A stretch of 64,000 nucleotides of DNA from Octopus bimaculoides (taxonomy: Eukaryota), in the NCBI RefSeq assembly GCF_001194135.2, contig NC_068982.1, positions 116,296,130-116,360,129 on the forward strand. The letters run 5' to 3'. A model generated the notes under the pieces. The model was not told where the DNA came from. It did not search any database and worked only from the letters and a program-made list of their open reading frames with translations. The first letter of the stretch is position 1. The number at the start of each line of letters is the position of its first letter. Positions 1 to 64,000 of the stretch are shown here, piece after piece. The translations under genes were made by a program, and so were the position numbers.

Positions 1-3000
1 TATGTATCCTGCACATAGTGGTTCATCAAAAAAAATTCTGACAATAGCTATCAGGCTTGAAAATAAATCCTTGAATCAATTTGATCAACTAAACACTTCA
101 ATGTAGTGACCCAGCAAAGTTGCAGACCAATAACTAAAACCAGTAAAAGAAAATACTTCATGAAAGCCATCATCTTTGACTGGCTGACTGAATCACATAT
201 AATTTGGTTCTTTGTTTATGGTTTTTGATTCCATGCAACAGTTGAGAAAATTTTGGTCTTGTCTCTGATCCTCAGCCTATCAATAGATTATTCAGTCTCT
301 CCTTCTTTTGTATTCACTCAGCTTAATGATCTTTCTTTATCTGATCATAATTCCCGTCAACATTTGAGGTTGATAATAATAATTATAACTGAGGCAAGTT
401 AAAGTCCCTAAGGACTGTTATTTATTTCAGTTGATATTGTAATCAACAGATCACTCACACACATGTACTACAGTGAAATATCTCGGATATCAGATATTTC
501 ATTCAGTTCATGAGTACCTAAAATAACACACCTCATCATGTGTTCTACTGGTTAAGATTGTTTTTCCCAACAAGCGACAGTATTAACTTAAATGTATTTT
601 TTAAAGAAGTTACAGCTTACTGCTGCTACTACTGGTGATGATGATGATGATAATGATGTTGTTGTCATTGTCAGACTACACCAATTTTTATCTTATGAAT
701 GTAAATTGAGCCTTCATTCTTTCAAAAGTTTCCTTCTGCTTTAAACATCAGTTTTAATGTGTATCAAGTATCACTTTCCAACTTTCTTCCTTCATTTGAG
801 GTCATCAATCTCTGACTCATTTATTTAAAGAGCATTTTGCATGTTTGTCCTTGGAATTAGTATCTTCTCACTGTACCATAATGTTGTTTTAAAAGTATAT
901 GAAGTTAACCTATGGACTGGAAAGAAAATTTTAATCAGGGTTGGGTGGGATTAATACCATCTAGTTTTGAACCTAGTTGGGATCATCTTCAGAAGTCATG
1001 CACCTGCCTATTCAACCCATGGAGAGACATGTGGAGCTTTATAGCTATTTATAGCCACTAAATCAGTTGGTCTGATTTGCATAAATAATAGTTGGCTGAC
1101 CATTTATTCACTTAATCATATTTGCAATAAATAGCATATTATTATTGACTTTTCTAGGTTTGGCACAGTTTCTCTAATCTCAAAATTACTTTCTACTGGT
1201 ACTTCTCGTAATTTAGCATCACTCACTTGATGCAGTGAGTATTAAGCATCTAATTAGAAAATATTAATGCTATAAGGAAAAGATAGTGTAAGCTCAATGA
1301 CTAATATTATTTTAATCATTTTGGCAGGTATGAGAGATGAATCTTGATATGTTTCAATCTTATTGTACCTCCTTGGTGAAGCCTAGACTTCATTATACTA
1401 CCAAAGAGGTGATGAGAGAATAATATAGAAGTATGTTCACTGTCTATAGTGCTCGGGTGCACTACAACTTGTTAGAAAAGAGTAAAAGAGAGGACAGAGA
1501 GCAGCAATAATTCAAGTAAAGAAATACAACAATGAAAGTCAAAAGTGTATGCACAGCACACAAAAAGATTGAAAAGTGAACTGTAAAAGAGCCTTGAAGA
1601 AGAATGAGTGCATAGGCATGTCAGAAGCATTGTGGATCAATATCTAGTTGTTTGTTGCTTCTAACTTACAATTTGAAGGTAATCTAGTAATCAGCTGTTG
1701 ACTTGAAAGGAAAGACGAACAGATTTACATAGACTGCTTTTGGTTCTTCACTTGTGCTGTTTAGATTCAGATTATCCTTGATCCAGCAGATCTGTGTTCA
1801 AAGCTGTTGTAGCCATTACCATACTGACTTTTATCCAGACATAGTATTATCAAGTTTTATGTTGTCCAGTGTGTCTTTTCTGTTTTTCAAGATTGCAGTG
1901 TGATTTGAGAAAAAATTGGCTGCTATTTCTAAAAGGCCAATCAACCACATAGAGGTTGCTCATTGGCATGAGTTTCTTCAATTTGTTTGAATATGTAATT
2001 GTTATGTCTTGCTTAAGAAGACCCATCAAGCCAAGCAAAATCATAGTTATGACAAATGGCACCTGTGCCGGTGGCACATAAAAGCACCCATTATATTCTT
2101 GGAGTGGTTGGCGTTAGGAAGGGCATCTAGCCATAGAAACCATGCTAAATCAGACTGGGCCTGGTGCAGCTTGCCAGTCTCAGTCAAACCTTCTAACCCA
2201 TGCCAGCATGGACAACAGACATTAAATGATGATGATGATGACTAATTGTTAAGTAAAAGAAATTATCATTATATAGGGATGAACTACCATAGAGTATATT
2301 GTTTATATTATATTTATGTTAAAAAAAAACATCATTTGTTATTAATGACATTCATAAAACTATGACCATCACTACTTAAATTCTCTTGTCCTAAATACTG
2401 CAAATTTTGTAACAATGAAAAAGCAAGTTATTCAGATACTATACAACAAATATTATACAATAATTCTTTACACCACCACTCTCTAGGTACTACGTTCAAA
2501 TTTTTTTGTACATATATGTAAAAGAAAACTGATACATGTACATATATAAGTATGTACATATATAGGTACATACACAAGTATATAAGTATGTACATATATA
2601 GGTACGTACACAAGTATATGTATATGCATAAAAGTACATGTATTAGTTTTTTTTTATATTTTCCACATACTGCTAGAAGTGGTTTAGGCTAGTACACTAC
2701 ATCAAAGTAATACAACGTGACATATCCATTTAAAAGGTATGAAATTATAGGTTTGAAAATAATTCAAGCATTGAAAATTAGTGTTAATGCAAAAAAAAAG
2801 TTTACAAATGTGTTTGTAAAGACAACTGAGCAGTTCATGTTTTATAGAAAATACATGGTGTTTTTGAATTAAAGTTTTTCTGTGTCATATTGGTTAGAGT
2901 AGATAATGTCCCTATGGTGATGAAGGAAACAAGATAAACTGGGTTTTTAATGGAAAACTGGTACAAAAAGAGATACTGTGAATTGGTTTTTTATTCAGCT

Positions 3001-3740
3001 TAACTCTTTTGGTACAATATATCTGATTTTATACAATCTGTTTCAATTAATTTTGAAGTTGGTATTTGGAACACACATTAACATGAAATTTTAGTGGAAA
3101 GTTTTAAATAAAGAAAATTTTGCGCATAAAACCAGGTGCAGTCGTAGGTGGGTTAATATTAAAGGGGTTAACCCTTTAGCATTCAGATTACTCTGTTAAA
3201 TGTAATGCTTATTCATTCACATTGCTTTGAATTAATTTTGTAGCTTCAAGATTTTGATGATGTGATTGTTTATTTTTAGAATGACCTTATAGGGTAGGTG
3301 TGAAAGGCCAGATATGGCTGGTTTGAACATTTGGGCTAGATATGGCTAGTTTGAATATTTGGGCTGGGTATGGTTGGTTTTCAGATTAACTGAAAAGTAA
3401 GTTCCATATAAAGATGTATGGTATATAACAGCTGTTGAAGTTGCAATGGCTTGTGGGCATAAGGCTATCTGTTTGTATGGTACTAATTATTTGACTGTAG
3501 CTGTGTGCATTTTAAACTGGCATTGGAGTGTGTCACTTGTAACAAGAGGTATGACGCTGCTGCTAAATAAACCTTGGACAACCCACTCTGTTGAAACATG
3601 ATTGGTTACTAAAATCAGTTAATAGAGGAAGATTAAGCAGTATGATAATCTCTCAAATGATGTGTAACTTATATTAATTGCTGAAACTGCAGTAGACTGT
3701 TGCTGTAAAACCACTGTCTCTGACCAAAAGGTTGTGCGTG

Positions 3741-3827
3741 TGACGTGGAATGTATAGCTTATAATAGCTGCTTAAGTTGAAATGATTTATATCTGTAAAG
3801 GAAGGGAGCATACTGTGCTTTGTCAAG
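3741..3827 (+). promoter_or_regulatory. Candidate promoter / non-coding first exon of gene 1
   Basis: TGACGTGG (bZIP/UPRE-like) at 3741-3748 and consensus donor AAG|GTGAGT at 3827, upstream of the 5486 acceptor. Confidence 0.3.
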
Positions 3828-5518
3828 GTGAGTCACATTGTTGTTCATTTGAGCAAGACCTTCCTTTCTGCTGAATCAAGAAAAAAGCTTTGAGCATTCT
3901 TTTTTTATAATAGCATATCAAAAGTAATCACAAATTGTACAAGCAATTTTCAAAGGAATGTTGTATTTTGTTCTCACTACATGGGAAACAGTTTCCAATG
4001 GAATGTATTCTGTGTCTTAATTTGCAGCTGTTTGCCAAATAGAACCTTCTTCTTGTAAATATGATTTATAATAATGGGGGAAAGTTGAAAGTCACAGTTT
4101 TGTCTGAATTGTTCGTCTCTCTTAGGTTTCAAATATAATGTAAAAAGAGTTTTTTTTTTTTTTTTGTATAAATACAGTGATGTAGTGAGCTTGTGGTAAC
4201 TGTTTCAGCAGTTCAATTTTCATTAGGTTCAACTTTAACTTTCTGTAGCTCATGTCTTTGGGTCAAGAAATGACAAAGACTGGGTGTCTTGGCATCTGGA
4301 ATGTTGCTAAACGTTCACCATTTTTTATTAGAAGGGTAATATAGAGTTGATAGAAGTTCCATGTTAGTAATATATAGTGGAATAGTGGTGGGAAAAAGTG
4401 ACACCATTGAAAAGTACAAACTGGTTGGCCTGTTCTTGAGGATTTTCAGACCAGGAACTACTATGGATAACTTCCAGAAATCCTTACCCTGGCAGTGCTA
4501 CTGAGGGACATTGTCAGTTTGCGACAAACTCTACAGACACATAAGTGCTATCAGATAGGACTGTCCAAGACATACAGAATGACTCGTTTAATATTTGAAC
4601 ATTTCTGGCTTGTAAAGTTATGTTAAACTGTTGTTTTTGCATGGATTGTAGGTCTTGCAATCAACTTAGTCCATTGAGGAGATTGTTAAACTGCCCTCCT
4701 TTAATCAGGCATGCAAGCAGCTTTCCACTCTCTGGTGGCTATGATGAAAGAGGTTGAGGTGGACAAGGTTAAGAGGATTAAGGACAAACTCTTCCCTCTT
4801 TAGTCAAGGTCTCATTGGCTCTTTACAAGCTCTACCTGGAAAGGAAGGTGAGTATGGAGAGAGAGAGAGTTGCTCTCCTCTCATGAATTTGTCAAAAGGT
4901 GGTGACTGTGGCAAAAATAACCAGTAATCAAAAATGCCTATTTAAGCAATATACCTGTCAGACAATGACAGTTGGCAGATGGCATTTGCCTTTGGTGGTC
5001 AGTCTTGAGTCTGTGGGGTTCCCTGATTAGCCCTAGTTGAAAACCCATAAGTATCAGGAAGAAGGTATGATCCTTGAAGCCATGTCATCATGATGATGAT
5101 TTGAATATTATTTATACTTTTTATTCCCTTTTCTTCCCATCTCGTCTGGTTTCATGTAAACCTCCTATACTATATATAACCTGTTTTGTACTGTTCTCTT
5201 GTGGCAAAAAAATTACCATCATCATCATCACCATCATTATTAAGTGAAAATGATGGCACTATTGGTTGAGCTTCAAACCAAATCCTTGAAATATGTAGTT
5301 ATTTATGTCTTTTCACATTTTGAGTTGATTTGCGAAAATCAAAGTAGGCAGTAAGGAGCTATTTTGTTGACAGTAGTCCTCTATGCAATTTGTGGTCTTT
5401 TGTCTAATTAGAAACCCTTGTTGTTATACTCAAAATGTCTTGTTCTTTCATTTTTAATACATATTTTCTATTTAATTATTTTGCAGATTTATTTTACTCA
5501 TTATTTCCCGATTTCAAA

Positions 5519-5666
5519 ATGAGTGGCGGACAACCAAAGTCTTTGAGTTATGGAAATTCCCCTAACATTCCAATCTTTGAAATTGGAGGAAATGAAAATG
5601 AATTCGGAGTGGTCCAGTCTCCACATAGTGACAGTTATATCCATTCACATCTTCGAGACAGACAAG
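5519..5666 (+). CDS. Uncharacterised gene 1, first coding exon (MSGGQPKSLSYGNSPNIPIFEIGGNENEFGVVQSPHSDSYIHSHLRDRQ)
   Basis: Acceptor tttaattattttgcag ending 5486, ATG at 5519, donor CAAG|gtgaga at 5666 (phase 1). Joins in frame to the 6667 exon. Confidence 0.7.
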
Positions 5667-6666
5667 GTGAGATGATACTTTTGACAATGTTCACATCAGC
5701 TGATACTGCTGTGTATGCTTTCACAAACTTAACCTATTACTTGGTTTAGCTATCCATCTGGCTGTTGGTTACCATTAGCAGATCCCACTTTGCTGCAAGT
5801 ATTTGTTGCTAGGTCCCAAGTCTGAGAGAAAGATTGTCTGCTTGGTCATGGAACATGCATAATATAACAATACTGATGAACTTTTTCTAGTCCAGTGTGT
5901 TGAAATTTTAATTTTTTTAACTTTCTTTCTTTGGAGTGTCACATATATTCATGTATTTTAGTTTTAAGTAAATACTTAAAGATATGCAGAGTAGTGTTTC
6001 TTCAAAGTCCATCATGTATCACCTAAAATTCTGCAGTGTGATTGATATTTTATAAACAGAACTGTGTAGAAGTCCATAATGTGTGTGTGTGTATGTGTGT
6101 GTGTGTAAAAAGCAGTCATAAAGTAGGAATGATAATGTTGATGATGACAATGTATCAACTTCAATAGAGTCAGTATTTTTACATAAACTTTTTCCATATT
6201 GGCATGAATTGGACAAGACTTCATGAAGTAGCATTATTCTACAGGGAGAGTAGATTGCCAGGTTGCACATTGTTTTCTTGAACAAAACACTTTATTTCAC
6301 ATTGTCTCAACCTACTCAAGTGAAATGAATTCCAACAGTAGCTGGAGTTGACTTTGCAGTGGATTAGTTTCCCATCCAGAGAGGAGTCTTGTAACATCAG
6401 TTGCTTAAATACATGGGAGATGGGGTTCAGCTGCAGTCTAATGATTGTTTTGAGCTCAAGGTAGACTTTAACTAGATAATGAATGCTTTGATGACATGTC
6501 ATTCAATGTTGGCTTGATAGTAAACAACAACAATAGCAACTATGTTGATGATTTAAAGAAATGTGAGCAGATGAAGAATTTGTGCATTGTATTAATTATA
6601 TTGCTTAAATCAATATCAATTTTGAGGCCATTTCTAATGTATATTCTGTTTTATTTTATGTTTCAG

Positions 6667-7256
6667 CGAAAGGACCATGGGTAGATAAGGAAGCATTAAA
6701 ACCAATGGAAATTAACCTGAAACCCACCAAATTACCATCGTTAGTTCAACAAGAAAACAATCCACAGTTAACAAAGTCACAGAGCTCCAAAGAATTATCA
6801 GTACCAAAATTTTCCTCAGTCTTTGATGAATGTCAAGAGGAAATGTTCCAACTTGATGATGAGGCTGAAGATCTAATGCCTTTGACTCTCTCTCAAGCAA
6901 CAAAACAAAGGAAAATGTCAAAATCTCATGATGTATTGAATGAAACCATATTAGAGATGTCTCGATCATCTGAAACATGTGAAAAAAGCAAAAGTTCTTT
7001 GTATCGGTTCAAGAGCGATTCAAACTTGAATCATGAGAGGTCCGACATGACCCTTGTAGAGAAAGTTTCCTTATTGAATTTAACGGCGGCAAAAAATTCA
7101 GGAGATGTGAAACCCATGACCACTCGGCGCCAAGTATCCCATGAAAGCTTTGACTGTGACATCTCTGATTCCGAAAGTAAACTGAAGAATTGGTTCTTAA
7201 AAAAGCCAGTATCAATTTCAAAACGAGAGATCAATGCCATTGCACCATTTCCCTGA
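6667..7256 (+). CDS. Uncharacterised gene 1, terminal coding exon (total about 245 aa, ends KNWFLKKPVSISKREINAIAPFP*)
   Basis: Acceptor ttttatgtttcag; 590-nt open frame in AT-rich DNA; Ser/Lys/Glu-rich. C-terminal motif shared with 35152-35427. Confidence 0.85.
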
Positions 7257-10028
7257 TCTGCTGTTCATGTCTTGGTATTTGCTTTGTCGTTAATGTTCTG
7301 TTGGATCTTAAGATAAACTAAAACAATATTAAAACAGGAAGTATATTCTTCTGAACTCAAATATTGCTTTTAGTATGACAATCTACAGAAGAATCTCCAG
7401 AGATGTTAAAGCATCCTCTAATGTCAAGGCTTTTCATTATTGGATGTTTGAACTAAATTTTCTTTCTTTGTGATATTAATTTAATTTATCTATTTGTTTC
7501 CTTTATTTTATTTTGAAACGTTCAATTATGAAATTCCAACATGTACAAAAAAGTTATATGTGTATGCATACCACAATGTTTGGGTATAAATTACTGTGTG
7601 CATGCTTATATATATATATCGTGAAAGAGAGAAAGTGAGATGTTAGGGCATAAATGTATGCGTATACACTCACACACACATTACTGCTTAAACTTTAAAA
7701 CCCAGTACAGTAATATAATAACTGTATAAAATGAAATGACTCCTGAAACTGTATGTTCAGAAATTACCCCAATTTCACAGAATGTATATGAGTAAATAAC
7801 AAAGAGTATATTTTAAAATTCTAGTTTATTATAAAACATTGGATCATTGACTTGAACAGTTGCTCTTTGGTCCTTCTGATTTCTTATTATTTTCTGAAAT
7901 TTTTCTGAGGAAAGTGTTGCTCTGCTAATAATTTCTTTTATTTATTTTAATTCTTTTAAACATTAAAACAGGGCCAATATTTGTCAGCAGAATTGCTTCC
8001 ACCTCAGACTAAATATGTTTCAAAAATTACCTCCAACAAAAAGAAACCCCCTAACTTGTGCCTCTTGCAATATTCAAAAACCTACTGACCATTAATTGGT
8101 AGACTTAGAAAAATGCTCTTATGACTGATTTACAAATTATCTGAATTATAAAAATATTTAGAGGATCACTAAGTTTTACAGTGTGTGTGTGTGTATATGT
8201 GATTTGCATAAACATGTAGGAATCAAAGAGCAGGATGAAATAAATTCCTGTATCCAGCTTAGCACATGAGTACATTACCATTTTGTTCAGTTTTATGAGC
8301 AGATGCCATTGTATTGTTCAACTGTGCAAATGGTTTATTAGAATCCTATTTATTGTCTTATTTTATGTGATCCCACAGCGAAGACTTACCAATTTGTTAA
8401 GGCACTGCTCACCAATGAATGAATGAATTGTTTGCTATATGGATTTTGCATTTTCAAGAAATAGAATTCTTTTGTTTGTGAGAATTTCTGCATTTTGGTA
8501 GTTCTCTACTCTAAGATATGTAAAGAATAAGTTTTGTAATCTCTGTCTTTCACATACATCTGTATTCTGGATTGTTTGTGTAGCACAATGGTTCATGCTG
8601 AATTCCCTTCCTTATACCAGCTTTTGTGATACTGGAATGAGCTATGTCTAACATAAGTAGAAAAATTCATGTTGCCAGAATATGCAGCATTGTCAACTCT
8701 ATACTGGTTTTCTCTTAGAGTTTCTCATTTTCCTAAATATGTTGCCTTAATTATGGATACTCTTTGTTGAAAGTTAATAATTCTGTTTCCCTCCTTCAAC
8801 CTCATTATCCATAACAGAAGAAATTTCCACTATAACTGAATATGTAAACCAATTAAATAGACTTTTGTAAACAAGGGTAGAATCAGGTATCTAATGATAG
8901 ATGCCATCAGTGAATATGTTTCTTACATTAGTTATGTTATCATCAGAGTATATCACCCTCCTAGTTATTACTGGATGTCTTATGGTCAGGGTTTAAGGAG
9001 GTGAAGTTCTTCATCGCTCACTGATCTAGTAGACAGGTGAAATTTCTTCAAAAGGCTAGAGAAATATGTGGATACTGGGGACCTTTCAAGAAAGATGAGT
9101 AGACCAGTAAGTAGATAGATGACAAAGAGTAAATTTAGCTTGCTGCTGCTGTTTCTTGAGAGAACCTCCCTCCTTGATTGTGTATATTTATATAAGTATG
9201 TATATAGAATATTATATATATGCATATATCTATGTATATATATGTATATATATGTATAGCAGTAAAAACCTGTTCTAAAGTTACATTTAGTTTCTTAATA
9301 CTAAGGATACTGCTACAATAACAGTATTCCATTAAGAAAATCTTACGAAATCTACCACCTACGATGTCTCCTAAAGAGAGAGAAAAAAACAAAAAACAAA
9401 GGAAATTGTTTCAAAATCTGGTGACAATCTAATGTTAAATTGTGAAGAAGAAAAAAAAAACCTGTAAAGAATAAAAAAACTGCAGTTTAACATAACTATT
9501 GTTTGGGTCTTTTATAAAGCTTTGTTGTCAAATTTTCTTGTAATGTTAATGTGTTTGAATGATAGTGGTAAAAAATAAGCATAAGCGCTTTATCAATTGT
9601 AGAAGGAAAGCTGCACTAGTGTGAATATATTTTGAGTGTGAAGAAATAGTAAGGTCTGAACTCAGACAAAGGAACACAAGTGGTAAGACAATATGTGGAA
9701 ATAGGCTAAACTAGCTTGGAAAAGCAAATGTAAAAATGATGATGCTGAGTTATACAGTTCTTTATTGCATAGTATGTCAATATATCATGCCTGTTATGTT
9801 GCCATTAAAACATCAATTTTTTTATAACCTGGGTCTACCCTGGGGTTAAACTTCAATCGTCACAACAATTCTAATAATTTCTACTTTTTTATTGGATGAG
9901 AAACATTTCTCTAACAAGCAATATTTTAATGAAATCTTTGTTGTTTTAACATGGGCGACTGATAGGACAAATAAAGAAAGATATCTAACAGGTAAAGGGA
10001 GATAATTAAGGTGGGCTTCTAAATATTT

Positions 10029-10235
10029 TCTTTTACTTTTGTTTCAGTCATTTGACTGCGGCCATGCTGGAGCACCACTTTTAGTCGAACACATCGGCCT
10101 CAGGACTTTTTCTTTGTAAGCCTAGCACTTATTCTATCGGTCTCTTTTGCCGAACCGCTAAGTTATGTGGACGTAAACAGACCAGCATCGGTTGTCAAGT
10201 GATGGTGGGGAGGATAAACACAGCCACAAATACAT
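10029..10235. mobile_element. SINE 3' part (copies at about 39385-39565, 43465-43670, 23232-23305 inverted)
   Basis: TTTGACTGCGGCCATGCTGGAGCACC...TTTTGCCGAACCGCTAAGTTA...GGTTGTCAAG, recurring. Confidence 0.8.
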
Positions 10236-10242
10236 ACATACA

Positions 10243-10980
10243 TCATCATCATCATTTAACGTCCGCTTTCCATTCTAGCATGGGTTGCACGATTTGACTG
10301 AGGACTGGTGAACTAGATGGCTGCACCAGGCTCCAATCTGATTTGGCAGAGTTTCTACAGCTGGATGCCCTTCCTAATGCCAACCACTCCGAGAGTGTAG
10401 TGGGTGCTTTTATGTGCCACTGGCACGAGGGCCAGTAGGCGGTGTTTTTTACGTGCCACCTGCACAGGAGTCAGTCCAGCGGCATTGGCAACAAACTCGC
10501 TCGAATGTTTTGTTCATGTGCCAGTTAGGCTACGCTGGTAATGATCATGCTCAAATGGTGCTTTTTACATGCCATCGGCACGGAAGCCAGACAGTTGCTC
10601 TGGCAATGATCCTGCTCGGATGGTGCTGTTAGCGCTCCACTGGCACGGTACTAATCATCGAATTTGGTTTGATTTCGATTTCACTTACCTCAACAGGTCT
10701 TCGCATGCAGAGTTGTGTCCAAAGAAAGAAAGGTATGCATAAGTAGGCTGGCTACACCCCTGGTAAAGGCCACAGGTTATGGTTTCACTTGTCTTGCCGG
10801 GTCTTCTCATGCACAACATATTTCCAAAGGTTTCGGTCATTCGTCATTGTCTTGGTGAGGCCTAATGTTCAAAGGTCGTGCTTCACCTCATCCCAGGTCT
10901 TCCTGGGTCTATCTCTTCCACAGGTTCCCTCAACCGCTAGGGTGTGGCACTTTTTCACACAGCTATCCTCATCCATTCTT
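10243..10980 (-). mobile_element. RTE LINE 3' end with (GAT)n tail
   Basis: DEDSCVKKCHTLAVEGTCGRDRPRKTWDEV...WKYVVHEKTRQ followed by the same 3' UTR core as 13869-16255. Confidence 0.85.
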
Positions 10981-10981
10981 G

Positions 10982-11055
<74 letters not shown>

Positions 11056-11374
11056 NNNNNNNNNNNNNNNNNNNNNNNNNNNNNNNNNNNNNNNNNNNNN
11101 NNNNNNNNNNNNNNNNNNNNNNNNNNNNNNNNNNNNNNNNNNNNNNNNNNNNNNNNNNNNNNNNNNNNNNNNNNNNNNNNNNNNNNNNNNNNNNNNNNNN
11201 NNNNNNNNNNNNNNNNNNNNNNNNNNNNNNNNNNNNNNNNNNNNNNNNNNNNNNNNNNNNNNNNNNNNNNNNNNNNNNNNNNNNNNNNNNNNNNNNNNNN
11301 NNNNNNNNNNNNNNNNNNNNNNNNNNNNNNNNNNNNNNNNNNNNNNNNNNNNNNNNNNNNNNNNNNNNNNNNNN

Positions 11375-11565
11375 GCGGGTGACACGTAAAAGCACCCACT
11401 ACACTCTCTGAGTGGTTGTTGTTAGGAAGGGCATCCAGCTGTAGAAACTGCCAAATCAGACTGGAGCCTGGTGTTGCCATCCGGTTTCACCAGTCCTCAG
11501 TCAAATCGTCCAACCCATGCTAGCATGGAAAGCGGACGTTAAACGATGATGATGATGATGATGAT
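11375..11565 (+). mobile_element. RTE 3'-UTR fragment / RTE-tailed SINE (related copies at about 2050-2243 +, 12800-13020 -, 17398-17660 +, 27838-28040 -, 41133-41270 -)
   Basis: Shared core GGCGTTAGGAAGGGCATCCAGCTGTAGAAAC...GGAAAGCGGACGTTAAACGATGATGAT. Confidence 0.85.
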
Positions 11566-11566
11566 A

Positions 11567-11607
<41 letters not shown>

Positions 11608-13407
11608 ATATATATACAACAGGCTTTTTGTAGTTTCCATCTACCAAATCCACTAGCAAGACCTGAGATTGTAGTAGAAGGCACTTGGGACTGAACCCGG
11701 AACCTTGTGGTTGGGAAGCAAACTTCTTACCTCACAGCCACTCATTTTGTTTAATTTTTTTGTATTTTCTTCATATGAACCTTACACAGATGATCACATA
11801 CATTAACTATACAACACATACACACAACAGTACATTTCTGTGTTACTCTTTTAAAACCTGGGAGAATCAGTTTTAAAGTGAAAGAAACAGCCTAGTTGTG
11901 TAAGATAAGAATTATTTTGAAATATAATAATTCTGCTTGTCAATCCATTACTTAGCTTGTTGGCAGTGCTTTCACGTGATTAGTGAAGAAGATGGAGAGA
12001 GAAGCATCAATGACATGAAGTAGAAGGAACATAATATTTTTTACGTGGTTAAAAAAGTTAGTTGAAGGTAGTGATATAGGGTAGGAGAGTTGAAGATATA
12101 ATTTTAGCAGAAGGGTGATGTTCCGATGGTTAAAGAAAGGCACAGAGAGAGATGATGGTGGTGAGTGAATATTGAAAAGTGTATTCTTCTTTTAATTGAA
12201 CTAAGTTTTTTTTATATCACATATCACTTAACGCATGCGCATAAGTGCAATTCCATGAAATATTCATGCTTATTTACATGGCATATATATACAATTTAAC
12301 TAAAGGTATCATGTACAGCAATTTTTTTTTCTTTAAGGGAAAAATGGAAAAATAAGTGAATATTTATTTTGTGAGTGCTGTGTATTGTGTCTATAAAACT
12401 GCATAAAATATATAAGGTGCATTAAGTAATCATCGTATTTTAATTTCTTTCACTTTTCAATGAGTGACTATCTTTCTATACAGACACAACATGCTATGCT
12501 TTTAGCTTTTTTTTTATAAAGTTTACCAAAATAACTCAATAGGTTTACCATTAATTCTCTGAAATATTCACAGGTCCTGATAGTACAAATGAAATTGCAA
12601 ATTGGATTCAGAGAATCAAGCAGAAGTCACAGAAAGCACTTCCACATGAAATCGGCTATCAGTTAAATTAAGATTTAGTTTAACTTGTCTATGCAACTGA
12701 AAACCCAGGATACAGAAGTAGTAAAATATTCCCACAAAGAGTAAATAACAATCATAAAATCAAGAGGTATGAGAGATGAATACAAATTATTTCCAGGATG
12801 CCATCATCATCATCATCATTATTTAATGTCCAATTTCTGTGGCATGGATTAGATGGTTTGACTGGGGCTGGCAAGCTAGAGAGCTGCACCAGGCTCCATT
12901 GTCTGCTTTGACATGGTTTCTATGCTTAGATGATCTTCTTAAAGCCAACCACTTTACAGAGTGTACTGGGTGCTTTTTATGTGGCACCAGCATTGGTGGG
13001 GTTGCCTAGTAATTTGCAAGACAAAGATCTCTTAGCTGAGAGATAGAGTGGAATCATGGGATATGGCTCTGTGTCAGGCAAAAGATTAAAGTATAATAGA
13101 GGGACAGAGATAGTTGTCTTTCTGTAGAGGAGATACATGGCTACTCCAGTAGGTCAAGGAAAATGGGAGAAAGGTAGAGAAACAGAGAGAAATAGACAGT
13201 GTTGGTAATATATTGAGGTCTACACACAGGAAAAAGTGGATAGGTGAAGTATAAGTAGCACAGAGGGGATAGAGAGGGGTGTTCCATGAGAGTGTGAAGG
13301 GATATGCCTGTAGCAAGTGATGGTGAGAGGAATTGCGGTGGCTGGAAGGGGGATAGGAAAGATATGTGAGGGGTGTGGAAAGAATGCAGATAGGCACATA
13401 AGAATGA

Positions 13408-13868
13408 TATTATGGTGTTATAAAGCACCTGCAGACAAGGGGTTTAACCCCCAAGGACATTCATGCTGACATGGTTACTGCATTAGGAGATGAGGCTCCA
13501 GCTTTATTAACAGTGCAAAAGTGGGTAGCTGAATTTAGGAGGGGAAGGGAGAGCCTTGAAGATAACCCAAGGTCTGGACATCCTGCAACTCCCATAACCA
13601 AGAAAAACATTGAATGTGTTCACCACATGGTGATGGATGACAGGCAATTGACTATAAATCAAATAACCAATGCTATTAGCATATCCTGTGAGAGAGTTGA
13701 GAATATTATGCTCAAGGAACTTGGCATGATGAAGGTTTCTGCTTGGTGACTGCCATATCTTCTGACACCTGATCAAAAGTGCACCATGCTGGTCACATCA
13801 CAGAAAACTTTGACATTGTTTGAGGCAGATCCAATTGGTTTCCTTGAACATTTCCTAACCCAGGATGA
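13408..13868 (+). mobile_element. Mariner transposase 5' remnant, truncated by an RTE insertion
   Basis: HTH region KWVAEFRRGRESLEDNPRSGHP, degenerate WVPRLL motif, ends at LTQDE (first catalytic Asp). Confidence 0.85.
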
Positions 13869-16255
13869 ATATTAGATTCAAGAAATTTGATGAGAGGGAG
13901 GAGGAGCTACAGACCTCGGACATAGAGGGTGGCTGGAAATTCCTAGGGGACAACTCACTAAGTGCCACAGACCAAGTCTGCGGATGGTGCAAAGTCCCCT
14001 CCAGACCTAGAGTAACGTGGTGGTGGAATAATACAGTAGGCAAAGCCATTAGAGCAAAGAAATAGGCATGGAAAGCCTGGAAAAGTGAGGTAGCAGGGAA
14101 CTGTGCCAGATAGCCAGGAGGGAGGCTGGGTGACAGGTATACATAGCCAAGGGAAAAGCAGATAAAAAGTTTGTCATTGTCCAGCGATGTGAGGACCAAA
14201 CAACTGAAGTATTTCAGATTGCAAGACAATGTATGAAAGAAAATTGTGATGTCACAGGAGAGAAATGTGTCCGCATGGATGATAGTGTACTTGCTTTTAA
14301 TGTTTCTGAAAAGAAAGAAGCTTGGAGAAGCCATTATGAAAGACTGCTGAACGTGGAGAATAAATGGGAGGAGGAGAGCCTGCCAAATGTTGACACAGTA
14401 GAGGGACCAGTTATCCGAATAGATAAAGAAATTAAGGGTATGAAGCCAGGAAAGGCCCCTGACCCATCAAAAACCCCTGTTGAGATGCTTAAAATATCTG
14501 GTGGCATGGATAATGGCCTATGCTTAGATGAGATGCAGTTCAGTTTTGTCCTGGGTAGATGCTATATTCCTGGTATGGCAACTGCAGGAGAAATACCTAG
14601 CCAAAGATAAACCCCTATACTTGGCTTTTGTTGACTTGGAGAAAGCCTTTGACAGGGTCCCCCATTCCTTTATCTGGTGGGCGATGCAGAAACTAGGGAT
14701 TGACGAATGGTTAATAATGGCTGTACAGGCCCTATACAGAGATGCTGCTAGTAAGGTTATGGTTGGCAATGAGTATAGTGAAGAATTCAGGGTAGAAGTA
14801 GGGGTCCACCAAGGATCAGCCCTCAGCCCCCTCTTATTCATCATAGTCCTCCAGGCAATAACAGAAGAATTCAAGACAGGTTGCCCCTGGGAGCTCCTCT
14901 ATGCTAATAGCCTGGCCCTCATAGCAGAGTCACTATCAGAAATAGAGAAGAAATTGCAAGTGTGGAAGCAAGGTTTAGAATCGAAGGGCCTTAGCGTCAA
15001 TGTCGCAAAAACCAAAGTCCTAGTAAGTAGGAAGGTGAACATATCACACACCCCTTCAGGTAGATGGTCCTGCTCGATCTGTAGAAAAGGTGTAGGTAGA
15101 AACTCCATAAGATGTACCCAGTGTAAGCTATGGACACATAAGAGGTGCAGCGACATCAAAAGAAGATTAACTGGAAAGATAGCTTTCGTGTGTGGCAGAT
15201 GCACAGGGGCAATAAACACCACAGATGCTCAGAAAACAGATTCCATCACTTGCCAGGGGGAGAAACTAGAAGAAGTTGATAGCGTCTGCTACCTAGATGA
15301 CCAAATCTGTAGTGCTAAGAGAGTGTTAACAGTAGAATAAGAATAGCCTAGGCGAAGTTCAGAAAGCTTCTAGCCCTACTGATAACAAGGGGCCTCTCAG
15401 AGTGAAAGGTAGATTGTATGATGCATGTGTGCAAACTGCCATGCTTTATAGCAGTGAAACATGGGCTGTGACTGCTGACGACATGTGTAGGCTCGAAAGA
15501 AATGAAGCTAGCATGATCTGCTGGATGTGTAATGTCAGCGTGCACACATGACAGAGTGTAAGCACCCTGAGAGAAATGCTGGATATAAGAAGAATCAGAT
15601 GTGGCATGCAAGAGAGACGTCTGCACTGGTAAGGTCATGTACTACAGATGGATGAGGAGAGCTGTGTGAAGAAGTGCCACTCCCAAACAGTGGAAGGAAC
15701 CCGTGGTAGAGGGAGGCCCAGGAAGACATAACCAGTCCACTCAAAAAGTACCTTTGGAACGTAGGGCAACATGCCGTGCATGAGTTGACCTATTGAGTCA
15801 AGTACAACAACATCAAAATCAAATCAAACCACAATCAAAATGGAAATTGTAGTTGTGGATGATACCAGCGTCGCCTGTCTGGCTCCCCATGCCAGTGGCA
15901 CATAAAAAGCACCATCCAAACATGGTCGATGCCAGCCCCCTCAGCCCAACTGGCTCCTGTGCTGGTGGCACGTAAAAAGCACCATCCGAACATGGCTGAT
16001 GTCAGCACTGCTTTGACTGGCTCTTGTGCTGGTGGCATGTAAAAGCACCAACCAAATTGTGGTCAATGCCAGCCCCCTCTGTCTCCCATGCCGGCAGCAC
16101 ATAAAAGCACCATCCAAACGTGGTCGATGCCAGCCTCCTCTGACCCCTGTGTCTTGGAGTGATTGGCATTAGGAAGGGTATCCAGCTGTAGAAACACTGC
16201 CAGATCAGATTGGAGCCTGGTGCAGCCTCCTGGCTTCCCAGGCCCCCTGGAGCTG
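13869..16255 (+). mobile_element. 5'-truncated RTE-clade LINE (degenerate RT ORF plus 3' UTR with tandem subrepeats)
   Basis: TWWWN, LAFVDLEKAFDRVP, GVHQGSALSPLLF, WELLYA motifs; Cys-rich PHD-like insert; C-terminal GRGRPRKT; stops and frameshifts. Confidence 0.95.
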
Positions 16256-18326
16256 AGTCTGAGGTTGAAGACAATGCACACACATGCATGCATGCACACG
16301 CGCACGCATGCACGCACGCACGCATGCACACACACACACAATATGTACAAAAGAGACTGATAAAAAATATACCCGGTTTTAAAACAATAAATACTGTAAG
16401 TCACTTATTCAAGGTGGTGCCCCAGCATGGCCACAGTCTAATGACTGAAACAAGTAAAAGAAAAGACAAAAGGTGTATATGTGGCGAAGAAATTTGTTTC
16501 CTAACCATATGGTTTTGAGTTCATTCTTACTGTGGAACAAGTGAACAAGTGTCCTCTACTTGAACAAGTGTCTTCTGCTATATTTCCATGCCAACCAAAG
16601 CCTTATATATAGATTTAGTAGATGGAAACTGAAAGAAACCCATCATAATGTCTGTTTTCCATGCTGATATGGGTTGAACAGTTCAACAGGATCTGGTGAG
16701 TTGCAGGGCTGTACAGAGTTCCATTGTTAGCTTCGGCATGTCTTCCATGACCAGATATTCTTCTGCATTCTAACCATCTTACAATGTATACTGGGCATGA
16801 TTTTCATACCATCAGCATGAGTTAGATTGCCAAGTAATTTGCAAGACAGAAAAAGAATAGAAAAGGAAAAAAAAAAAAACAATCTGGAGGGTTGGGGAAT
16901 ATTAAGGAGGTGGGGTAGCTTTATTCGAAGGGGTGATAGCAGGATAAGCACAAATGTCTTGCCATAGAGGAAATACATGACAGTCAAACATTCTACAAGG
17001 ATGAGCAGGAGTAGCTGAGGAGAAGTTACAGATGGTAGTGATGTGGTGCCAGAGCAAACTCTCAAGATGCAAGAAGGTGAGCATAAAAGAAGAGGAGGAG
17101 AGGGTGTATATTTCAAAAGTGTGTGAAGAGAGAGATAGCGGCAGAGGGGAATGTAATGAGTGATGAGCAAGAATGGAGGGAAATATCAATATAGAGAGGA
17201 GGTACAGAGAGAGAAATAGAAGTGGCTCAGGAAGGAAGATAGATAATAAGATAAGGGAATAATTGAGGAATGGCAGAGAGGGAGATGTGGAGGAATACTT
17301 GATGGGGTAGAATGGGTTACAAGCCTACACAGGATGCTTTTAGTATATATATATATATATACATATACATTTTTTTTTTTTTTTTTTTTTTTTTTGTGCG
17401 GGTGGCACATGAAATGCACCATTTTGAGCGTGGCCGTTGCCAGTACCGCCTGACTGACCTTCGTGAGGGTGACACGTAAAAGCACCCACTACACTCTCTG
17501 AGTGGTTGGCGTTAGGAAGGGCATCCAGCTGTAGAAACTCTGCCAAATCAGATTGGAGCCTGGTGTAGCCATCTGGTTTCACCAGTCCTCAGTCAAATCA
17601 TCCAACCTATGCTAGCATGGAAAGCGGACGTTAAACGACGACGACGACGACGACGATGACGATATGTATGTATGTATATATACACATACACACATATATA
17701 TATATCTGTGGATAAAGATAGTTATGGCCAGTTCACAGGCAAGACATGTAAAGCCAAGCGCTTTAACCTTGGGTTACCCTTTCGGGATAATTAATCGTAA
17801 ATGAGTGACATTGACATACACGCAGTATTATTCATTTCCAATGTTCTGCAAAAACATGTCTGTTCATGCGAAAATATTATCTTCCTTGGATACAGTTAAG
17901 GGTTGGCAACAGGAAGAGCATCAGACCATAGAAGATCTACCTCAATAAATCTTGCTAGCATGGAAAACATGGACCTTATATCATCATTTAACGTCTCTTT
18001 TTCGTGCTGGCATGAGTTGGACGGTTTGACGGAAGATGACTAGCTGAAGGGTTATTCAGGCTCCATGTCTGTTTTGGCATAGTTTCTAAGGCTAGATGCC
18101 CTTCCTAACGCCGTATATATATAGCTTACTGTTCTGCTAAGGTAAGATCAACAAAAAACGTACTCCATTCAGTGAGAAATAATTACCATTTGATGTTCAC
18201 AGTATGAGGATACAACCTGCCTAGACCTGCATCCCTAATGCAAGAAACTACAAGTAGCTCATATCTTTTTATTATGTAACATTAAATTATATATATCATA
18301 TAACAGATAGATAGATAGATAGATAG

Positions 18327-18706
18327 TGGTTGGCACTCCGTCGCTTACGACGACGAGGGTTCCAGTTGATCCAATCAACGGAACAGCCTGCTCGTGAAAT
18401 TACTGTGCAGTGGCTGAGCATTCCACAGACACGTGTACCCTTAACGTAGTTCTCGAGGAGATTCAGCGTGACACAGTGTGACAAGGCTGGCCCTTTGAAT
18501 TACAGGCACAACAGAAACAGGAAGCAAGAGTGAGAGAAACTTGCGGTGAAAGAGTACAGCAGGGTTCGCCACCATCCCCTGTCGGAGCCTCATGGAGCTT
18601 TAGGTGTTTTCGCTCAATAAACACTCACAACGCCCGGTCTGGGAATCGAAACCGCGATCCTACGACCGCGAGTCCGCTGCCCTAACCACTGGGCCATTGC
18701 ACCTCC
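18327..18706 (-). mobile_element. Full-length tRNA-derived SINE (second copy 49527-49901 -)
   Basis: Head GGAGGTGCAATGGCCCAGTGGTTAGGGCAGCGG...GGTTTCGATTCCC with A/B boxes; two near-identical copies. Confidence 0.9.
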
Positions 18707-18959
18707 ACAGATAGATAGATAGAGCCCTTCAATCACTTTTGTAACTTTTTGCTGACTGAAAAGAACAATAAAAGAATGTAAATATATAAAATGTATATGT
18801 GTGTGTGTGTACCTGGCTGTGTTAACAAATAAACTATAGCTATTACATTCTTCTACTGCAAGAGATTTTGAATAAATAAATAAATAAATAAGAAAAGAAA
18901 TAAACACTTTGAAAATTCCGTAATTTAAGACCGGCTCTCATCGACTACAACTCTGTGAA

Positions 18960-19002
18960 CTTCGTGAATGTTCGTAAATGTTCGTGAAATTAAGCACTTC
19001 CG
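18960..19002. promoter_or_regulatory. Heat-shock element (six nGAAn/nTTCn units) plus ETS-like CACTTCCG
   Basis: cTTCg tGAAt gTTCg tAAAt gTTCg tGAAa, five of six units perfect; CACTTCCG at 18995-19002; CpG-retaining region. Confidence 0.5.
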
Positions 19003-20054
19003 CTTTTATCGGTTGTCTTCAAACCTCATTTTATTTCTTAAAAAGTTCTTTCTTGGATGTATTTGCTACAAAAATGGAATTGGTAAATATATATATATCC
19101 ATGCTTAATTGCTTTTGAGCTTTCATATATTTAATATTCTTTAATAACCTAATTTATATAGTTTTTTTTCGTTTAAATGTCTGTTTTTAGGCTTTGTCTA
19201 AAAAATTCCCTTTATAAATTTTTGCGTAATGTCGTTATTGCAAACACCCATCCATCCTGGTTTATCATGATTTTTACCTGATTTTACCATAATTCTATCT
19301 CGCTATCAATCTATTTATGTGAAATTATATATATATATATTACATGCACTAAGTAAAAGCTTTGTGAATTTTATTTATTGCTTATGTTTCTATTTAATCC
19401 CTTTGCCGTAAATACTATTGTTCACTGTTCACTTTCTGTCACACAGATGTATGAGCGTGATGACAGCGGTCTCCAAACTTATTTTATCGTGAATTCCTAT
19501 ATGATTTTCCCCTAAATTTAAGAACCCATATTATATGGACAACCCCTCGCCACTCTAATTTTAATGAGACATGAGACATAGCGTGAGATATATTCATAAA
19601 AAAGGGTGAAAAGTTTCATTACTTTGGAATGGTGAATGCCATTTTTTATTTACAGAATTGTATTTAAGAAATTTTTTTCGAAACTCCAGGATTTTTTTTT
19701 TTTGTGAAAAATACTGGCATAAGGTGACAATCTGGTTGTTTTCTTGGCCCTTATCTTCCTGATTGAGTAGATTTTAAGATTAAAAAAAGCATTCCAAATG
19801 TAATTATGAATGTGATGTTCTTTTTTTACTATTTTAAGAGGGTAGAAACACCATTTTATAATCACAAGTAGGCTCACATTATTGTATTTATTTATCTCAT
19901 ATAGCTGAAAGTGACTGGAAATTCAGCGCTGTACAAACCTTTGGCACTTTTCTCTATTACTCGACAGATTTCCCTACTCATCAAACATGAAGCATAATGG
20001 GGCTAATTAATATACTCTTCTAAATTACCCTGTCTCTAGTGTGTGTGTGCGCCC

Positions 20055-20098
<44 letters not shown>

Positions 20099-21670
20099 TA
20101 CTATTCAAGAATATATGGTACTATTCATATAGTACCTATATATATATAAGCTTATAGCTGATTAAGTGCTGGGTATTGTTCAAGGAGCGTGTTAAAACGT
20201 CACCACTATGAGGACACATTCTGTCTCATAAATCTTAATGACGTGAAATATTTTCTGTTAGTGATAAACTTTTTAATAAAAAAAATCAGTGTTGGCTGAA
20301 TTCATAATGTAATTAATTTGTTGAGGAACTTATATCCCATGGACTCGCCTTTAACTATATAAAACGTATAATTCGATTGGTTGGCATCTCACTCGCCACC
20401 TGTTTTACATTGCATCATCAGATCGGTTTTACAAGGGTTTCTTGGTATTCAGTGATAATGCTGACACTAAAATAAATCACAGATGCTATCGCTGAAGTAA
20501 ACAACGATTACGGACAAAATCCTGGCTAAGACAGACATAGCTAGACTTTCATTTATTCTCATGGAGCGTCGATGAAAAATGCCTCTCGGCACTTTATATT
20601 CTGGGTTCAAATCTCACCAAGGTGAACTTTCGTTCTCCCGGAGTCAAAGCACCAGTAATGTATAGAGGGCGATATAATCGACTGATCCCCTTCCTCTCAA
20701 ATTGTCAGCCTTATCCCTGAAATTAAAAATAACGAGAGGGTAATAGATTGGTCAGATCGATGAAGCGTCGGAGAAACTGCCTCACGGTATTTGTTTTGAC
20801 TATTGACGTCCTAAGTTCAAATCCCGTTGAGATCAGTTTTGCCTTCCAGCTTTTCGAAATCGATAAAATAAAGAGTAAAGTACCACTCATGTACTGAGGT
20901 CGATTTAATCGACTACTAACCGCCAGCCTTTTGCTGGCCTTGTTCTAAATTCGAAACAAGAATTATTATTGAAATCAATAAACTATCTATGACCCCATCC
21001 CTCCACCAAATTCGTAGTCATGTGCCAGTATCAAAAAAGTTAATCGTTATGCCTTTTGTTTCGTTATTTACGTGTGATTATCACAATGTTTCGTCATAGT
21101 GCTGTGATTCTCTTAACCGATTACCAGAGATGATTGTGACGACACATAAATAAGGAAACTCATTGTTAAACGGTGAATAATAACCACACAGTCAGATCGT
21201 TTTGTTATCCTTTATTTATGTCTCCACAAAACAACTGTTTGCTATTTTCTTTTACTTTTTGTATGGCTTAACAAACATAATCCGCCTTGTTTGTTTGACA
21301 AAATAGGCATAATCCATTTGGCCTTGGTATGTTATTGGCAAAGTTCATTTCGTAGTAATCATCAGGCCCGGTGTGATTACACATCTACAATTTGTTCTCC
21401 ATCAAAAGCTTCCCACCAGATACAGTGGAGTCTGATCTCGTAGAGGTTGCTTAACAGGCCCACCTCCAACTATCGACTTCAAGCTAGGTTATTTTACAGG
21501 GATCGAAGTGGCAGTGGTTAATAACAAACTGGAGTCTGATATCGTCACTCTTTAGCAGTACTTTAAGGTCCTGTAAAATGTTACCCTTTCCCCATTTCAC
21601 TAATCCATAAAAAAAGAAAAAACATCTAATTAACTTCATTCTTTTTTTTTTGGGGGGGGGTTGTTTACGG

Positions 21671-22079
21671 CAGGGGNNNNNNNNNNNNNNNNNNNNNNNN
21701 NNNNNNNNNNNNNNNNNNNNNNNNNNNNNNNNNNNNNNNNNNNNNNNNNNNNNNNNNNNNNNNNNNNNNNNNNNNNNNNNNNNNNNNNNNNNNNNNNNNN
21801 NNNNNNNNNNNNNNNNNNNNNNNNNNNNNNNNNNNNNNNNNNNNNNNNNNNNNNNNNNNNNNNNNNNNNNNNNNNNTTTATGGGCAATTTGATTTTATAT
21901 GTTTTTTTAATCGAAATCTTTTAATTGACAATAAACCTATTTGTTAAATACTGTTAAATAAATAAATGTAAAAATATAATATTTTAAGCAAATATTTATG
22001 TATAAATTTCATAAGCGTTTATAAGGGTAAAGCCTGAAATATAAAGGGGTCCGCAAGTCAAAAAGTTTGAAAACCCCTG
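21671..22079. mobile_element. hAT-type MITE with 8-bp TSD GTTTACGG
   Basis: CAGGGG (then gap) ... GTTTGAAAACCCCTG; identical 8-mer at 21663-21670 and 22080-22087. Confidence 0.85.
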
Positions 22080-23059
22080 GTTTACGGCGTTTCAGTCTCC
22101 TTTCAATGTTAGCTGCTCGACTTGTAGAAATATCAGCCTAAGTCCGGTCAACGTTCTCATGAAGAGAAAGCACAATTGAATAATGCAGTAGGATATTGAA
22201 TACAGTTTCTGAATAAAATATGTGATAGTCCCGGTTGGCATGTTGTTCGATAATAGGTTCTGCTCGGTGAGACCTGACATGTATCTAAATAACCACCACC
22301 AACTATTAGGGCCGTGGTAGCTTTTATTATTTTTGATTTAAAAATAAAGTCTCTTAGTTCAAAAGTAGTTTGAGACTATAATACATCCACGAATATGGAA
22401 CTTCGTGAAATGAAAGCCTAGCTTAGAAAATTACTGAAAGCATTATTCATCTCGAGATGAAATGAAAAGTATCAGACGAATGTTTTCTTGTTGCTTTAAC
22501 CCCAAGTTAGCTCATATCTGGCAGAACAAGGATCAAAAGCATTCTAGCTGTGGGCATTTCGTCTCTTTCCATGTCAGAGTTTATTACTGTTCAGTATATC
22601 CTTATTTATTAAGGCCTGGCTTTGGTAGCTGTTATAAACTTGTTGAATGGTTAAATAAGGCCTCTGTCATCGGCTTGCCTCAGCAGGTAATTTTGGGTCA
22701 AACAATAGGGGAGAGAGAGAGAGGGAGGAAAAAAAGGCGGATTTCCTAATCGAAGTACATAACTGGCTGTGAATTTTTTTTTTTTTTTTACGCCACGCTG
22801 TTGCACGAAATTGTACGTTTTCGAGTCCTCCATCCGTTATCGGGTTGTTTCTGCAAGTGATTTTAGGTTAAACAATAAAAGAGAGTTCCTCTATATAACT
22901 GACTGTAACTTTTTTTGAAGTAATTTCACACACATTCCCACCAACACAAAACCATAGCTGCTATTTTTTCTCATGCAGCGCAAAATTGTGCGTAACTTTT
23001 CCGTTTTCGATTTCTACCATTATTTTGAAATTTAAAAATGAATTGTCAAAAATTTTATA

Positions 23060-23225
23060 GGCGCAGGCGTGGCTGTGTGGTAAGAAGCTTGCTTCCCAAC
23101 CACATGGTTCCGGGTTCAGTTCCACTGCGTGGTACTTTGGGCAAGTGTTTTCTACTATAGACTCTGGCCCACCAAAGCCTTGTCAATGGATTTGGTAGAC
23201 GGAAACTGAAAGAAGCTTGTCGTAA
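23060..23225 (+). mobile_element. tRNA-derived SINE family (copies at about 11615-11732 -, 16485-16645 +, 28135-28280 -, 39620-39772 -)
   Basis: GGCGTGGCTGTGTGGTAAGAAGCTTGCTTCCCAACCACATGGTTCCGGGTTCAG head, recurring. Confidence 0.85.
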
Positions 23226-23740
23226 GTACTAAGCTTACAAAGAATAAGTACTGAGGTCAATGTGTTCGGCTAAAGGTGGTGCTCCAGCATGGCTGCAGTC
23301 AAAATTTTGAAATGCCGAATTGTTTTTACAGATTCGGAATTTTCGCAGTCGAAAAAGTGGGTTTCTGTAGACCCCCCCCCCAAAAAAAAAACCGAAAGAG
23401 GTGCGGTCCATGTCCTGTACACCCGCCATCATTTTTACTGTGGCCATGATGGAGCACCGCCTTTTAGTTGACGAAATCGACCCGAAAGGGAGTGCGGTCA
23501 ATGACCTTTACCTCCGCCATATGAGATTAACAATTAAGATACGGACTGTTATATGGTGTGCCTCGCCGAAACTTCGCAAAATATACAGTTGTATAAAACA
23601 ATTTATCGTTCGTTAAGTTATCTATGACTGAAATTTGTACACCCCTCTCTTCAAGCATCATAAAACATATAATACGTAAAACTCATAAGCAGAATATTCA
23701 ATGTATATTACATCTGTATGTATGGATGGGCTGCTAGAAA

Positions 23741-24488
23741 TAGACACTGAGGGAAAATGGCCGTAACTTTTTTATTTTTTGATTTTGACGATTTTCGTTT
23801 TCGATAATGTGTTCTATATGTCACGGTCATGCGATTCCCCCCTAAAAAAATTTTGGACCACACACGGGGTGGGGGGTGGGGGGTTTGGCGATTTTCATTT
23901 TTAACATTGTGTTCTACATGTTCAGGTCGTACGAATAGCCTTCTCGCAACTTAGATGTGAAAATGAACGGCTTACATTTATATTGAAACAGAAAAAGGAT
24001 CATATGTGGAGTCCCCACCACGAAACTTGATATGTTAGAAATAACAGCTAAACGCGGACAATCCAAATCTTGCATTGGTCCAGATGGACTATATGTAAAT
24101 AAATATGAAGGAAAAAATGCGCTTTGGCAAACGGGGTTAGGGTAAACCTAACCCTAACCAGATTTGACTGTTATTNNNNNNNNNNNNNNNNNNNNNNNNN
24201 NNNNNNNNNNNNNNNNNNNNNNNNNNNNNNNNNNNNNNNNNNNNNNNNNNNNNNNNNNNNNNNNNNNNNNNNNTTCAGATTACATATAGTCCATCTGGAC
24301 CAATGCAAGATTTGGATTGTCCGTGTTTAGCTGTTATTTCTAGCATATCAAGTGTGGGGTGGGGAGGGGGGTCAAAAATTTTTTTTAGGGGGAATCGCAT
24401 GACCGTGACATATAGAACACATTATCGAAAACGAAAATCGCCAAAATTAAAAAATAAAAAAGTTACAGCCATTTTCCCTCAGTGTCTA
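23741..24488. mobile_element. Foldback element with long inverted arms
   Basis: TAGACACTGAGGGAAAATGGC at both ends in inverted orientation; arms complementary over more than 200 bp, with part of the left arm missing from the right; centre partly a gap. Confidence 0.75.
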
Positions 24489-26311
24489 ATTCCAATGTCC
24501 ACCTCTCATTCAAACTATATCCTTAAAAAAAGACACTGAGTGACGTTACAGGGAGGCAGTGGAAGTACACTATTGCTGGTGAGCGGGGTGATGGAATGTC
24601 TTTCATCATATGTTCCTTTGGTCTCTGCTAAACAACTGCGAAGTATCCTATAGTATTGTGCCCACTGTTACACGATTTTCTCTTTAGTTCTGACGTGGAT
24701 TGTTTAAGAATTTCTTTTAAGATGTATGAACTTGTTTTCCTACATAACAAACCCATCTATATACTCACCATGTGATAAAGCTAACTGAGGGACAGAGAAA
24801 TTAACTCAAGATAAGCACGTTGTTAACGAAAGTGAGTGACGAGAATCTATGAAGTGCCGATTGCATCTCCTCAGCCATGCCTGTATCTCAGTCTAGTTGA
24901 GGACCATACTGCGCACTCTAACTTGCAGTGATTACTTCATATGGAAGGTATAGTGTGACACTCTACATATATTACTCTCTTTCCCTTGTTCTATCTCTAT
25001 ACGTCCATAGATTCTGATGTGGGCCACAGCAGAAGCAAGCGAGGTGAACTCAAAGCCCAACAGTTGCTGTTTGTGTACATTTATTGTTAGATATGAACCC
25101 TGTGGTGGTTGAAGCATTCTGCAGTAAGAAGCTCTACTCGTCATATGCCCAGCTGGTCTTTTATTTTTAATATATTTTGTTTCGTTTTGTAGAAGTTGTT
25201 TTAATGCGTAGTTATATGGAGAATTCAGACATTCCTCCTCATCAGTAGTTTCACGACTATACAGTGAAAACTGTTTGATGACTATTGATTATCCCAACGT
25301 TGTTGAGGTTGGAATATAGAGGAATGCAGGTGTAAATCATAAATTCAAAATTGCGTGTGGTTAGACAGCTCAACAGGTTAGAAGACTTCATGCTTCAATG
25401 TCTGCTTTGGTATTCTATGACTGTGTGCCTTTCCTAATGCCAACCATTTTGTAGGAATATTCTCTAATGAAAAGTTTAGCTTTGTGGACTATCTCTAGTA
25501 CTTAGGACACATCACTGGACATCACATCTTATGAGGTCAATAAAAAAAAAACTATGCTAAGGACTAAAATTCATATTATTGTGACTTTTTCTCTTTCTAC
25601 ATACAAGATTCTCTTGTGAGTTCCCTCTTCACTTTGTCTAAGCAACAGTGTTATTCATGAAAAATTTTATTTAGCTCTTCAGTTCTTATTCTAAAACCTT
25701 GTAATTAAACTTCATAGTATTTTGCTGTAACTTAGAATTCTGTTCACACATTGATGACGTTGGCACACTTAAGTTGAAATAGTAACCAGCAAAGAATTCT
25801 TTACACTTTTTAATTTTTTAAAGTCATCTATCTCTCTAATTCTGTCTGCCTCTCTCCTTTCTTTCACTCATACATGGCCTAGTTCATTGGTTCTCATTAG
25901 GTGGTGGTGAGGAATGAAAAGTAGGTGGGCAAATTGCTGTTTACTTAAATTGGATGGTCTTAAACTTTTTAAACTTGTTTAGCACCTTGGTGAAAAAAGA
26001 ATTACATTAATGCAAACTCTATTTTGCCTTCTCATTAAAGGAGACAGAGTGGGAGGCAGGGTCTAAAACATTTTTTTTTTTGTAGATAATAGAGGTGAGA
26101 GTCTGGTATACTGTCAACAGTACTGCAGTGTGTGTATAGTTAGGTTACTTAATTCTCAAACTGCTTAATATACCCAGCAATAAATAGACATCACATTAAT
26201 TTCATTTCACTTTGGTTTTCTCTTGCTGTAAGCAGCAGTAGCACTGTAAATTGGCAAGTGTTTGTTTTTCATTGCTTAGTTCAGCTACTGTTACATGTAG
26301 GAACTTATTAA

Positions 26312-26581
26312 CCCCTTAGCATTCAAATTACTGTCAAATGTAATGCTTATTTATCTTTTGTCTTTTATTTGTTTCAATCATTAGACTGTGGCCATGAATT
26401 TTTTGTTAATTCATATTTTTTAAAATTAATCATGTATTATGTTACAAGCTTAGAGATTTTGAAGATTGTTTATTTTTAGAATGACATTGCATGGTAGGTA
26501 TGAGATGCTGGATATGACTAGTTTGAACATAAAACAAGCAGACTATTTGGGCTGGATATGAACAGTTTAAATGCTAAAGGG
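26312..26581. mobile_element. piggyBac-type TTAA MITE (partial copy at 3172-3380)
   Basis: TTAA|CCCCTTAGCATT ... AATGCTAAAGGG|CTAA; interior shared with 3172-3380. Confidence 0.7.
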
Positions 26582-27181
26582 CTAAAGAAAAGTATGTCTT
26601 TTAACAAATTGGCTTGAACACTGCATGAAGACAGTATCTTTAGTGGTACTATAACAACAGCACAGGTCATATATATATATATATATATATCATTTATATC
26701 CTTTCATTTTTACCATGAAGCATAAATTGGATTAGTCTCACTGCATCTCTATATATTACAGCCCTTCATTGTATGGCTCACACAACAGAAAACTTGGTCA
26801 ACACTCTTATGTATGGCATCATTTTTACTGCTGGGTGCATTTATTATACCACCAGCATTAGAGAAGTTGATAGTGTTGGGTGTCAAGACTAATGTATCTT
26901 CACTCATTCAATATCTTTTTTTTTCTTTCTTGACATTTTTACAGCTTGATGCCCTTCTCCTCACCAATCACTTCACCATGTGTCATATAAATAAGTTCAA
27001 CTCCTAGGTGAAATCTTATTGAGCAGGACTTATGACCATGTTATCTTTTTAGGAATACCTAGAAGTACAATATCTAACGTATCTTTTACTTTCTTTTTTT
27101 TTAGATAGAAGAGAGAGATTGAGGGAGATTTGACTCCTGTTTCTGGTAGGTTAAATGGTTATGTAGATGCTCTGTTAGCTC

Positions 27182-27216
<35 letters not shown>

Positions 27217-29699
27217 TTTAACTAAAATTTGCTAAGGTGGTGCCTTAGCATGGCTGTAGTCTAACGACTGAAACAAGTAAAAGACACACATACATAATAA
27301 TTTAACTTTTGTTTTATGCTGTCATAGATTGGGTGAGCAGTAAACCAATGTTCTACACATCTCTGCCATTAACAACATATCACTCTGGCCTTGACATTGC
27401 ATCTAGGGAGTGCTTCCAGCTGTTTAAAGTTTCCTATTGTTGCTGGTGGCCTTGTATTTATCTTAGACATCCTTACTATTATTCTTGGCATAGTCCTTGA
27501 TAGAAACAGTACAGTGTCAGTTTGGTCCTTGACAGAAGTGTTTGCACTTTTGCCGTGTCCCTCTAAATTCAATTAACTTTGCCTGTGGTTCTTGTGGGGA
27601 TCAATAAGCACGGGGCAGTTACACCCCTCACATACGAAGCAGATTTTCAATGATTGGATATATTTCTTTTTGTCAGCCTGCACCCGTTTCCAAGCAAGTT
27701 AATATTTCCCCATAGCCGGACATGTTTTCACAGAATATTAGAAATGAATGATACTGCGCTTGTGACAGACACTTGTTTACAGCTATCATGTGGTGTCAAG
27801 GCAAGAAGACACACACACACATTCATATATTTATATATATCATCATCATCATTTAACATCCATTGTCCATGCTGGCATGGGTTGAATGGTTTGACCAGAC
27901 CTGGCAAGCTGCACCAGACTCCAGTCTGATTTGTTGTGGTTTCTCTGGCTAGATGTACTTCCTAATGCTAGCCACTTCAGAGTGTGCTGGGTGCTTTTAT
28001 GTGGCACTGCATGGGCACTTGTACATGACCTTGTCACAATGCTTTTCACCACCAGAGGGACCAGTCTTAATACTTCTGCTGCAGAGACTGGTCCCTCTGG
28101 TGGTGAAAACCACTCATGGCAGACGCACAGTGGCCTCTTTCAGTTTCATTCTACCAAATCCACTGAAAAAGCTTTTGTTGACTTGAGTCTGTAGTAGGGG
28201 ACTCTCGCCAAAGGTGTCATGCAGTGGGACTGAACTCAAAACCATGTGGTTGACAAGCAAACTTCTTAACCACTCAGCCAAGAGTCAGTTATTTATCAAT
28301 GAATATTTCATATGTCAGGGATCTGAATATGTGTAGATTTTTTGTACCGTTTATTAATAAATGAGTGAAACTGTTGTAAATAAAATGTTTACTTGTAAAT
28401 GAAACAATATTGTTTACAAATAACAGTTAATTAGAATAGTTAGTATATAGCACTAAAGTTATTGAGTAGTTGAATGATTTTTAAAATTATAATTTGTAAG
28501 CAGAAGTGAAATGTTAGAGTTTTCCTTAAAGCTAGTATGTTTCTTAGCCTTTGTTCTGTTCAGATTTCACTGTGCGCAACACTCCCTTGGAGAATATGGA
28601 ACAGATAGTGAGTGAGGAATAGGGAAAAGTAATTTCTTAAACAACCTCTTATATCTTCTTTATAGGCAGCTTACTCATCATCATCATTTCACTTGCTGAT
28701 TAATTCTTAAAATCAAACGTCATGATATAAGCTTGTGTATGCTAGAAATGTTAAGATAACCTATGTCAGAAATGTCAAGGTAATGTGAGAGCCAACGTAA
28801 GCACCTTAATCCATTAATACAGTGACTAAGTCTGCCTTGATGTGTATATATATATATATATATATATTATATAAATATCAGAATTCTGCAAACCACATGA
28901 ATAATTTGTGTATATATTTCTTCTCTCCTGATTTTCTACCATTGTTTTAGAGACAAACTTTTCTTTTGGAGAGGATGCTGGACCATTCAAATTATTTTCT
29001 TCATTCAGGCCAGATACTGTAAACTAATGTGTGCCGAATTATGTCTTGTTCAGAGTTATAGAATTTGAACTCACAACTTTTGAGTCTGGCGTCTTAAGTT
29101 TCAAGCCATTGAAAGAGCCTCTACATCAGTCATGAGTAAACTGCAGCTTGTGAGACTTCCTGAATGGCATATGCCAATCAAAAATTTACCTTGAATTTTT
29201 TTTATTTATTATTTTTTTTTTTTTTATGCAGCTTGTCTGAAGTTGAAAATGGTTGCCCATGCCTGCTTTACATGATAGCTTGACATGCTAGAAATAGGTT
29301 AAATTTCTCTCAAATCACAATATTCTTCCATTTTACAAAATTGTGCATAGCTAAGGTACAATAAATATAAACTGTTGACTTGTCCTTGCTTATTTCTGAA
29401 TTCATTTCTTCTCTCATGGTAATCCTACTGTTTAAATTGTGAAGTCAATCCTGTTAGTTTTCTTCTAAAATTGTGTTTCTGTCATCTGGTTGGTGTTTGT
29501 TCTTCCTGGTTAAAAGTACATAAAGTGCAACTTTGGCTAATTCAACTGGATTATCTTCCAGTTGTCAAGGTTGTAGAATTGTGATCTGGCTTAATTTAAT
29601 AGGATTCTTTTACTTGCTAATTTGATCACTTAATATATTAGATTATGAGATTTCATACAGCTCAGTGGCAGATACCAATTGAATAGTCATTTTCATTAT

Positions 29700-30114
29700 A
29701 GCTGAATTCATGTTTGGTCATGTGTTAAAGAAGTTGTGAGGTAGTAGGGAGGCAAAATGCATTGCTTTGTTATATTTGGCAAGAACCTGTGATTTGGGCT
29801 TATGAGGCTGTTTATTCTCCAGATCAACTTTGATTAAAGGATGTTCTGTGACCATCATGTCTTTGTTTTTCAGATATGGTGTATCTGGTATTACATTTTT
29901 TTTCTGGGACACAGTAAGGTGTATTTTAAAGGAGATTTACCTGCCATTGCTTGCACATCAAAAGGCATTGTAGAGTCTTCCTACTGTTAGTGAAGAAGTT
30001 GTTTTTAATGGTAGCTGGAGTAAAAATTAAGACAGATAACCACTGGAATGAGATCACTTGACATAAACTGGATTTGTGTACCAAGACCCATGTTGTCATA
30101 AAGTAGTGGATCAA
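29700..30114 (-). mobile_element. Possible highly decayed piggyBac transposase fragment
   Basis: NNFFTN and KPKSQVLAKYNKAMH resemble DNFFTS and KPxxxxxYNKxMxGVD motifs. Confidence 0.35.
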
Positions 30115-30638
30115 ATAATATTGATGACTAATGAGCAGGAAATGATGGTACTGTAAGGTAAAAGGTATTGCGATATGTGAGTCTATAATTTTAATTAGAT
30201 TGTAGAGTAGCTCATTCCTTTACTGAACTCTTGCCAGGACTAACAATGGAATTGTGACACTTGATTTCACTGAATGTAGCTAATCGGTGATATGCTTAGA
30301 GAAGGTCTATTAAGCTTGAAAATAATATAGAAGTCATATGCTAACAAATACCTTACTGTTCTAACTGTGTTGTGTTTAGTGTTTCACATTCAGAAAATCT
30401 GTCTTTGGTTTTTTTTTTTGTCTCTTTATCATATACAGCAAGCTTACTTAGCTTTACCGTTCACTACTCATGGTTTTTTGTCCACTGTTGATGCATAACC
30501 ACCACTGACATATGTTCTACTTAGTTCACCCTCTTCCAATTCCTTTACTCCTGCTCAGGCTCCATCACTGTTCCCTACCACTTACATCTATATCAAACAC
30601 CTTAATCTCTGTTCTATATTTAAGAGATGAGGAATTAT

Positions 30639-31054
30639 GTACATTATTTACATTTGATGGATATTTGTCCTCATCTTGTTTGTTGTTAACACAACATTTT
30701 GGCTGATATACCCTCCAGCTTTCATCAGGTGTCTTGGGGAAATTTTGAACCTGGGTTCTCATTCTTAAGGTATTTTTCGATGTTATTATTATTATTATTC
30801 AGGTCACTGACTGGAATCGAACTCAGAATCTTGGGGTTAGTAACCCGTGCTCTTAACCCCAAGATTCCGAGTTCAATTCCAGGCAATGACCTGAATAATA
30901 ATAATAATAACATCGAAAAATACCTTAGGAATGAGAACCCAGGTTCGAAATTTCCCCAAGACACCTGATGAAGGCTGGAGGGTATATCAGCTGAAACGTT
31001 GTGTTAACAACAAACAAGATGAGGACAAATATCCGTCAAATGTAAAAAATGTAC
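30639..31054. repeat. Head-to-head palindrome of a tRNA-derived SINE with a Penelope-like tail
   Basis: Arms about 200 bp with few mismatches; 14-nt loop at 30840-30853; B-box-like GAGTTCAATTCC. Confidence 0.9.
30960..31005 (+). ncRNA. Minimal type I hammerhead ribozyme-like motif
   Basis: GACAC-CTGATGA-A-GGCTG(GAGGGTATAT)CAGCT-GAA-ACGT-T-GTGTT: stem I, core, stem II and palindromic stem III. Confidence 0.6.
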
Positions 31055-31586
31055 CTTGATCTCTTTATAAAAATCCAAGAGTTAAAAGAAGCCGTTTATT
31101 TTGGTTGTGATGAGGAATGAAACAGTCTGTATGACATAGTGAAAGACAAACACGGAATATTCACTGTTAATTGAGATTGCCCTTTTAAATAATTCAAATG
31201 ATTTGCATAATAATAAAACTTTTAGACACAGATAAACAATATAGCAATTTCTGATTACAGCTAACCAGTTACATCTTATATTTCTATACTAACTCTTCAA
31301 GCTTTGTTGTTGACTGAATAATTGTAAGACAAAAATTGGAATGTGTATGGAATGGCAATACCAGTTGTTTTAACTGAAACGAAATGCTTCAATCAGTGTT
31401 TTAGATATTTGGTGTTATAATTGTATTGAATGTGGAATGATGAACTGATATGATCCAAAGTGACCAAGAACAGCAGTACTATACGTCTCTAGATTAAAGC
31501 TCAACTTGTATCTGGTAAAATCAGTGTCTGGGTAGTTTTAATGTTACTTTGAACTATTTCATGTATATATATTTAAAATATATATA

Positions 31587-32427
31587 TCAAGTCATTAAGA
31601 ATGAAATGTCCAATTTTCTTATGTACCAAGTTTGACAGTTGTTTGAAGAGTTACATCATCACTTTTTGATGTCTGATTATATTGTGAGTTTTCTTTTGTA
31701 AATCAATTTTTGTGAACCCATGGAGAGATAAAAAATTTGTGTTGTTAATGAATATGGTTCCACCGTGGAACCAGTGCATCCCAGACAGCTCGAAACATCA
31801 ATGAGGTAAAATCAGCCCCGTGGTAGACTTGAGACCAAGGTGGATAATGAGCTGGAAACTGTAGTGGAAGCAGATACATCTCAAACTGACATGTGAGCAG
31901 TAAGGTTTGATGTTTCATTTTCAACTGTATTGGACCATCTTAAACAAATCAGCAAGGCAAAGAAGCTGGACAAATGAGTACCACACAAACTGAACGAGCA
32001 TCAAATGACACGTCATCTTGAAACTTTCTGTTCTTTGCCGTCATGGCATAAAAGCAAACCATTTTTGCATCGTATTGTTGTGTGTGATGAAAAATGGATT
32101 CTTTTCAACAATAGCAAGTGCATGGTGGTTGGATAGAGATGATGTGCCAAAACACATCAAAAAAATATTCACCATCATGTTTTCCAGGCATTAGACAACA
32201 TTTTGCAAGGAGAAAACTTCAAATCTGAAGGTGGAAAAACAGCCTTTCGTGATTTCATCACCTCTTGCTCTCCAGAATTCTTCGCTGTCGGCATAAGCTA
32301 CTGATAAAATGGTAAAATTGTGTTGATAATTTAGGTGCATACTTTGACTAACTGCATTGCTTTTTGCTGAGATGAAGTAAAATAAACTTTCAGTTTAAAA
32401 TCAGACATTTTATTCTTAATGACCTGA
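31587..32427 (+). mobile_element. Internally deleted mariner (Hsmar1/Mos1-like) with both TIRs and TA flanks
   Basis: TIRs TCAAGTCATTAAGAATGAAATGTC and GACATTTTATTCTTAATGACCTGA; coding remnants K*VPHKL and FLHRIVVCDEKWILF. Confidence 0.85.
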
Positions 32428-33435
32428 TATAACTGTTGTCCTTCAAATAAAGCTGTGACTTCTTAAACTTACTTTCTGCACCCATCAAAGTTGCTGAAAT
32501 AAAGGAAAACTGAAATATAAAATGAACATTGAGGAATTAATTCATTAAAATTGCTTTATTTTTAATGTTATTTATCTAATATTTCTTTCACTTTTTTTTT
32601 TTTTTAGATTTCAGACACATATCTGCTGCAAACACAGACACCCAATGTTGATTCCTTAAGATCGTTTTTATTGTGAACTAATCCAGGTATCTATTGATTT
32701 CATTAAACATTCTTTTGAATATGTGAATGGTTTGAGTGCATTAGCTAGTAGTGTCTGATACAAGAGAAATAGCCTTGATCAAGCAGAACCTACAATCAAA
32801 ACAATTCAGCCATGACTGTCATGACCTTTCTCTTATGACATTATATCTAATATTACACTATTTCATGTCTTTTTTTTTTTTTTCCTTCAAAGACAATAAA
32901 CCACTGTTTCCAGCAGGTAGAATCAGGCTCGCTTATTGGTTTGTTATGCCTAAGAAACAGTTATTGGTATCTTCTATTATGTCGTAATATCATTTGTTAC
33001 TTTGAAGCTTCTATCTGCTGTATAATATAACAGTAATATTAACTTGGAAATATTTTGATGGAATACTAGTTTTTCTTGATCCTAAGCTCATGGCCTATTT
33101 AGTATAATCTGGTGGTGTGCAGTGGCAACAGGAGATAGTGATTACATAGGAGAATTTGATATACATTTTCTCTAGTTCGGTAATCTGTAAAGAAGTTTTG
33201 TGTTTCTATTAAAGTTCATCACTGACCTGTTGATATATATCTGAGAAACTAGTATTTTTTTCTTTCTAATTTTGATTTTGAATCCTAGACACATGTATGG
33301 TCATGCAGATAAAGATTTCACTTCATAACTGCATGATTTTGGGTTCCATCCCAGTGTGTGAAACTATGAGCATGTGTTTTCTACTATAAGCCTCAGATTG
33401 GCTAATGTCTTTTGGATGAAATTGGTAAATGGAAA

Positions 33436-33467
<32 letters not shown>

Positions 33468-33470
<3 letters not shown>

Positions 33471-34020
33471 GTCCCAAAATTAAGGAAATCAACTTTTTCT
33501 AATTTTACCAAAGCAAAATATTGTTATAATTTCGGGTCTGAGTGTTGCAGTGCAATAGTAAACACAATCAGGACACTGCCACATTTATTCGATATGAGCA
33601 CCTCTGTTTCAAATCACAGCCTTAAGTCTAGGTGTGAATGCTTCACATGTGGCACGTAGCTGTTCTTGCTGAATCGAAGCCCATTCCTGGCGCAGTTTTG
33701 CCTTTAGAGCATTGAGCTAAGCATGAGGAGTGCTTGAGACCCACATCTCCAAAATGGACCAAACAGAAAAATCCACTGGGTTAAGATGGGGGTTTCTTGA
33801 GGGCCATACATCCTTACCTATGAATGACAATGTTTTTCTGAATTCAGTGTTGTACCTGTTTGGAGCTGTGGGGATGGTGTCAAGTCCTGCCAGACACTCC
33901 AAGGTATATCTTGAAAGGGCTCATTCGCCCATGGAAACAGTTCAACTTCCAGAATGTTGCTAAAGTATCACTGGGTGTTAATTTTAACACCCGAGGGCAC
34001 AAAAACAAGAGGAGACCTTC
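33468..34020 (-). mobile_element. maT/DD37D-type Tc1/mariner transposase C-terminal remnant with one TIR
   Basis: GRSPLVFVPSGVKIN...WPSRNPHLNPVDFSVWSILE...LRATCEAFTPRLKAVI*NRGAHIE; CAGTGTCCCAAAATT end at about 33468. Confidence 0.8.
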
Positions 34021-34519
34021 GAATGGCTGTCACTGGAGGTGAATGTAATGTGTGATGAACAAGGGTGGAGGTGCAGTTGAGGGAAATAAGTGTGGAGATG
34101 GGTAAGGTGAGATATATAGTAGTGTTTCAGGAAGGAGAATAGATCAGAACATTGCTGAGTGATGTGCAAAGTGTTGGAGTAGTGGGGGGGGGGGNNNNNN
34201 NNNNNNNNNNNNNNNNNNNNNNNNNNNNNNNNNNNNNNNNNNNNNNNNNNNNNNNNNNNNNNNNNNNNNNNNNNNNNNNNNNATAGTAAGCGAGGGGGGG
34301 GGGCATGAAACCTAGAAAGTTCTTTTCTAGGTCACTTTCCTGTGCAAAGTTTCTTCATGGAAGACCAGCAGTTGTCTGGGTAGAAAATCTCCCGTTCTCC
34401 CTCCCACCAATGTCATCCAAGGGAACAAAACACATGTAAACAAAAATAGATGTATCGACATCCTTTACTAATCCTAAACAGTACTGGGATGCCTGCCATC
34501 AATAAGTGCAGGATGAAGA

Positions 34520-34880
34520 TCAGATTGTACAACACTTGTTAGAACTGTGAAGTTGCTTAGTAGCAAGATGGGCCTTAACTGCTGAAGACTTGAAAGAAAC
34601 ACTGTGATGGGTGTGTAGTGTTTGTGTGCATGAGCACCAGAGTATAAATGAACTAAGAGAAAATCTGGGTATTAAAGGAATCAGGTGTAGTGTGCAAAAG
34701 AGGGAGCTGTACTCTAAAGGGCCAGTGAGGCATATGGAGGATGACTGTTGCATATAAGGGTGCTACATACTTCAAATTAATGAAAGTTGTGGAACAGAAT
34801 GACCAAAGAAGGCTTAGGAGAAAGGAGGGAAGGTTGACCTGAAAATGCTACATCTCCCAGAGGAAATAACAAAAGGAAAA
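34520..34880 (+). mobile_element. Old RTE RT C-terminal remnant
   Basis: Degenerate KIRLYNTC...WALTAEDL...LRENLGIKGIRCSVQKRELY similar to 15400-15700. Confidence 0.6.
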
Positions 34881-35022
34881 AAACATACTGACATCAATAT
34901 ATGGTGCTGCAGAATGCCTGTCCACCTCTACCAAAATGTACTCTAATACATGGATAGTATTTAAGAAACTGTGATTGTGTGTGTCTGTGTAATATATATA
35001 AAATCCCATCACTGTTAACCAC

Positions 35023-35081
<59 letters not shown>

Positions 35082-35151
35082 ATGATTGTATATGTGTCTA
35101 TTGCTTTTGTTTTTATTTTTGAAAATTTTTATGTTTTCAATTAAATTTCAG

Positions 35152-35427
35152 AAATTTTCTGGACTTCTAGATTTCCCAATGTACACCATGTCTGGACCAG
35201 AGAGAAAGATTTCCTCCAGCATGGAGGAATCTTCACTTCTACAGAAATTCTCTAAGCCCTCGACAAACCATTCGGAGCCGATCTCTATTCTTAAAAGAGA
35301 TTCCTCGGACCATAAGCAACCTGCATCAGACTTGAATTCCTCGGCCAGTGCCATTTCCTGGTTTTTCAAAAGATCCATGCCAATGTCAGAGCGAGAAATA
35401 AATGCTATGGCACCTTTATCATCTTGA
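35152..35427 (+). CDS. Uncharacterised gene 2, terminal exon (paralog of gene 1; ends ISWFFKRSMPMSEREINAMAPLSS*)
   Basis: Pyrimidine-rich acceptor ending atttcag at 35151; 91 open codons; clear C-terminal similarity to gene 1. Start uncertain (internal ATG in MYTMSGP or an upstream exon). Confidence 0.75.
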   Translation, partial: KFSGLLDFPMYTMSGPERKISSSMEESSLLQKFSKPSTNHSEPISILKRDSSDHKQPASDLNSSASAISWFFKRSMPMSEREINAMAPLSS

Positions 35428-37084
35428 AGGAAAGATTTCTGTGGCTTAAGATTTTTTTCGCCATTGGTTATAGATACTTTTTAAATATATTTATTAAAAA
35501 GAAAAAGAACAGTAAAAAACAACACTAATAAGAGTTGTTATTGTATGTAAACATTAATTGGATAAAATACATAAAAACAAAAGGATTTCAAATTTCATGG
35601 CATCAGTGTGTTGTAGTTAGCATTAATATAAACATTTGGTGCTTGTTTGAAATGATTGGAATCTTAAATAGGAGCCAGTAGCTTTTGATAACAAAGGTGA
35701 GTGTTTTTGTTGAATATAACAACACTCACTGCCTTCTTTTATGTGTACCTCTGCCAGCTTTGTTTGACCAAACTTATGTTGTGTTTTACCAGTGGTTGTT
35801 CATATGTGAAATGGCAAAAATGAGAAATCACACAAGAGGAGATGGACCACAACAACAACAGCAAAGACAAAATTTCAACATGTTACACTTACATAAATAT
35901 CTATCCTCATCTATAAATTCTATATGTATCATACATCTATCTACAGCTTCACACAATATCAGAGACATGCATACATGTTGTACACATATCTGGCCCACTA
36001 AGGTCAGCTAAGAATAGGGGATTAAATATGTATGAACATGTGTATTTGTATGTGTAAATGTATATGGGTGCGAATGTGTGTGTGTGTGTGTGTATGTATG
36101 TGCGTATGTATGTGGGTATATGTGTTACTTATGCATTTATTTTGCCTGTATGTACTGGAATAAAAATCCAGTTGCTTTATTTTCAGTTGAACTATATAAC
36201 CTTTGGGCCAAAGAAATCTAATAAATTATATTCTGTATTTGCCGTTTTATTTTGTTTAAATTTTACTTTCTATTGATCTGTTGAGACAATTGATACTTTG
36301 GCAGTGGACTTGCAGAAGCAACTGAGTCAAACAAAATTCCTCACAGTATTTACTTACAGCTCTTGTATGTGTCTTTTGGATTGTAACTTATGCAAAAGTA
36401 AGTCAAGATTTTACTGGAAAAAACTGGATTTGTTGACCTCTGAAAAAGACCTTTGACAAGGTTGCTAAAACTAGGGTCAGATGGCTGGCTTATGAGTGCC
36501 ATTCAAGTCATGTACAAAAGTGTACACTTGTGATTAATGCTGAGGAAAAAGATGTGCAGCAGATGCATCTCAAGTAAACCCAACAAGTGGTAGGTTATCT
36601 TTATCTTAAATTAGTTTCTATAAATATTCATTGGTTGTTGAACTATTTTAGACTATCACCACATATATCTCACTTGGTGGTAGAGAAGGAATTGATTATG
36701 AGCAGATCTAACATTTCCCTCATTACAGAGACGACATTGTATAGTGTACCGAAGAGAATCTTTGGAGATGGGCAGTAAATGGAGACTATCCCGGTGCAAG
36801 ATGTAGATGTTTTATATATCCCAGTTTCATCAAAATAACAGCAACAACAATAATAATCCTTTATACTATATGCACAAGGCCCAAAATTTGAGAGGAGGGG
36901 ATTAGTCGATTACCTTGACCCCAGTGTTCAACTAGTACTCATTTTATGGACCCTGAAATGATGAAAGGCAAAGTCGACTTTGGTGGAATTTAACCTCAGA
37001 ATGTACAGACAGACGAAATACTGCTAAGTATTTTGCTCGGCGTGCTAATGATTTTGTCAGCTCACTGCCTCAATAATGATAATA

Positions 37085-37480
37085 GCACAAACCAGAAGGC
37101 GTTGTAGAAAATGACCATTCCAAGATTTTATGGGATTTTATGACACAATGTGATTATGAAACTGAACATCGCAAACCAGATATTCTGGTGATTAACAAAG
37201 TCAACAATTATTGTTTGATTCTAGGTGTGGCTTGTTCCGCTGACTATAAACTTTATGAGAAAGAATTGAAGATTGAAAGATATGAACTACTAGCATGGGA
37301 AAGAAATCGTTTGTGGGCGATGGAAAAAGGTTGAGTTGATTTCAGTTGTCAGGGTGCTTGATATTGTGAACACCAGAACTGAAAATTACCTTAAAAACTT
37401 GGACAGCACCAGAGAGGGGAACTTACAGAACACACCACTCCTTGAAACTGTTAGAATACTTAGAAAAGTGCTTGACAACT
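37085..37480 (+). mobile_element. R4/Dong-like LINE C-terminal restriction-like endonuclease remnant
   Basis: PEGVVENDHSKILWDFMTQCDYETEHRKPDILVINK...KIERYELLAWERNRLW matches the RLE pattern (KILWDF..RxPD..K.EKY). Confidence 0.85.
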
Positions 37481-37576
37481 GAAAGTGCCACCTCAGTCTA
37501 CTTGATGTGGACAGCTGGCACTGGTATTATACCAGCAGCAAATACGGCCAGAGTATGTCAATATCTTCATGCAGAA

Positions 37577-37789
37577 GGTGGCGAGCTGGCAGAAACGTAA
37601 GCATGCCAGGCAAAATGCTTGGTGGTATTTCGTCTGTCTTTACGTTCTGAGTTCAAATTCCACTGAGGTCAACTTTGCTTCTCATCCTTTCGGGGTTGAT
37701 AAATTAAGTACCAGTTCTGTACTGGGGTCGATCTAATCGATGGCCCTCACCCCCAAAATTTCAGGCCTTGTGCCTAGAGTACAAAAGAA
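37577..37789 (+). mobile_element. tRNA-derived SINE family (copies at about 20560-20970 +, 36860-37075 -, 47347-47542 -, 52930-53090 -, 55440-55640 -)
   Basis: GGCGAGCTGGCAGAA...GAGTTCAAATTCC...GGGGTCGATCTAATCGA...GGCCTTGTGCC, recurring. Confidence 0.85.
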
Positions 37790-38488
37790 TATCTACATCA
37801 TACAGGGATAGTTGAATGGGGGGAAAGGCAAATATGTGTTTAACCATATGTCTGACCTGGTGAAGTAAGCGTCCTCCAATTTGATAATGGAAATATGTTG
37901 AGATGTATACATCTCGTAAATATCTCTGAGCTTGATTTTCAAAGGTCGGTATCATTTTCACCATTCAACTACCCTTACTGGATGTACATTTTGAGATTCT
38001 TTGTGACACGTATTCACAAGATAAAACATTATATATTCAACATTAACAATATTCTGACTAAGTAGGTTGGCCTTTTAGCACACTCAGCTTTTAATTTAAA
38101 GGGATATAGTCTAGCTTCTAGGAATACAGTTATCATCCTTTATCTTAGAACATTTCTTCACATATTTTCTAACATAGTAGTCATGTCATATGAATTTGAA
38201 TGATTGTTGGATCGTGCATGGTACGACTTATCAAGTGCGTTTGTATTATAGTCCTTTCTGAGCATGAATCTTGAAGTATCTCACATAAAACTCTAGAACT
38301 GTCTGTCTGTCAATGTATAGTACAAGGAGAATTTTAAAAAAAGCATAAAGAAAAAACATTAAATGCAGTTGAGGTTATAGTCTGATGCTTTCCATCTTTT
38401 ATTTGACTGTATAACTGGTTTTAATGTATTTTACTCCTGAGCACAAGTAAGTGGTTTCTTCAGCATCTTCTTTACTGTGCTCTTGTTG

Positions 38489-38581
38489 TCATTCATTTTC
38501 AAATCGATGATAACTGAAGTTGCCGCTATCTTCATCATCTGTGTACTTACTGTTTCCTTTCTGAGTGTGACTTAATATTAC
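38489..38581 (-). CDS. SLC18A: SLC18-like terminal exon: VILSHTQKGNSKYTDDEDSGNFSYHRFENE*
   Basis: Strong acceptor ttcttcttttctccag and phase 0, as required. Starts VIL where VMAT2 has AIL; acidic tail. AATAAA on the minus strand at 38398-38403. Homology is weaker than for the TM exons. Confidence 0.75.
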   Translation of the reverse strand, partial: VILSHTQKGNSKYTDDEDSGNFSYHRFENE

Positions 38582-39559
38582 CTGGAGAAAAGAAGAAGGT
38601 ATGAGTCATTAGGGAAATGATTTTGGCTGTGTGTATGCTCAATGTAGAAAGGGATGTGTTTCTACTTTGTGGGAAGATGGCTGAATCCGTGTCAAGAGGA
38701 GGTGAAATGTTTCCTGGCTTGTGGTATGATGACGAGAAATTACAATAGAATATATAAACAAAAATATTCAAGATGGTGATACTCAGGTAGACAACAATAT
38801 TATCCATTCCCTAGTCATTGAAGGGTCATGGCTTGTTGGCAAAAGTTAAGTGTTGATGCAATACATCAAAGGACAGACAGCATGACAAAGTTCACTTCCA
38901 CACCATATTGTTGACTAATGTTTAATTTTGCAGGTCTGAGGAATCTACAGTGAGCTTACAGCTATTTTACAATACTTGACTGTCTTCTGTATTAGTTCAA
39001 GGGAATTCTTTCAACCAACTATAATGGGCTCTAGTCATAAACTTATTGACTGATATGAAGTTTACCAATAGCATGGAGTAGACACAACTAAAGATGATGT
39101 ACAAGAGTGCATGCAGCTATATAAGAGTTACTGTTCTTTCTCACATCAGCCATGATTGAGCAGACGTATATCCAAAGACGTTCTACTATTGACCATACAG
39201 TTATTTCAGATAAAACTGATCTTAGATTACATTATCCAGTAGCTCTTTTTATGACGATGAGATGTTTTGGCAGCGTATTTTGAATAAATTTGCATAGTGC
39301 AGATAACTACCAAAGGGCATTATTAGCTGCAACTGAAACGGACTTCAGTTTCCAAAGAATTACATTTTGCCAGGATTTATCCTTTTATCTGTTTCAGTTA
39401 TTTAACTGCGGCCATGCTGGAGCATCGCTGTTTGTCAAATTGACCTCAGGACTTCTTTGTAAGCCTAGTACTTAATCTATCGGTCTCTTTTGCCGAACCT
39501 CAAAGTTATGGAGATGTAAACACACCAACATCGGTTGTCAAGCGATGGAGGGGTGACAA

Positions 39560-39603
<44 letters not shown>

Positions 39604-40344
39604 TATATTTATATATACAATGGGTTTCTTTCAGTTTTCATTTACCAAATCCACTCACAAGGCTTTGGTTGGCCAGAGGCTATAGTAGAAGATACCTGCC
39701 TAATGTGGCACGCAGTGGGACTGAACCCAAAACCATCACGTTGGGAAGCAAGCTTCTTACCACACAGCCACTCATAGCATATAGATTTGGTAAAAAGGGA
39801 TATATTACTGGTATTTAATCTATACACTTTACTCAATAAAAGAATTAAAAAGCGCTGAGGAAACTGGTGTGATTTGCACCCAAAAGTGTTTTGTGACAAA
39901 TATCTTTGATATTTCACATTATACATTCTGCATAACCGCTTCAGAGCCAGAAGCATTTCAGTCCTACTCAACACCAGTACTTTTTACACTCCAGGGATGA
40001 AACTCTTAATACTTAGAATGTTTGGATTCAAGGATTTAAGTATTTTTTTCTTTATCTGTAACTTATACATTGATACTTGTCATATCTCATAAGGGATTTC
40101 CTTTGAAGAATCGGGTAAAAATGTATGAGAAGTGATATGTGTGCATACAAATACACATATATACAAACATATAAATACACATATATGTATATGTATATTT
40201 AATAAATAATTATATACACACACACACACATATATAAAAGAAAATGGTACAACAATGCACCAGTATTTACTGGAAATAGCAACACTGCTGTATATTGCAT
40301 TATTTTATATATATATATATACATGCATATATATGTATATACAT

Positions 40345-41110
40345 GCTTCGAAACGCCGGTGTTAAAACGGGGGTAGCTGATGAAGGAAAATGTTCTCTAT
40401 GTGGCTTGTGTGTTTTCTGTACTCTGGTTATTATTATTTTCTTGTCTACGTTTTGTTTGCAATGTCCTGTACCCAGATATGCACCTATATATACAGGTAG
40501 ACGTAGGTATGCACATACCTGTACGTATATATGCATATACTCATTTATTATTTATATATACGTCTTTTCACTTCAGTGTCCCTGTCATTTTTTCTCGCCC
40601 TTCCTTATTTCTTCTGTCCCGCTGCCTCTACCTCTCTCTTCTATCCCCACGTGACCAGTGTTTAGCCAAGCCTGACCTTTGTTGGTTTGGTCGCCGTCCG
40701 TGCAACATCTATATTCCTCCCTGTGCCTGTGAAATCTTGTATCCCTGCCATAAGGCTTTACTTTCACACATGCCAGCTTAATTTAATTTGTCCTTAGTTG
40801 AAAGACACCTGTTGTTATGTCTTGTTATTTGTATTTGTGTAACATTCTCCATTTTAGTTTTTCGTCCTTGTTTGGTATACATTCGCTGCTTTCTTCCAAG
40901 GAATCTAATGCTCTTAGTTTAGTTTTTCCTTGGGGCTGGCCAGATTGGAGCAATCTCGAGTATAACCAGCCAAAATTGCAACGATAATCTGGAACTCGAC
41001 TGAGGAAAGAAAACTCCGAATGACCCGTCCTTGTTTTCTTGGTATCGTCTATCTGGATGTTTTGTTGTCCCTTTTTTGTATCACCTGTCTGGATATTTTA
41101 CGTTTTTGTC
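40345..41110. repeat. Unclassified interspersed repeat (5' part repeated at about 60922-61079)
   Basis: CGAAACGCCGGTGTTAAAACG...GCTGATGAAG...CCCAGATATGCACCTAT present at both loci. Confidence 0.7.
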
Positions 41111-41949
41111 CCATTTTGTATTTGATATATATATCGTCATCATCATCATCGTCGTTTAACGTCCGCTTTCCATGCTAGCATGGGTTGGACGATTTTACTG
41201 AGGACTGGTGCAACTGAAATAATCCAATCTAATTTGGCAGAGTTTCTACAGCTGGATGCCCTTCCTAACGNNNNNNNNNNNNNNNNNNNNNNNNNNNNNN
41301 NNNNNNNNNNNNNNNNNNNNNNNNNNNNNNNNNNNNNNNNNNNNNNNNNNNNNNNNNNNNNNNNNNNNNNTTTTTACTAGGTGGCACTTACTGCCCATAT
41401 TGCATGTTTTTCTTTCATTTATACATTGCATGCATGATTCACACGAGTGTACATTTCATTTCTTTCATTTTTCTTTGTGTGTGTTTTGTGCTACATCTTG
41501 TGGGTGGTTTTCAGTGGCCATCCTGCCTCAGGCGTTCTAACAGATTTCATTTATCGTGCGTTTCTCGCACTGGCGAGGGAGCCCTGTAGTAACGCCGTGC
41601 GCATGCGTAGTCTCATGCATGCGTGGAATTAAACAGCCAAGCGTTCCCGCTTAATTCTACCTCTTTTACGGTCGGCCGACCATGAGCATTGGACGTGTTA
41701 AGCTGTCTCTCTACATCTTTCGGACTTACACTCGACAGCTCGCTTACACCTACAGAAGCTGTAACAACAAGAACTAAAGATGTATATATTTACCACCTGA
41801 ATAAAGTGTTGTTTAGATTGATAGTCTGGAGTTCAGCGTTCCGTTATATTCTTAATTTTATAGTAGGAAAGTCAGGTATACATCTAAAGATGTATAACCC
41901 ACTTTCTACTAAAATTACATACGAGTTGTTGTTTACTCCATATGAGTTG

Positions 41950-42300
41950 TTATTTATCCTGTTGCTCCAATAGATGATGGAATGTATGTATGTATGTATG
42001 TCGGCAGAAACCAAGGCTGTGCTTTACGGACTTTATCAAGTCCTCATTAAAGGCCTGTGATATGCAGGACACTGACTGGGAGAACAATGCCTGTCATCGC
42101 CACGGATGGAGGAAGCAGGTTAAGGAGGGGATCGACACTTTTGAGAGAGCACGTATCCAGCATGAAGAACTTAAGCGAGCTGCGTGAAAGTGCACGGCTC
42201 ATATAGTGAATGGGGAAAGCTTAATCTGCAATGTTTACAGTCGTGTATGCTTGTCAAGAGCAGGGCTCATTAGCCACCAACGGAGCCACAAATGCAAAAT
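41950..42300 (+). mobile_element. RTE(BovB-like) LINE 3' remnant with one C2H2 finger
   Basis: KPRLCFTDFIKSSLKAC...WENNACHRHGWRKQVKEG...CNVYSRVCLSRAGLISHQRSH. Confidence 0.75.
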
Positions 42301-43018
42301 ATAAGTTAGTCCTAGAGCGTACAATGTTCCTGAAGGCCGGCAATGTTCTTCCTCGGTCACGAGTGGACGGCCATCATGTATGCATGTATGTATGAATGAT
42401 TATTTTCCTTTTAAATTCTTGAGAGAGTTCAAGCCGGTCGCTGACAAAGCAATTACACTTTTTGAGTTAAGGGAGTTTCCGATGTTTGTAAATATGCTGT
42501 GGAGTTGGTGTGCTGGTTGTGTTGTCGATGTATACACTCTAGTGCGTGGATCTATTCACCTGAAGAATCTCAGATGGAGAATCTTTGGAATGTCTTACAA
42601 ATCTTCATTGTGCATCATTCTCTTCTGCTCTTTCTTCGAAAAACCTTGTAATTTTAGGTTTTTGTGTAAATTTGTTGGTACATAGCCTAATGCACCCGTG
42701 ATGATAAGTACAAATGAGAATTTTAAAGTCAGGGTACAAGTGATGTAAATTCCGCATTAACTTCCTGGACTTTTGATTGTACATTCACATCCGCTGGGTA
42801 GCTCGCCTCTGCCATAGTGCATGATTTTTGTTCGACCCCAGTATATATTATTTTTTTTTAAAGCCTGGCACTTATTCTGTTGATCTGTTTTGCCGAATCA
42901 CTATATTACGGGTACGCAGAAGAACCACACGCACGCACATATACACACACACATGCACAAATGTAGCAGGTTGACTCGGTTGGGACTAGGCTGACGTTGT
43001 TGTTCTCTGAGAGGTTTT

Positions 43019-43095
43019 ATTGTAACACTTTATCTTGTCGACTATTGTAACACTTTATCTTGTCGACTATTGTAACACTTTATCTTGTCGACTAT
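43019..43095. repeat. 25-bp tandem repeat (TATTGTAACACTTTATCTTGTCGAC x3 plus a partial unit)
   Basis: Read directly from the sequence. Confidence 0.9.
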
Positions 43096-46020
43096 TGTAA
43101 CACTTTTACTGTCGAGTAAAAGCAACCAAAGTCCTCTTTGTTACCTAATGTCTTACCCGGTCCCTACTAACTCCAGTTTACCCTTCTATTATGTCGGCTG
43201 TCTTACTTACCTACCATCCCCTTCCCCATCTGGCATGTGCTACCAGGGTATATAAAGTTGGTTGCGGCTTGTCTCTAACTTGCATTTCTTCATCGATTGC
43301 CTGACTACTTGTTTGCTCTATGTTTGCCTTATAAACCGTACCTGCTGGTTACATCTGTAGTGTGTGATGTTATGTGCTGTCGAAAACTGAAACATATGTA
43401 AGAATTGGAATAAATCAGTATCAAGTTAGGCCCATGTTCTTTTCTCTTATATGCATTTATCTTTTATTTTTCTCTCGTTTCTGTCATTAGACTGCGGCCA
43501 TGTTGGGGCAATGCACTGGAGAACTTTAGTCGAAAATGTTGACTCCAGCACTTTTTAAAAAGACCTTATACTTATTCTATCGATCAGTTTTGCCGAACCG
43601 CAAAGTTATAGGAGCGTAAACACACCAAAACCGGTAGTCAAGCGGTGGTGGTGGACAAATGTAGACATAAAGGGACCTTCCCCATATATATATATATATA
43701 TANNNNNNNNNNNNNNNNNNNNNNNNNNNNNNNNNNNNNNNNNNNNNNNNNNNNNNNNNNNNNNNNNNNNNNNNNNNNNNNNNNNNNNNNNNNNNNNNNN
43801 NNNNNNNNNNNNNNNNNNNNNNNNNNNNNNNNNNNNNNNNNNNNNNNNNNNNNNNNNNNNNNNNNNNNNNNNNNNNNNNNNNNNNNNNNNNNNNNNNNNN
43901 NNNNNNNNNNNNNNNNNNNNNNNNNNNNNNNNNNNNNNNNNNNNNNNNNNNNNNNNNNNNNNNNNNNNNNNNNNNNNNNNNNNNNNNNNNNNNNNNNNNN
44001 NNNNNNNNNNNNNNNNNNNNNNNNNNNNNNNNNNNNNNNNNNNNNNNNNNNNNNNNNNNNNNNNNNNNNNNNNNNNNNNNNNNNNNNNNNNNNNNNNNNN
44101 NNNNNNNNNNNNNNNNNNNNNNNNNNNNNNNNNNNNNNNNNNNNNNNNNNNNNNNNNNNNNNNNNNNNNNNNNNNNNNNNNNNNNNNNNNNNNNNNNNNN
44201 NNNNNNNNNNNNNNNNNNNNNNNNNNNNNNNNNNNNNNNNNNNNNNNNNNNNNNNNNNNNNNNNNNNNNNNNNNNNNNNNNNNNNNNNNNNNNNNNNNNN
44301 NNNNNNNNNNNNNNNNNNNNNNNNNNNNNNNNNNNNNNNNNNNNNNNNNNNNNNNNNNNNNNNNNNNNNNNNNNNNNNNNNNNNNNNNNNNNNNNNNNNN
44401 NNNNNNNNNNNNNNNNNNNNNNNNNNNNNNNNNNNNNNNNNNNNNNNNNNNNNNNNNNNNNNNNNNNNNNNNNNNNNNNNNNNNNNNNNNNNNNNNNNNN
44501 NNNNNNNNNNNNNNNNNNNNNNNNNNNNNNNNNNNNNNNNNNNNNNNNNNNNNNNNNNNNNNNNNNNNNNNNNNNNNNNNNNNAGACCTTCTATTTATAA
44601 ATGTTCTAAAATCTTCACAGCCTTGGTTTTTTTTTTATCTCATTCTGAAAAGAATTTCGTTCGTCTCTCGAATTTGTCAAATATTTAATAAGTTCGAAAG
44701 ACGAACGAAAGCGTTAATATGAAGATATAATAAAATAAAAAAGAAAATTTTTCTCCCAAATTCTGACGACTTTTTTCAATATTCAGTTCTGTACATCACA
44801 CCTAACACACTCTCTCTCTACACACACATATATATTATATATTGTTATATTTCAGGACGGTCATTTTTTTAAAATTAAAAAATAATTTTTTTACCAAATT
44901 AACACACGCACTATATATTCGTTCTTCACTATATATTGTTCTTATTTTATCTTATGTCCATTGTCCGGAAATCTTTCGTCACACATCTGTGACCTCTTCA
45001 GCGACCCTTTCCGTCCACATGTATCCTCCTTCCTGCTCTGCTTTATCCATTCTGTCCTATGATGTGTATTCTTATGTGTGCATGCGTTTGCGTCTCTGTG
45101 TGTGTGTGCGCGTGCGTGTGCTTTCGCGTGTCTATGTTTCACGTGTGCTAGTACGTGTCTATATGGGCGTGCCCTTTATGTTATTGTTGTTCTTAGTGGT
45201 ACTTTCACCCTTCCCTCACCTGCGTATTCTCTTATGTTGCTGCTACTGCTGTTCTTGACTCTTTTGTATCTTTCTGTGTTTGTTCGTTAATGTTGTTGAT
45301 ATCATTGTTGTTATTTTGTTGTTGTTGTTTGTTTTGCTGTTGTTGTTGCGGCCGTTTGTGAAGTTACTATATGTGTGTGTTTGTTTACAATGTTGTTTGT
45401 ATCCCTGCCATTTATATAGCTGTTTTTTTTTTGTTTACTTATTTATCTCTATATCTTATATCTATCATAGGTATGTGCACGTTTGTCTTTTTTATGTGTA
45501 TTACATTTCATTTGTATCCGTGTCCTGTCTTTAGTCGTCGTGTTGCATAGTGTTGTAATGTATGTATGTGTGTGTGGGGGGGGGGGGNNNNNNNNNNGGG
45601 GGGGGGGTGTTATTGTTCCATTCGTGTTTTCTGTTGAGGCTCGGTCTGTCTATTTTATGCCTGTAGCTTCTGTAATCTTTCTAAGTGTCGTGTCAGTTCT
45701 ATGCATTGATAATACCTTAAACTCTATGTTATTAACTGAGCCTCAATGTTCTACTTGAGCATGCTGGTTGAGCACTGACGATCTTTTCCTCTCTTTGAGC
45801 TCCCGTCAATGCCGCGCCTATTTGCTGTCCTATGCTCAGTGCCGTCTCCTCAATGTAAGTTGTTGTTTCGTGTCTGCAACTTTCCTCAGTACACTATAAG
45901 CTATAAACAACATTCCTAATCTTACAGTTAACCTGTGGGTTCACCCTACATACTATACAATTGTTCTCCGTACATGGGGACCTATCGAAGTGATATCTAT
46001 CTATCTATCTATCTATCTAT

Positions 46021-46086
<66 letters not shown>

Positions 46087-46281
46087 GAAAATCTTATATG
46101 TGTTTTAATGGTAATGTAAACCACACATCTGCACATTTGTGTGTGTGTATGTATATATATATATATATATATATTTCACTTGAAGCATTGCGTATTGTTT
46201 GTAAACAATAATAATGAATGTTTTGAATGACATGATTAAATTACATTCAGTGCATTGTTGTGCCATTCTAAACACATTATC

Positions 46282-46323
<42 letters not shown>

Positions 46324-46639
46324 AACAATGATTGCTTCATCTTGACAGATGATAGCCGTCCCATCAACACACACACCACACAAGGGAGTATACTGGACAG
46401 CACTGCTCCCTCACTATTCAATGGTACACCCTCAAATTTACCGTGATACACTTATTTCGAATGTCTACTTTAACATTATTACAACTTAGTGTCCACTCAG
46501 GATATTCTGATATCCTGGGTAGACACTAATATCCTGATATCCTGGCACCAAAGTCTGACGGCGGACCTGCATATATATATATTAATATATATATCCTTTT
46601 TTTTTTCACCCTTTTAAAGCTTAGCCAGGCTTTCAATGG

Positions 46640-46795
46640 CGTAATCCCCAGCTGGACGGGACGCCAGTCCATCGCAGCGTTACTCATTTTTGCCAGCTGA
46701 GTGGACTGGAGCAACGTGAAATGAAGTGTTTTGCTCAAAAACACGTATCGCCCGGTCCAGGAATCGAAACCACAATCTTTCGAATACGCGCCTCC
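46640..46795 (-). mobile_element. SINE with V-domain-like core (related copy about 54325-54455 +)
   Basis: GCTGCGATGGACTGGCGTCCCGTCCAGCTGGG preceded by a tRNA-like head. Confidence 0.6.
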
Positions 46796-46940
46796 ACATA
46801 TCTATATATAATAGAATGTATATACGTAAGCATGCATTTATATGTTTATGTATGAATATCATCAACAACAATGAGTGCACAAATAACATATATATATATA
46901 CGTATGGGTGTAAACCTTTGGTTGTTTTTATTATACTCAC

Positions 46941-47028
46941 TTCCGATTCTGAAGTAGTGCTCACATCACGCAGAAACCAACAAAGTGGGGCATACAATAT
47001 GTTGACAACAGCGATTGACCTCAATAAC
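46941..47028 (-). CDS. SLC18A: SLC18-like exon (TM12): LLRSIAVVNILYAPLCWFLRDVSTTSESE
   Basis: Acceptor ttatcattgggcag, donor gtgagt; 88 nt (phase 2 to 0). Matches VMAT LMxIxGxINIxYAPLCxxLRSPPAKEEKM. Confidence 0.92.
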
Positions 47029-49973
47029 CTGCCCAATGATAAACGAAACACAGTGTCAGTGGAAAACAAGTGACTAATAATAACTTAATTTCTTTTACAC
47101 AGGAAAATCTCATGTTAGGTATGTAGGCGTGTGAGTGTTTGGGTGTGCGGATGTTAGTCTATGCTTTGTTTACTTCTTATTTTTTAACAGAAAAAAATAT
47201 CACTGCTTTAATGTTTTTTTTAATTTTTAATTTCATTATTTTGTTCAAACTACTGAAAAAATGCCACCAACCCTAACCCTAACTTTGATGTTTTGGGGTT
47301 TTGTACAGTTGTGTGAATTTTGCTGTCATTGTGTACAAGTCATAAATATTCTTTTCTACTCTAGGCACAAGGCCCATAATGTTTGGGGAGGGGGCCAGTC
47401 GATTAGATCGACCCCAGTACGCAACTGATATTTTATTTATCGACTCCGAAAGGATGAAAAGCAAAGTTGACCTCGGCAGAATTTGAATTCAGAAGTTAAA
47501 GACAGACGAAATACCGCTAAGCATTTCGCCCGGCTTGCAAACGTTTCTTATTTCTTTATTGCNNNNNNNNNNNNNNNNNNNNNNNNNNNNNNNNNNNNNN
47601 NNNNNNNNNNNNNNNNNNNNNNNNNNNNNNNNNNNNNNNNNNNNNNNNNNNNNNNNNNNNNNNNNNNNNNNNNNNNNNNNNNNNNNNNNNNNNNNNNNNN
47701 NNNNNNNNNNNNNNNNNNNNNNNNNNNNNNNNNNNNNNNNNNNNNNNNNNNNNNNNNNNNNNNNNNNNNNNNNNNNNNNNNNNNNNNNNNNNNNNNNNNN
47801 NNNNNNNNNNNNNNNNNNNNNNNNNNNNNNNNNNNNNNNNNNNNNNNNNNNNNNNNNNNNNNNNNNNNNNNNNNNNNNNNNNNNNNNNNNNNNNNNNNNN
47901 NNNNNNNNNNNNNNNNNNNNNNNNNNNNNNNNNNNNNNNNNNNNNNNNNNNNNNNNNNNNNNNNNNNNNNNNNNNNNNNNNNNNNNNNNNNNNNNNNNNN
48001 NNNNNNNNNNNNNNNNNNNNNNNNNATATATTTAATCCAGGAACATAACTTATATTTTTGAAATACATTTCAAAGAAAAAGAAAATTATTTGCACAATCA
48101 CTTCGACTATTTTGGTGTTTAAAACCAGTGGTTCTTAACATATGCGATAACACGTCTCTGCTGTTGACTCACAATTGTCAACAGCACGCCCAGGGACATT
48201 GGATATTGAGAATTTTGACTTTTCGTTGAAATAAAATGTTTAAACTAGGAACATTACTTATATTTTAAAAATATATTTCAAAGAAAAAGAAGTTTTTGTT
48301 GAAATTAGAATATAAATAAGACACGTATTATAAGTGAGCAAAAAAAAAAAAAAAAGACATGATGTTCATATCCAAATATAATTTCATTTCACAAGACCTT
48401 GTGCCAAAATTGGAAACCATTATATAAGATCTCGGCTTGTTTATGTAATTTACATCAAGAGTTAATGTAAGAAGCATTGCACCAAGCAAATACACTGCAC
48501 AAAATCAGTTTGTTTTATTAAAATAATCTGTAGTTTTATTGTTTTGCTTTTTATTTTCAGTGCACCATACGGCGTTGAACTACGAAAGTCTGAGGATCAC
48601 TATTGTAAATATTGTAAGTGAATTATGTAATTATAGCTAGGGTAACAGGAAAAAATACAAACTTTAAGCAGTGTGCTGCCCTTGTTCTACTTGAATCTTG
48701 GTACATCCGACACTACAAAAACCCTGTGATATCTCTTTTCTATAGGTGTCCTAAGTACGCTTTATTTCATTTAAAGTTTAATATGGATCTCGCTGTTCAT
48801 AACTTAGAGTGAGACATACGACTGTTTATTTGATATACATTGTGACATGATTTGATACTGCTGAAGAAGGTTAGGTTTATATGTTTTATTTGGAAGGTCT
48901 ATTCGTTATATCTTATTTATGGTGTCAATGCAAACGTAGCTTGAAGTATTTATGGCGGTTTAACGTCAAGTCTTGATAGAAGTTGCTAAGTGTTTAGGTG
49001 ACGTATGAATGATACATGTATATGGAAGGTAAATAAGTGAAAAGTGATATCCACTGCATAGAATATTTGTTGTTGAAAGTAATAGCATAGCGGGAAATAT
49101 GGTATAGTAGGAAGGCAGCATAGGCAATTCCAAGAGAAAGAGAGAATAATCGTCCAAGTACTTCATTTATCGACTTTGGATGTTGACTTTAGCGGGATTG
49201 AATTCAGGGTAAAGAGAGTCAGAACAGATATTGCATATCATTCTATCCAACGCTTTAATGACTGCCTATTATCAATAGTAATACGTAATAGTTTTGTATT
49301 TAACTTCCTATATTCTCATAACTATTGACTGCAAGTGTTTGAAGAAATATTAATCGACTAATATTTGATTGGTACATATTTTTAATCCAAGAGGGATAAA
49401 AAGACCAATTCATCCAAGCAGAATATGAATCAGCTAATATTTTATGGGTACTTATTTTTCGACTCTGGACTGGAGGAATAAACAAAAATGCATTATCCCG
49501 GCAGGATTTGAACCCAGGATGATATATGGTTGTTGTTGGCACTCCATCGCTTACGACGTCGAGGGTTCCAGTTAATCTGACCAACGGAACAGCCTGCTCG
49601 TAAAATTAACGTGCAAGTGGCTGAGAGCTCCACAGACACGTGTACCCTTAACGTAGTTCTCGGGGATATTCAGCGTGACACAGAGTGTGACAAGGCTGAC
49701 CCTTTGAATTACAGGCACAACAGAAACAGGAAGTAAGAGTGAGAGAAAGCTGTGGTGAAAGAGTACAGTAGGGTTCGCCACCATCCCCTGCCGGAGCCTC
49801 GTGGAGCTTCAGGTGTTTTCGCTCAATAAACACTCACAACGCCCGGTCTGGGAATCGAAACCGCGAGTCCGCTGCCCTAACCACTGGGCCATTGCGCCTC
49901 CACGATATATGGTATACAGTTCAGTATTCTACTCTACGTCATTGCAGCTCGTCATTGTTGTAAACATTACTTA

Positions 49974-52332
49974 TCTCTATATATATAAATCAGATGTCTG
50001 TGTGTGTGTGTGTATGGTTGTTATGCATGTCCACATTTTTCAGCCGTTTTCGCTCAACCATGACACACTGATAGCTTATGCTTCAAAGGTGGTCATGACC
50101 TACTTTATATTTTCCAAACACCCTGCGTATAACCAAACACCGCGAATAACTATTCAGAAAACCAGTTTTTTGCCCCTAACTTGTTTTTTCGAGCGATTTC
50201 CTCGAAATCTGACACGAACATTACACATGACAAAAGAATTGTTTTGCTTAAAATTTTTGTCAAGGTCAACCATGTTAATTGTGAAAAATCCGCGGTTTCC
50301 AACCGATTCGCTCCAAATTTGGCACAAACGTCACTTATGCTTTAAGAATTGTTTTAAACCTATGTTTTTGTCAAGTCGATCTTCGTTGAATGGAAAAAGT
50401 CTCGGAATAACTGCGTAAAATTCGGTTTTTCCGCAGTTCCAAAACTAATTTGTTCCATATTTGGCAAGAATATTACCCATGCTTAATTGACTGTTTTACA
50501 CTAATGTTTTGTCAAGTTTATTTGCATTAAATTTGCTATTTACTGTATTAACATTGGGTTTTTGCTTACAACTTCTGCCATTTACTCATGCACCAAGGAT
50601 TGTGGGGCAGTTTTACCTCGCTGATTTGATCTGTATACATTAGTGCTTACTTAAAATACCCCCTATTATCGACTACGGTCATGATGCCCCACCACCTCAC
50701 TTCAGCACAAACTTTCTTTAATTACACTCCGCTCATAGTGATAACATGGAGTGAACTGTGAGCATGACCTTTGACATGTGGGTGTGAACACTATTAATGT
50801 GCATCCACCTTTTTTTATTTGTGTACATTAGTGTTTACTTAAACCACTCCCTATTATCACCTACGGCCATGATGGCTCCTCCCCCTTCAGCCTTTTATTT
50901 GGTGTGAATGATTGCTTTTACCACGTCCTTAGTGTTTACTCCCCCACCCATTATCGCCGACAATCATAACGCCCCCTTTTCACCAACATTTTTCTTAATT
51001 ACATTATGTCAATAGTCTGTCAAAAAGGGGTGAACTGCGAACATGACCTTTGACCTATACGCATGAACACTATTGATTGTCCACTGTAACGAACCTGTCC
51101 AATTAATTCTTTAATTGAATTTCTTTGGTAGAACACTGTTCACCTGATCATGCCAGTGTCAAATCGTAATTATTGATGCACTTTTGTGCATATCTGATAC
51201 GTGCTTCAGCTTACAGGTTAGGCCTGCCATTTGACGTACATTATTACTTTAACTTCATGCTTCCTGTTGAAATTATTCGTTGTCCCCATACGCCATTAAG
51301 TTAACTCCTTCATACTGTTTCTGCCTACAAGTTTTTAGCTTACGCGTCATTAAAGAATATTGTATTCAGTGTCGTTGTGTCCACATAGCTAACTGTCTGT
51401 CCCTGCTTCCACCTTTTTTTGAATAATACGTTTAGTAGGTTCACTTTTTATATATCATGCCAAATTTGTTTTTCTGTGTCCCTTTTTGCCCGTTTTTTAA
51501 AACTCGCAATTTAAACATAGTCCAATACTACCGCCATACCAACTAAGAAAAGAACGCGCCTTAGTCGTAAAACAGAGCCTGCTTCGGCTGCCAAAAGAAG
51601 GAGGGCAAGCCACGTTTCTCTCATGGCCAGTTATATGTCGGATGCTCCAGAGTTGGAAGCAAACAAAATCTAGTCGTACTTACTCCTAATGGCAAAACTA
51701 AAAATGTGGTCTACAGAGAGGTGTTGGAAGGAATTCCAACCTTCCAACACCTCTTTTCAAATTCGTGAGCCTCTGTGCCTCCACTACACCAGTGCAACTT
51801 TGCAGACCTGATATGTGGTGAGTGCTATTGCAGTCATGCTTTCAAAGTTACTAACTTTCCTCAACCATGTTTCTTGTCCAACCTAGGTTTGTCATCTATT
51901 TTCACAGAGTTTACATTTAAACAGTTTCGTTGCTTTCGGTGTAAACGAAAAAAAGGCCCTTTTCAGGGCCACTTTACATACAATTGTTACACCACCTGAG
52001 AACACATTACAGTCCTTTTCAGGGCTTTTTATCAAATTGTTACCGCTGTGAGTATGACAAAAAAAGTCTTTTGCAGGGCTACTTTACCCGTGATTGTTAC
52101 ACCATCTTAGAACGCATTAAAGCTCTTCTCAGGACTTCGTATCAAAATGTTACTGCTTGGCTTCAGCGGTACCCGGCGACCAATTTTGTTACAATTTGTT
52201 ATAACTTTGTTACAATAAGCGATCAATTTTGTTACAATTTGGCGTTAACATTATTTATGACATAAGAAATTTACTAAGTATCAAAAACATTGTAGTATTT
52301 GAACTCCGAGCAATACCGGGTATTTCTGCTAG
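49974..52332 (+). mobile_element. Complete non-autonomous Helitron with internally deleted RepHel
   Basis: A|TCTCTATATATATAAA 5' end; CCGAGCAATACCGGG...CTAG|T 3' end; helicase C-terminus FSHGQLYVGCSRVG...TKNVVYREVL at 51610-51727. Confidence 0.85.
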
Positions 52333-53223
52333 TTGTAAATAAACAAGATTTCAAAACAGTTCGAATTAATGGAGCATAAATAAAGCAATGACGCACAGAA
52401 AAAAAAAAAAAAACCCCGAAATGTATTTGAAAATATATTGAACAATAAATTAGGTGATCGCTCGACTTACTGCACATAATAGCCAAATCACTCTCAAATG
52501 AAAGGCTACTGAGTTGTTTTTTTACATGTAAATTCTTATTTTTAAAGGTGCGACATCTTGTATGTTCACTTTTAGTCCCAGGTCTGCTCAAAATTAAATA
52601 TACATACATCAAGGGGATTCCAGACATGACCATTTCATCATTTTTTTCATACATGATATGTTTATAACTTAATTCATCCGATGTATTCTTCCTTAATTTT
52701 AAGACTAAATGGTCCTTTTAAAAAATATTTGGCTGCTATTTCAAACAGGACCCTTGTTGATTCGGTATGTCATTTGTTTTCTCTCATTCTGTCCAATAAA
52801 TATCTATATTTTCACGCACGTCCATATGCTGTTTTATATTTACGTAACGCGGTATGTCGGTTTGAATACTTTATATTATAGATTAATTACGCTGGTTCAA
52901 TGCTATGCATTTTTGTAAAGAAAATTAAGTAGATAAAAAACGATCCCACTACTTGACCTGTACTATATTTTATCGACCTTGGAAAGATGAAAGACAAAGT
53001 TGTCTTCGGTGACATTTGAACTCGCACCGTAATGTATATTAGTGACAAGAAGATTATAAAGAGTAACATTTCGCCAGTGTTAATCAATTTAACTGGGATT
53101 AAGGATAAAAAAGGGATTTATATAATCGAAACTGGGCTGCCAAATTAATTAATTTCATCATAAAAGCTGACAATTTAAAAAATGTAACGGATTGTGTTAA
53201 AAGAGAGAGATAGATAGATAGAT

Positions 53224-53277
<54 letters not shown>

Positions 53278-56200
53278 TGTGTAAAACAAACAATGAAAAG
53301 ACAGTATCAACAATTTATTTAGCATACACGCGTTTCGAATAGCCTGGCACAACGCAAGCGCTGCACATTGCATATTCAATCGAACCTTCATTTGATCGAC
53401 TAAATTGCCAGAGATACAGGGCACGTAGCTGCTATGATTTTCGTTTCAAAGGCAGAATGCTTGTGTTAAATTTTGTATACAGTGAGATAAAGAAGGGAGT
53501 TTACAAACAATAAATTCCAGACCACTGTCTCCTTTCTTATTGTCTAGTGTTTGTGTCATAGACAAGGGGAGGTATCTTTATCAGATGTTCTTAGTTTAAT
53601 GACAGCTATCAGTTGTATTCATCTTTTCAAGTTAGAGTTGCAATTTAATGATGTCCTTAAATGCAACTTAATCGTAGAAGAGAGAATGAATTTGCTAGAA
53701 CTGGATTTGCTTGGATTTATTCAATCCCTATTTTCCTTCATCACCCACACAAACACACACATAAATGAAGGGTTGAACAGAAAGAACAGAAGGACAAAAA
53801 TAACAGTAAGCGGAAATATAGGGAAAACTTGACGATAACATAACAAATGGGAAACTAGACAAAAACTAGATACACAGAACATTTAAAGCCGATTTCCTCG
53901 TCAGTAAATTCCCGGAAAGTCCTAGCAGTTTCACGCTTTTTACCACTGAAACCGCTCGATTCCGTCAAGCGCCAGAGCATTAATCTTCTGGGAAAAGCAA
54001 ACGAACGTATACAAGAACAAAAGCAAGAACCAAGAAAGCTAAAAGAATACGTATATAATACATGATGAAATAATAATACAAGTGCATCAGAAAAAGAATT
54101 ATACATATACAACAGAAAAACGTCTTTCGGCTATACAACAAAAAGAAAGTAATTATACATTTATAACACAAATAAATAACAGAAAGGGTCTTTCGACAAT
54201 TAGACGAACGTAGAAGGCTGGCGCAAGGGAGAAATGGGAAGTCTTAAAAGTCAGCAGGAGAACAGACGAACGTGACCAAATATGTATGTATGTGTGCGTG
54301 TATATTGAGAGAGAGAGAGAGAATGAGGTTACGGTGTTGAATTCATGATCATAAAGTCACAGGTTCGACTTTTGGACCGGGCAGGCCATTGTTTCCTTGA
54401 GCAAGACAGTTCATTTCATGTAACTGAAGTCTACTCGGCTGAAAATGAGTACCAGTCGACTACTGATTGGTGCAACTCTCTCTCTTTTCCTCCACCTGTT
54501 GCATTCTTGATGTTCTGCTGGGTTAAGGGTAGGAGAGATAAGAGTATGTCTATGTCTGCTCGAGACTACATAGGCAACGAAAACAACTAGCAAAAATATG
54601 GTACAAATTACAAATTACACTTGCAAGTGACGTCTATGCCCCCTTCTCTCTCTCATTCTTTCTCCCCCCTCTCTCTCTCTACACACACACACATATACTT
54701 ACACACACAATCACATACAGATATATATGTTCAATAAACGAACGACAAAAGAACAGGAGTCATATGATATTTTCATTAGCTGACAACTATTCCTTCTTTA
54801 AGTAAGCATGCACTCAGTGTTAAATACCAGTGGCAACATCTTATAGCTTCCTCAGAGCCATACATGCACTTAAGGATTGCAAGTAGGTCGGTTCTAATTT
54901 ACTTAGTTGATACTTTATTCTGATTTTCAATAAGATTCTTGTTGAGGGAGTAACTTAAATTAAATAGTAAAACAAAATCTGGTGTGTAGTCTTGAAAAGT
55001 TACATAATCTGGTAATCTTGCATCAAAGTATGCCGAAGTAGATATAGAATTCCCTCTTTGATAGACCCTGGTCCTAATTTAATCCTACCGTCTTAAACAA
55101 TTGCTATTAATAGTAAATGATGCTTGCACTCTTGATGTAAGTCAAGAGATGTTAATCAATTAAAATTAAGTATATAGTAATGAGGATAATACTTATCTAT
55201 AATGACTAATAAAACAAAGGTAAGGAAGCAAAACCGAAGTTTTAAGGAATTAAAATTTATTCAAATTGACATTTGAAGGGAGCGAGTCTGATCAAAATCA
55301 ACTGAGATTAAGACAGTGTAGTTTAACAAACATATGTTAACAAAAAATTTGGGAGTAAGGCAGAAATTTACACACATAAACTCAAACACACGCGGTCGTG
55401 CACGTTAGATCGAGAAGCTGAGTCTATTGTACTAGAAAATGATTTCAAATTTTGGCACAAAGCCAGAAATTTGGATGAAGCTAGTCGGTCACGTTGGGCT
55501 CAGTGCTTGACTGGTGCTTATTTTATTGAACTCGAAAGGATGAAAGGCAATGTCGGCCTCGGTGGAACTTAAACTCATAAAGTAAGGAGTCGAAAGAAAT
55601 ATCGCTAAACATTTTTGTCTGACGTTTCTAACAACTTTGCCAATTTTGCCGTCTTCTCCTCCTATACTATAAATATAATAACTGTAGTTTCACTGCAATT
55701 GGAATTGAGGCGCGCCTAATAACCTAGATGCCTGCATTATTGTGGTAAGATGTCCAGTGGAACAGTATAAAGAACAAGACAAAACAATGGATTAAATAAA
55801 TTGCGAAGATATGAGAGTACACAATATATAGTATTTAACGTTGTAAGGAAGAAATAAAAGAAAAAGAGTGTTAAACATTTCGAACAAAAGCCCTTCGAAG
55901 GGATAGAAGAAAGGGAATTGTTCTTACAAGAGAAGATAAAATAGTCATCGTTTGAGTAAGGGCCCAGGTGGTTTAATTCTTCATGCCAGTCCTTCCACCA
56001 TTCTACCACGTAAGCCATTATTTAACCGGCGTATTATTTAGTTTTAACTTTTCTTTTTCAGAAGCATTTTTTCTTTTGTCGAAACACTACCTATTTCCCC
56101 TCTCTTCCTTTTTAACTCTCTTGGACTCTACTCTTTTGAGATAAAACACTACATAGCTTATACTTAGGGCATTTAAAGGAAACATTAATATATACATTAT

Positions 56201-56451
56201 ACAATTTCAGTAATGGTAGACAGCAACATCGTTAAAAACGTTAAAGTGTAGGACATAATGCCAGTCAGTATTTACTTGTTCATCAGCCTTGGCTGAGTTT
56301 TTGATCATGATCATAGATAGTCTAACTGTGAACTTTTCTTTTTCAGACACAACATACCTAAGACTACACTACCCACTGCATTCTTCCTCTTTAAAGACAT
56401 TCCACCAATGACCACCACCCATCTTATTTTCAAACATAATGTACTCTAGAC

Positions 56452-57280
56452 CAGGGGTTTTCAAACTGTGGTCCCCGGACCACAGGGGGTCCGTGGACAG
56501 CAAATACTTTTTATGGGCAATTTGATTTTATATATGTTTTTTAATCGAAATCTTTTGATTGACAATAAACCGGATCTTTGTGATTTGANNNNNNNNNNNN
56601 NNNNNNNNNNNNNNNNNNNNNNNNNNNNNNNNNNNNNNNNNNNNNNNNNNNNNNNNNNNNNNNNNNNNNNNNNNNNNNNNNNNNNNNNNNNNNNNNNNNN
56701 NNNNNNNNNNNNNNNNNNNNNNNNNNNNNNNNNCAATCACTGACGTCTATTCAGCTGAATACAGTTACTGCTGTTTTCTAAACAGTAGCTTTTGACCGGT
56801 AAGAAAAATGTTATTCCCCGACATATTTCATCCGGTTTAATCGTAATTTATACGCATATATTGTTTATATAATAAATTACGCTGTGCGTATCTGTGTGTG
56901 TATATTTTTCCCATAACCTCACTCATAACCCTAACCCTAACCCTAACCCTAACCCCTTCCTCTTTGTTTACGAACAGTCTAGTTAATCGGAAATGTCAAC
57001 TAACGGGGATTAATACCATATACACCGTCACAGCACTTACTGTTTTCAACTGAATAGACGTCAGTGATTAGTTGAAATTATCGAAATAAGACAATTTTTA
57101 ACGTGAAATAACTTCGAATACAAAATTTATTATCTGTTCTATACCACAAAATATACAAGTATACGAAGTTTGAAAGTGTTTCGGTACCAAAACACTACAT
57201 AAAAAAATGTTGCTCGTCAAATCACAAAGGTCCAATAAACCTATTTGTTAGATACTGTTAAATAAATAAATGTAAAAATA
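56452..57280. mobile_element. Second copy of the hAT MITE (right end missing), interrupted by a nested element
   Basis: CAGGGGTTTTCAAACT TIR after CTCTAGAC; interior matches 21880-21980 on both sides of the insert. Confidence 0.8.
56572..57233. mobile_element. Merlin-like MITE (GG-starting TIRs, 8-bp TSD AATAAACC)
   Basis: GGATCTTTGTGATTTGA / TCAAATCACAAAGGTCC; TSD at 56564-56571 and 57234-57241; internal inverted repeat and (TAACCC)n. Confidence 0.7.
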
Positions 57281-57855
57281 GGCAAACTTTCTTGAGAAGC
57301 GGAACGCATTACAAAAAAATTTCAAGGTCAGTTTTCGTTTGACGTGCCATCCGAAAGTCCCGCGGGTTGCAATTTGTCCTTAACTGGACAAGACCATAAC
57401 AATTTTCCCTTTGCTGATATTAGATTAGACCACAGCGGTCAGGTATTTTATATGAACCTCAGTAGCGTCCGAAACATTCTATTTGTCAACTACTGGGGTC
57501 CAGCTAATTAACTATATCCACAAAAGAAAAAGAAATCGGGCGATGTAAAATAGATATATTTATCAACACCAGAAGGACTAAAAGCAAAGTTGGCCTCAAC
57601 AGGATTTAGACCCTCGACATAAATAGTTACAACTAAATGGTGCATAGCATTTTGCCCTGTGCTCTACCGATTATGCCAACTCATCACACTTAGATCTACA
57701 TATCAACAGAATGTCCTGCCTGTTTCTCTCAGACATATCCTTAAATTGAAGATTATTTTCATCACAAATATCCAGGCTAGTTTGTGTTGCTCTTGCAGCT
57801 TATGAATTAGTAATCAAATACTAGTCACATGTGAAATATATAAACATTGACTTAC

Positions 57856-57901
57856 GTAACAAATCCATACGATTTCACTACATGACCGGAAATAGATGGA
57901 C
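57856..57901 (-). CDS. SLC18A: SLC18-like exon: (G)PSISGHVVKSYGFV(T)
   Basis: Acceptor tttttatatatttgtag, donor gtaagt; 46 nt (phase 1 to 2). Matches VMAT GPSAGGAIAKAIGFPW. Confidence 0.9.
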
Positions 57902-57955
57902 CTACAAATATATAAAAATATACCATTACATACATACATGCATATGTACGTACGT

Positions 57956-58001
<46 letters not shown>

Positions 58002-58084
58002 ATGCGCGCGTGTATGTATGTGTGTATTTTGTTTCGAATTTGTGTGAATGTGTATAGAATAATATATCAGTTGAATAAAGTTAA

Positions 58085-58606
58085 AACAGGTTAAAACAGA
58101 TGACGCATAAAGACTACTATGAAGTCACTGGGAATGGTTCCAGAATGTATAGAAGCCCTTGCTTCGGATCAAGTAGGATGGCGAACAAAGGCGTGGAATG
58201 AAGTAAAAGCATTTGAAGAGGCCAAGATAACACAAGTAAGACTCAAAAGAGATCTAAGGAAGAATGTAACGATCGAGAAGGTAAATGACAATATCCTTTT
58301 TGTGTGCACAGTCTGTGACAGACCATGCCTGTCTTTTATTGGCCTCAAATCTCATCTGCGAACGCATGGAAAACAAACCTCCACCCACTATTCAGCCTAT
58401 ATGTCTGTGCACACTTTTGATTGCAATGTACACCAGAAGGTTTGCAAATCCAACGGAGGCCTCAAGAGACATTTTAAGATCCACAAAGAGCAGAACTTAT
58501 CTGCAGCTCTTGGTGGTTCAAATCGGAGGTGCAATCTATATGGGTGTCTTTTCAGAACATTGTCTGGTTTAAAAAGCCACATCAGATGCCATGATGGTGC
58601 TAAGGT
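58085..58606 (+). mobile_element. RTE(BovB-like) LINE 3' remnant with three tandem C2H2-type fingers
   Basis: IEALASDQVGWRTKAW...AFEEAKI...KRDLRK tail, then CTVCDRPCLSFIGLKSHLRTH and two degenerate fingers; runs into a gap. Confidence 0.75.
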
Positions 58607-58825
58607 NNNNNNNNNNNNNNNNNNNNNNNNNNNNNNNNNNNNNNNNNNNNNNNNNNNNNNNNNNNNNNNNNNNNNNNNNNNNNNNNNNNNNNNNNNNNNN
58701 NNNNNNNNNNNNNNNNNNNNNNNNNNNNNNNNNNNNNNNNNNNNNNNNNNNNNNNNNNNNNNNNNNNNNNNNNNNNNNNNNNNNNNNNTCAATACAAATG
58801 TATTAATACAAATGTATCAATTTCC

Positions 58826-59440
58826 ACAGCATTCTGTTATGTCAATGTCATACTTACACGCTATGATATCGTTAAAGCTCGAGTCGTCATCACTGGTTTC
58901 ATCTCTTCTACTCTGTCTGTCTGTCTGTTTGTCCATATCGGTACCTTGTTGTACCATTCTTATGAATTTATATATATATATATATATATCTGTAACATGC
59001 ATGTACTTTGTATATTTATCTTTGATACTGAAAACAGAGTCTCATTAGATGTACATTTTAAATACTCAATATACCTTAATAGCAATCTGAATAAAACCGT
59101 TTTAACTGTCATTATGCATGTTCGCTTGTTTTGTCGGAATTTATATTTTTCGATGTATAAACGGAGTAAGAATACTGAAAGCATGTTACACTTACTATTC
59201 AGAGTTTCATGCTATCATCACCTGGATTCCATTACGCCGTTGCATTTTGAATTATCAATATCACACCAATATGTTATGTGAACATCACACTATCTTATTA
59301 TATCAATATCACACTATTTTGTCAATACCACAGCATTCTGTTATGTCAATGTCATACTTACACGCTATGATATCGTTAAAGCTCGAGTCGCCATCACTGG
59401 TTTCATCTCTTCTACTCTGTCTGTCTGTCTGTTTGTCCAT
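58826..59440. repeat. About 115-bp direct duplication (58826-58937 and 59328-59440)
   Basis: CCACAGCATTCTGTTATGTC...GTTTGTCCAT twice, with one visible mismatch. Confidence 0.85.
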
Positions 59441-59743
59441 CTATCTCTGTCTGTCTGTCTCTCTCCCTCTCACTCTTCCTTTCACTTCTTATACACATAC
59501 ACATACAACTTCTCTCACACTTATTTATAAAAACAGCGAACAAAAAAGTGCAAAGCACTTGAAAGAAAGGAGGTAATATTGACTTTTCGACAGCGTGTCA
59601 GATAAAAAGACTGAGAAAAGTAAACTGTCCGAAAAAAAAAGTCAATATTTTTTTTCTTTTCCTTAACAGTGTAATACATTGATTTTGTATTCATTCGAAG
59701 AAATAAAAGTTATGATGTTAAAAACAAGTTAGAGAAGGCTTAC

Positions 59744-59863
59744 CTAAAGCGTAGGCCAAGCAAACAGCAATTTGTGATATGGAATAAACTCCACCATACA
59801 CCCCATTATGTCGTCTGTCCACCAATAGAGCCAAGAGAGGCATGAGAGCAGCATCAGTGATAC
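59744..59863 (-). CDS. SLC18A: SLC18-like exon (TM10-TM11): (G)ITDAALMPLLALLVDRRHNGVYGGVYSISQIAVCLAYAL(G)
   Basis: Acceptor cttctcctttatag, donor gtaagc; 120 nt (phase 1 to 1). Matches VMAT [41 protein letters not shown]. Confidence 0.95.
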   Translation of the reverse strand, partial: VSLMLLSCLSWLYWWTDDIMGCMVEFIPYHKLLFAWPTL

Positions 59864-61089
59864 CTATAAAGGAGAAGTAATTAAAACAAATATTTAGTTC
59901 TAAAGAAAATAATGACACTGAAGCATTTTCCAAGGATGTCTTCTTTATGAAGAAAATATTGTCAATTGGGTGATGAGAAATATTTTTTTATTTAATTGAA
60001 ATTTTAGCCGTATAAAGAAAGTAAGTCATGAGCATTAATACAATTATTCTCAAAATAGGCAAGGGAGAAAACACTGGAAATGTCAATTGACAAAAAGAAA
60101 ATGGCAAAATTTAGAGGGGGAGGGAATATGATCTTTAGTTGCTATGCTGAAACTCTGGACATGTTTCGGTATTAATTGTCCTCCTCAGTGACAACACACA
60201 GCTGCCACGACCTTATAACGATTACAAATGTTTTATGTGATTAGAAAATAGTTCATTTGTGTACAAAACTATCGCTGTCAATGACGTATATTCATTTGTG
60301 AAATTAATCCATTTCTCAACAAGATAAATACTGATGTATCTCCATAACAATACTTAGTAATGCACACACTTCGTAATCATACGAAACATGCGCTCAGACT
60401 GAAAATTTTGCAAAACCACTAACATTAATTACAAGAAGTATTACAAGCTAGTTATTTCAAAACTTGATGTCATAGCTTAAATGCAACAAACAAAATACCA
60501 AGATAAAGTATCTACGACAGGAACCAGATCAAAGGTCACATGAAAAATGACGATTTACAGTATCAGACTCATGAGCAGTTTATAAACTATCGAATTGAAG
60601 GTTATAATGCTGATATATATATATATACGTTTATATGCCTTATGTGCGTGTATTTGCGTATCTGTGCACTTATGTGTGCATTTATGTAAGCGCATATGTG
60701 TGTATACATGTATACGTATATAGATACAAGTATATATGTGTGTATGTATGAGCATGTATGTGTGTGCATCTCGTCTGGCCGTAAAGCCTTTTCTGTTTGT
60801 TTTCCTGTCTTGTTTTTTGTCCGCCACTACATTCCTCCATGGCTAGATTTAATTTGCGTATACAAATTTAATCTGCGATCCATGGGACGAGCCGTTTTAG
60901 CGATGCGTCCTGCCCAAGCTCGTCGAAACGCCGGTGTTAAAACGTGGGTGGCTGATGAAGAAGAATGTTCTCTATGTGGCTCGTGTGTTCTCGTCTACGT
61001 TTGTTTGCAATGTCCTGTACCCAGATATGCACCTATACATACAGGTGGATGTCGGTATGCACATACCTGTACGTATATANNNNNNNNNN

Positions 61090-61138
<49 letters not shown>

Positions 61139-61764
61139 ATGCATGTATGCGATTATTGTTTTACCAATTGAATGTTTTTATAATTACTAAGAATATTACA
61201 AAAACAAACCTGATATACAAAGAATATCGCGAAGTAAATATAGCGCACCAATTTACTCGTTTACTTTCACGCTTGACTGATTCCTAAACGATGACAAAAT
61301 TCTATATCAAACGAAAATAAATCTCTTCACTATAGACTTCTATCAATTTACACCCTACAAACATACTTTCTTCTTATCTTCCTCGATTCCATTGTCTTCC
61401 AACACCACGTCTAATTATCATTCACATTACTCCACCTTCAAAAATAACCTACCAAAGATGATATAAAACGAGAAAGATCGAATGTAAATCACAGTATGGT
61501 GACGGCAAGCAAACCGAAACTTTGAAGTCACTGATGACATTTTCCTTTTAAAAGTTCACACACATACACGCACACGCACGCACGCACGCACGCACACCGT
61601 TTTTTAATATAATTTTATATTTGCGAAATATATATATACATTTTTATTTGCAAGTTTCACACAAATGAAAGACAAAGTGAAATAAACATGCATCAGTGCA
61701 AGCCAGTAAAACAATTAGTAGTTGTAAATAAAAATTATAGTGGTATGAAATTACTACGACTTAC

Positions 61765-61828
61765 CTAAGCCCAGGCCGATTCCAAAGTGTGGCATTATGA
61801 GTTGTGATATTGATGATGCAAAAGGCAA
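61765..61828 (-). CDS. SLC18A: SLC18-like exon: LPFASSISQLIMPHFGIGLGL(G)
   Basis: Acceptor ttgtatattttccag, donor gtaagt; 64 nt (phase 0 to 1). Matches VMAT [22 protein letters not shown]. Confidence 0.93.
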
Positions 61829-62359
61829 CTGGAAAATATACAAGAACGATACACCTACTATCTGAAATACATTGTCTTTGACAGACTATTCACGGCGGGG
61901 GTGGAGTTGGGGGAATTGCTCGACCTGTTATAAATAGCAGTTAAATTTCCCTCGAATCCAGCCCTACCGTTTTAAATACATAAAAAGATACGTTCTGGCA
62001 ATGCAATTATTCTTTTGCAAGGAGATGGGGATGGTCATGACTGGAATGCTTTTGATCATAGGCCTACTAGGTCAGAGTTTACCAAGAGCTTATTAACAGT
62101 TGTCATTTATTTATTCAGGCTTTTGTGTGGATAATTAAGGTTTGCTTGACTTTTGAGTGATCAGTGATATTTGACAACGGGTGGTCAGTTCAATAAGTTT
62201 TCTTTCGAAGAGAGAACAGCCGACACTATTGACTCCGCTACTTCACTGGGATTTATTTTATCGCTTCCGTGGTCACGATGTCATTCTTTTTTTTTTAAGA
62301 GAGGATCACATTAATAGTTGTGTGAATTTGATTATAATGATCGGAGAGAAGATACTTAC

Positions 62360-62411
62360 AAAGAAACAACACAGTCCAATAATAAACATACAGCAGAGTG
62401 TACATATCCAC
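62360..62411 (-). CDS. SLC18A: SLC18 vesicular amine transporter-like, internal exon (TM9): (R)WICTLCCMFIIGLCCFF
   Basis: Acceptor ttttaccatattttccag, donor gtaagt; 52 nt (phase 2 to 0). Aligns to VMAT2 (R)WLCALLGMIIVGVSILC. Upstream exons were not found in the window. Confidence 0.9.
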
Positions 62412-62520
62412 CTGGAAAATATGGTAAAAAGGATAGGATTAAGTTCGGGAATATGTATGTATGTATGTATGTATGTATGTTGGTAGGTATCTATGTATAA
62501 ATATAAATATATATATATGT

Positions 62521-62557
<37 letters not shown>

Positions 62558-62619
62558 TATACAAGCTGATGTTAAGTTTATATAAATAGGGAACGTTAAC
62601 AGTCTAAGATTACACACGC

Positions 62620-62650
<31 letters not shown>

Positions 62651-63600
62651 CATATACATACGTATGTATATGCGCCTGTGTCTTATACGTCAGTATAAGA
62701 ACTGCTGTTGTTTCATTGTCTTACACTATGAGCAGAAACAAGTGGTTTGACATAGATCGATATAAGAGTACCAGACTGAAACAGTTGCGAGGTTGACTAA
62801 AACATTTGAGGGCCGTCTCCACAAAGTTCGGAAGGCCTTTGCAATGTTTATCTTATTGACCCACCGTTTTCATTTAAAGACACAAAAAACCCAGTCATCT
62901 GTATTTCGTTACTACGCCTTGTTTCATATATGTTTAATGTAGCCATGTGTATTCATTAGAAATTCTTACTGTATTTTGACGTCCAGCAAAGCTGTCCATA
63001 AGTATTTCTACTTGTGCTCCAGCTTCTGTCTAAAATAATTGCGCATTTCCCATCGTTTCCACAATGTTCTTATGTATGTATAGTGTACGTGTTGAACTTA
63101 CTGAAGATCCTGAAATTACACTGGCTTTGATTTTAAATTTTTTAATTGTTCGTTCAGTTGCTTCGTTTATTTCAAGTTGTTTCGTCGTCTCTATCGAAAC
63201 CTTTCAGTTTTCAAAGAGATATATTTTAATTGTCATTTCTCATGTCCATTTCTAGTTTGTCATTTAAAATTACTAAACAATTGCAACTTCATTTTACACA
63301 ATATAACAAAAGAAAAATAACGTGGGTACCACCAACACTAGTTTATTTGACGTGCTGCCTACTTCACTATTGTAGAATAAAAGTGAAATCAATATGAAAG
63401 GAAAATTAAAAACCAATACATTTTTAAGTGATACTTGTAAACTGAAAATAGGATGAGATATTCCATCACATAGATTACTATTGTTTAATATGAATAAACA
63501 CCAACGCATAGATACTCAAAACAACAGTCATTGATACACACTTATAGAAACCCGGACACATACATCGGTGTTTGTGCGAGTGTGTGGACACATGTATTTA

Positions 63601-63639
<39 letters not shown>

Positions 63640-64000
63640 GCGAGAGAGTTAGGGGTTGAGGGTTCAACCCACTAAGGGATAGTATCTATCCAGTATACTG
63701 TTGGGAGGGTACCCAATTATTGCTACACTAGTGTTATACCAAGTGCAGTCAATGGGAGCGGGAAAAGTGGAGGTTTTACCCCAAATTTGTATATCAATTA
63801 GAAAATGGAGGATAATATGCTGAACCCAACTACTTGCAGACAGTGTATCCCGTTGAACTCATTAATTTAATTCATAGCTAAAGTGACAAAAAAAGAAAAA
63901 AACCCAAAGTACAGGTGTTTATGACAAACCATGTTATTTTGCCAACCTGGTTTACATATAGAAGTACAAAATACATAAGAAATTGTACTTTAGGTGTTTT

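What the first reader, a model, noticed from the sequence alone, without database searches (positions are those of the whole stretch)
5519..35427. Two tandem paralogs of an unassigned family sharing a C-terminal WFxK[KR]xxxxSxREINA[IM]AP motif
Gene 1 ends KNWFLKKPVSISKREINAIAPFP* and gene 2 ends ISWFFKRSMPMSEREINAMAPLSS*. The rest is divergent, Ser-rich and probably disordered (245 aa versus about 80-95 aa). They lie in the same orientation 28 kb apart, and both have an MSG start option. A conserved terminal motif on unrelated disordered bodies suggests a docking or degron module. It weakly recalls the RDLNVLTP end of vertebrate KIAA1191/P33MONOX (recollection only).
Basis: partly seen in the sequence, partly recalled or inferred. 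Interest (0 to 1): 0.75.

Follow-up and report, generated by a model that had tools for sequence, protein, structure and literature searches.

The report
Cephalopod-only disordered protein pair, shared tail
Two neighbouring octopus genes, one long and annotated as "uncharacterized" and one an apparently unannotated 79-82-residue small ORF, are ancient paralogs of a protein family detected only in octopus, argonaut and cuttlefish-type cephalopods, and they share a strongly conserved 20-residue C-terminal motif of unknown partner.

Summary
The window is Octopus bimaculoides DNA. Gene 1 (LOC106871499, "uncharacterized protein", 245/269 aa) and gene 2 (79-82 aa ORF) both end in WF.K[KR]....S.REINA.AP, on the + strand, 28 kb apart. 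Both are transcribed and spliced at GT-AG sites. None of the four assembly gaps touches an exon.

- The bodies are not unrelated. Gene 2 is collinear with the last ~115 residues of gene 1, starting at its RKMS site.
- The "MSG" starts are not homologous.
- Gene 2's whole CDS lies in its last exon, behind a 5' leader that carries upstream ATGs. Its protein is absent from a 15-billion-protein collection that holds gene 1's NCBI entries.
- The P33MONOX resemblance fails (hhalign probability 0.3%).

A cuttlefish (Sepia esculenta) has both a long and an 89-aa short paralog. Its short gene also lies convergent to a VMAT gene. The duplication therefore predates the octopus-cuttlefish split, and the motif is under purifying selection.

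An exhaustive profile search of 1.84 billion representative proteins found only these four cephalopod clusters. There is no Pfam or PDB match. AlphaFold models are disordered except for two short helices on the motif.

Best reading: a lineage-restricted disordered family with a docking-type linear motif, in which the short paralog is a truncated microprotein-like version. The function is inferred, not shown.

The parts
5487..5666 (+). Gene 1 (LOC106871499), first exon present in the window. ATG of the 245-aa isoform is at 5519. In the 269-aa isoform the whole exon is coding and continues from an exon upstream of the window.
   Evidence: Sequence shows acceptor AG at 5485-5486 and donor GT at 5667-5668. 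RNA contigs cover 5479/5485-5664 joined to 6665. NCBI proteins P0001 and P0002 are 100% identical. The MSALVD exon is not in the window.
6667..9481 (+). Gene 1 last exon. It holds codons 50-245, stop 7254-7256, and a ~2.2-kb 3' UTR.
   Evidence: RNA contigs are continuous over 6665-9481 in four runs. The ORF was translated.
7191..7253 (+). Gene 1 C-terminal motif WFLKKPVSISKREINAIAPFP.
   Evidence: These columns are invariant or near-invariant across 6 long orthologs and 2 short paralogs. AlphaFold predicts helices at 244-252 and 259-262 of the 269-aa isoform.
18989..19082 (+). Gene 2 alternative first exon A' (non-coding leader).
   Evidence: RNA contigs of runs X9, X27 and X28 hold 18989/18993/19002-19082, then exon B, then the last exon. 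Donor GTAAAT.
24545..24947 (+). Gene 2 alternative first exon A (non-coding leader, 9 ATGs in this exon; the 10th upstream ATG of this isoform lies in exon B).
   Evidence: Run X14 contig of 1433 nt: positions 1-403 map to 24545-24947. Donor GTATAG.
32608..32686 (+). Gene 2 exon B (79 nt, non-coding). It carries a TAA in the frame of the motif ORF, 10 codons before the junction.
   Evidence: The 30-nt loose end of the RNA contigs before 35149 maps uniquely to 32654-32683. AG/GT borders are visible. Translation.
35152..36102 (+). Gene 2 last exon, as far as single RNA contigs run (probably on to ~36.8 kb). It holds the whole CDS, 35179 or 35188 to 35427.
   Evidence: RNA contigs cover 35149-36102/36104 in four runs, and a further contig covers 36075-36821. 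Raw RNA reads cover the ORF. The 82-aa ORF is the longest ORF of both transcript isoforms.
35359..35424 (+). Gene 2 C-terminal motif WFFKRSMPMSEREINAMAPLSS.
   Evidence: 16 of 19 core residues are identical to the Sepia short paralog, with 6 synonymous codon changes. AlphaFold predicts helices at 60-64 and 71-76, which is the highest-pLDDT stretch.

Best explanation
These are two real, transcribed paralogs of a protein family detected only in coleoid cephalopods.

The long member (gene 1, 245/269 aa) is an intrinsically disordered, Ser-rich protein built from short conserved islands:
- NENEFGVVQSP
- acidic YDE..EEMFQLDDE
- RKMS
- F[KR]SDSNL
- the helix-prone MSLVEKVSLLNL
- the C-terminal WF.KKP..[VI]S.RE[IM]NAIAPF

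The short member (gene 2, 79-82 aa) is an N-terminally truncated copy that starts at the RKMS island. It keeps only RK[MI]S, LQKF and the C-terminal motif. It is encoded entirely in the last exon of a three-exon transcript, behind a leader that contains upstream ATGs.

The duplication happened before octopods and decapods (cuttlefish) separated, and both copies have been kept since.

Inferred mechanism: the C-terminal ~20 residues are a short linear motif that forms two short helical turns when it binds. It docks both proteins onto the same, still unknown, partner. The basophilic-kinase-type sites (RKMS, RFKS, RRQVS) would make the proteins phospho-regulated. The short paralog lacks the N-terminal and acidic modules, so it would act as a minimal or competing (microprotein-like) version of the long one.

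Shown here: paralogy, transcription, splicing, conservation, restriction to cephalopods, predicted disorder. Inferred only: translation of gene 2, docking, phospho-regulation, competition.
For: Identity and splicing:
- Gene 1 is identical to NCBI O. bimaculoides LOC106871499 isoforms. Orthologs are found in O. vulgaris (90%), Argonauta (84%) and three decapod-type sequences (42-45%).
- RNA contigs confirm the splicing of both genes.

Homology between the two genes:
- The collinear alignment of gene 2 with the C-terminal half of the long proteins has invariant columns, among them the Ser of RK[MI]S, L and F of LQKF/LYRF, W, S, R, E, N, A, A and P. In-window tblastn gives E 3e-7.

Restriction to cephalopods:
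- Exhaustive hmmsearch of 1.84e9 representative proteins returns only three long clusters plus P0008.
- P0008 is an 89-aa protein ending SWFFKRSVAMSEREMNAMAPLSS. It comes from transcriptome runs that two papers describe as Sepia esculenta (PMC10466719, PMC10571815).

Orthology of the short genes:
- Within the 19-residue core, short-short identity is 16/19 and long-long is 14/19, against 11-12/19 between long and short within a species. The two groups therefore predate the split.
- The Sepia short transcript overlaps a convergent VMAT gene. The same VMAT gene lies convergent to gene 2 in the window (exons 62416...38492, - strand).

Coding signal in gene 2:
- The ORF is open in both species and ends at the same stop.
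- Differences in the core fall 4/0/6 on codon positions 1/2/3, with 6 synonymous changes.
- Nucleotide similarity between the octopus and Sepia transcripts is confined to the ORF and stops at the stop codon.
- The chance of an 82-codon open frame at the window's stop frequency is about 0.008.
- It is the longest ORF of both isoforms.

Disorder:
- AlphaFold gives mean pLDDT 46.9 (gene 1) and 60.0 (gene 2), with pTM 0.14 and 0.19. In the short paralog the only helices lie on WF.K and REINA; the long paralog has the same two helices plus two others, at the KSHDVLNET and MTLVEKVSLL stretches.
Against: - There is no evidence of translation of gene 2 (no proteomics or ribosome profiling). Its leader has 3 (A' isoform) or 10 (A isoform) upstream ATGs. 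No version of its protein (82, 79 or 68 aa) is in the 15-billion-protein collection that holds gene 1's NCBI entries.
- The short paralog is known from only two species.
- No binding partner is known and no known motif class matches.
- The two helices show no significant amphipathic moment.
- The alignments are shallow (7-8 sequences), so the low AlphaFold confidence is weak evidence of disorder.
- The RK[MI]S site is not kept in the Sepia short paralog, where Met is the start codon and no R stands at -3 in the protein.
- The apparent restriction to cephalopods may partly reflect fast divergence of a disordered protein rather than true absence elsewhere.
Confidence: 0.55

Rival explanations
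1. The conserved C-terminal segment is not a partner-docking site but a turnover or sorting signal: a C-terminal degron, or a membrane or vesicle targeting segment. The two paralogs would then share a fate or location rather than a binding partner.
For: The motif sits at the extreme C-terminus in all eight sequences, with a fixed distance of 2-3 residues to the end. It contains an aromatic-basic patch, WF.K[KR], of a type common in membrane-proximal segments. Gene 2 is conserved next to a synaptic-vesicle transporter gene (VMAT) in two lineages, though this is only positional.
Against: The last residues themselves vary (FP, FPS, FSS, LSS), which is unlike most C-degrons. The segment has no hydrophobic stretch and no significant amphipathic moment. 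Gene adjacency says nothing about protein localisation.
Confidence: 0.2
2. Gene 2 is a transcribed relic of a partial duplication (a non-coding RNA or decaying pseudogene). Its open frame is not translated.
For: It is not among the annotated proteins in the collection searched. The ORF is short. The leader carries upstream ATGs, and one isoform has a 509-nt leader. The copy lacks the N-terminal half of the family.
Against: An ORF of similar size with the same stop is kept in Sepia. Octopods and decapods diverged hundreds of millions of years ago (my own knowledge; no date was computed here). The two share 48% identity overall and 16/19 in the core, with no second-position changes and with synonymous changes. 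Nucleotide conservation ends at the stop codon. In the runs examined its RNA contigs have higher depth than those of gene 1 (213.6 against 17.4 in X9, 440.4 against 133.7 in X14).
Confidence: 0.1
3. The tail R-E-[IM]-N-A-[IM] acts as a kinase pseudosubstrate, resembling the R-R-N-A-I of the PKA inhibitor PKI. The long paralog's LVEKVSLLNL would act as a PKI-type nuclear export signal. The family would then be a kinase inhibitor or shuttle.
For: Only motif-level resemblance, recalled from knowledge of PKI: N-A-I preceded by a basic residue, and an L-x3-V-x2-L-x-L pattern in the helix predicted at 203-212 of the 269-aa isoform.
Against: There is no match to the PKI family or any other Pfam family at E up to 10. 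The double Arg at P-3/P-2 that defines a PKA pseudosubstrate is absent, replaced by R-E-[IM]. The export-signal-like helix is missing from both short paralogs. Short consensus matches of this kind are common by chance.
Confidence: 0.05
4. The family is a divergent member of the vertebrate P33MONOX/KIAA1191 family.
For: The C-terminal octapeptides look alike: REINAIAP against RDLNVLTP, with R, N and P identical. Real P33MONOX sequences do end in KPRDLNVLTPTGF.
Against: None of 7 members hits PF15302 at E up to 10. hhalign of the family profile against 10 P33MONOX sequences gives probability 0.3% and E 0.19, and the only aligned stretch is not at the C-termini. The hmmsearch of 1.84e9 proteins returned no protein beyond the four cephalopod clusters at E up to 0.001, so nothing P33MONOX-like was recovered.
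Confidence: 0.03

Closest known systems
MicroProteins (miPs) and small-ORF paralogs derived from larger proteins (for example plant LITTLE ZIPPER, animal Id proteins). Comparison from general knowledge.
   Same: The short paralog has under 100 residues. It arose by duplication and truncation of a longer protein. It keeps the best conserved presumed interaction segment and has lost the other modules.
   Different: Known microProteins keep a folded dimerisation domain, and their targets are known. Here the retained part is a ~20-residue linear motif in a disordered chain. Neither the partner nor any competition has been shown.
Lineage-restricted ('novel') cephalopod genes annotated as uncharacterized proteins (LOC106871499 and its orthologs).
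   Same: Gene 1 is exactly such an entry. Orthologs are found only in Octopus, Argonauta and decapod transcriptomes or genomes.
   Different: Here the family gets an anatomy: conserved islands, a C-terminal motif, an ancient short paralog, and conserved position next to VMAT.
P33MONOX / KIAA1191 (Pfam PF15302).
   Same: A largely disordered ~300-aa protein with a conserved extreme C-terminal peptide of similar flavour, R[DE][IL]N[AV][IL][AT]P.
   Different: No profile similarity. The rest of the sequence has no counterpart. The family retrieved here was tetrapod sequences only.
PKI (cAMP-dependent protein kinase inhibitor, 76 aa). Comparison from memory only.
   Same: A small disordered protein with an N-A-I containing basic peptide, and (in the long paralog) a leucine-rich export-signal-like helix.
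   Different: The order of elements is reversed, the Arg-Arg pair is absent, and there is no sequence-family match.

Membership tests
P33MONOX / KIAA1191 (PF15302) | Significant match to the family profile over the body of the protein. | tested here: not met
   hmmscan of 7 members against Pfam at E up to 10 gives no PF15302 hit. hhalign A1 against A2 (10 real P33MONOX sequences) gives probability 0.3%, E 0.19.
P33MONOX / KIAA1191 (PF15302) | Invariant C-terminal KPRDLNVLTPTGF. | tested here: not met
   Only R, N and P of the octapeptide coincide with REINAIAP. hhalign does not align the C-termini.
MicroProtein / small-ORF paralog of a larger protein | ORF under ~100-120 aa, transcribed, homologous to part of a larger paralog. 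| tested here: met
   The ORF is 79-82 aa on a spliced transcript and is collinear with the last ~115 aa of gene 1.
MicroProtein / small-ORF paralog of a larger protein | ORF conserved as coding sequence in other species. | tested here: met
   The Sepia esculenta 89-aa ortholog has the same stop. Codon-position pattern is 4/0/6, and nucleotide similarity ends at the stop. Only one other species was available.
MicroProtein / small-ORF paralog of a larger protein | The protein is made and interferes with, or shares, the partner of the larger paralog. | not testable with these tools
   No proteomic, ribosome-profiling or interaction data were available.
PKI-type kinase pseudosubstrate inhibitors (PF02827) | Family profile match, and an R-R-x-A/G-I pseudosubstrate with Arg at P-3 and P-2. 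| tested here: not met
   No Pfam hit. The motif reads [KHE]-R-E-[IM]-N-A-[IM] in all eight sequences.
Coleoid-restricted orphan family (working definition for this report) | No detectable homolog outside coleoid cephalopods. | tested here: met
   Profile hmmsearch of 1.84e9 representatives of ~15e9 proteins gives 4 hits. Three clusters are traced to cephalopods by source names or papers (Octopus, Argonauta, Sepia esculenta), and the rest are assigned to decapods by similarity only. The limit is HMMER sensitivity on disordered sequence; cephalopod genomes themselves could not be searched.

The most novel reading that the evidence does not exclude
The short paralog is a translated microprotein, kept since before the octopod-decapod split, that uses the shared WF.K[KR]....S.RE[IM]NA[IM]AP tail to compete with or substitute for the long paralog on a cephalopod-specific partner. 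This would be a previously unrecognised linear-motif and receptor pair invented in coleoids. Its conserved position next to VMAT might hint at use in aminergic neurons.
Probability: 0.15. Interest if true: 0.6.

Novelty: new member of a known kind. Interest (0 to 1): 0.4.

Why it matters
Coleoid cephalopods have many lineage-restricted genes whose functions are unknown. This family now has a defined anatomy that can be tested:
- a set of conserved islands;
- a 20-residue C-terminal motif kept in both paralogs since before octopods and decapods separated;
- a small-ORF paralog that is absent from the annotated proteins in the collection searched.

The result adds a probable missed protein-coding gene to the O. 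bimaculoides annotation. It also provides a clean bait, the tail peptide, for finding a partner. It does not bear on a long-standing open question, and no function has been shown.

Tried and rejected
- Pfam scans of both last-exon products and of all seven family members: nothing meaningful. There were only single-member hits between E 0.005 and 0.1 to unrelated families.
- PDB sequence search with the family profile: nothing.
- Word-indexed homolog search with the gene 2 exon: no candidates at all. This is uninformative, because P0008 shares eight 5-residue words with the query and still was not returned, so short proteins seem not to be reachable by that index.
- Exact look-ups of the 82-, 79- and 68-aa versions of gene 2: absent from the collection.
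- P33MONOX hypothesis: rejected.
- Looking for upstream coding exons of gene 2: exon B carries an in-frame TAA, so none can contribute.
- Looking for remnants of the N-terminal half of the family upstream of gene 2, or in the Sepia short transcript: none.
- Second family copy in the 20.6-kb decapod genomic locus L004: none.
- Synonymous variation among five Sepia transcripts: they are all the same species and identical in the ORF, so no information.
- Spanning the gap 11056-11374 with DNA contigs: repeats on both sides, inconclusive.
- Amphipathic-helix test of the tail: not significant.
- Literature search for the locus names: no paper.
- One read-laying run was lost to a sequence filter at 32574-32616.

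Full report
**What is there**

A six-frame scan finds the peptide REINA exactly twice in the 64-kb window, both on the + strand. One is at 7224 (...KNWFLKKPVSISKREINAIAPFP*) and one at 35392 (...ISWFFKRSMPMSEREINAMAPLSS*). The quoted sequences, the coordinates 5519 and 35427, the shared orientation and the 28-kb spacing are all correct.

**Gene 1**

- The ATG is at 5519 and the exon ends at 5666 (donor GT).
- The last exon starts at 6667 (acceptor AG) and the stop is at 7254-7256, giving 245 aa.
- This protein is 100% identical to [quoted passage not shown]. A 269-aa isoform X2 starts in an exon upstream of the window.
- RNA contigs of four runs join 5664 to 6665, the same junction, and run on to about 9481.
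- Orthologs were found in O. vulgaris (90% identity), Argonauta hians (84%), and three decapod-type sequences at 42-45%.

**Gene 2**

- RNA contigs start at 35149 and run to 36102 or beyond.
- The 30 nt that precede them in the RNA map uniquely to 32654-32683. This defines a 79-nt exon B, 32608-32686, with AG/GT borders.
- Upstream of exon B the transcripts use either exon A (24545-24947) or exon A' (18989-19082).
- The contig lengths add up: 403+76+954 = 1433, and 90+76+954 = 1120. The contigs contain no other exon.
- Exon B has a TAA in the frame of the motif ORF, 10 codons before the junction, and no ATG follows it. The CDS can therefore only start at ATG 35179 (82 aa) or ATG 35188 (79 aa, MSG, better Kozak context).
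- This is the longest ORF of both isoforms, behind leaders with 10 or 3 upstream ATGs.
- No version of this protein (82, 79 or 68 aa) is in the 15-billion-protein collection that holds gene 1's NCBI entries. The ORF therefore seems to be unannotated.

**Assembly gaps**

- Gap 11056-11374 lies between the genes.
- Gaps 21677-21876 and 24176-24273 lie in gene 2's first intron (A' isoform). The second is 272 nt upstream of the observed start of exon A.
- Gap 34195-34282 lies in gene 2's last intron.
- No exon or reading frame crosses a gap. Spliced RNA links the flanks of three of the four gaps in order and orientation.
- The join at 11056-11374 could not be checked, because both flanks are high-copy repeats. 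The adjacency of the two genes therefore rests on the scaffold.

**The two genes are paralogs over more than the tail**

- tblastn of each protein against the window finds the other locus over about 85 residues, at E 6e-6 and 3e-7.
- In multiple alignments, gene 2 is collinear with the last ~115 residues of the long proteins: ERKIS with RKMS, LLQKF with LQKF/LYRF, EPISIL with EKVSLL, then WFFKR....S.REINA.AP.
- The Met-Ser start of the short proteins aligns with the internal RKMS of the long ones. The shared "MSG" is therefore coincidental.
- The short gene is an N-terminally truncated copy.

**Distribution and age**

- An exhaustive profile search (hmmsearch, no word index) of 1.84 billion representatives of about 15 billion proteins returned four proteins. 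Three are long-paralog clusters. The fourth is P0008, 89 aa, ending SWFFKRSVAMSEREMNAMAPLSS.
- P0008 is carried by transcript contigs of runs that two papers identify as Sepia esculenta (PMC10466719, PMC10571815).
- Run SRR8281679 carries P0008, and a run with a neighbouring accession number, SRR8281695, carries the long paralog P0006. That they belong to one study or species is inferred from the accession numbers only.
- In the 19-residue core, short-short identity is 16/19 and long-long is 14/19. Long against short within a species is 11-12/19. The duplication therefore predates the octopod-decapod split, which from general knowledge lies hundreds of millions of years back.
- The 3' end of the Sepia short transcript overlaps a convergent gene whose product matches VMAT1/2 structures at E 1e-61. 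The same gene lies convergent to gene 2 in the window, with exons from 62416 to 38492 on the - strand. Microsynteny thus supports orthology.

**Selection and coding signal in gene 2**

- Between octopus and Sepia, the core block shows 6 synonymous codon changes. Nucleotide differences fall 4/0/6 on codon positions 1/2/3.
- blastn similarity between the two transcripts is confined to the ORF: 103 nt at 78% identity, ending at the stop codon, plus a 21-nt block at LLQKF.
- The chance of an 82-codon open frame at the window's stop frequency is about 0.008.

**What kind of protein**

- There are no Pfam hits and no PDB relatives.
- Ser content is 14.7% and 25.6%, and about two thirds of residues are polar or disorder-promoting.
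- AlphaFold gives mean pLDDT 46.9 and pTM 0.14 for gene 1, and mean pLDDT 60.0 and pTM 0.19 for gene 2.
- Gene 1's model has helices only at KSHDVLNET, MTLVEKVSLL, KLKNWFLK and KREI. Gene 2's has helices only at SWFFK and EREINA, which is also its most confident stretch.
- The alignments are shallow. This is consistent with disorder but is not proof of it.

**Interpretation**

The best-supported reading is a coleoid-restricted, intrinsically disordered family. Its most constrained element is a C-terminal two-turn linear motif, shared by a long multi-module paralog and a truncated small-ORF paralog. I infer that the motif docks both proteins to a common partner, and that the short one is a minimal or competing version. 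That is an inference from the anatomy. Translation of gene 2, the partner, and phospho-regulation at the RKMS-type sites are all untested.

Rival readings are:
- a degron or sorting signal;
- a non-coding relic, which is disfavoured by the conservation pattern;
- a PKI-like pseudosubstrate, which rests on motif resemblance only and lacks the defining Arg-Arg.

**Comparison with known families**

Retrieval gave 561 hits at E up to 0.001, and all 120 listed carry PF15302. Ten diverse ones were aligned, and the profile-profile comparison with the family gave probability 0.3% and E 0.19, not at the C-termini. The family is not a P33MONOX member.

The nearest known kind is the microProtein or small-ORF paralog of a larger protein. 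The structural criteria for that kind are met. The functional one could not be tested.

**Verdict**

- Novelty is modest: a new, lineage-restricted family member pair, including an apparently unannotated small ORF.
- Interest is moderate.

Noticed in passing
window 38492-62416, - strand: There is a vesicular monoamine transporter (VMAT, SLC18A1/2-like) gene here. Coding exons are seen at 62416-62339, 61828-61763, 59867-59730, 57905-57855, 47027-46881 and 38581-38492. It is convergent with gene 2, and the same arrangement is seen in Sepia esculenta transcripts (L005-L008).
   Followed up: partly
window 14134-15337, + strand (GC-rich block about 12-18 kb): A retrotransposon fragment lies between the two genes. 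An ORF of 270 codons carries a reverse transcriptase domain (RVT_1, E 3e-20) followed by a PHD finger.
   Followed up: partly
window 18989-19082 and 24545-24947: Gene 2 has two alternative non-coding first exons 5.5 kb apart. Both splice to the 79-nt exon B (32608-32686). Different RNA runs assembled different ones.
   Followed up: yes
window 10277-10643, 11400-11741, 17214-17555, 18240-18923, 27060-27335, 28716-28991, 33432-33675, 34896-35139, 39532-39775: These short segments have word depths in RNA assemblies thousands of times above their surroundings, which marks them as very high-copy, transcribed repeats (SINE-like or simple-repeat elements). They also flank the assembly gaps.
   Followed up: no
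window 36946, 36992, 38735, 13647, 15175: RNA contigs of some runs differ from the DNA by A>G at these places, among them the likely 3' UTR of gene 2. This could be A-to-I editing, which is common in cephalopods, or polymorphism. No such difference was seen in either CDS.
   Followed up: no
window 1-5486: Gene 1 transcripts carry 105-343 nt of upstream exon sequence that does not map to 1-11000. The first coding exon of the 269-aa isoform (MSALVDISNFVEQ) is not in the window either. Gene 1 therefore starts beyond the window's left edge.
   Followed up: partly
L005 1723-1776 and window exon B/last exon junction (32661-32686 + 35152-35178): In both species the frame of the short ORF is open for 18-19 codons upstream of the first ATG, with no ATG, back to a stop. 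Both stretches contain D-R-F. This is too little to call homology, and a non-AUG start was not examined.
   Followed up: no

What the first reader, a model, noticed from the sequence alone, without database searches (positions are those of the whole stretch)
38489..62411. Orphan SLC18 vesicular transporter with TM11 Asp replaced by Gln (portabella-like) in a probable cephalopod
Seen: six phase-compatible exons give ...PHFGIGLGLGITDAALMP...VYGGVYSISQIAVCLAYALGPS.... The TM10 Asp is kept (codon 59853-59855), but the TM11 position is CAA/Gln (59772-59774). Established: VMAT2 and VAChT both have Asp at these positions (human VMAT2 D399/D426; YAIADV/YAIADI). From memory, Drosophila portabella (prt) is an orphan SLC18 of mushroom bodies with unknown substrate and has Gln at the TM11 site. 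Inference: this is neither VMAT nor VAChT but a prt-clade transporter, implying an unidentified vesicular transmitter system, possibly in cephalopod learning centres such as the vertical lobe.
Basis: partly seen in the sequence, partly recalled or inferred. Interest (0 to 1): 0.85.

Follow-up and report, generated by a model that had tools for sequence, protein, structure and literature searches.

The report
Portabella-type orphan vesicular transporter gene end
The window holds the last six exons of an expressed gene for a vesicular amine-type transporter of the little-studied "portabella" branch, known only as an orphan in fly mushroom bodies; here it turns up in a mollusc, and its cargo is unknown.

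Summary
Six minus-strand exons (62411-62360, 61828-61765, 59863-59744, 57901-57856, 47028-46941, 38581-38489) have AG/GT borders. RNA contigs from four runs join them exactly as proposed, so every N gap is intronic. They encode the C-terminal 153 aa (TM9-TM12 plus tail) of an SLC18 transporter. The rest of the gene lies beyond base 64000.

The TM10 Asp (GAT 59855-59853) is kept. The TM11 position is Gln (CAA 59774-59772) in DNA runs and RNA contigs.

The Gln is not private. 64 of the best 150 homologues share Asp/Gln, including fly proteins named "portabella". VMAT and VAChT homologues have Asp there. The fragment carries all six portabella-diagnostic residues in its span (H388, A400, L405, A407, Q426, V429). 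It falls in the portabella clade in 83% of NJ bootstraps, and its sister group is purely portabella-like in 100 of 100.

Clade members keep the VMAT proton-coupling and charge residues (D33, K138, R189, E312, D399) but differ at gate and pocket sites.

"Cephalopod" and "vertical lobe" remain untested: nearest named relatives are bivalves and gastropods. This is a new member of a known orphan family, of moderate interest.

The parts
62360..62411 (-). Exon (52 nt) encoding TM9 (R)WICTLCCMFIIGLCCFF. It is the first exon of the gene inside the window and starts with the third base of an Arg codon.
   Evidence: tblastn to hVMAT2 350-370; AG/GT borders; RNA joint 61828->62360 in four runs, and a loose end behind 62413 shows an upstream exon that is not in the window.
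61765..61828 (-). Exon (64 nt) encoding LPFASSISQLIMPHFGIGLGL(G), the start of TM10. It contains His at the hVMAT2 N388 position.
   Evidence: RNA joint to the upstream exon and a loose end that continues into exon 59863-59744; H388 is PRT-diagnostic.
59744..59863 (-). Exon (120 nt) encoding (G)ITDAALMPLLALLVDRRHNGVYGGVYSISQIAVCLAYAL(G): TM10, the loop and TM11.
   Evidence: held in RNA and DNA runs; raw RNA reads match at 99% or better.
59853..59855 (-). GAT codon: the conserved TM10 Asp (hVMAT2 D399).
   Evidence: Sequence; alignment to VMAT2; present in RNA contigs (loose end).
59772..59774 (-). CAA codon: Gln at the TM11 position that is Asp in VMAT and VAChT (hVMAT2 D426).
   Evidence: Sequence; alignment; the RNA contig loose end contains ...TCACAAATTGCT....
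57856..57901 (-). Exon (46 nt) encoding (G)PSISGHVVKSYGFV(T).
   Evidence: RNA contigs cover it and run on into both neighbouring exons.
46941..47028 (-). Exon (88 nt) encoding (T)LLRSIAVVNILYAPLCWFLRDVSTTSESE (TM12).
   Evidence: RNA contigs run on into exons 57901-57856 and 38581-38489.
38489..38581 (-). Last coding exon: VILSHTQKGNSKYTDDEDSGNFSYHRFENE plus the TGA stop (38491-38489). This is the acidic cytoplasmic tail.
   Evidence: junction to exon 47028-46941 shown by the RNA loose end; the tail is similar in relative P0005.

Best explanation
This is the 3' part (TM9 to the C-terminus, 153 aa) of an intact, spliced and expressed gene for an SLC18-family transporter of the portabella (PRT, 'SLC18A4') clade. 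That clade is a third branch beside VMAT and VAChT. Here the gene sits in a mollusc genome, possibly a cephalopod.

Inferred mechanism: like its relatives, it is a 12-helix major-facilitator H+/substrate antiporter of secretory or synaptic vesicles, driven by the vesicular proton gradient.

Full-length clade members keep the VMAT residues for proton coupling and cation binding (D33, N34, K138, Q142, R189, E312, Y341, D399, D411, Y433). The cargo is therefore probably a protonatable amine.

The clade has fixed changes at sites that shape the gates and pocket in VMAT2:
- D426Q: one of the four cavity acids becomes neutral, so K138 loses a partner.
- N388H: this position partners E312.
- N305T/S: this position partners D399 and Y341.
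- F429V: inner cytosolic gate.
- F135L: lumenal gate.
- A337D and S340G: TM8.

The substrate and/or proton stoichiometry are therefore expected to differ from both VMAT and VAChT. The cargo is unknown.

Shown here: gene structure, expression, residues and clade membership. Inferred: vesicular location, antiport and an amine-like cargo.
For: - Gene model and splice sites. All five junctions and both key codons are present in RNA contigs of four runs.
- SLC18 homology: VMAT2 E=1e-13 and VAChT E=1e-8 for 53 aa; Pfam MFS_1 above its cut-off.
- D/Q state in 64 of the top 150 representatives, and in all of the best hits.
- Named members include bivalves, gastropods, tardigrade, crayfish, scorpion, centipede and insects, and dipteran proteins named portabella.
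- NJ bootstraps: PRT clade 92/100 on full-length sequences and 83/100 with the window included. The window's sister group is PRT-only in 100/100 replicates.
- 6 of 6 diagnostic residues fall in the window. D337, G340 and T305 are present in the 72%-identical relative L001.
- The coupling residues are conserved across the clade.
- The roles of D426, K138, D33, N388-E312, N305-Y341-D399, F429 and F135 in VMAT2 are described in PMC10959523.
Against: - Only about a third of the protein is in the window, so the N-terminal residues (D33, K138, R189, E312 and five diagnostic sites) are unseen for this organism.
- The fragment alone scores the same against a VMAT profile as against ecdysozoan PRTs (150.5 vs 149.8 bits).
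- C-terminal-only bootstrap support for the Gln clade is 58%, and falls to 27% without the TM11 motif.
- Trees are NJ only. No ML tree and no SLC18B1 outgroup were used.
- No transport, localisation or tissue data exist here.
- Read depth in three recent RNA runs is very low: 4 reads in roughly 6% samples.
Confidence: 0.8

Rival explanations
1. It is a redundant or divergent VMAT. Despite Gln at TM11 it loads classical monoamines, so no new transmitter system is implied.
For: - The closest solved structures are VMAT2, not VAChT. Physella PRT-like P0013 scores 283 bits against VMAT2 and 163 against VAChT, and the window fragment gives 1e-13 against 1e-8.
- All of D33, K138, R189, E312, Y341, D399 and Y433 are retained in the clade.
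- Databases auto-name these proteins 'synaptic vesicular amine transporter-like'.
Against: - Eleven clade-fixed differences from both VMAT and VAChT fall at or near gate and pocket positions.
- Canonical D/D VMATs occur in molluscs (Haliotis P0015), beside D/Q proteins in other molluscs such as Mytilus P0017 and Physella P0013. Mytilus is also reported to have a VMAT.
- The clade has been kept separate across arthropods, tardigrades, molluscs and an annelid, which argues for a distinct role.
- From memory, not verifiable here: the original fly study found no transport of known transmitters, and Kenyon cells do not make monoamines.
Confidence: 0.2
2. It is a lineage-specific mollusc duplicate of VMAT that acquired Gln convergently, and is not an orthologue of insect portabella.
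For: C-terminal-only support for a single Gln clade is modest (58%). The fragment's mean identity to VMATs (43.0%) is about the same as to PRT-like proteins (43.7%).
Against: - Six further diagnostic states are shared with insect PRTs in the same fragment.
- Three more are shared in the close relative L001.
- Full-length bootstrap for the joint clade is 92%.
- The window never pairs with a VMAT in 100 replicates.
Confidence: 0.07
3. It is a decaying or non-functional gene copy (pseudogene), or an assembly artefact across the gaps.
For: The region has many N gaps and repeats. A related species' transcript skips the 52-nt TM9 exon and is frameshifted. Read depth is low in three RNA runs.
Against: - The frame is open through all six exons to a conserved acidic tail.
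- All junctions are canonical and found in RNA from several studies, and no skipped form was seen in this organism.
- Functional residues D399, D411, R413 and Y433 are conserved.
Confidence: 0.03

Closest known systems
Drosophila portabella (prt, CG10251; listed as SLC18A4 in PMC13205867), the orphan mushroom-body vesicular transporter
   Same: - Same clade in the NJ trees.
- Same Asp(TM10)/Gln(TM11) state, within the motif YA[IL]xQxAV[SC]LAY.
- Same diagnostic residues H388, A400, L405, A407 and V429.
- The substrate is unknown in both.
   Different: - Only about 35-50% identical to PRT-like proteins in general over TM9-TM12.
- It lies in the mollusc subclade (AQL/SQI AVCLAY rather than QQTSVSLAY).
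- It lacks the long extensions of the fly proteins (about 590-670 aa).
- Expression site and phenotype are unknown here.
VMAT1/VMAT2 (SLC18A1/A2); human VMAT2 structures such as PDB 8UCJ and 8JSW
   Same: Same fold and family. It aligns without gaps to hVMAT2 356-478 and keeps D399, D411, R413 and Y433. Clade relatives also keep D33, K138, R189, E312 and Y341.
   Different: It differs by D426Q, N388H, S400A, I405L, G407A and F429V. In relatives it also differs by F135L, M169L, P236Y, N305T/S, A337D and S340G. It does not group with the mollusc VMAT (Haliotis P0015).
VAChT (SLC18A3); PDB 9KKN, 8XTW
   Same: SLC18 family, with the TM10 Asp.
   Different: VAChT has Asp at TM11 within YAIADISYSLAY, and His at the Y341 position. 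The window scores 112 bits against a VAChT profile and 167 against the PRT profile.
SLC18B1 (vesicular polyamine transporter)
   Same: It is another orphan-turned-assigned SLC18-related MFS vesicular transporter, and a precedent for unconventional amine cargo.
   Different: It is a much more distant branch and was not compared here. All the window's best hits are in the VMAT/VAChT/PRT group.

Membership tests
SLC18 vesicular amine transporter family (MFS) | Significant sequence similarity to VMAT and VAChT over the transmembrane core, with an MFS domain | tested here: met
   PDB phmmer gives VMAT2 1e-13 and VAChT 1e-8 for 53 aa, without gaps. Pfam MFS_1 scores 39.5 bits against a cut-off of 33.4. 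There are 772 homologues at E<=1e-3.
SLC18 vesicular amine transporter family (MFS) | Conserved TM10 Asp (hVMAT2 D399) and the LVD.RH loop (D411) | tested here: met
   ITDAAL and LVDRRH are present.
SLC18 vesicular amine transporter family (MFS) | N-terminal half residues D33 (TM1), K138 (TM2), R189 (TM4) and E312 (TM7) | not testable with these tools
   These exons lie beyond base 64000. The residues are present in all full-length clade relatives, and E312 is present in relative L001.
SLC18 vesicular amine transporter family (MFS) | Vesicular localisation and H+-coupled antiport | not testable with these tools
   Requires experiment.
Portabella / PRT (SLC18A4) clade | Gln (rarely Glu) instead of Asp at the TM11 site, with the TM10 Asp kept | tested here: met
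   CAA at 59774-59772. The portabella-named proteins P0192, P0231 and P0248 and the Drosophila proteins P0200 and P0282 are all D/Q.
Portabella / PRT (SLC18A4) clade | Other clade-fixed residues within TM9-TM12: H388, A400, L405, A407, V429 | tested here: met
   All five are present in the window, which makes 6 of 6 with Q426.
Portabella / PRT (SLC18A4) clade | Clade-fixed residues in the N-terminal two thirds: L135, L169, Y236, D337, G340 (and T/S305) | not testable with these tools
   These lie outside the window. D337, G340 and T305 are present in the 72%-identical relative L001.
Portabella / PRT (SLC18A4) clade | Phylogenetic grouping with named portabella proteins, apart from VMAT and VAChT | tested here: met
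   NJ bootstrap is 92/100 on full-length sequences without the window and 83/100 with the window. The sister group is PRT-only in 100/100 replicates. Caveat: NJ only, and C-terminal columns alone give 58%.
Portabella / PRT (SLC18A4) clade | Expression in associative-learning neuropil (fly Kenyon cells) | not testable with these tools
   The RNA runs hold the transcript, but samples and tissues are coded.
VMAT (SLC18A1/A2) | Asp at TM11 (D426) facing K138, and the YAIADVAFC motif | tested here: not met
   Gln, within YSISQIAVC.
VMAT (SLC18A1/A2) | Groups with bilaterian VMATs, including the mollusc VMAT | tested here: not met
   It was never sister to VMAT-type sequences in 100 replicates.
VAChT (SLC18A3) | The YAIADISYS(L/F)AY motif and best similarity to VAChT | tested here: not met
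   The motif is absent. The HMM score is 112 bits, against 167 for PRT and 150 for VMAT. PDB E-values are weaker than for VMAT2.
SLC18B1 (VPAT) | Grouping with SLC18B1 orthologues | not tested
   No SLC18B1 anchor was among the sequences retrieved. All the best hits are of A-type (VMAT/VAChT/PRT).

The most novel reading that the evidence does not exclude
The portabella branch may be an ancient, protostome-wide third vesicular amine-type transporter, found in molluscs, an annelid, tardigrades and all major arthropod groups. Its cavity charges are rearranged: the TM11 acid is lost, while a TM8 Asp and a His next to E312 are gained. On this reading it loads a still unidentified small-molecule transmitter, and this gene is its representative in a large-brained mollusc. 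That would make an unrecognised transmitter system directly testable outside insects.
Probability: 0.3. Interest if true: 0.8.

Novelty: new member of a known kind. Interest (0 to 1): 0.5.

Why it matters
Portabella has remained an orphan since 2011 and is discussed almost only for insects. Broad surveys of monoamine genes treat SLC18 as VMAT plus VAChT (PMC10244343). A 2026 bivalve study states that protostomes have a single VMAT and uses portabella only as an outgroup.

The data here show that databases already hold D/Q portabella-type genes from bivalves and gastropods, from an annelid (with Glu), and from tardigrades, chelicerates, myriapods and crustaceans. All are auto-named "VMAT-like". 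One such gene is expressed in this mollusc.

Three consequences follow:
- "VMAT" markers in mollusc or cephalopod cell atlases may need to be told apart from PRT.
- The clade's fixed substitutions give concrete mutagenesis targets for de-orphanising PRT.
- A large, accessible nervous system could be used to look for the cargo.

Tried and rejected
Short stretches around single exons were used instead.
- The first two word-indexed protein searches returned only exon-sized fragments and no protein of the source organism. The full-length protein of this organism could not be obtained. A 1580-nt RNA contig exists, but its sequence cannot be printed.
- L001, the relative's contig, adds only TM7-TM8 and skips the TM9 exon.
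- Exact look-ups of two window ORFs, made to identify the organism, found nothing. Run and organism names are coded, so "cephalopod" stays unverified.
- The original portabella paper (PMC3201771) is not held, and a look-up of the SLC18 review under a PMC id recalled from memory also found nothing. One literature search on "prt" was useless.
- A-to-I editing of the CAA codon (Gln to Arg) was considered. The four raw reads and all RNA contigs show CAA, but depth is too low to exclude minor editing.
- Structure prediction was not run. The fragment is a third of a membrane protein, and the tools return no coordinates for measuring pocket geometry.
- The pseudogene, convergent-duplicate and plain-VMAT readings were considered (see rivals).
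Full report
**1. Observation**

A tblastn with human VMAT2 was used as a guide. The VMAT2 sequence was verified as 100% identical to PDB 8UCJ. It found six minus-strand segments co-linear with VMAT2 residues about 350-478, plus a tail.

Reading the borders gives these exons:

| Exon | Window position | Length |
|---|---|---|
| A | 62411-62360 | 52 nt |
| B | 61828-61765 | 64 nt |
| C | 59863-59744 | 120 nt |
| D | 57901-57856 | 46 nt |
| E | 47028-46941 | 88 nt |
| F | 38581-38489 | 93 nt, ending in TGA |

All six have AG...GT borders and compatible phases. They give a 153-aa C-terminal peptide.

**2. Gaps and expression**

The scan program asked that continuity across the N gaps be tested first.

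- Logan RNA contigs (786-1580 nt) from four runs of the same organism contain the joint 61828->62360, with GT..AG on the minus strand.
- At every other exon end, the contigs continue with exactly the sequence of the next exon (B-C; C-D and D-E; D-E and E-F).
- All gaps are therefore intronic and the mRNA frame is continuous.
- The RNA sequence includes both the GAT and the CAA codons.
- The genomic 201 bases around exon C are held in full by 11 DNA runs from several studies. The exon is held by at least nine RNA runs, and partly by runs of a related species.
- In three deep runs from 2026, only four reads fell on the exon in roughly 6% samples. All were 99% or more identical and showed no A-to-G change.
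- The RNA contigs continue upstream of 62411 into ...GFGVIARSLGR. That sequence is not in the window. The window therefore holds only TM9-TM12 and the tail; the first two thirds of the gene lie beyond base 64000.

**3. What it is**

- The fragment is an SLC18 protein. PDB hits are VMAT2 at 1e-13, VMAT1 at 2e-12 and VAChT at 1e-8, aligned without gaps, with Gln opposite D426. Pfam MFS_1 scores above its cut-off.
- An exhaustive HMMER search of 1.84 billion representatives gave 772 homologues.
- Among the best 150, 74 are Asp/Asp (VMAT motif YAIADVAFC..., VAChT motif YAIADISYS...). 64 are Asp/Gln, with the motif YA[IL]xQxAV[SC]LAY, and 5 are Asp/Glu. Every one of the best hits to the window is Asp/Gln.
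- Exon-sized fragments and a 72%-identical transcript from other organisms also have Gln. The Gln is therefore neither private nor an error.

Named Asp/Gln members:
- Gastropods: Physella, Biomphalaria.
- Bivalves: Mytilus, Ruditapes, Sinanodonta, Mya.
- Tardigrade: Hypsibius.
- Chelicerate and myriapod: Centruroides, Strigamia.
- Crustaceans: Darwinula, Cherax.
- Many insects.

A spider and the annelid Owenia have Glu at this site.

A search with the mosquito member returned close dipteran orthologues that NCBI names "putative mushroom body vesicular transporter portabella". These, and the D. simulans and D. erecta orthologues, are Asp/Gln.

**4. Phylogeny and signatures**

NJ trees used Kimura distances.

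| Data set | Grouping tested | Bootstrap |
|---|---|---|
| Full-length, 450 columns | Gln clade plus the Owenia Glu variant | 92/100 |
| Full-length, 450 columns | Mollusc subclade | 95/100 |
| Full-length, 450 columns | VAChT | 100/100 |
| Window plus relative's TM7-TM12 composite added | PRT clade | 83/100 |
| Same | Mollusc subclade including the window | 75/100 |
| Same | Window's sister group consists only of PRT-like sequences | 100/100 |
| Fragment alone, 125 columns | Gln clade | 58% |
| Fragment alone, TM11 motif removed | Gln clade | 27% |

The fragment on its own is weak evidence. Its profile scores are 167.5 bits (all PRT-like), 149.8 (ecdysozoan PRT only), 150.5 (VMAT) and 112.4 (VAChT).

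Independent support comes from clade-fixed residues. These are present in at least 80% of PRT-like sequences and in at most 10% of VMAT and VAChT sequences. They are F135L, M169L, P236Y, A337D, S340G, N388H, S400A, I405L, G407A, D426Q and F429V. The window has all six that fall within its span. The 72% relative also has D337, G340 and T305.

**5. Mechanism**

Full-length clade members keep D33, N34, K138, Q142, R189, E312, Y341, D399, D411 and Y433. This is the proton-coupling and cation-binding core of VMAT2.

The VMAT2 structural literature (PMC10959523) gives these roles for the positions that differ:
- D426 is one of four acids lining the cavity. It lies in the TM1/4/11 polar network, in which K138 sits between D33 and D426.
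- N388 pairs with E312.
- N305, Y341 and D399 form a third polar group.
- F429 is part of the inner cytosolic gate.
- F135 is part of the lumenal gate.

The PRT clade has changed exactly these accessory positions and has added an Asp in TM8.

My reading is a vesicular H+/amine-type antiporter with a re-shaped and re-charged pocket. It would therefore have a different cargo and/or proton stoichiometry. The vesicular location, the antiport and the amine nature of the cargo are all inferences.

**6. Comparison with what is known; novelty**

Portabella is a known orphan, and is still called that in 2021-2026 papers. I found no paper in the searchable library that describes PRT orthologues outside insects. 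A major survey splits SLC18 into VMAT and VAChT only. A bivalve study reports a single VMAT in protostomes. The original 2011 paper could not be read, so I cannot exclude that it noted wider orthologues.

The finding is a new member of a known kind, with a useful side result: the clade is protostome-wide and mis-named as VMAT-like.

**7. Open points**

- "Cephalopod" could not be verified. Organism names are coded, no named cephalopod protein was retrieved, and the nearest named relatives are bivalves and gastropods at 44-50% identity.
- The tissue of expression is unknown.
- The vertical-lobe idea is untested.

Noticed in passing
window 14528-15340 (+): A 270-aa ORF with a reverse-transcriptase domain (RVT_1, E=3e-20) followed by a PHD-type finger. 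This is a retroelement fragment.
   Followed up: partly
window 58119-59048 (+), inside the intron between exons 59863-59744 and 57901-57856: A 309-aa ORF on the opposite strand with weak C2H2 zinc-finger matches, interrupted by the N gap at 58607-58788. It is probably part of a mobile element.
   Followed up: partly
window ~62029-62062 (intron between exons 62411-62360 and 61828-61765): A piece of about 30 nt is present in many unrelated RNA contigs, some at high depth (up to about 450x in X19). It looks like a short dispersed repeat carried in other transcripts, not part of this mRNA.
   Followed up: no
window 59440-59312 and 59041-58820 (-): Two near-identical copies of a segment, reading MDKQTDRQSRRDETSD..SSFNDIIACKYDIDITECCG in one frame, lie close to the 58607-58788 gap. 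This is a local duplication or repeat.
   Followed up: no
L001:1-700 (Logan contig of run SRR8281665, a 72%-identical relative): The transcript contig joins the TM8 exon directly to the exon homologous to 61828-61765. It skips the 52-nt TM9 exon and so shifts the frame. This is either a non-productive isoform or an assembly artefact. The skip was not seen in the window's organism.
   Followed up: partly
Proteins P0006, P0024, P0131, P0148 (not in the window): Within or near the PRT clade, a spider (Trichonephila) and an annelid (Owenia) have Glu at the TM11 site. Starfish (Acanthaster) SLC18-like paralogues have Thr there, and Arg at the Q142 position. The TM11 site therefore varies among non-VMAT/VAChT branches.
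   Followed up: partly
window 6705-7256 (+): A 183-aa Ser/Lys-rich ORF with no Pfam match and no exact record in the gene collection. It could be an exon of a neighbouring gene or a chance ORF.
   Followed up: partly
Literature (PMC12240821): The bobtail-squid cell atlas uses a marker called 'Vmat2-2'. The numbering suggests that more than one VMAT-like gene is annotated in that cephalopod, and one of them could be the PRT-type paralogue.
   Followed up: no
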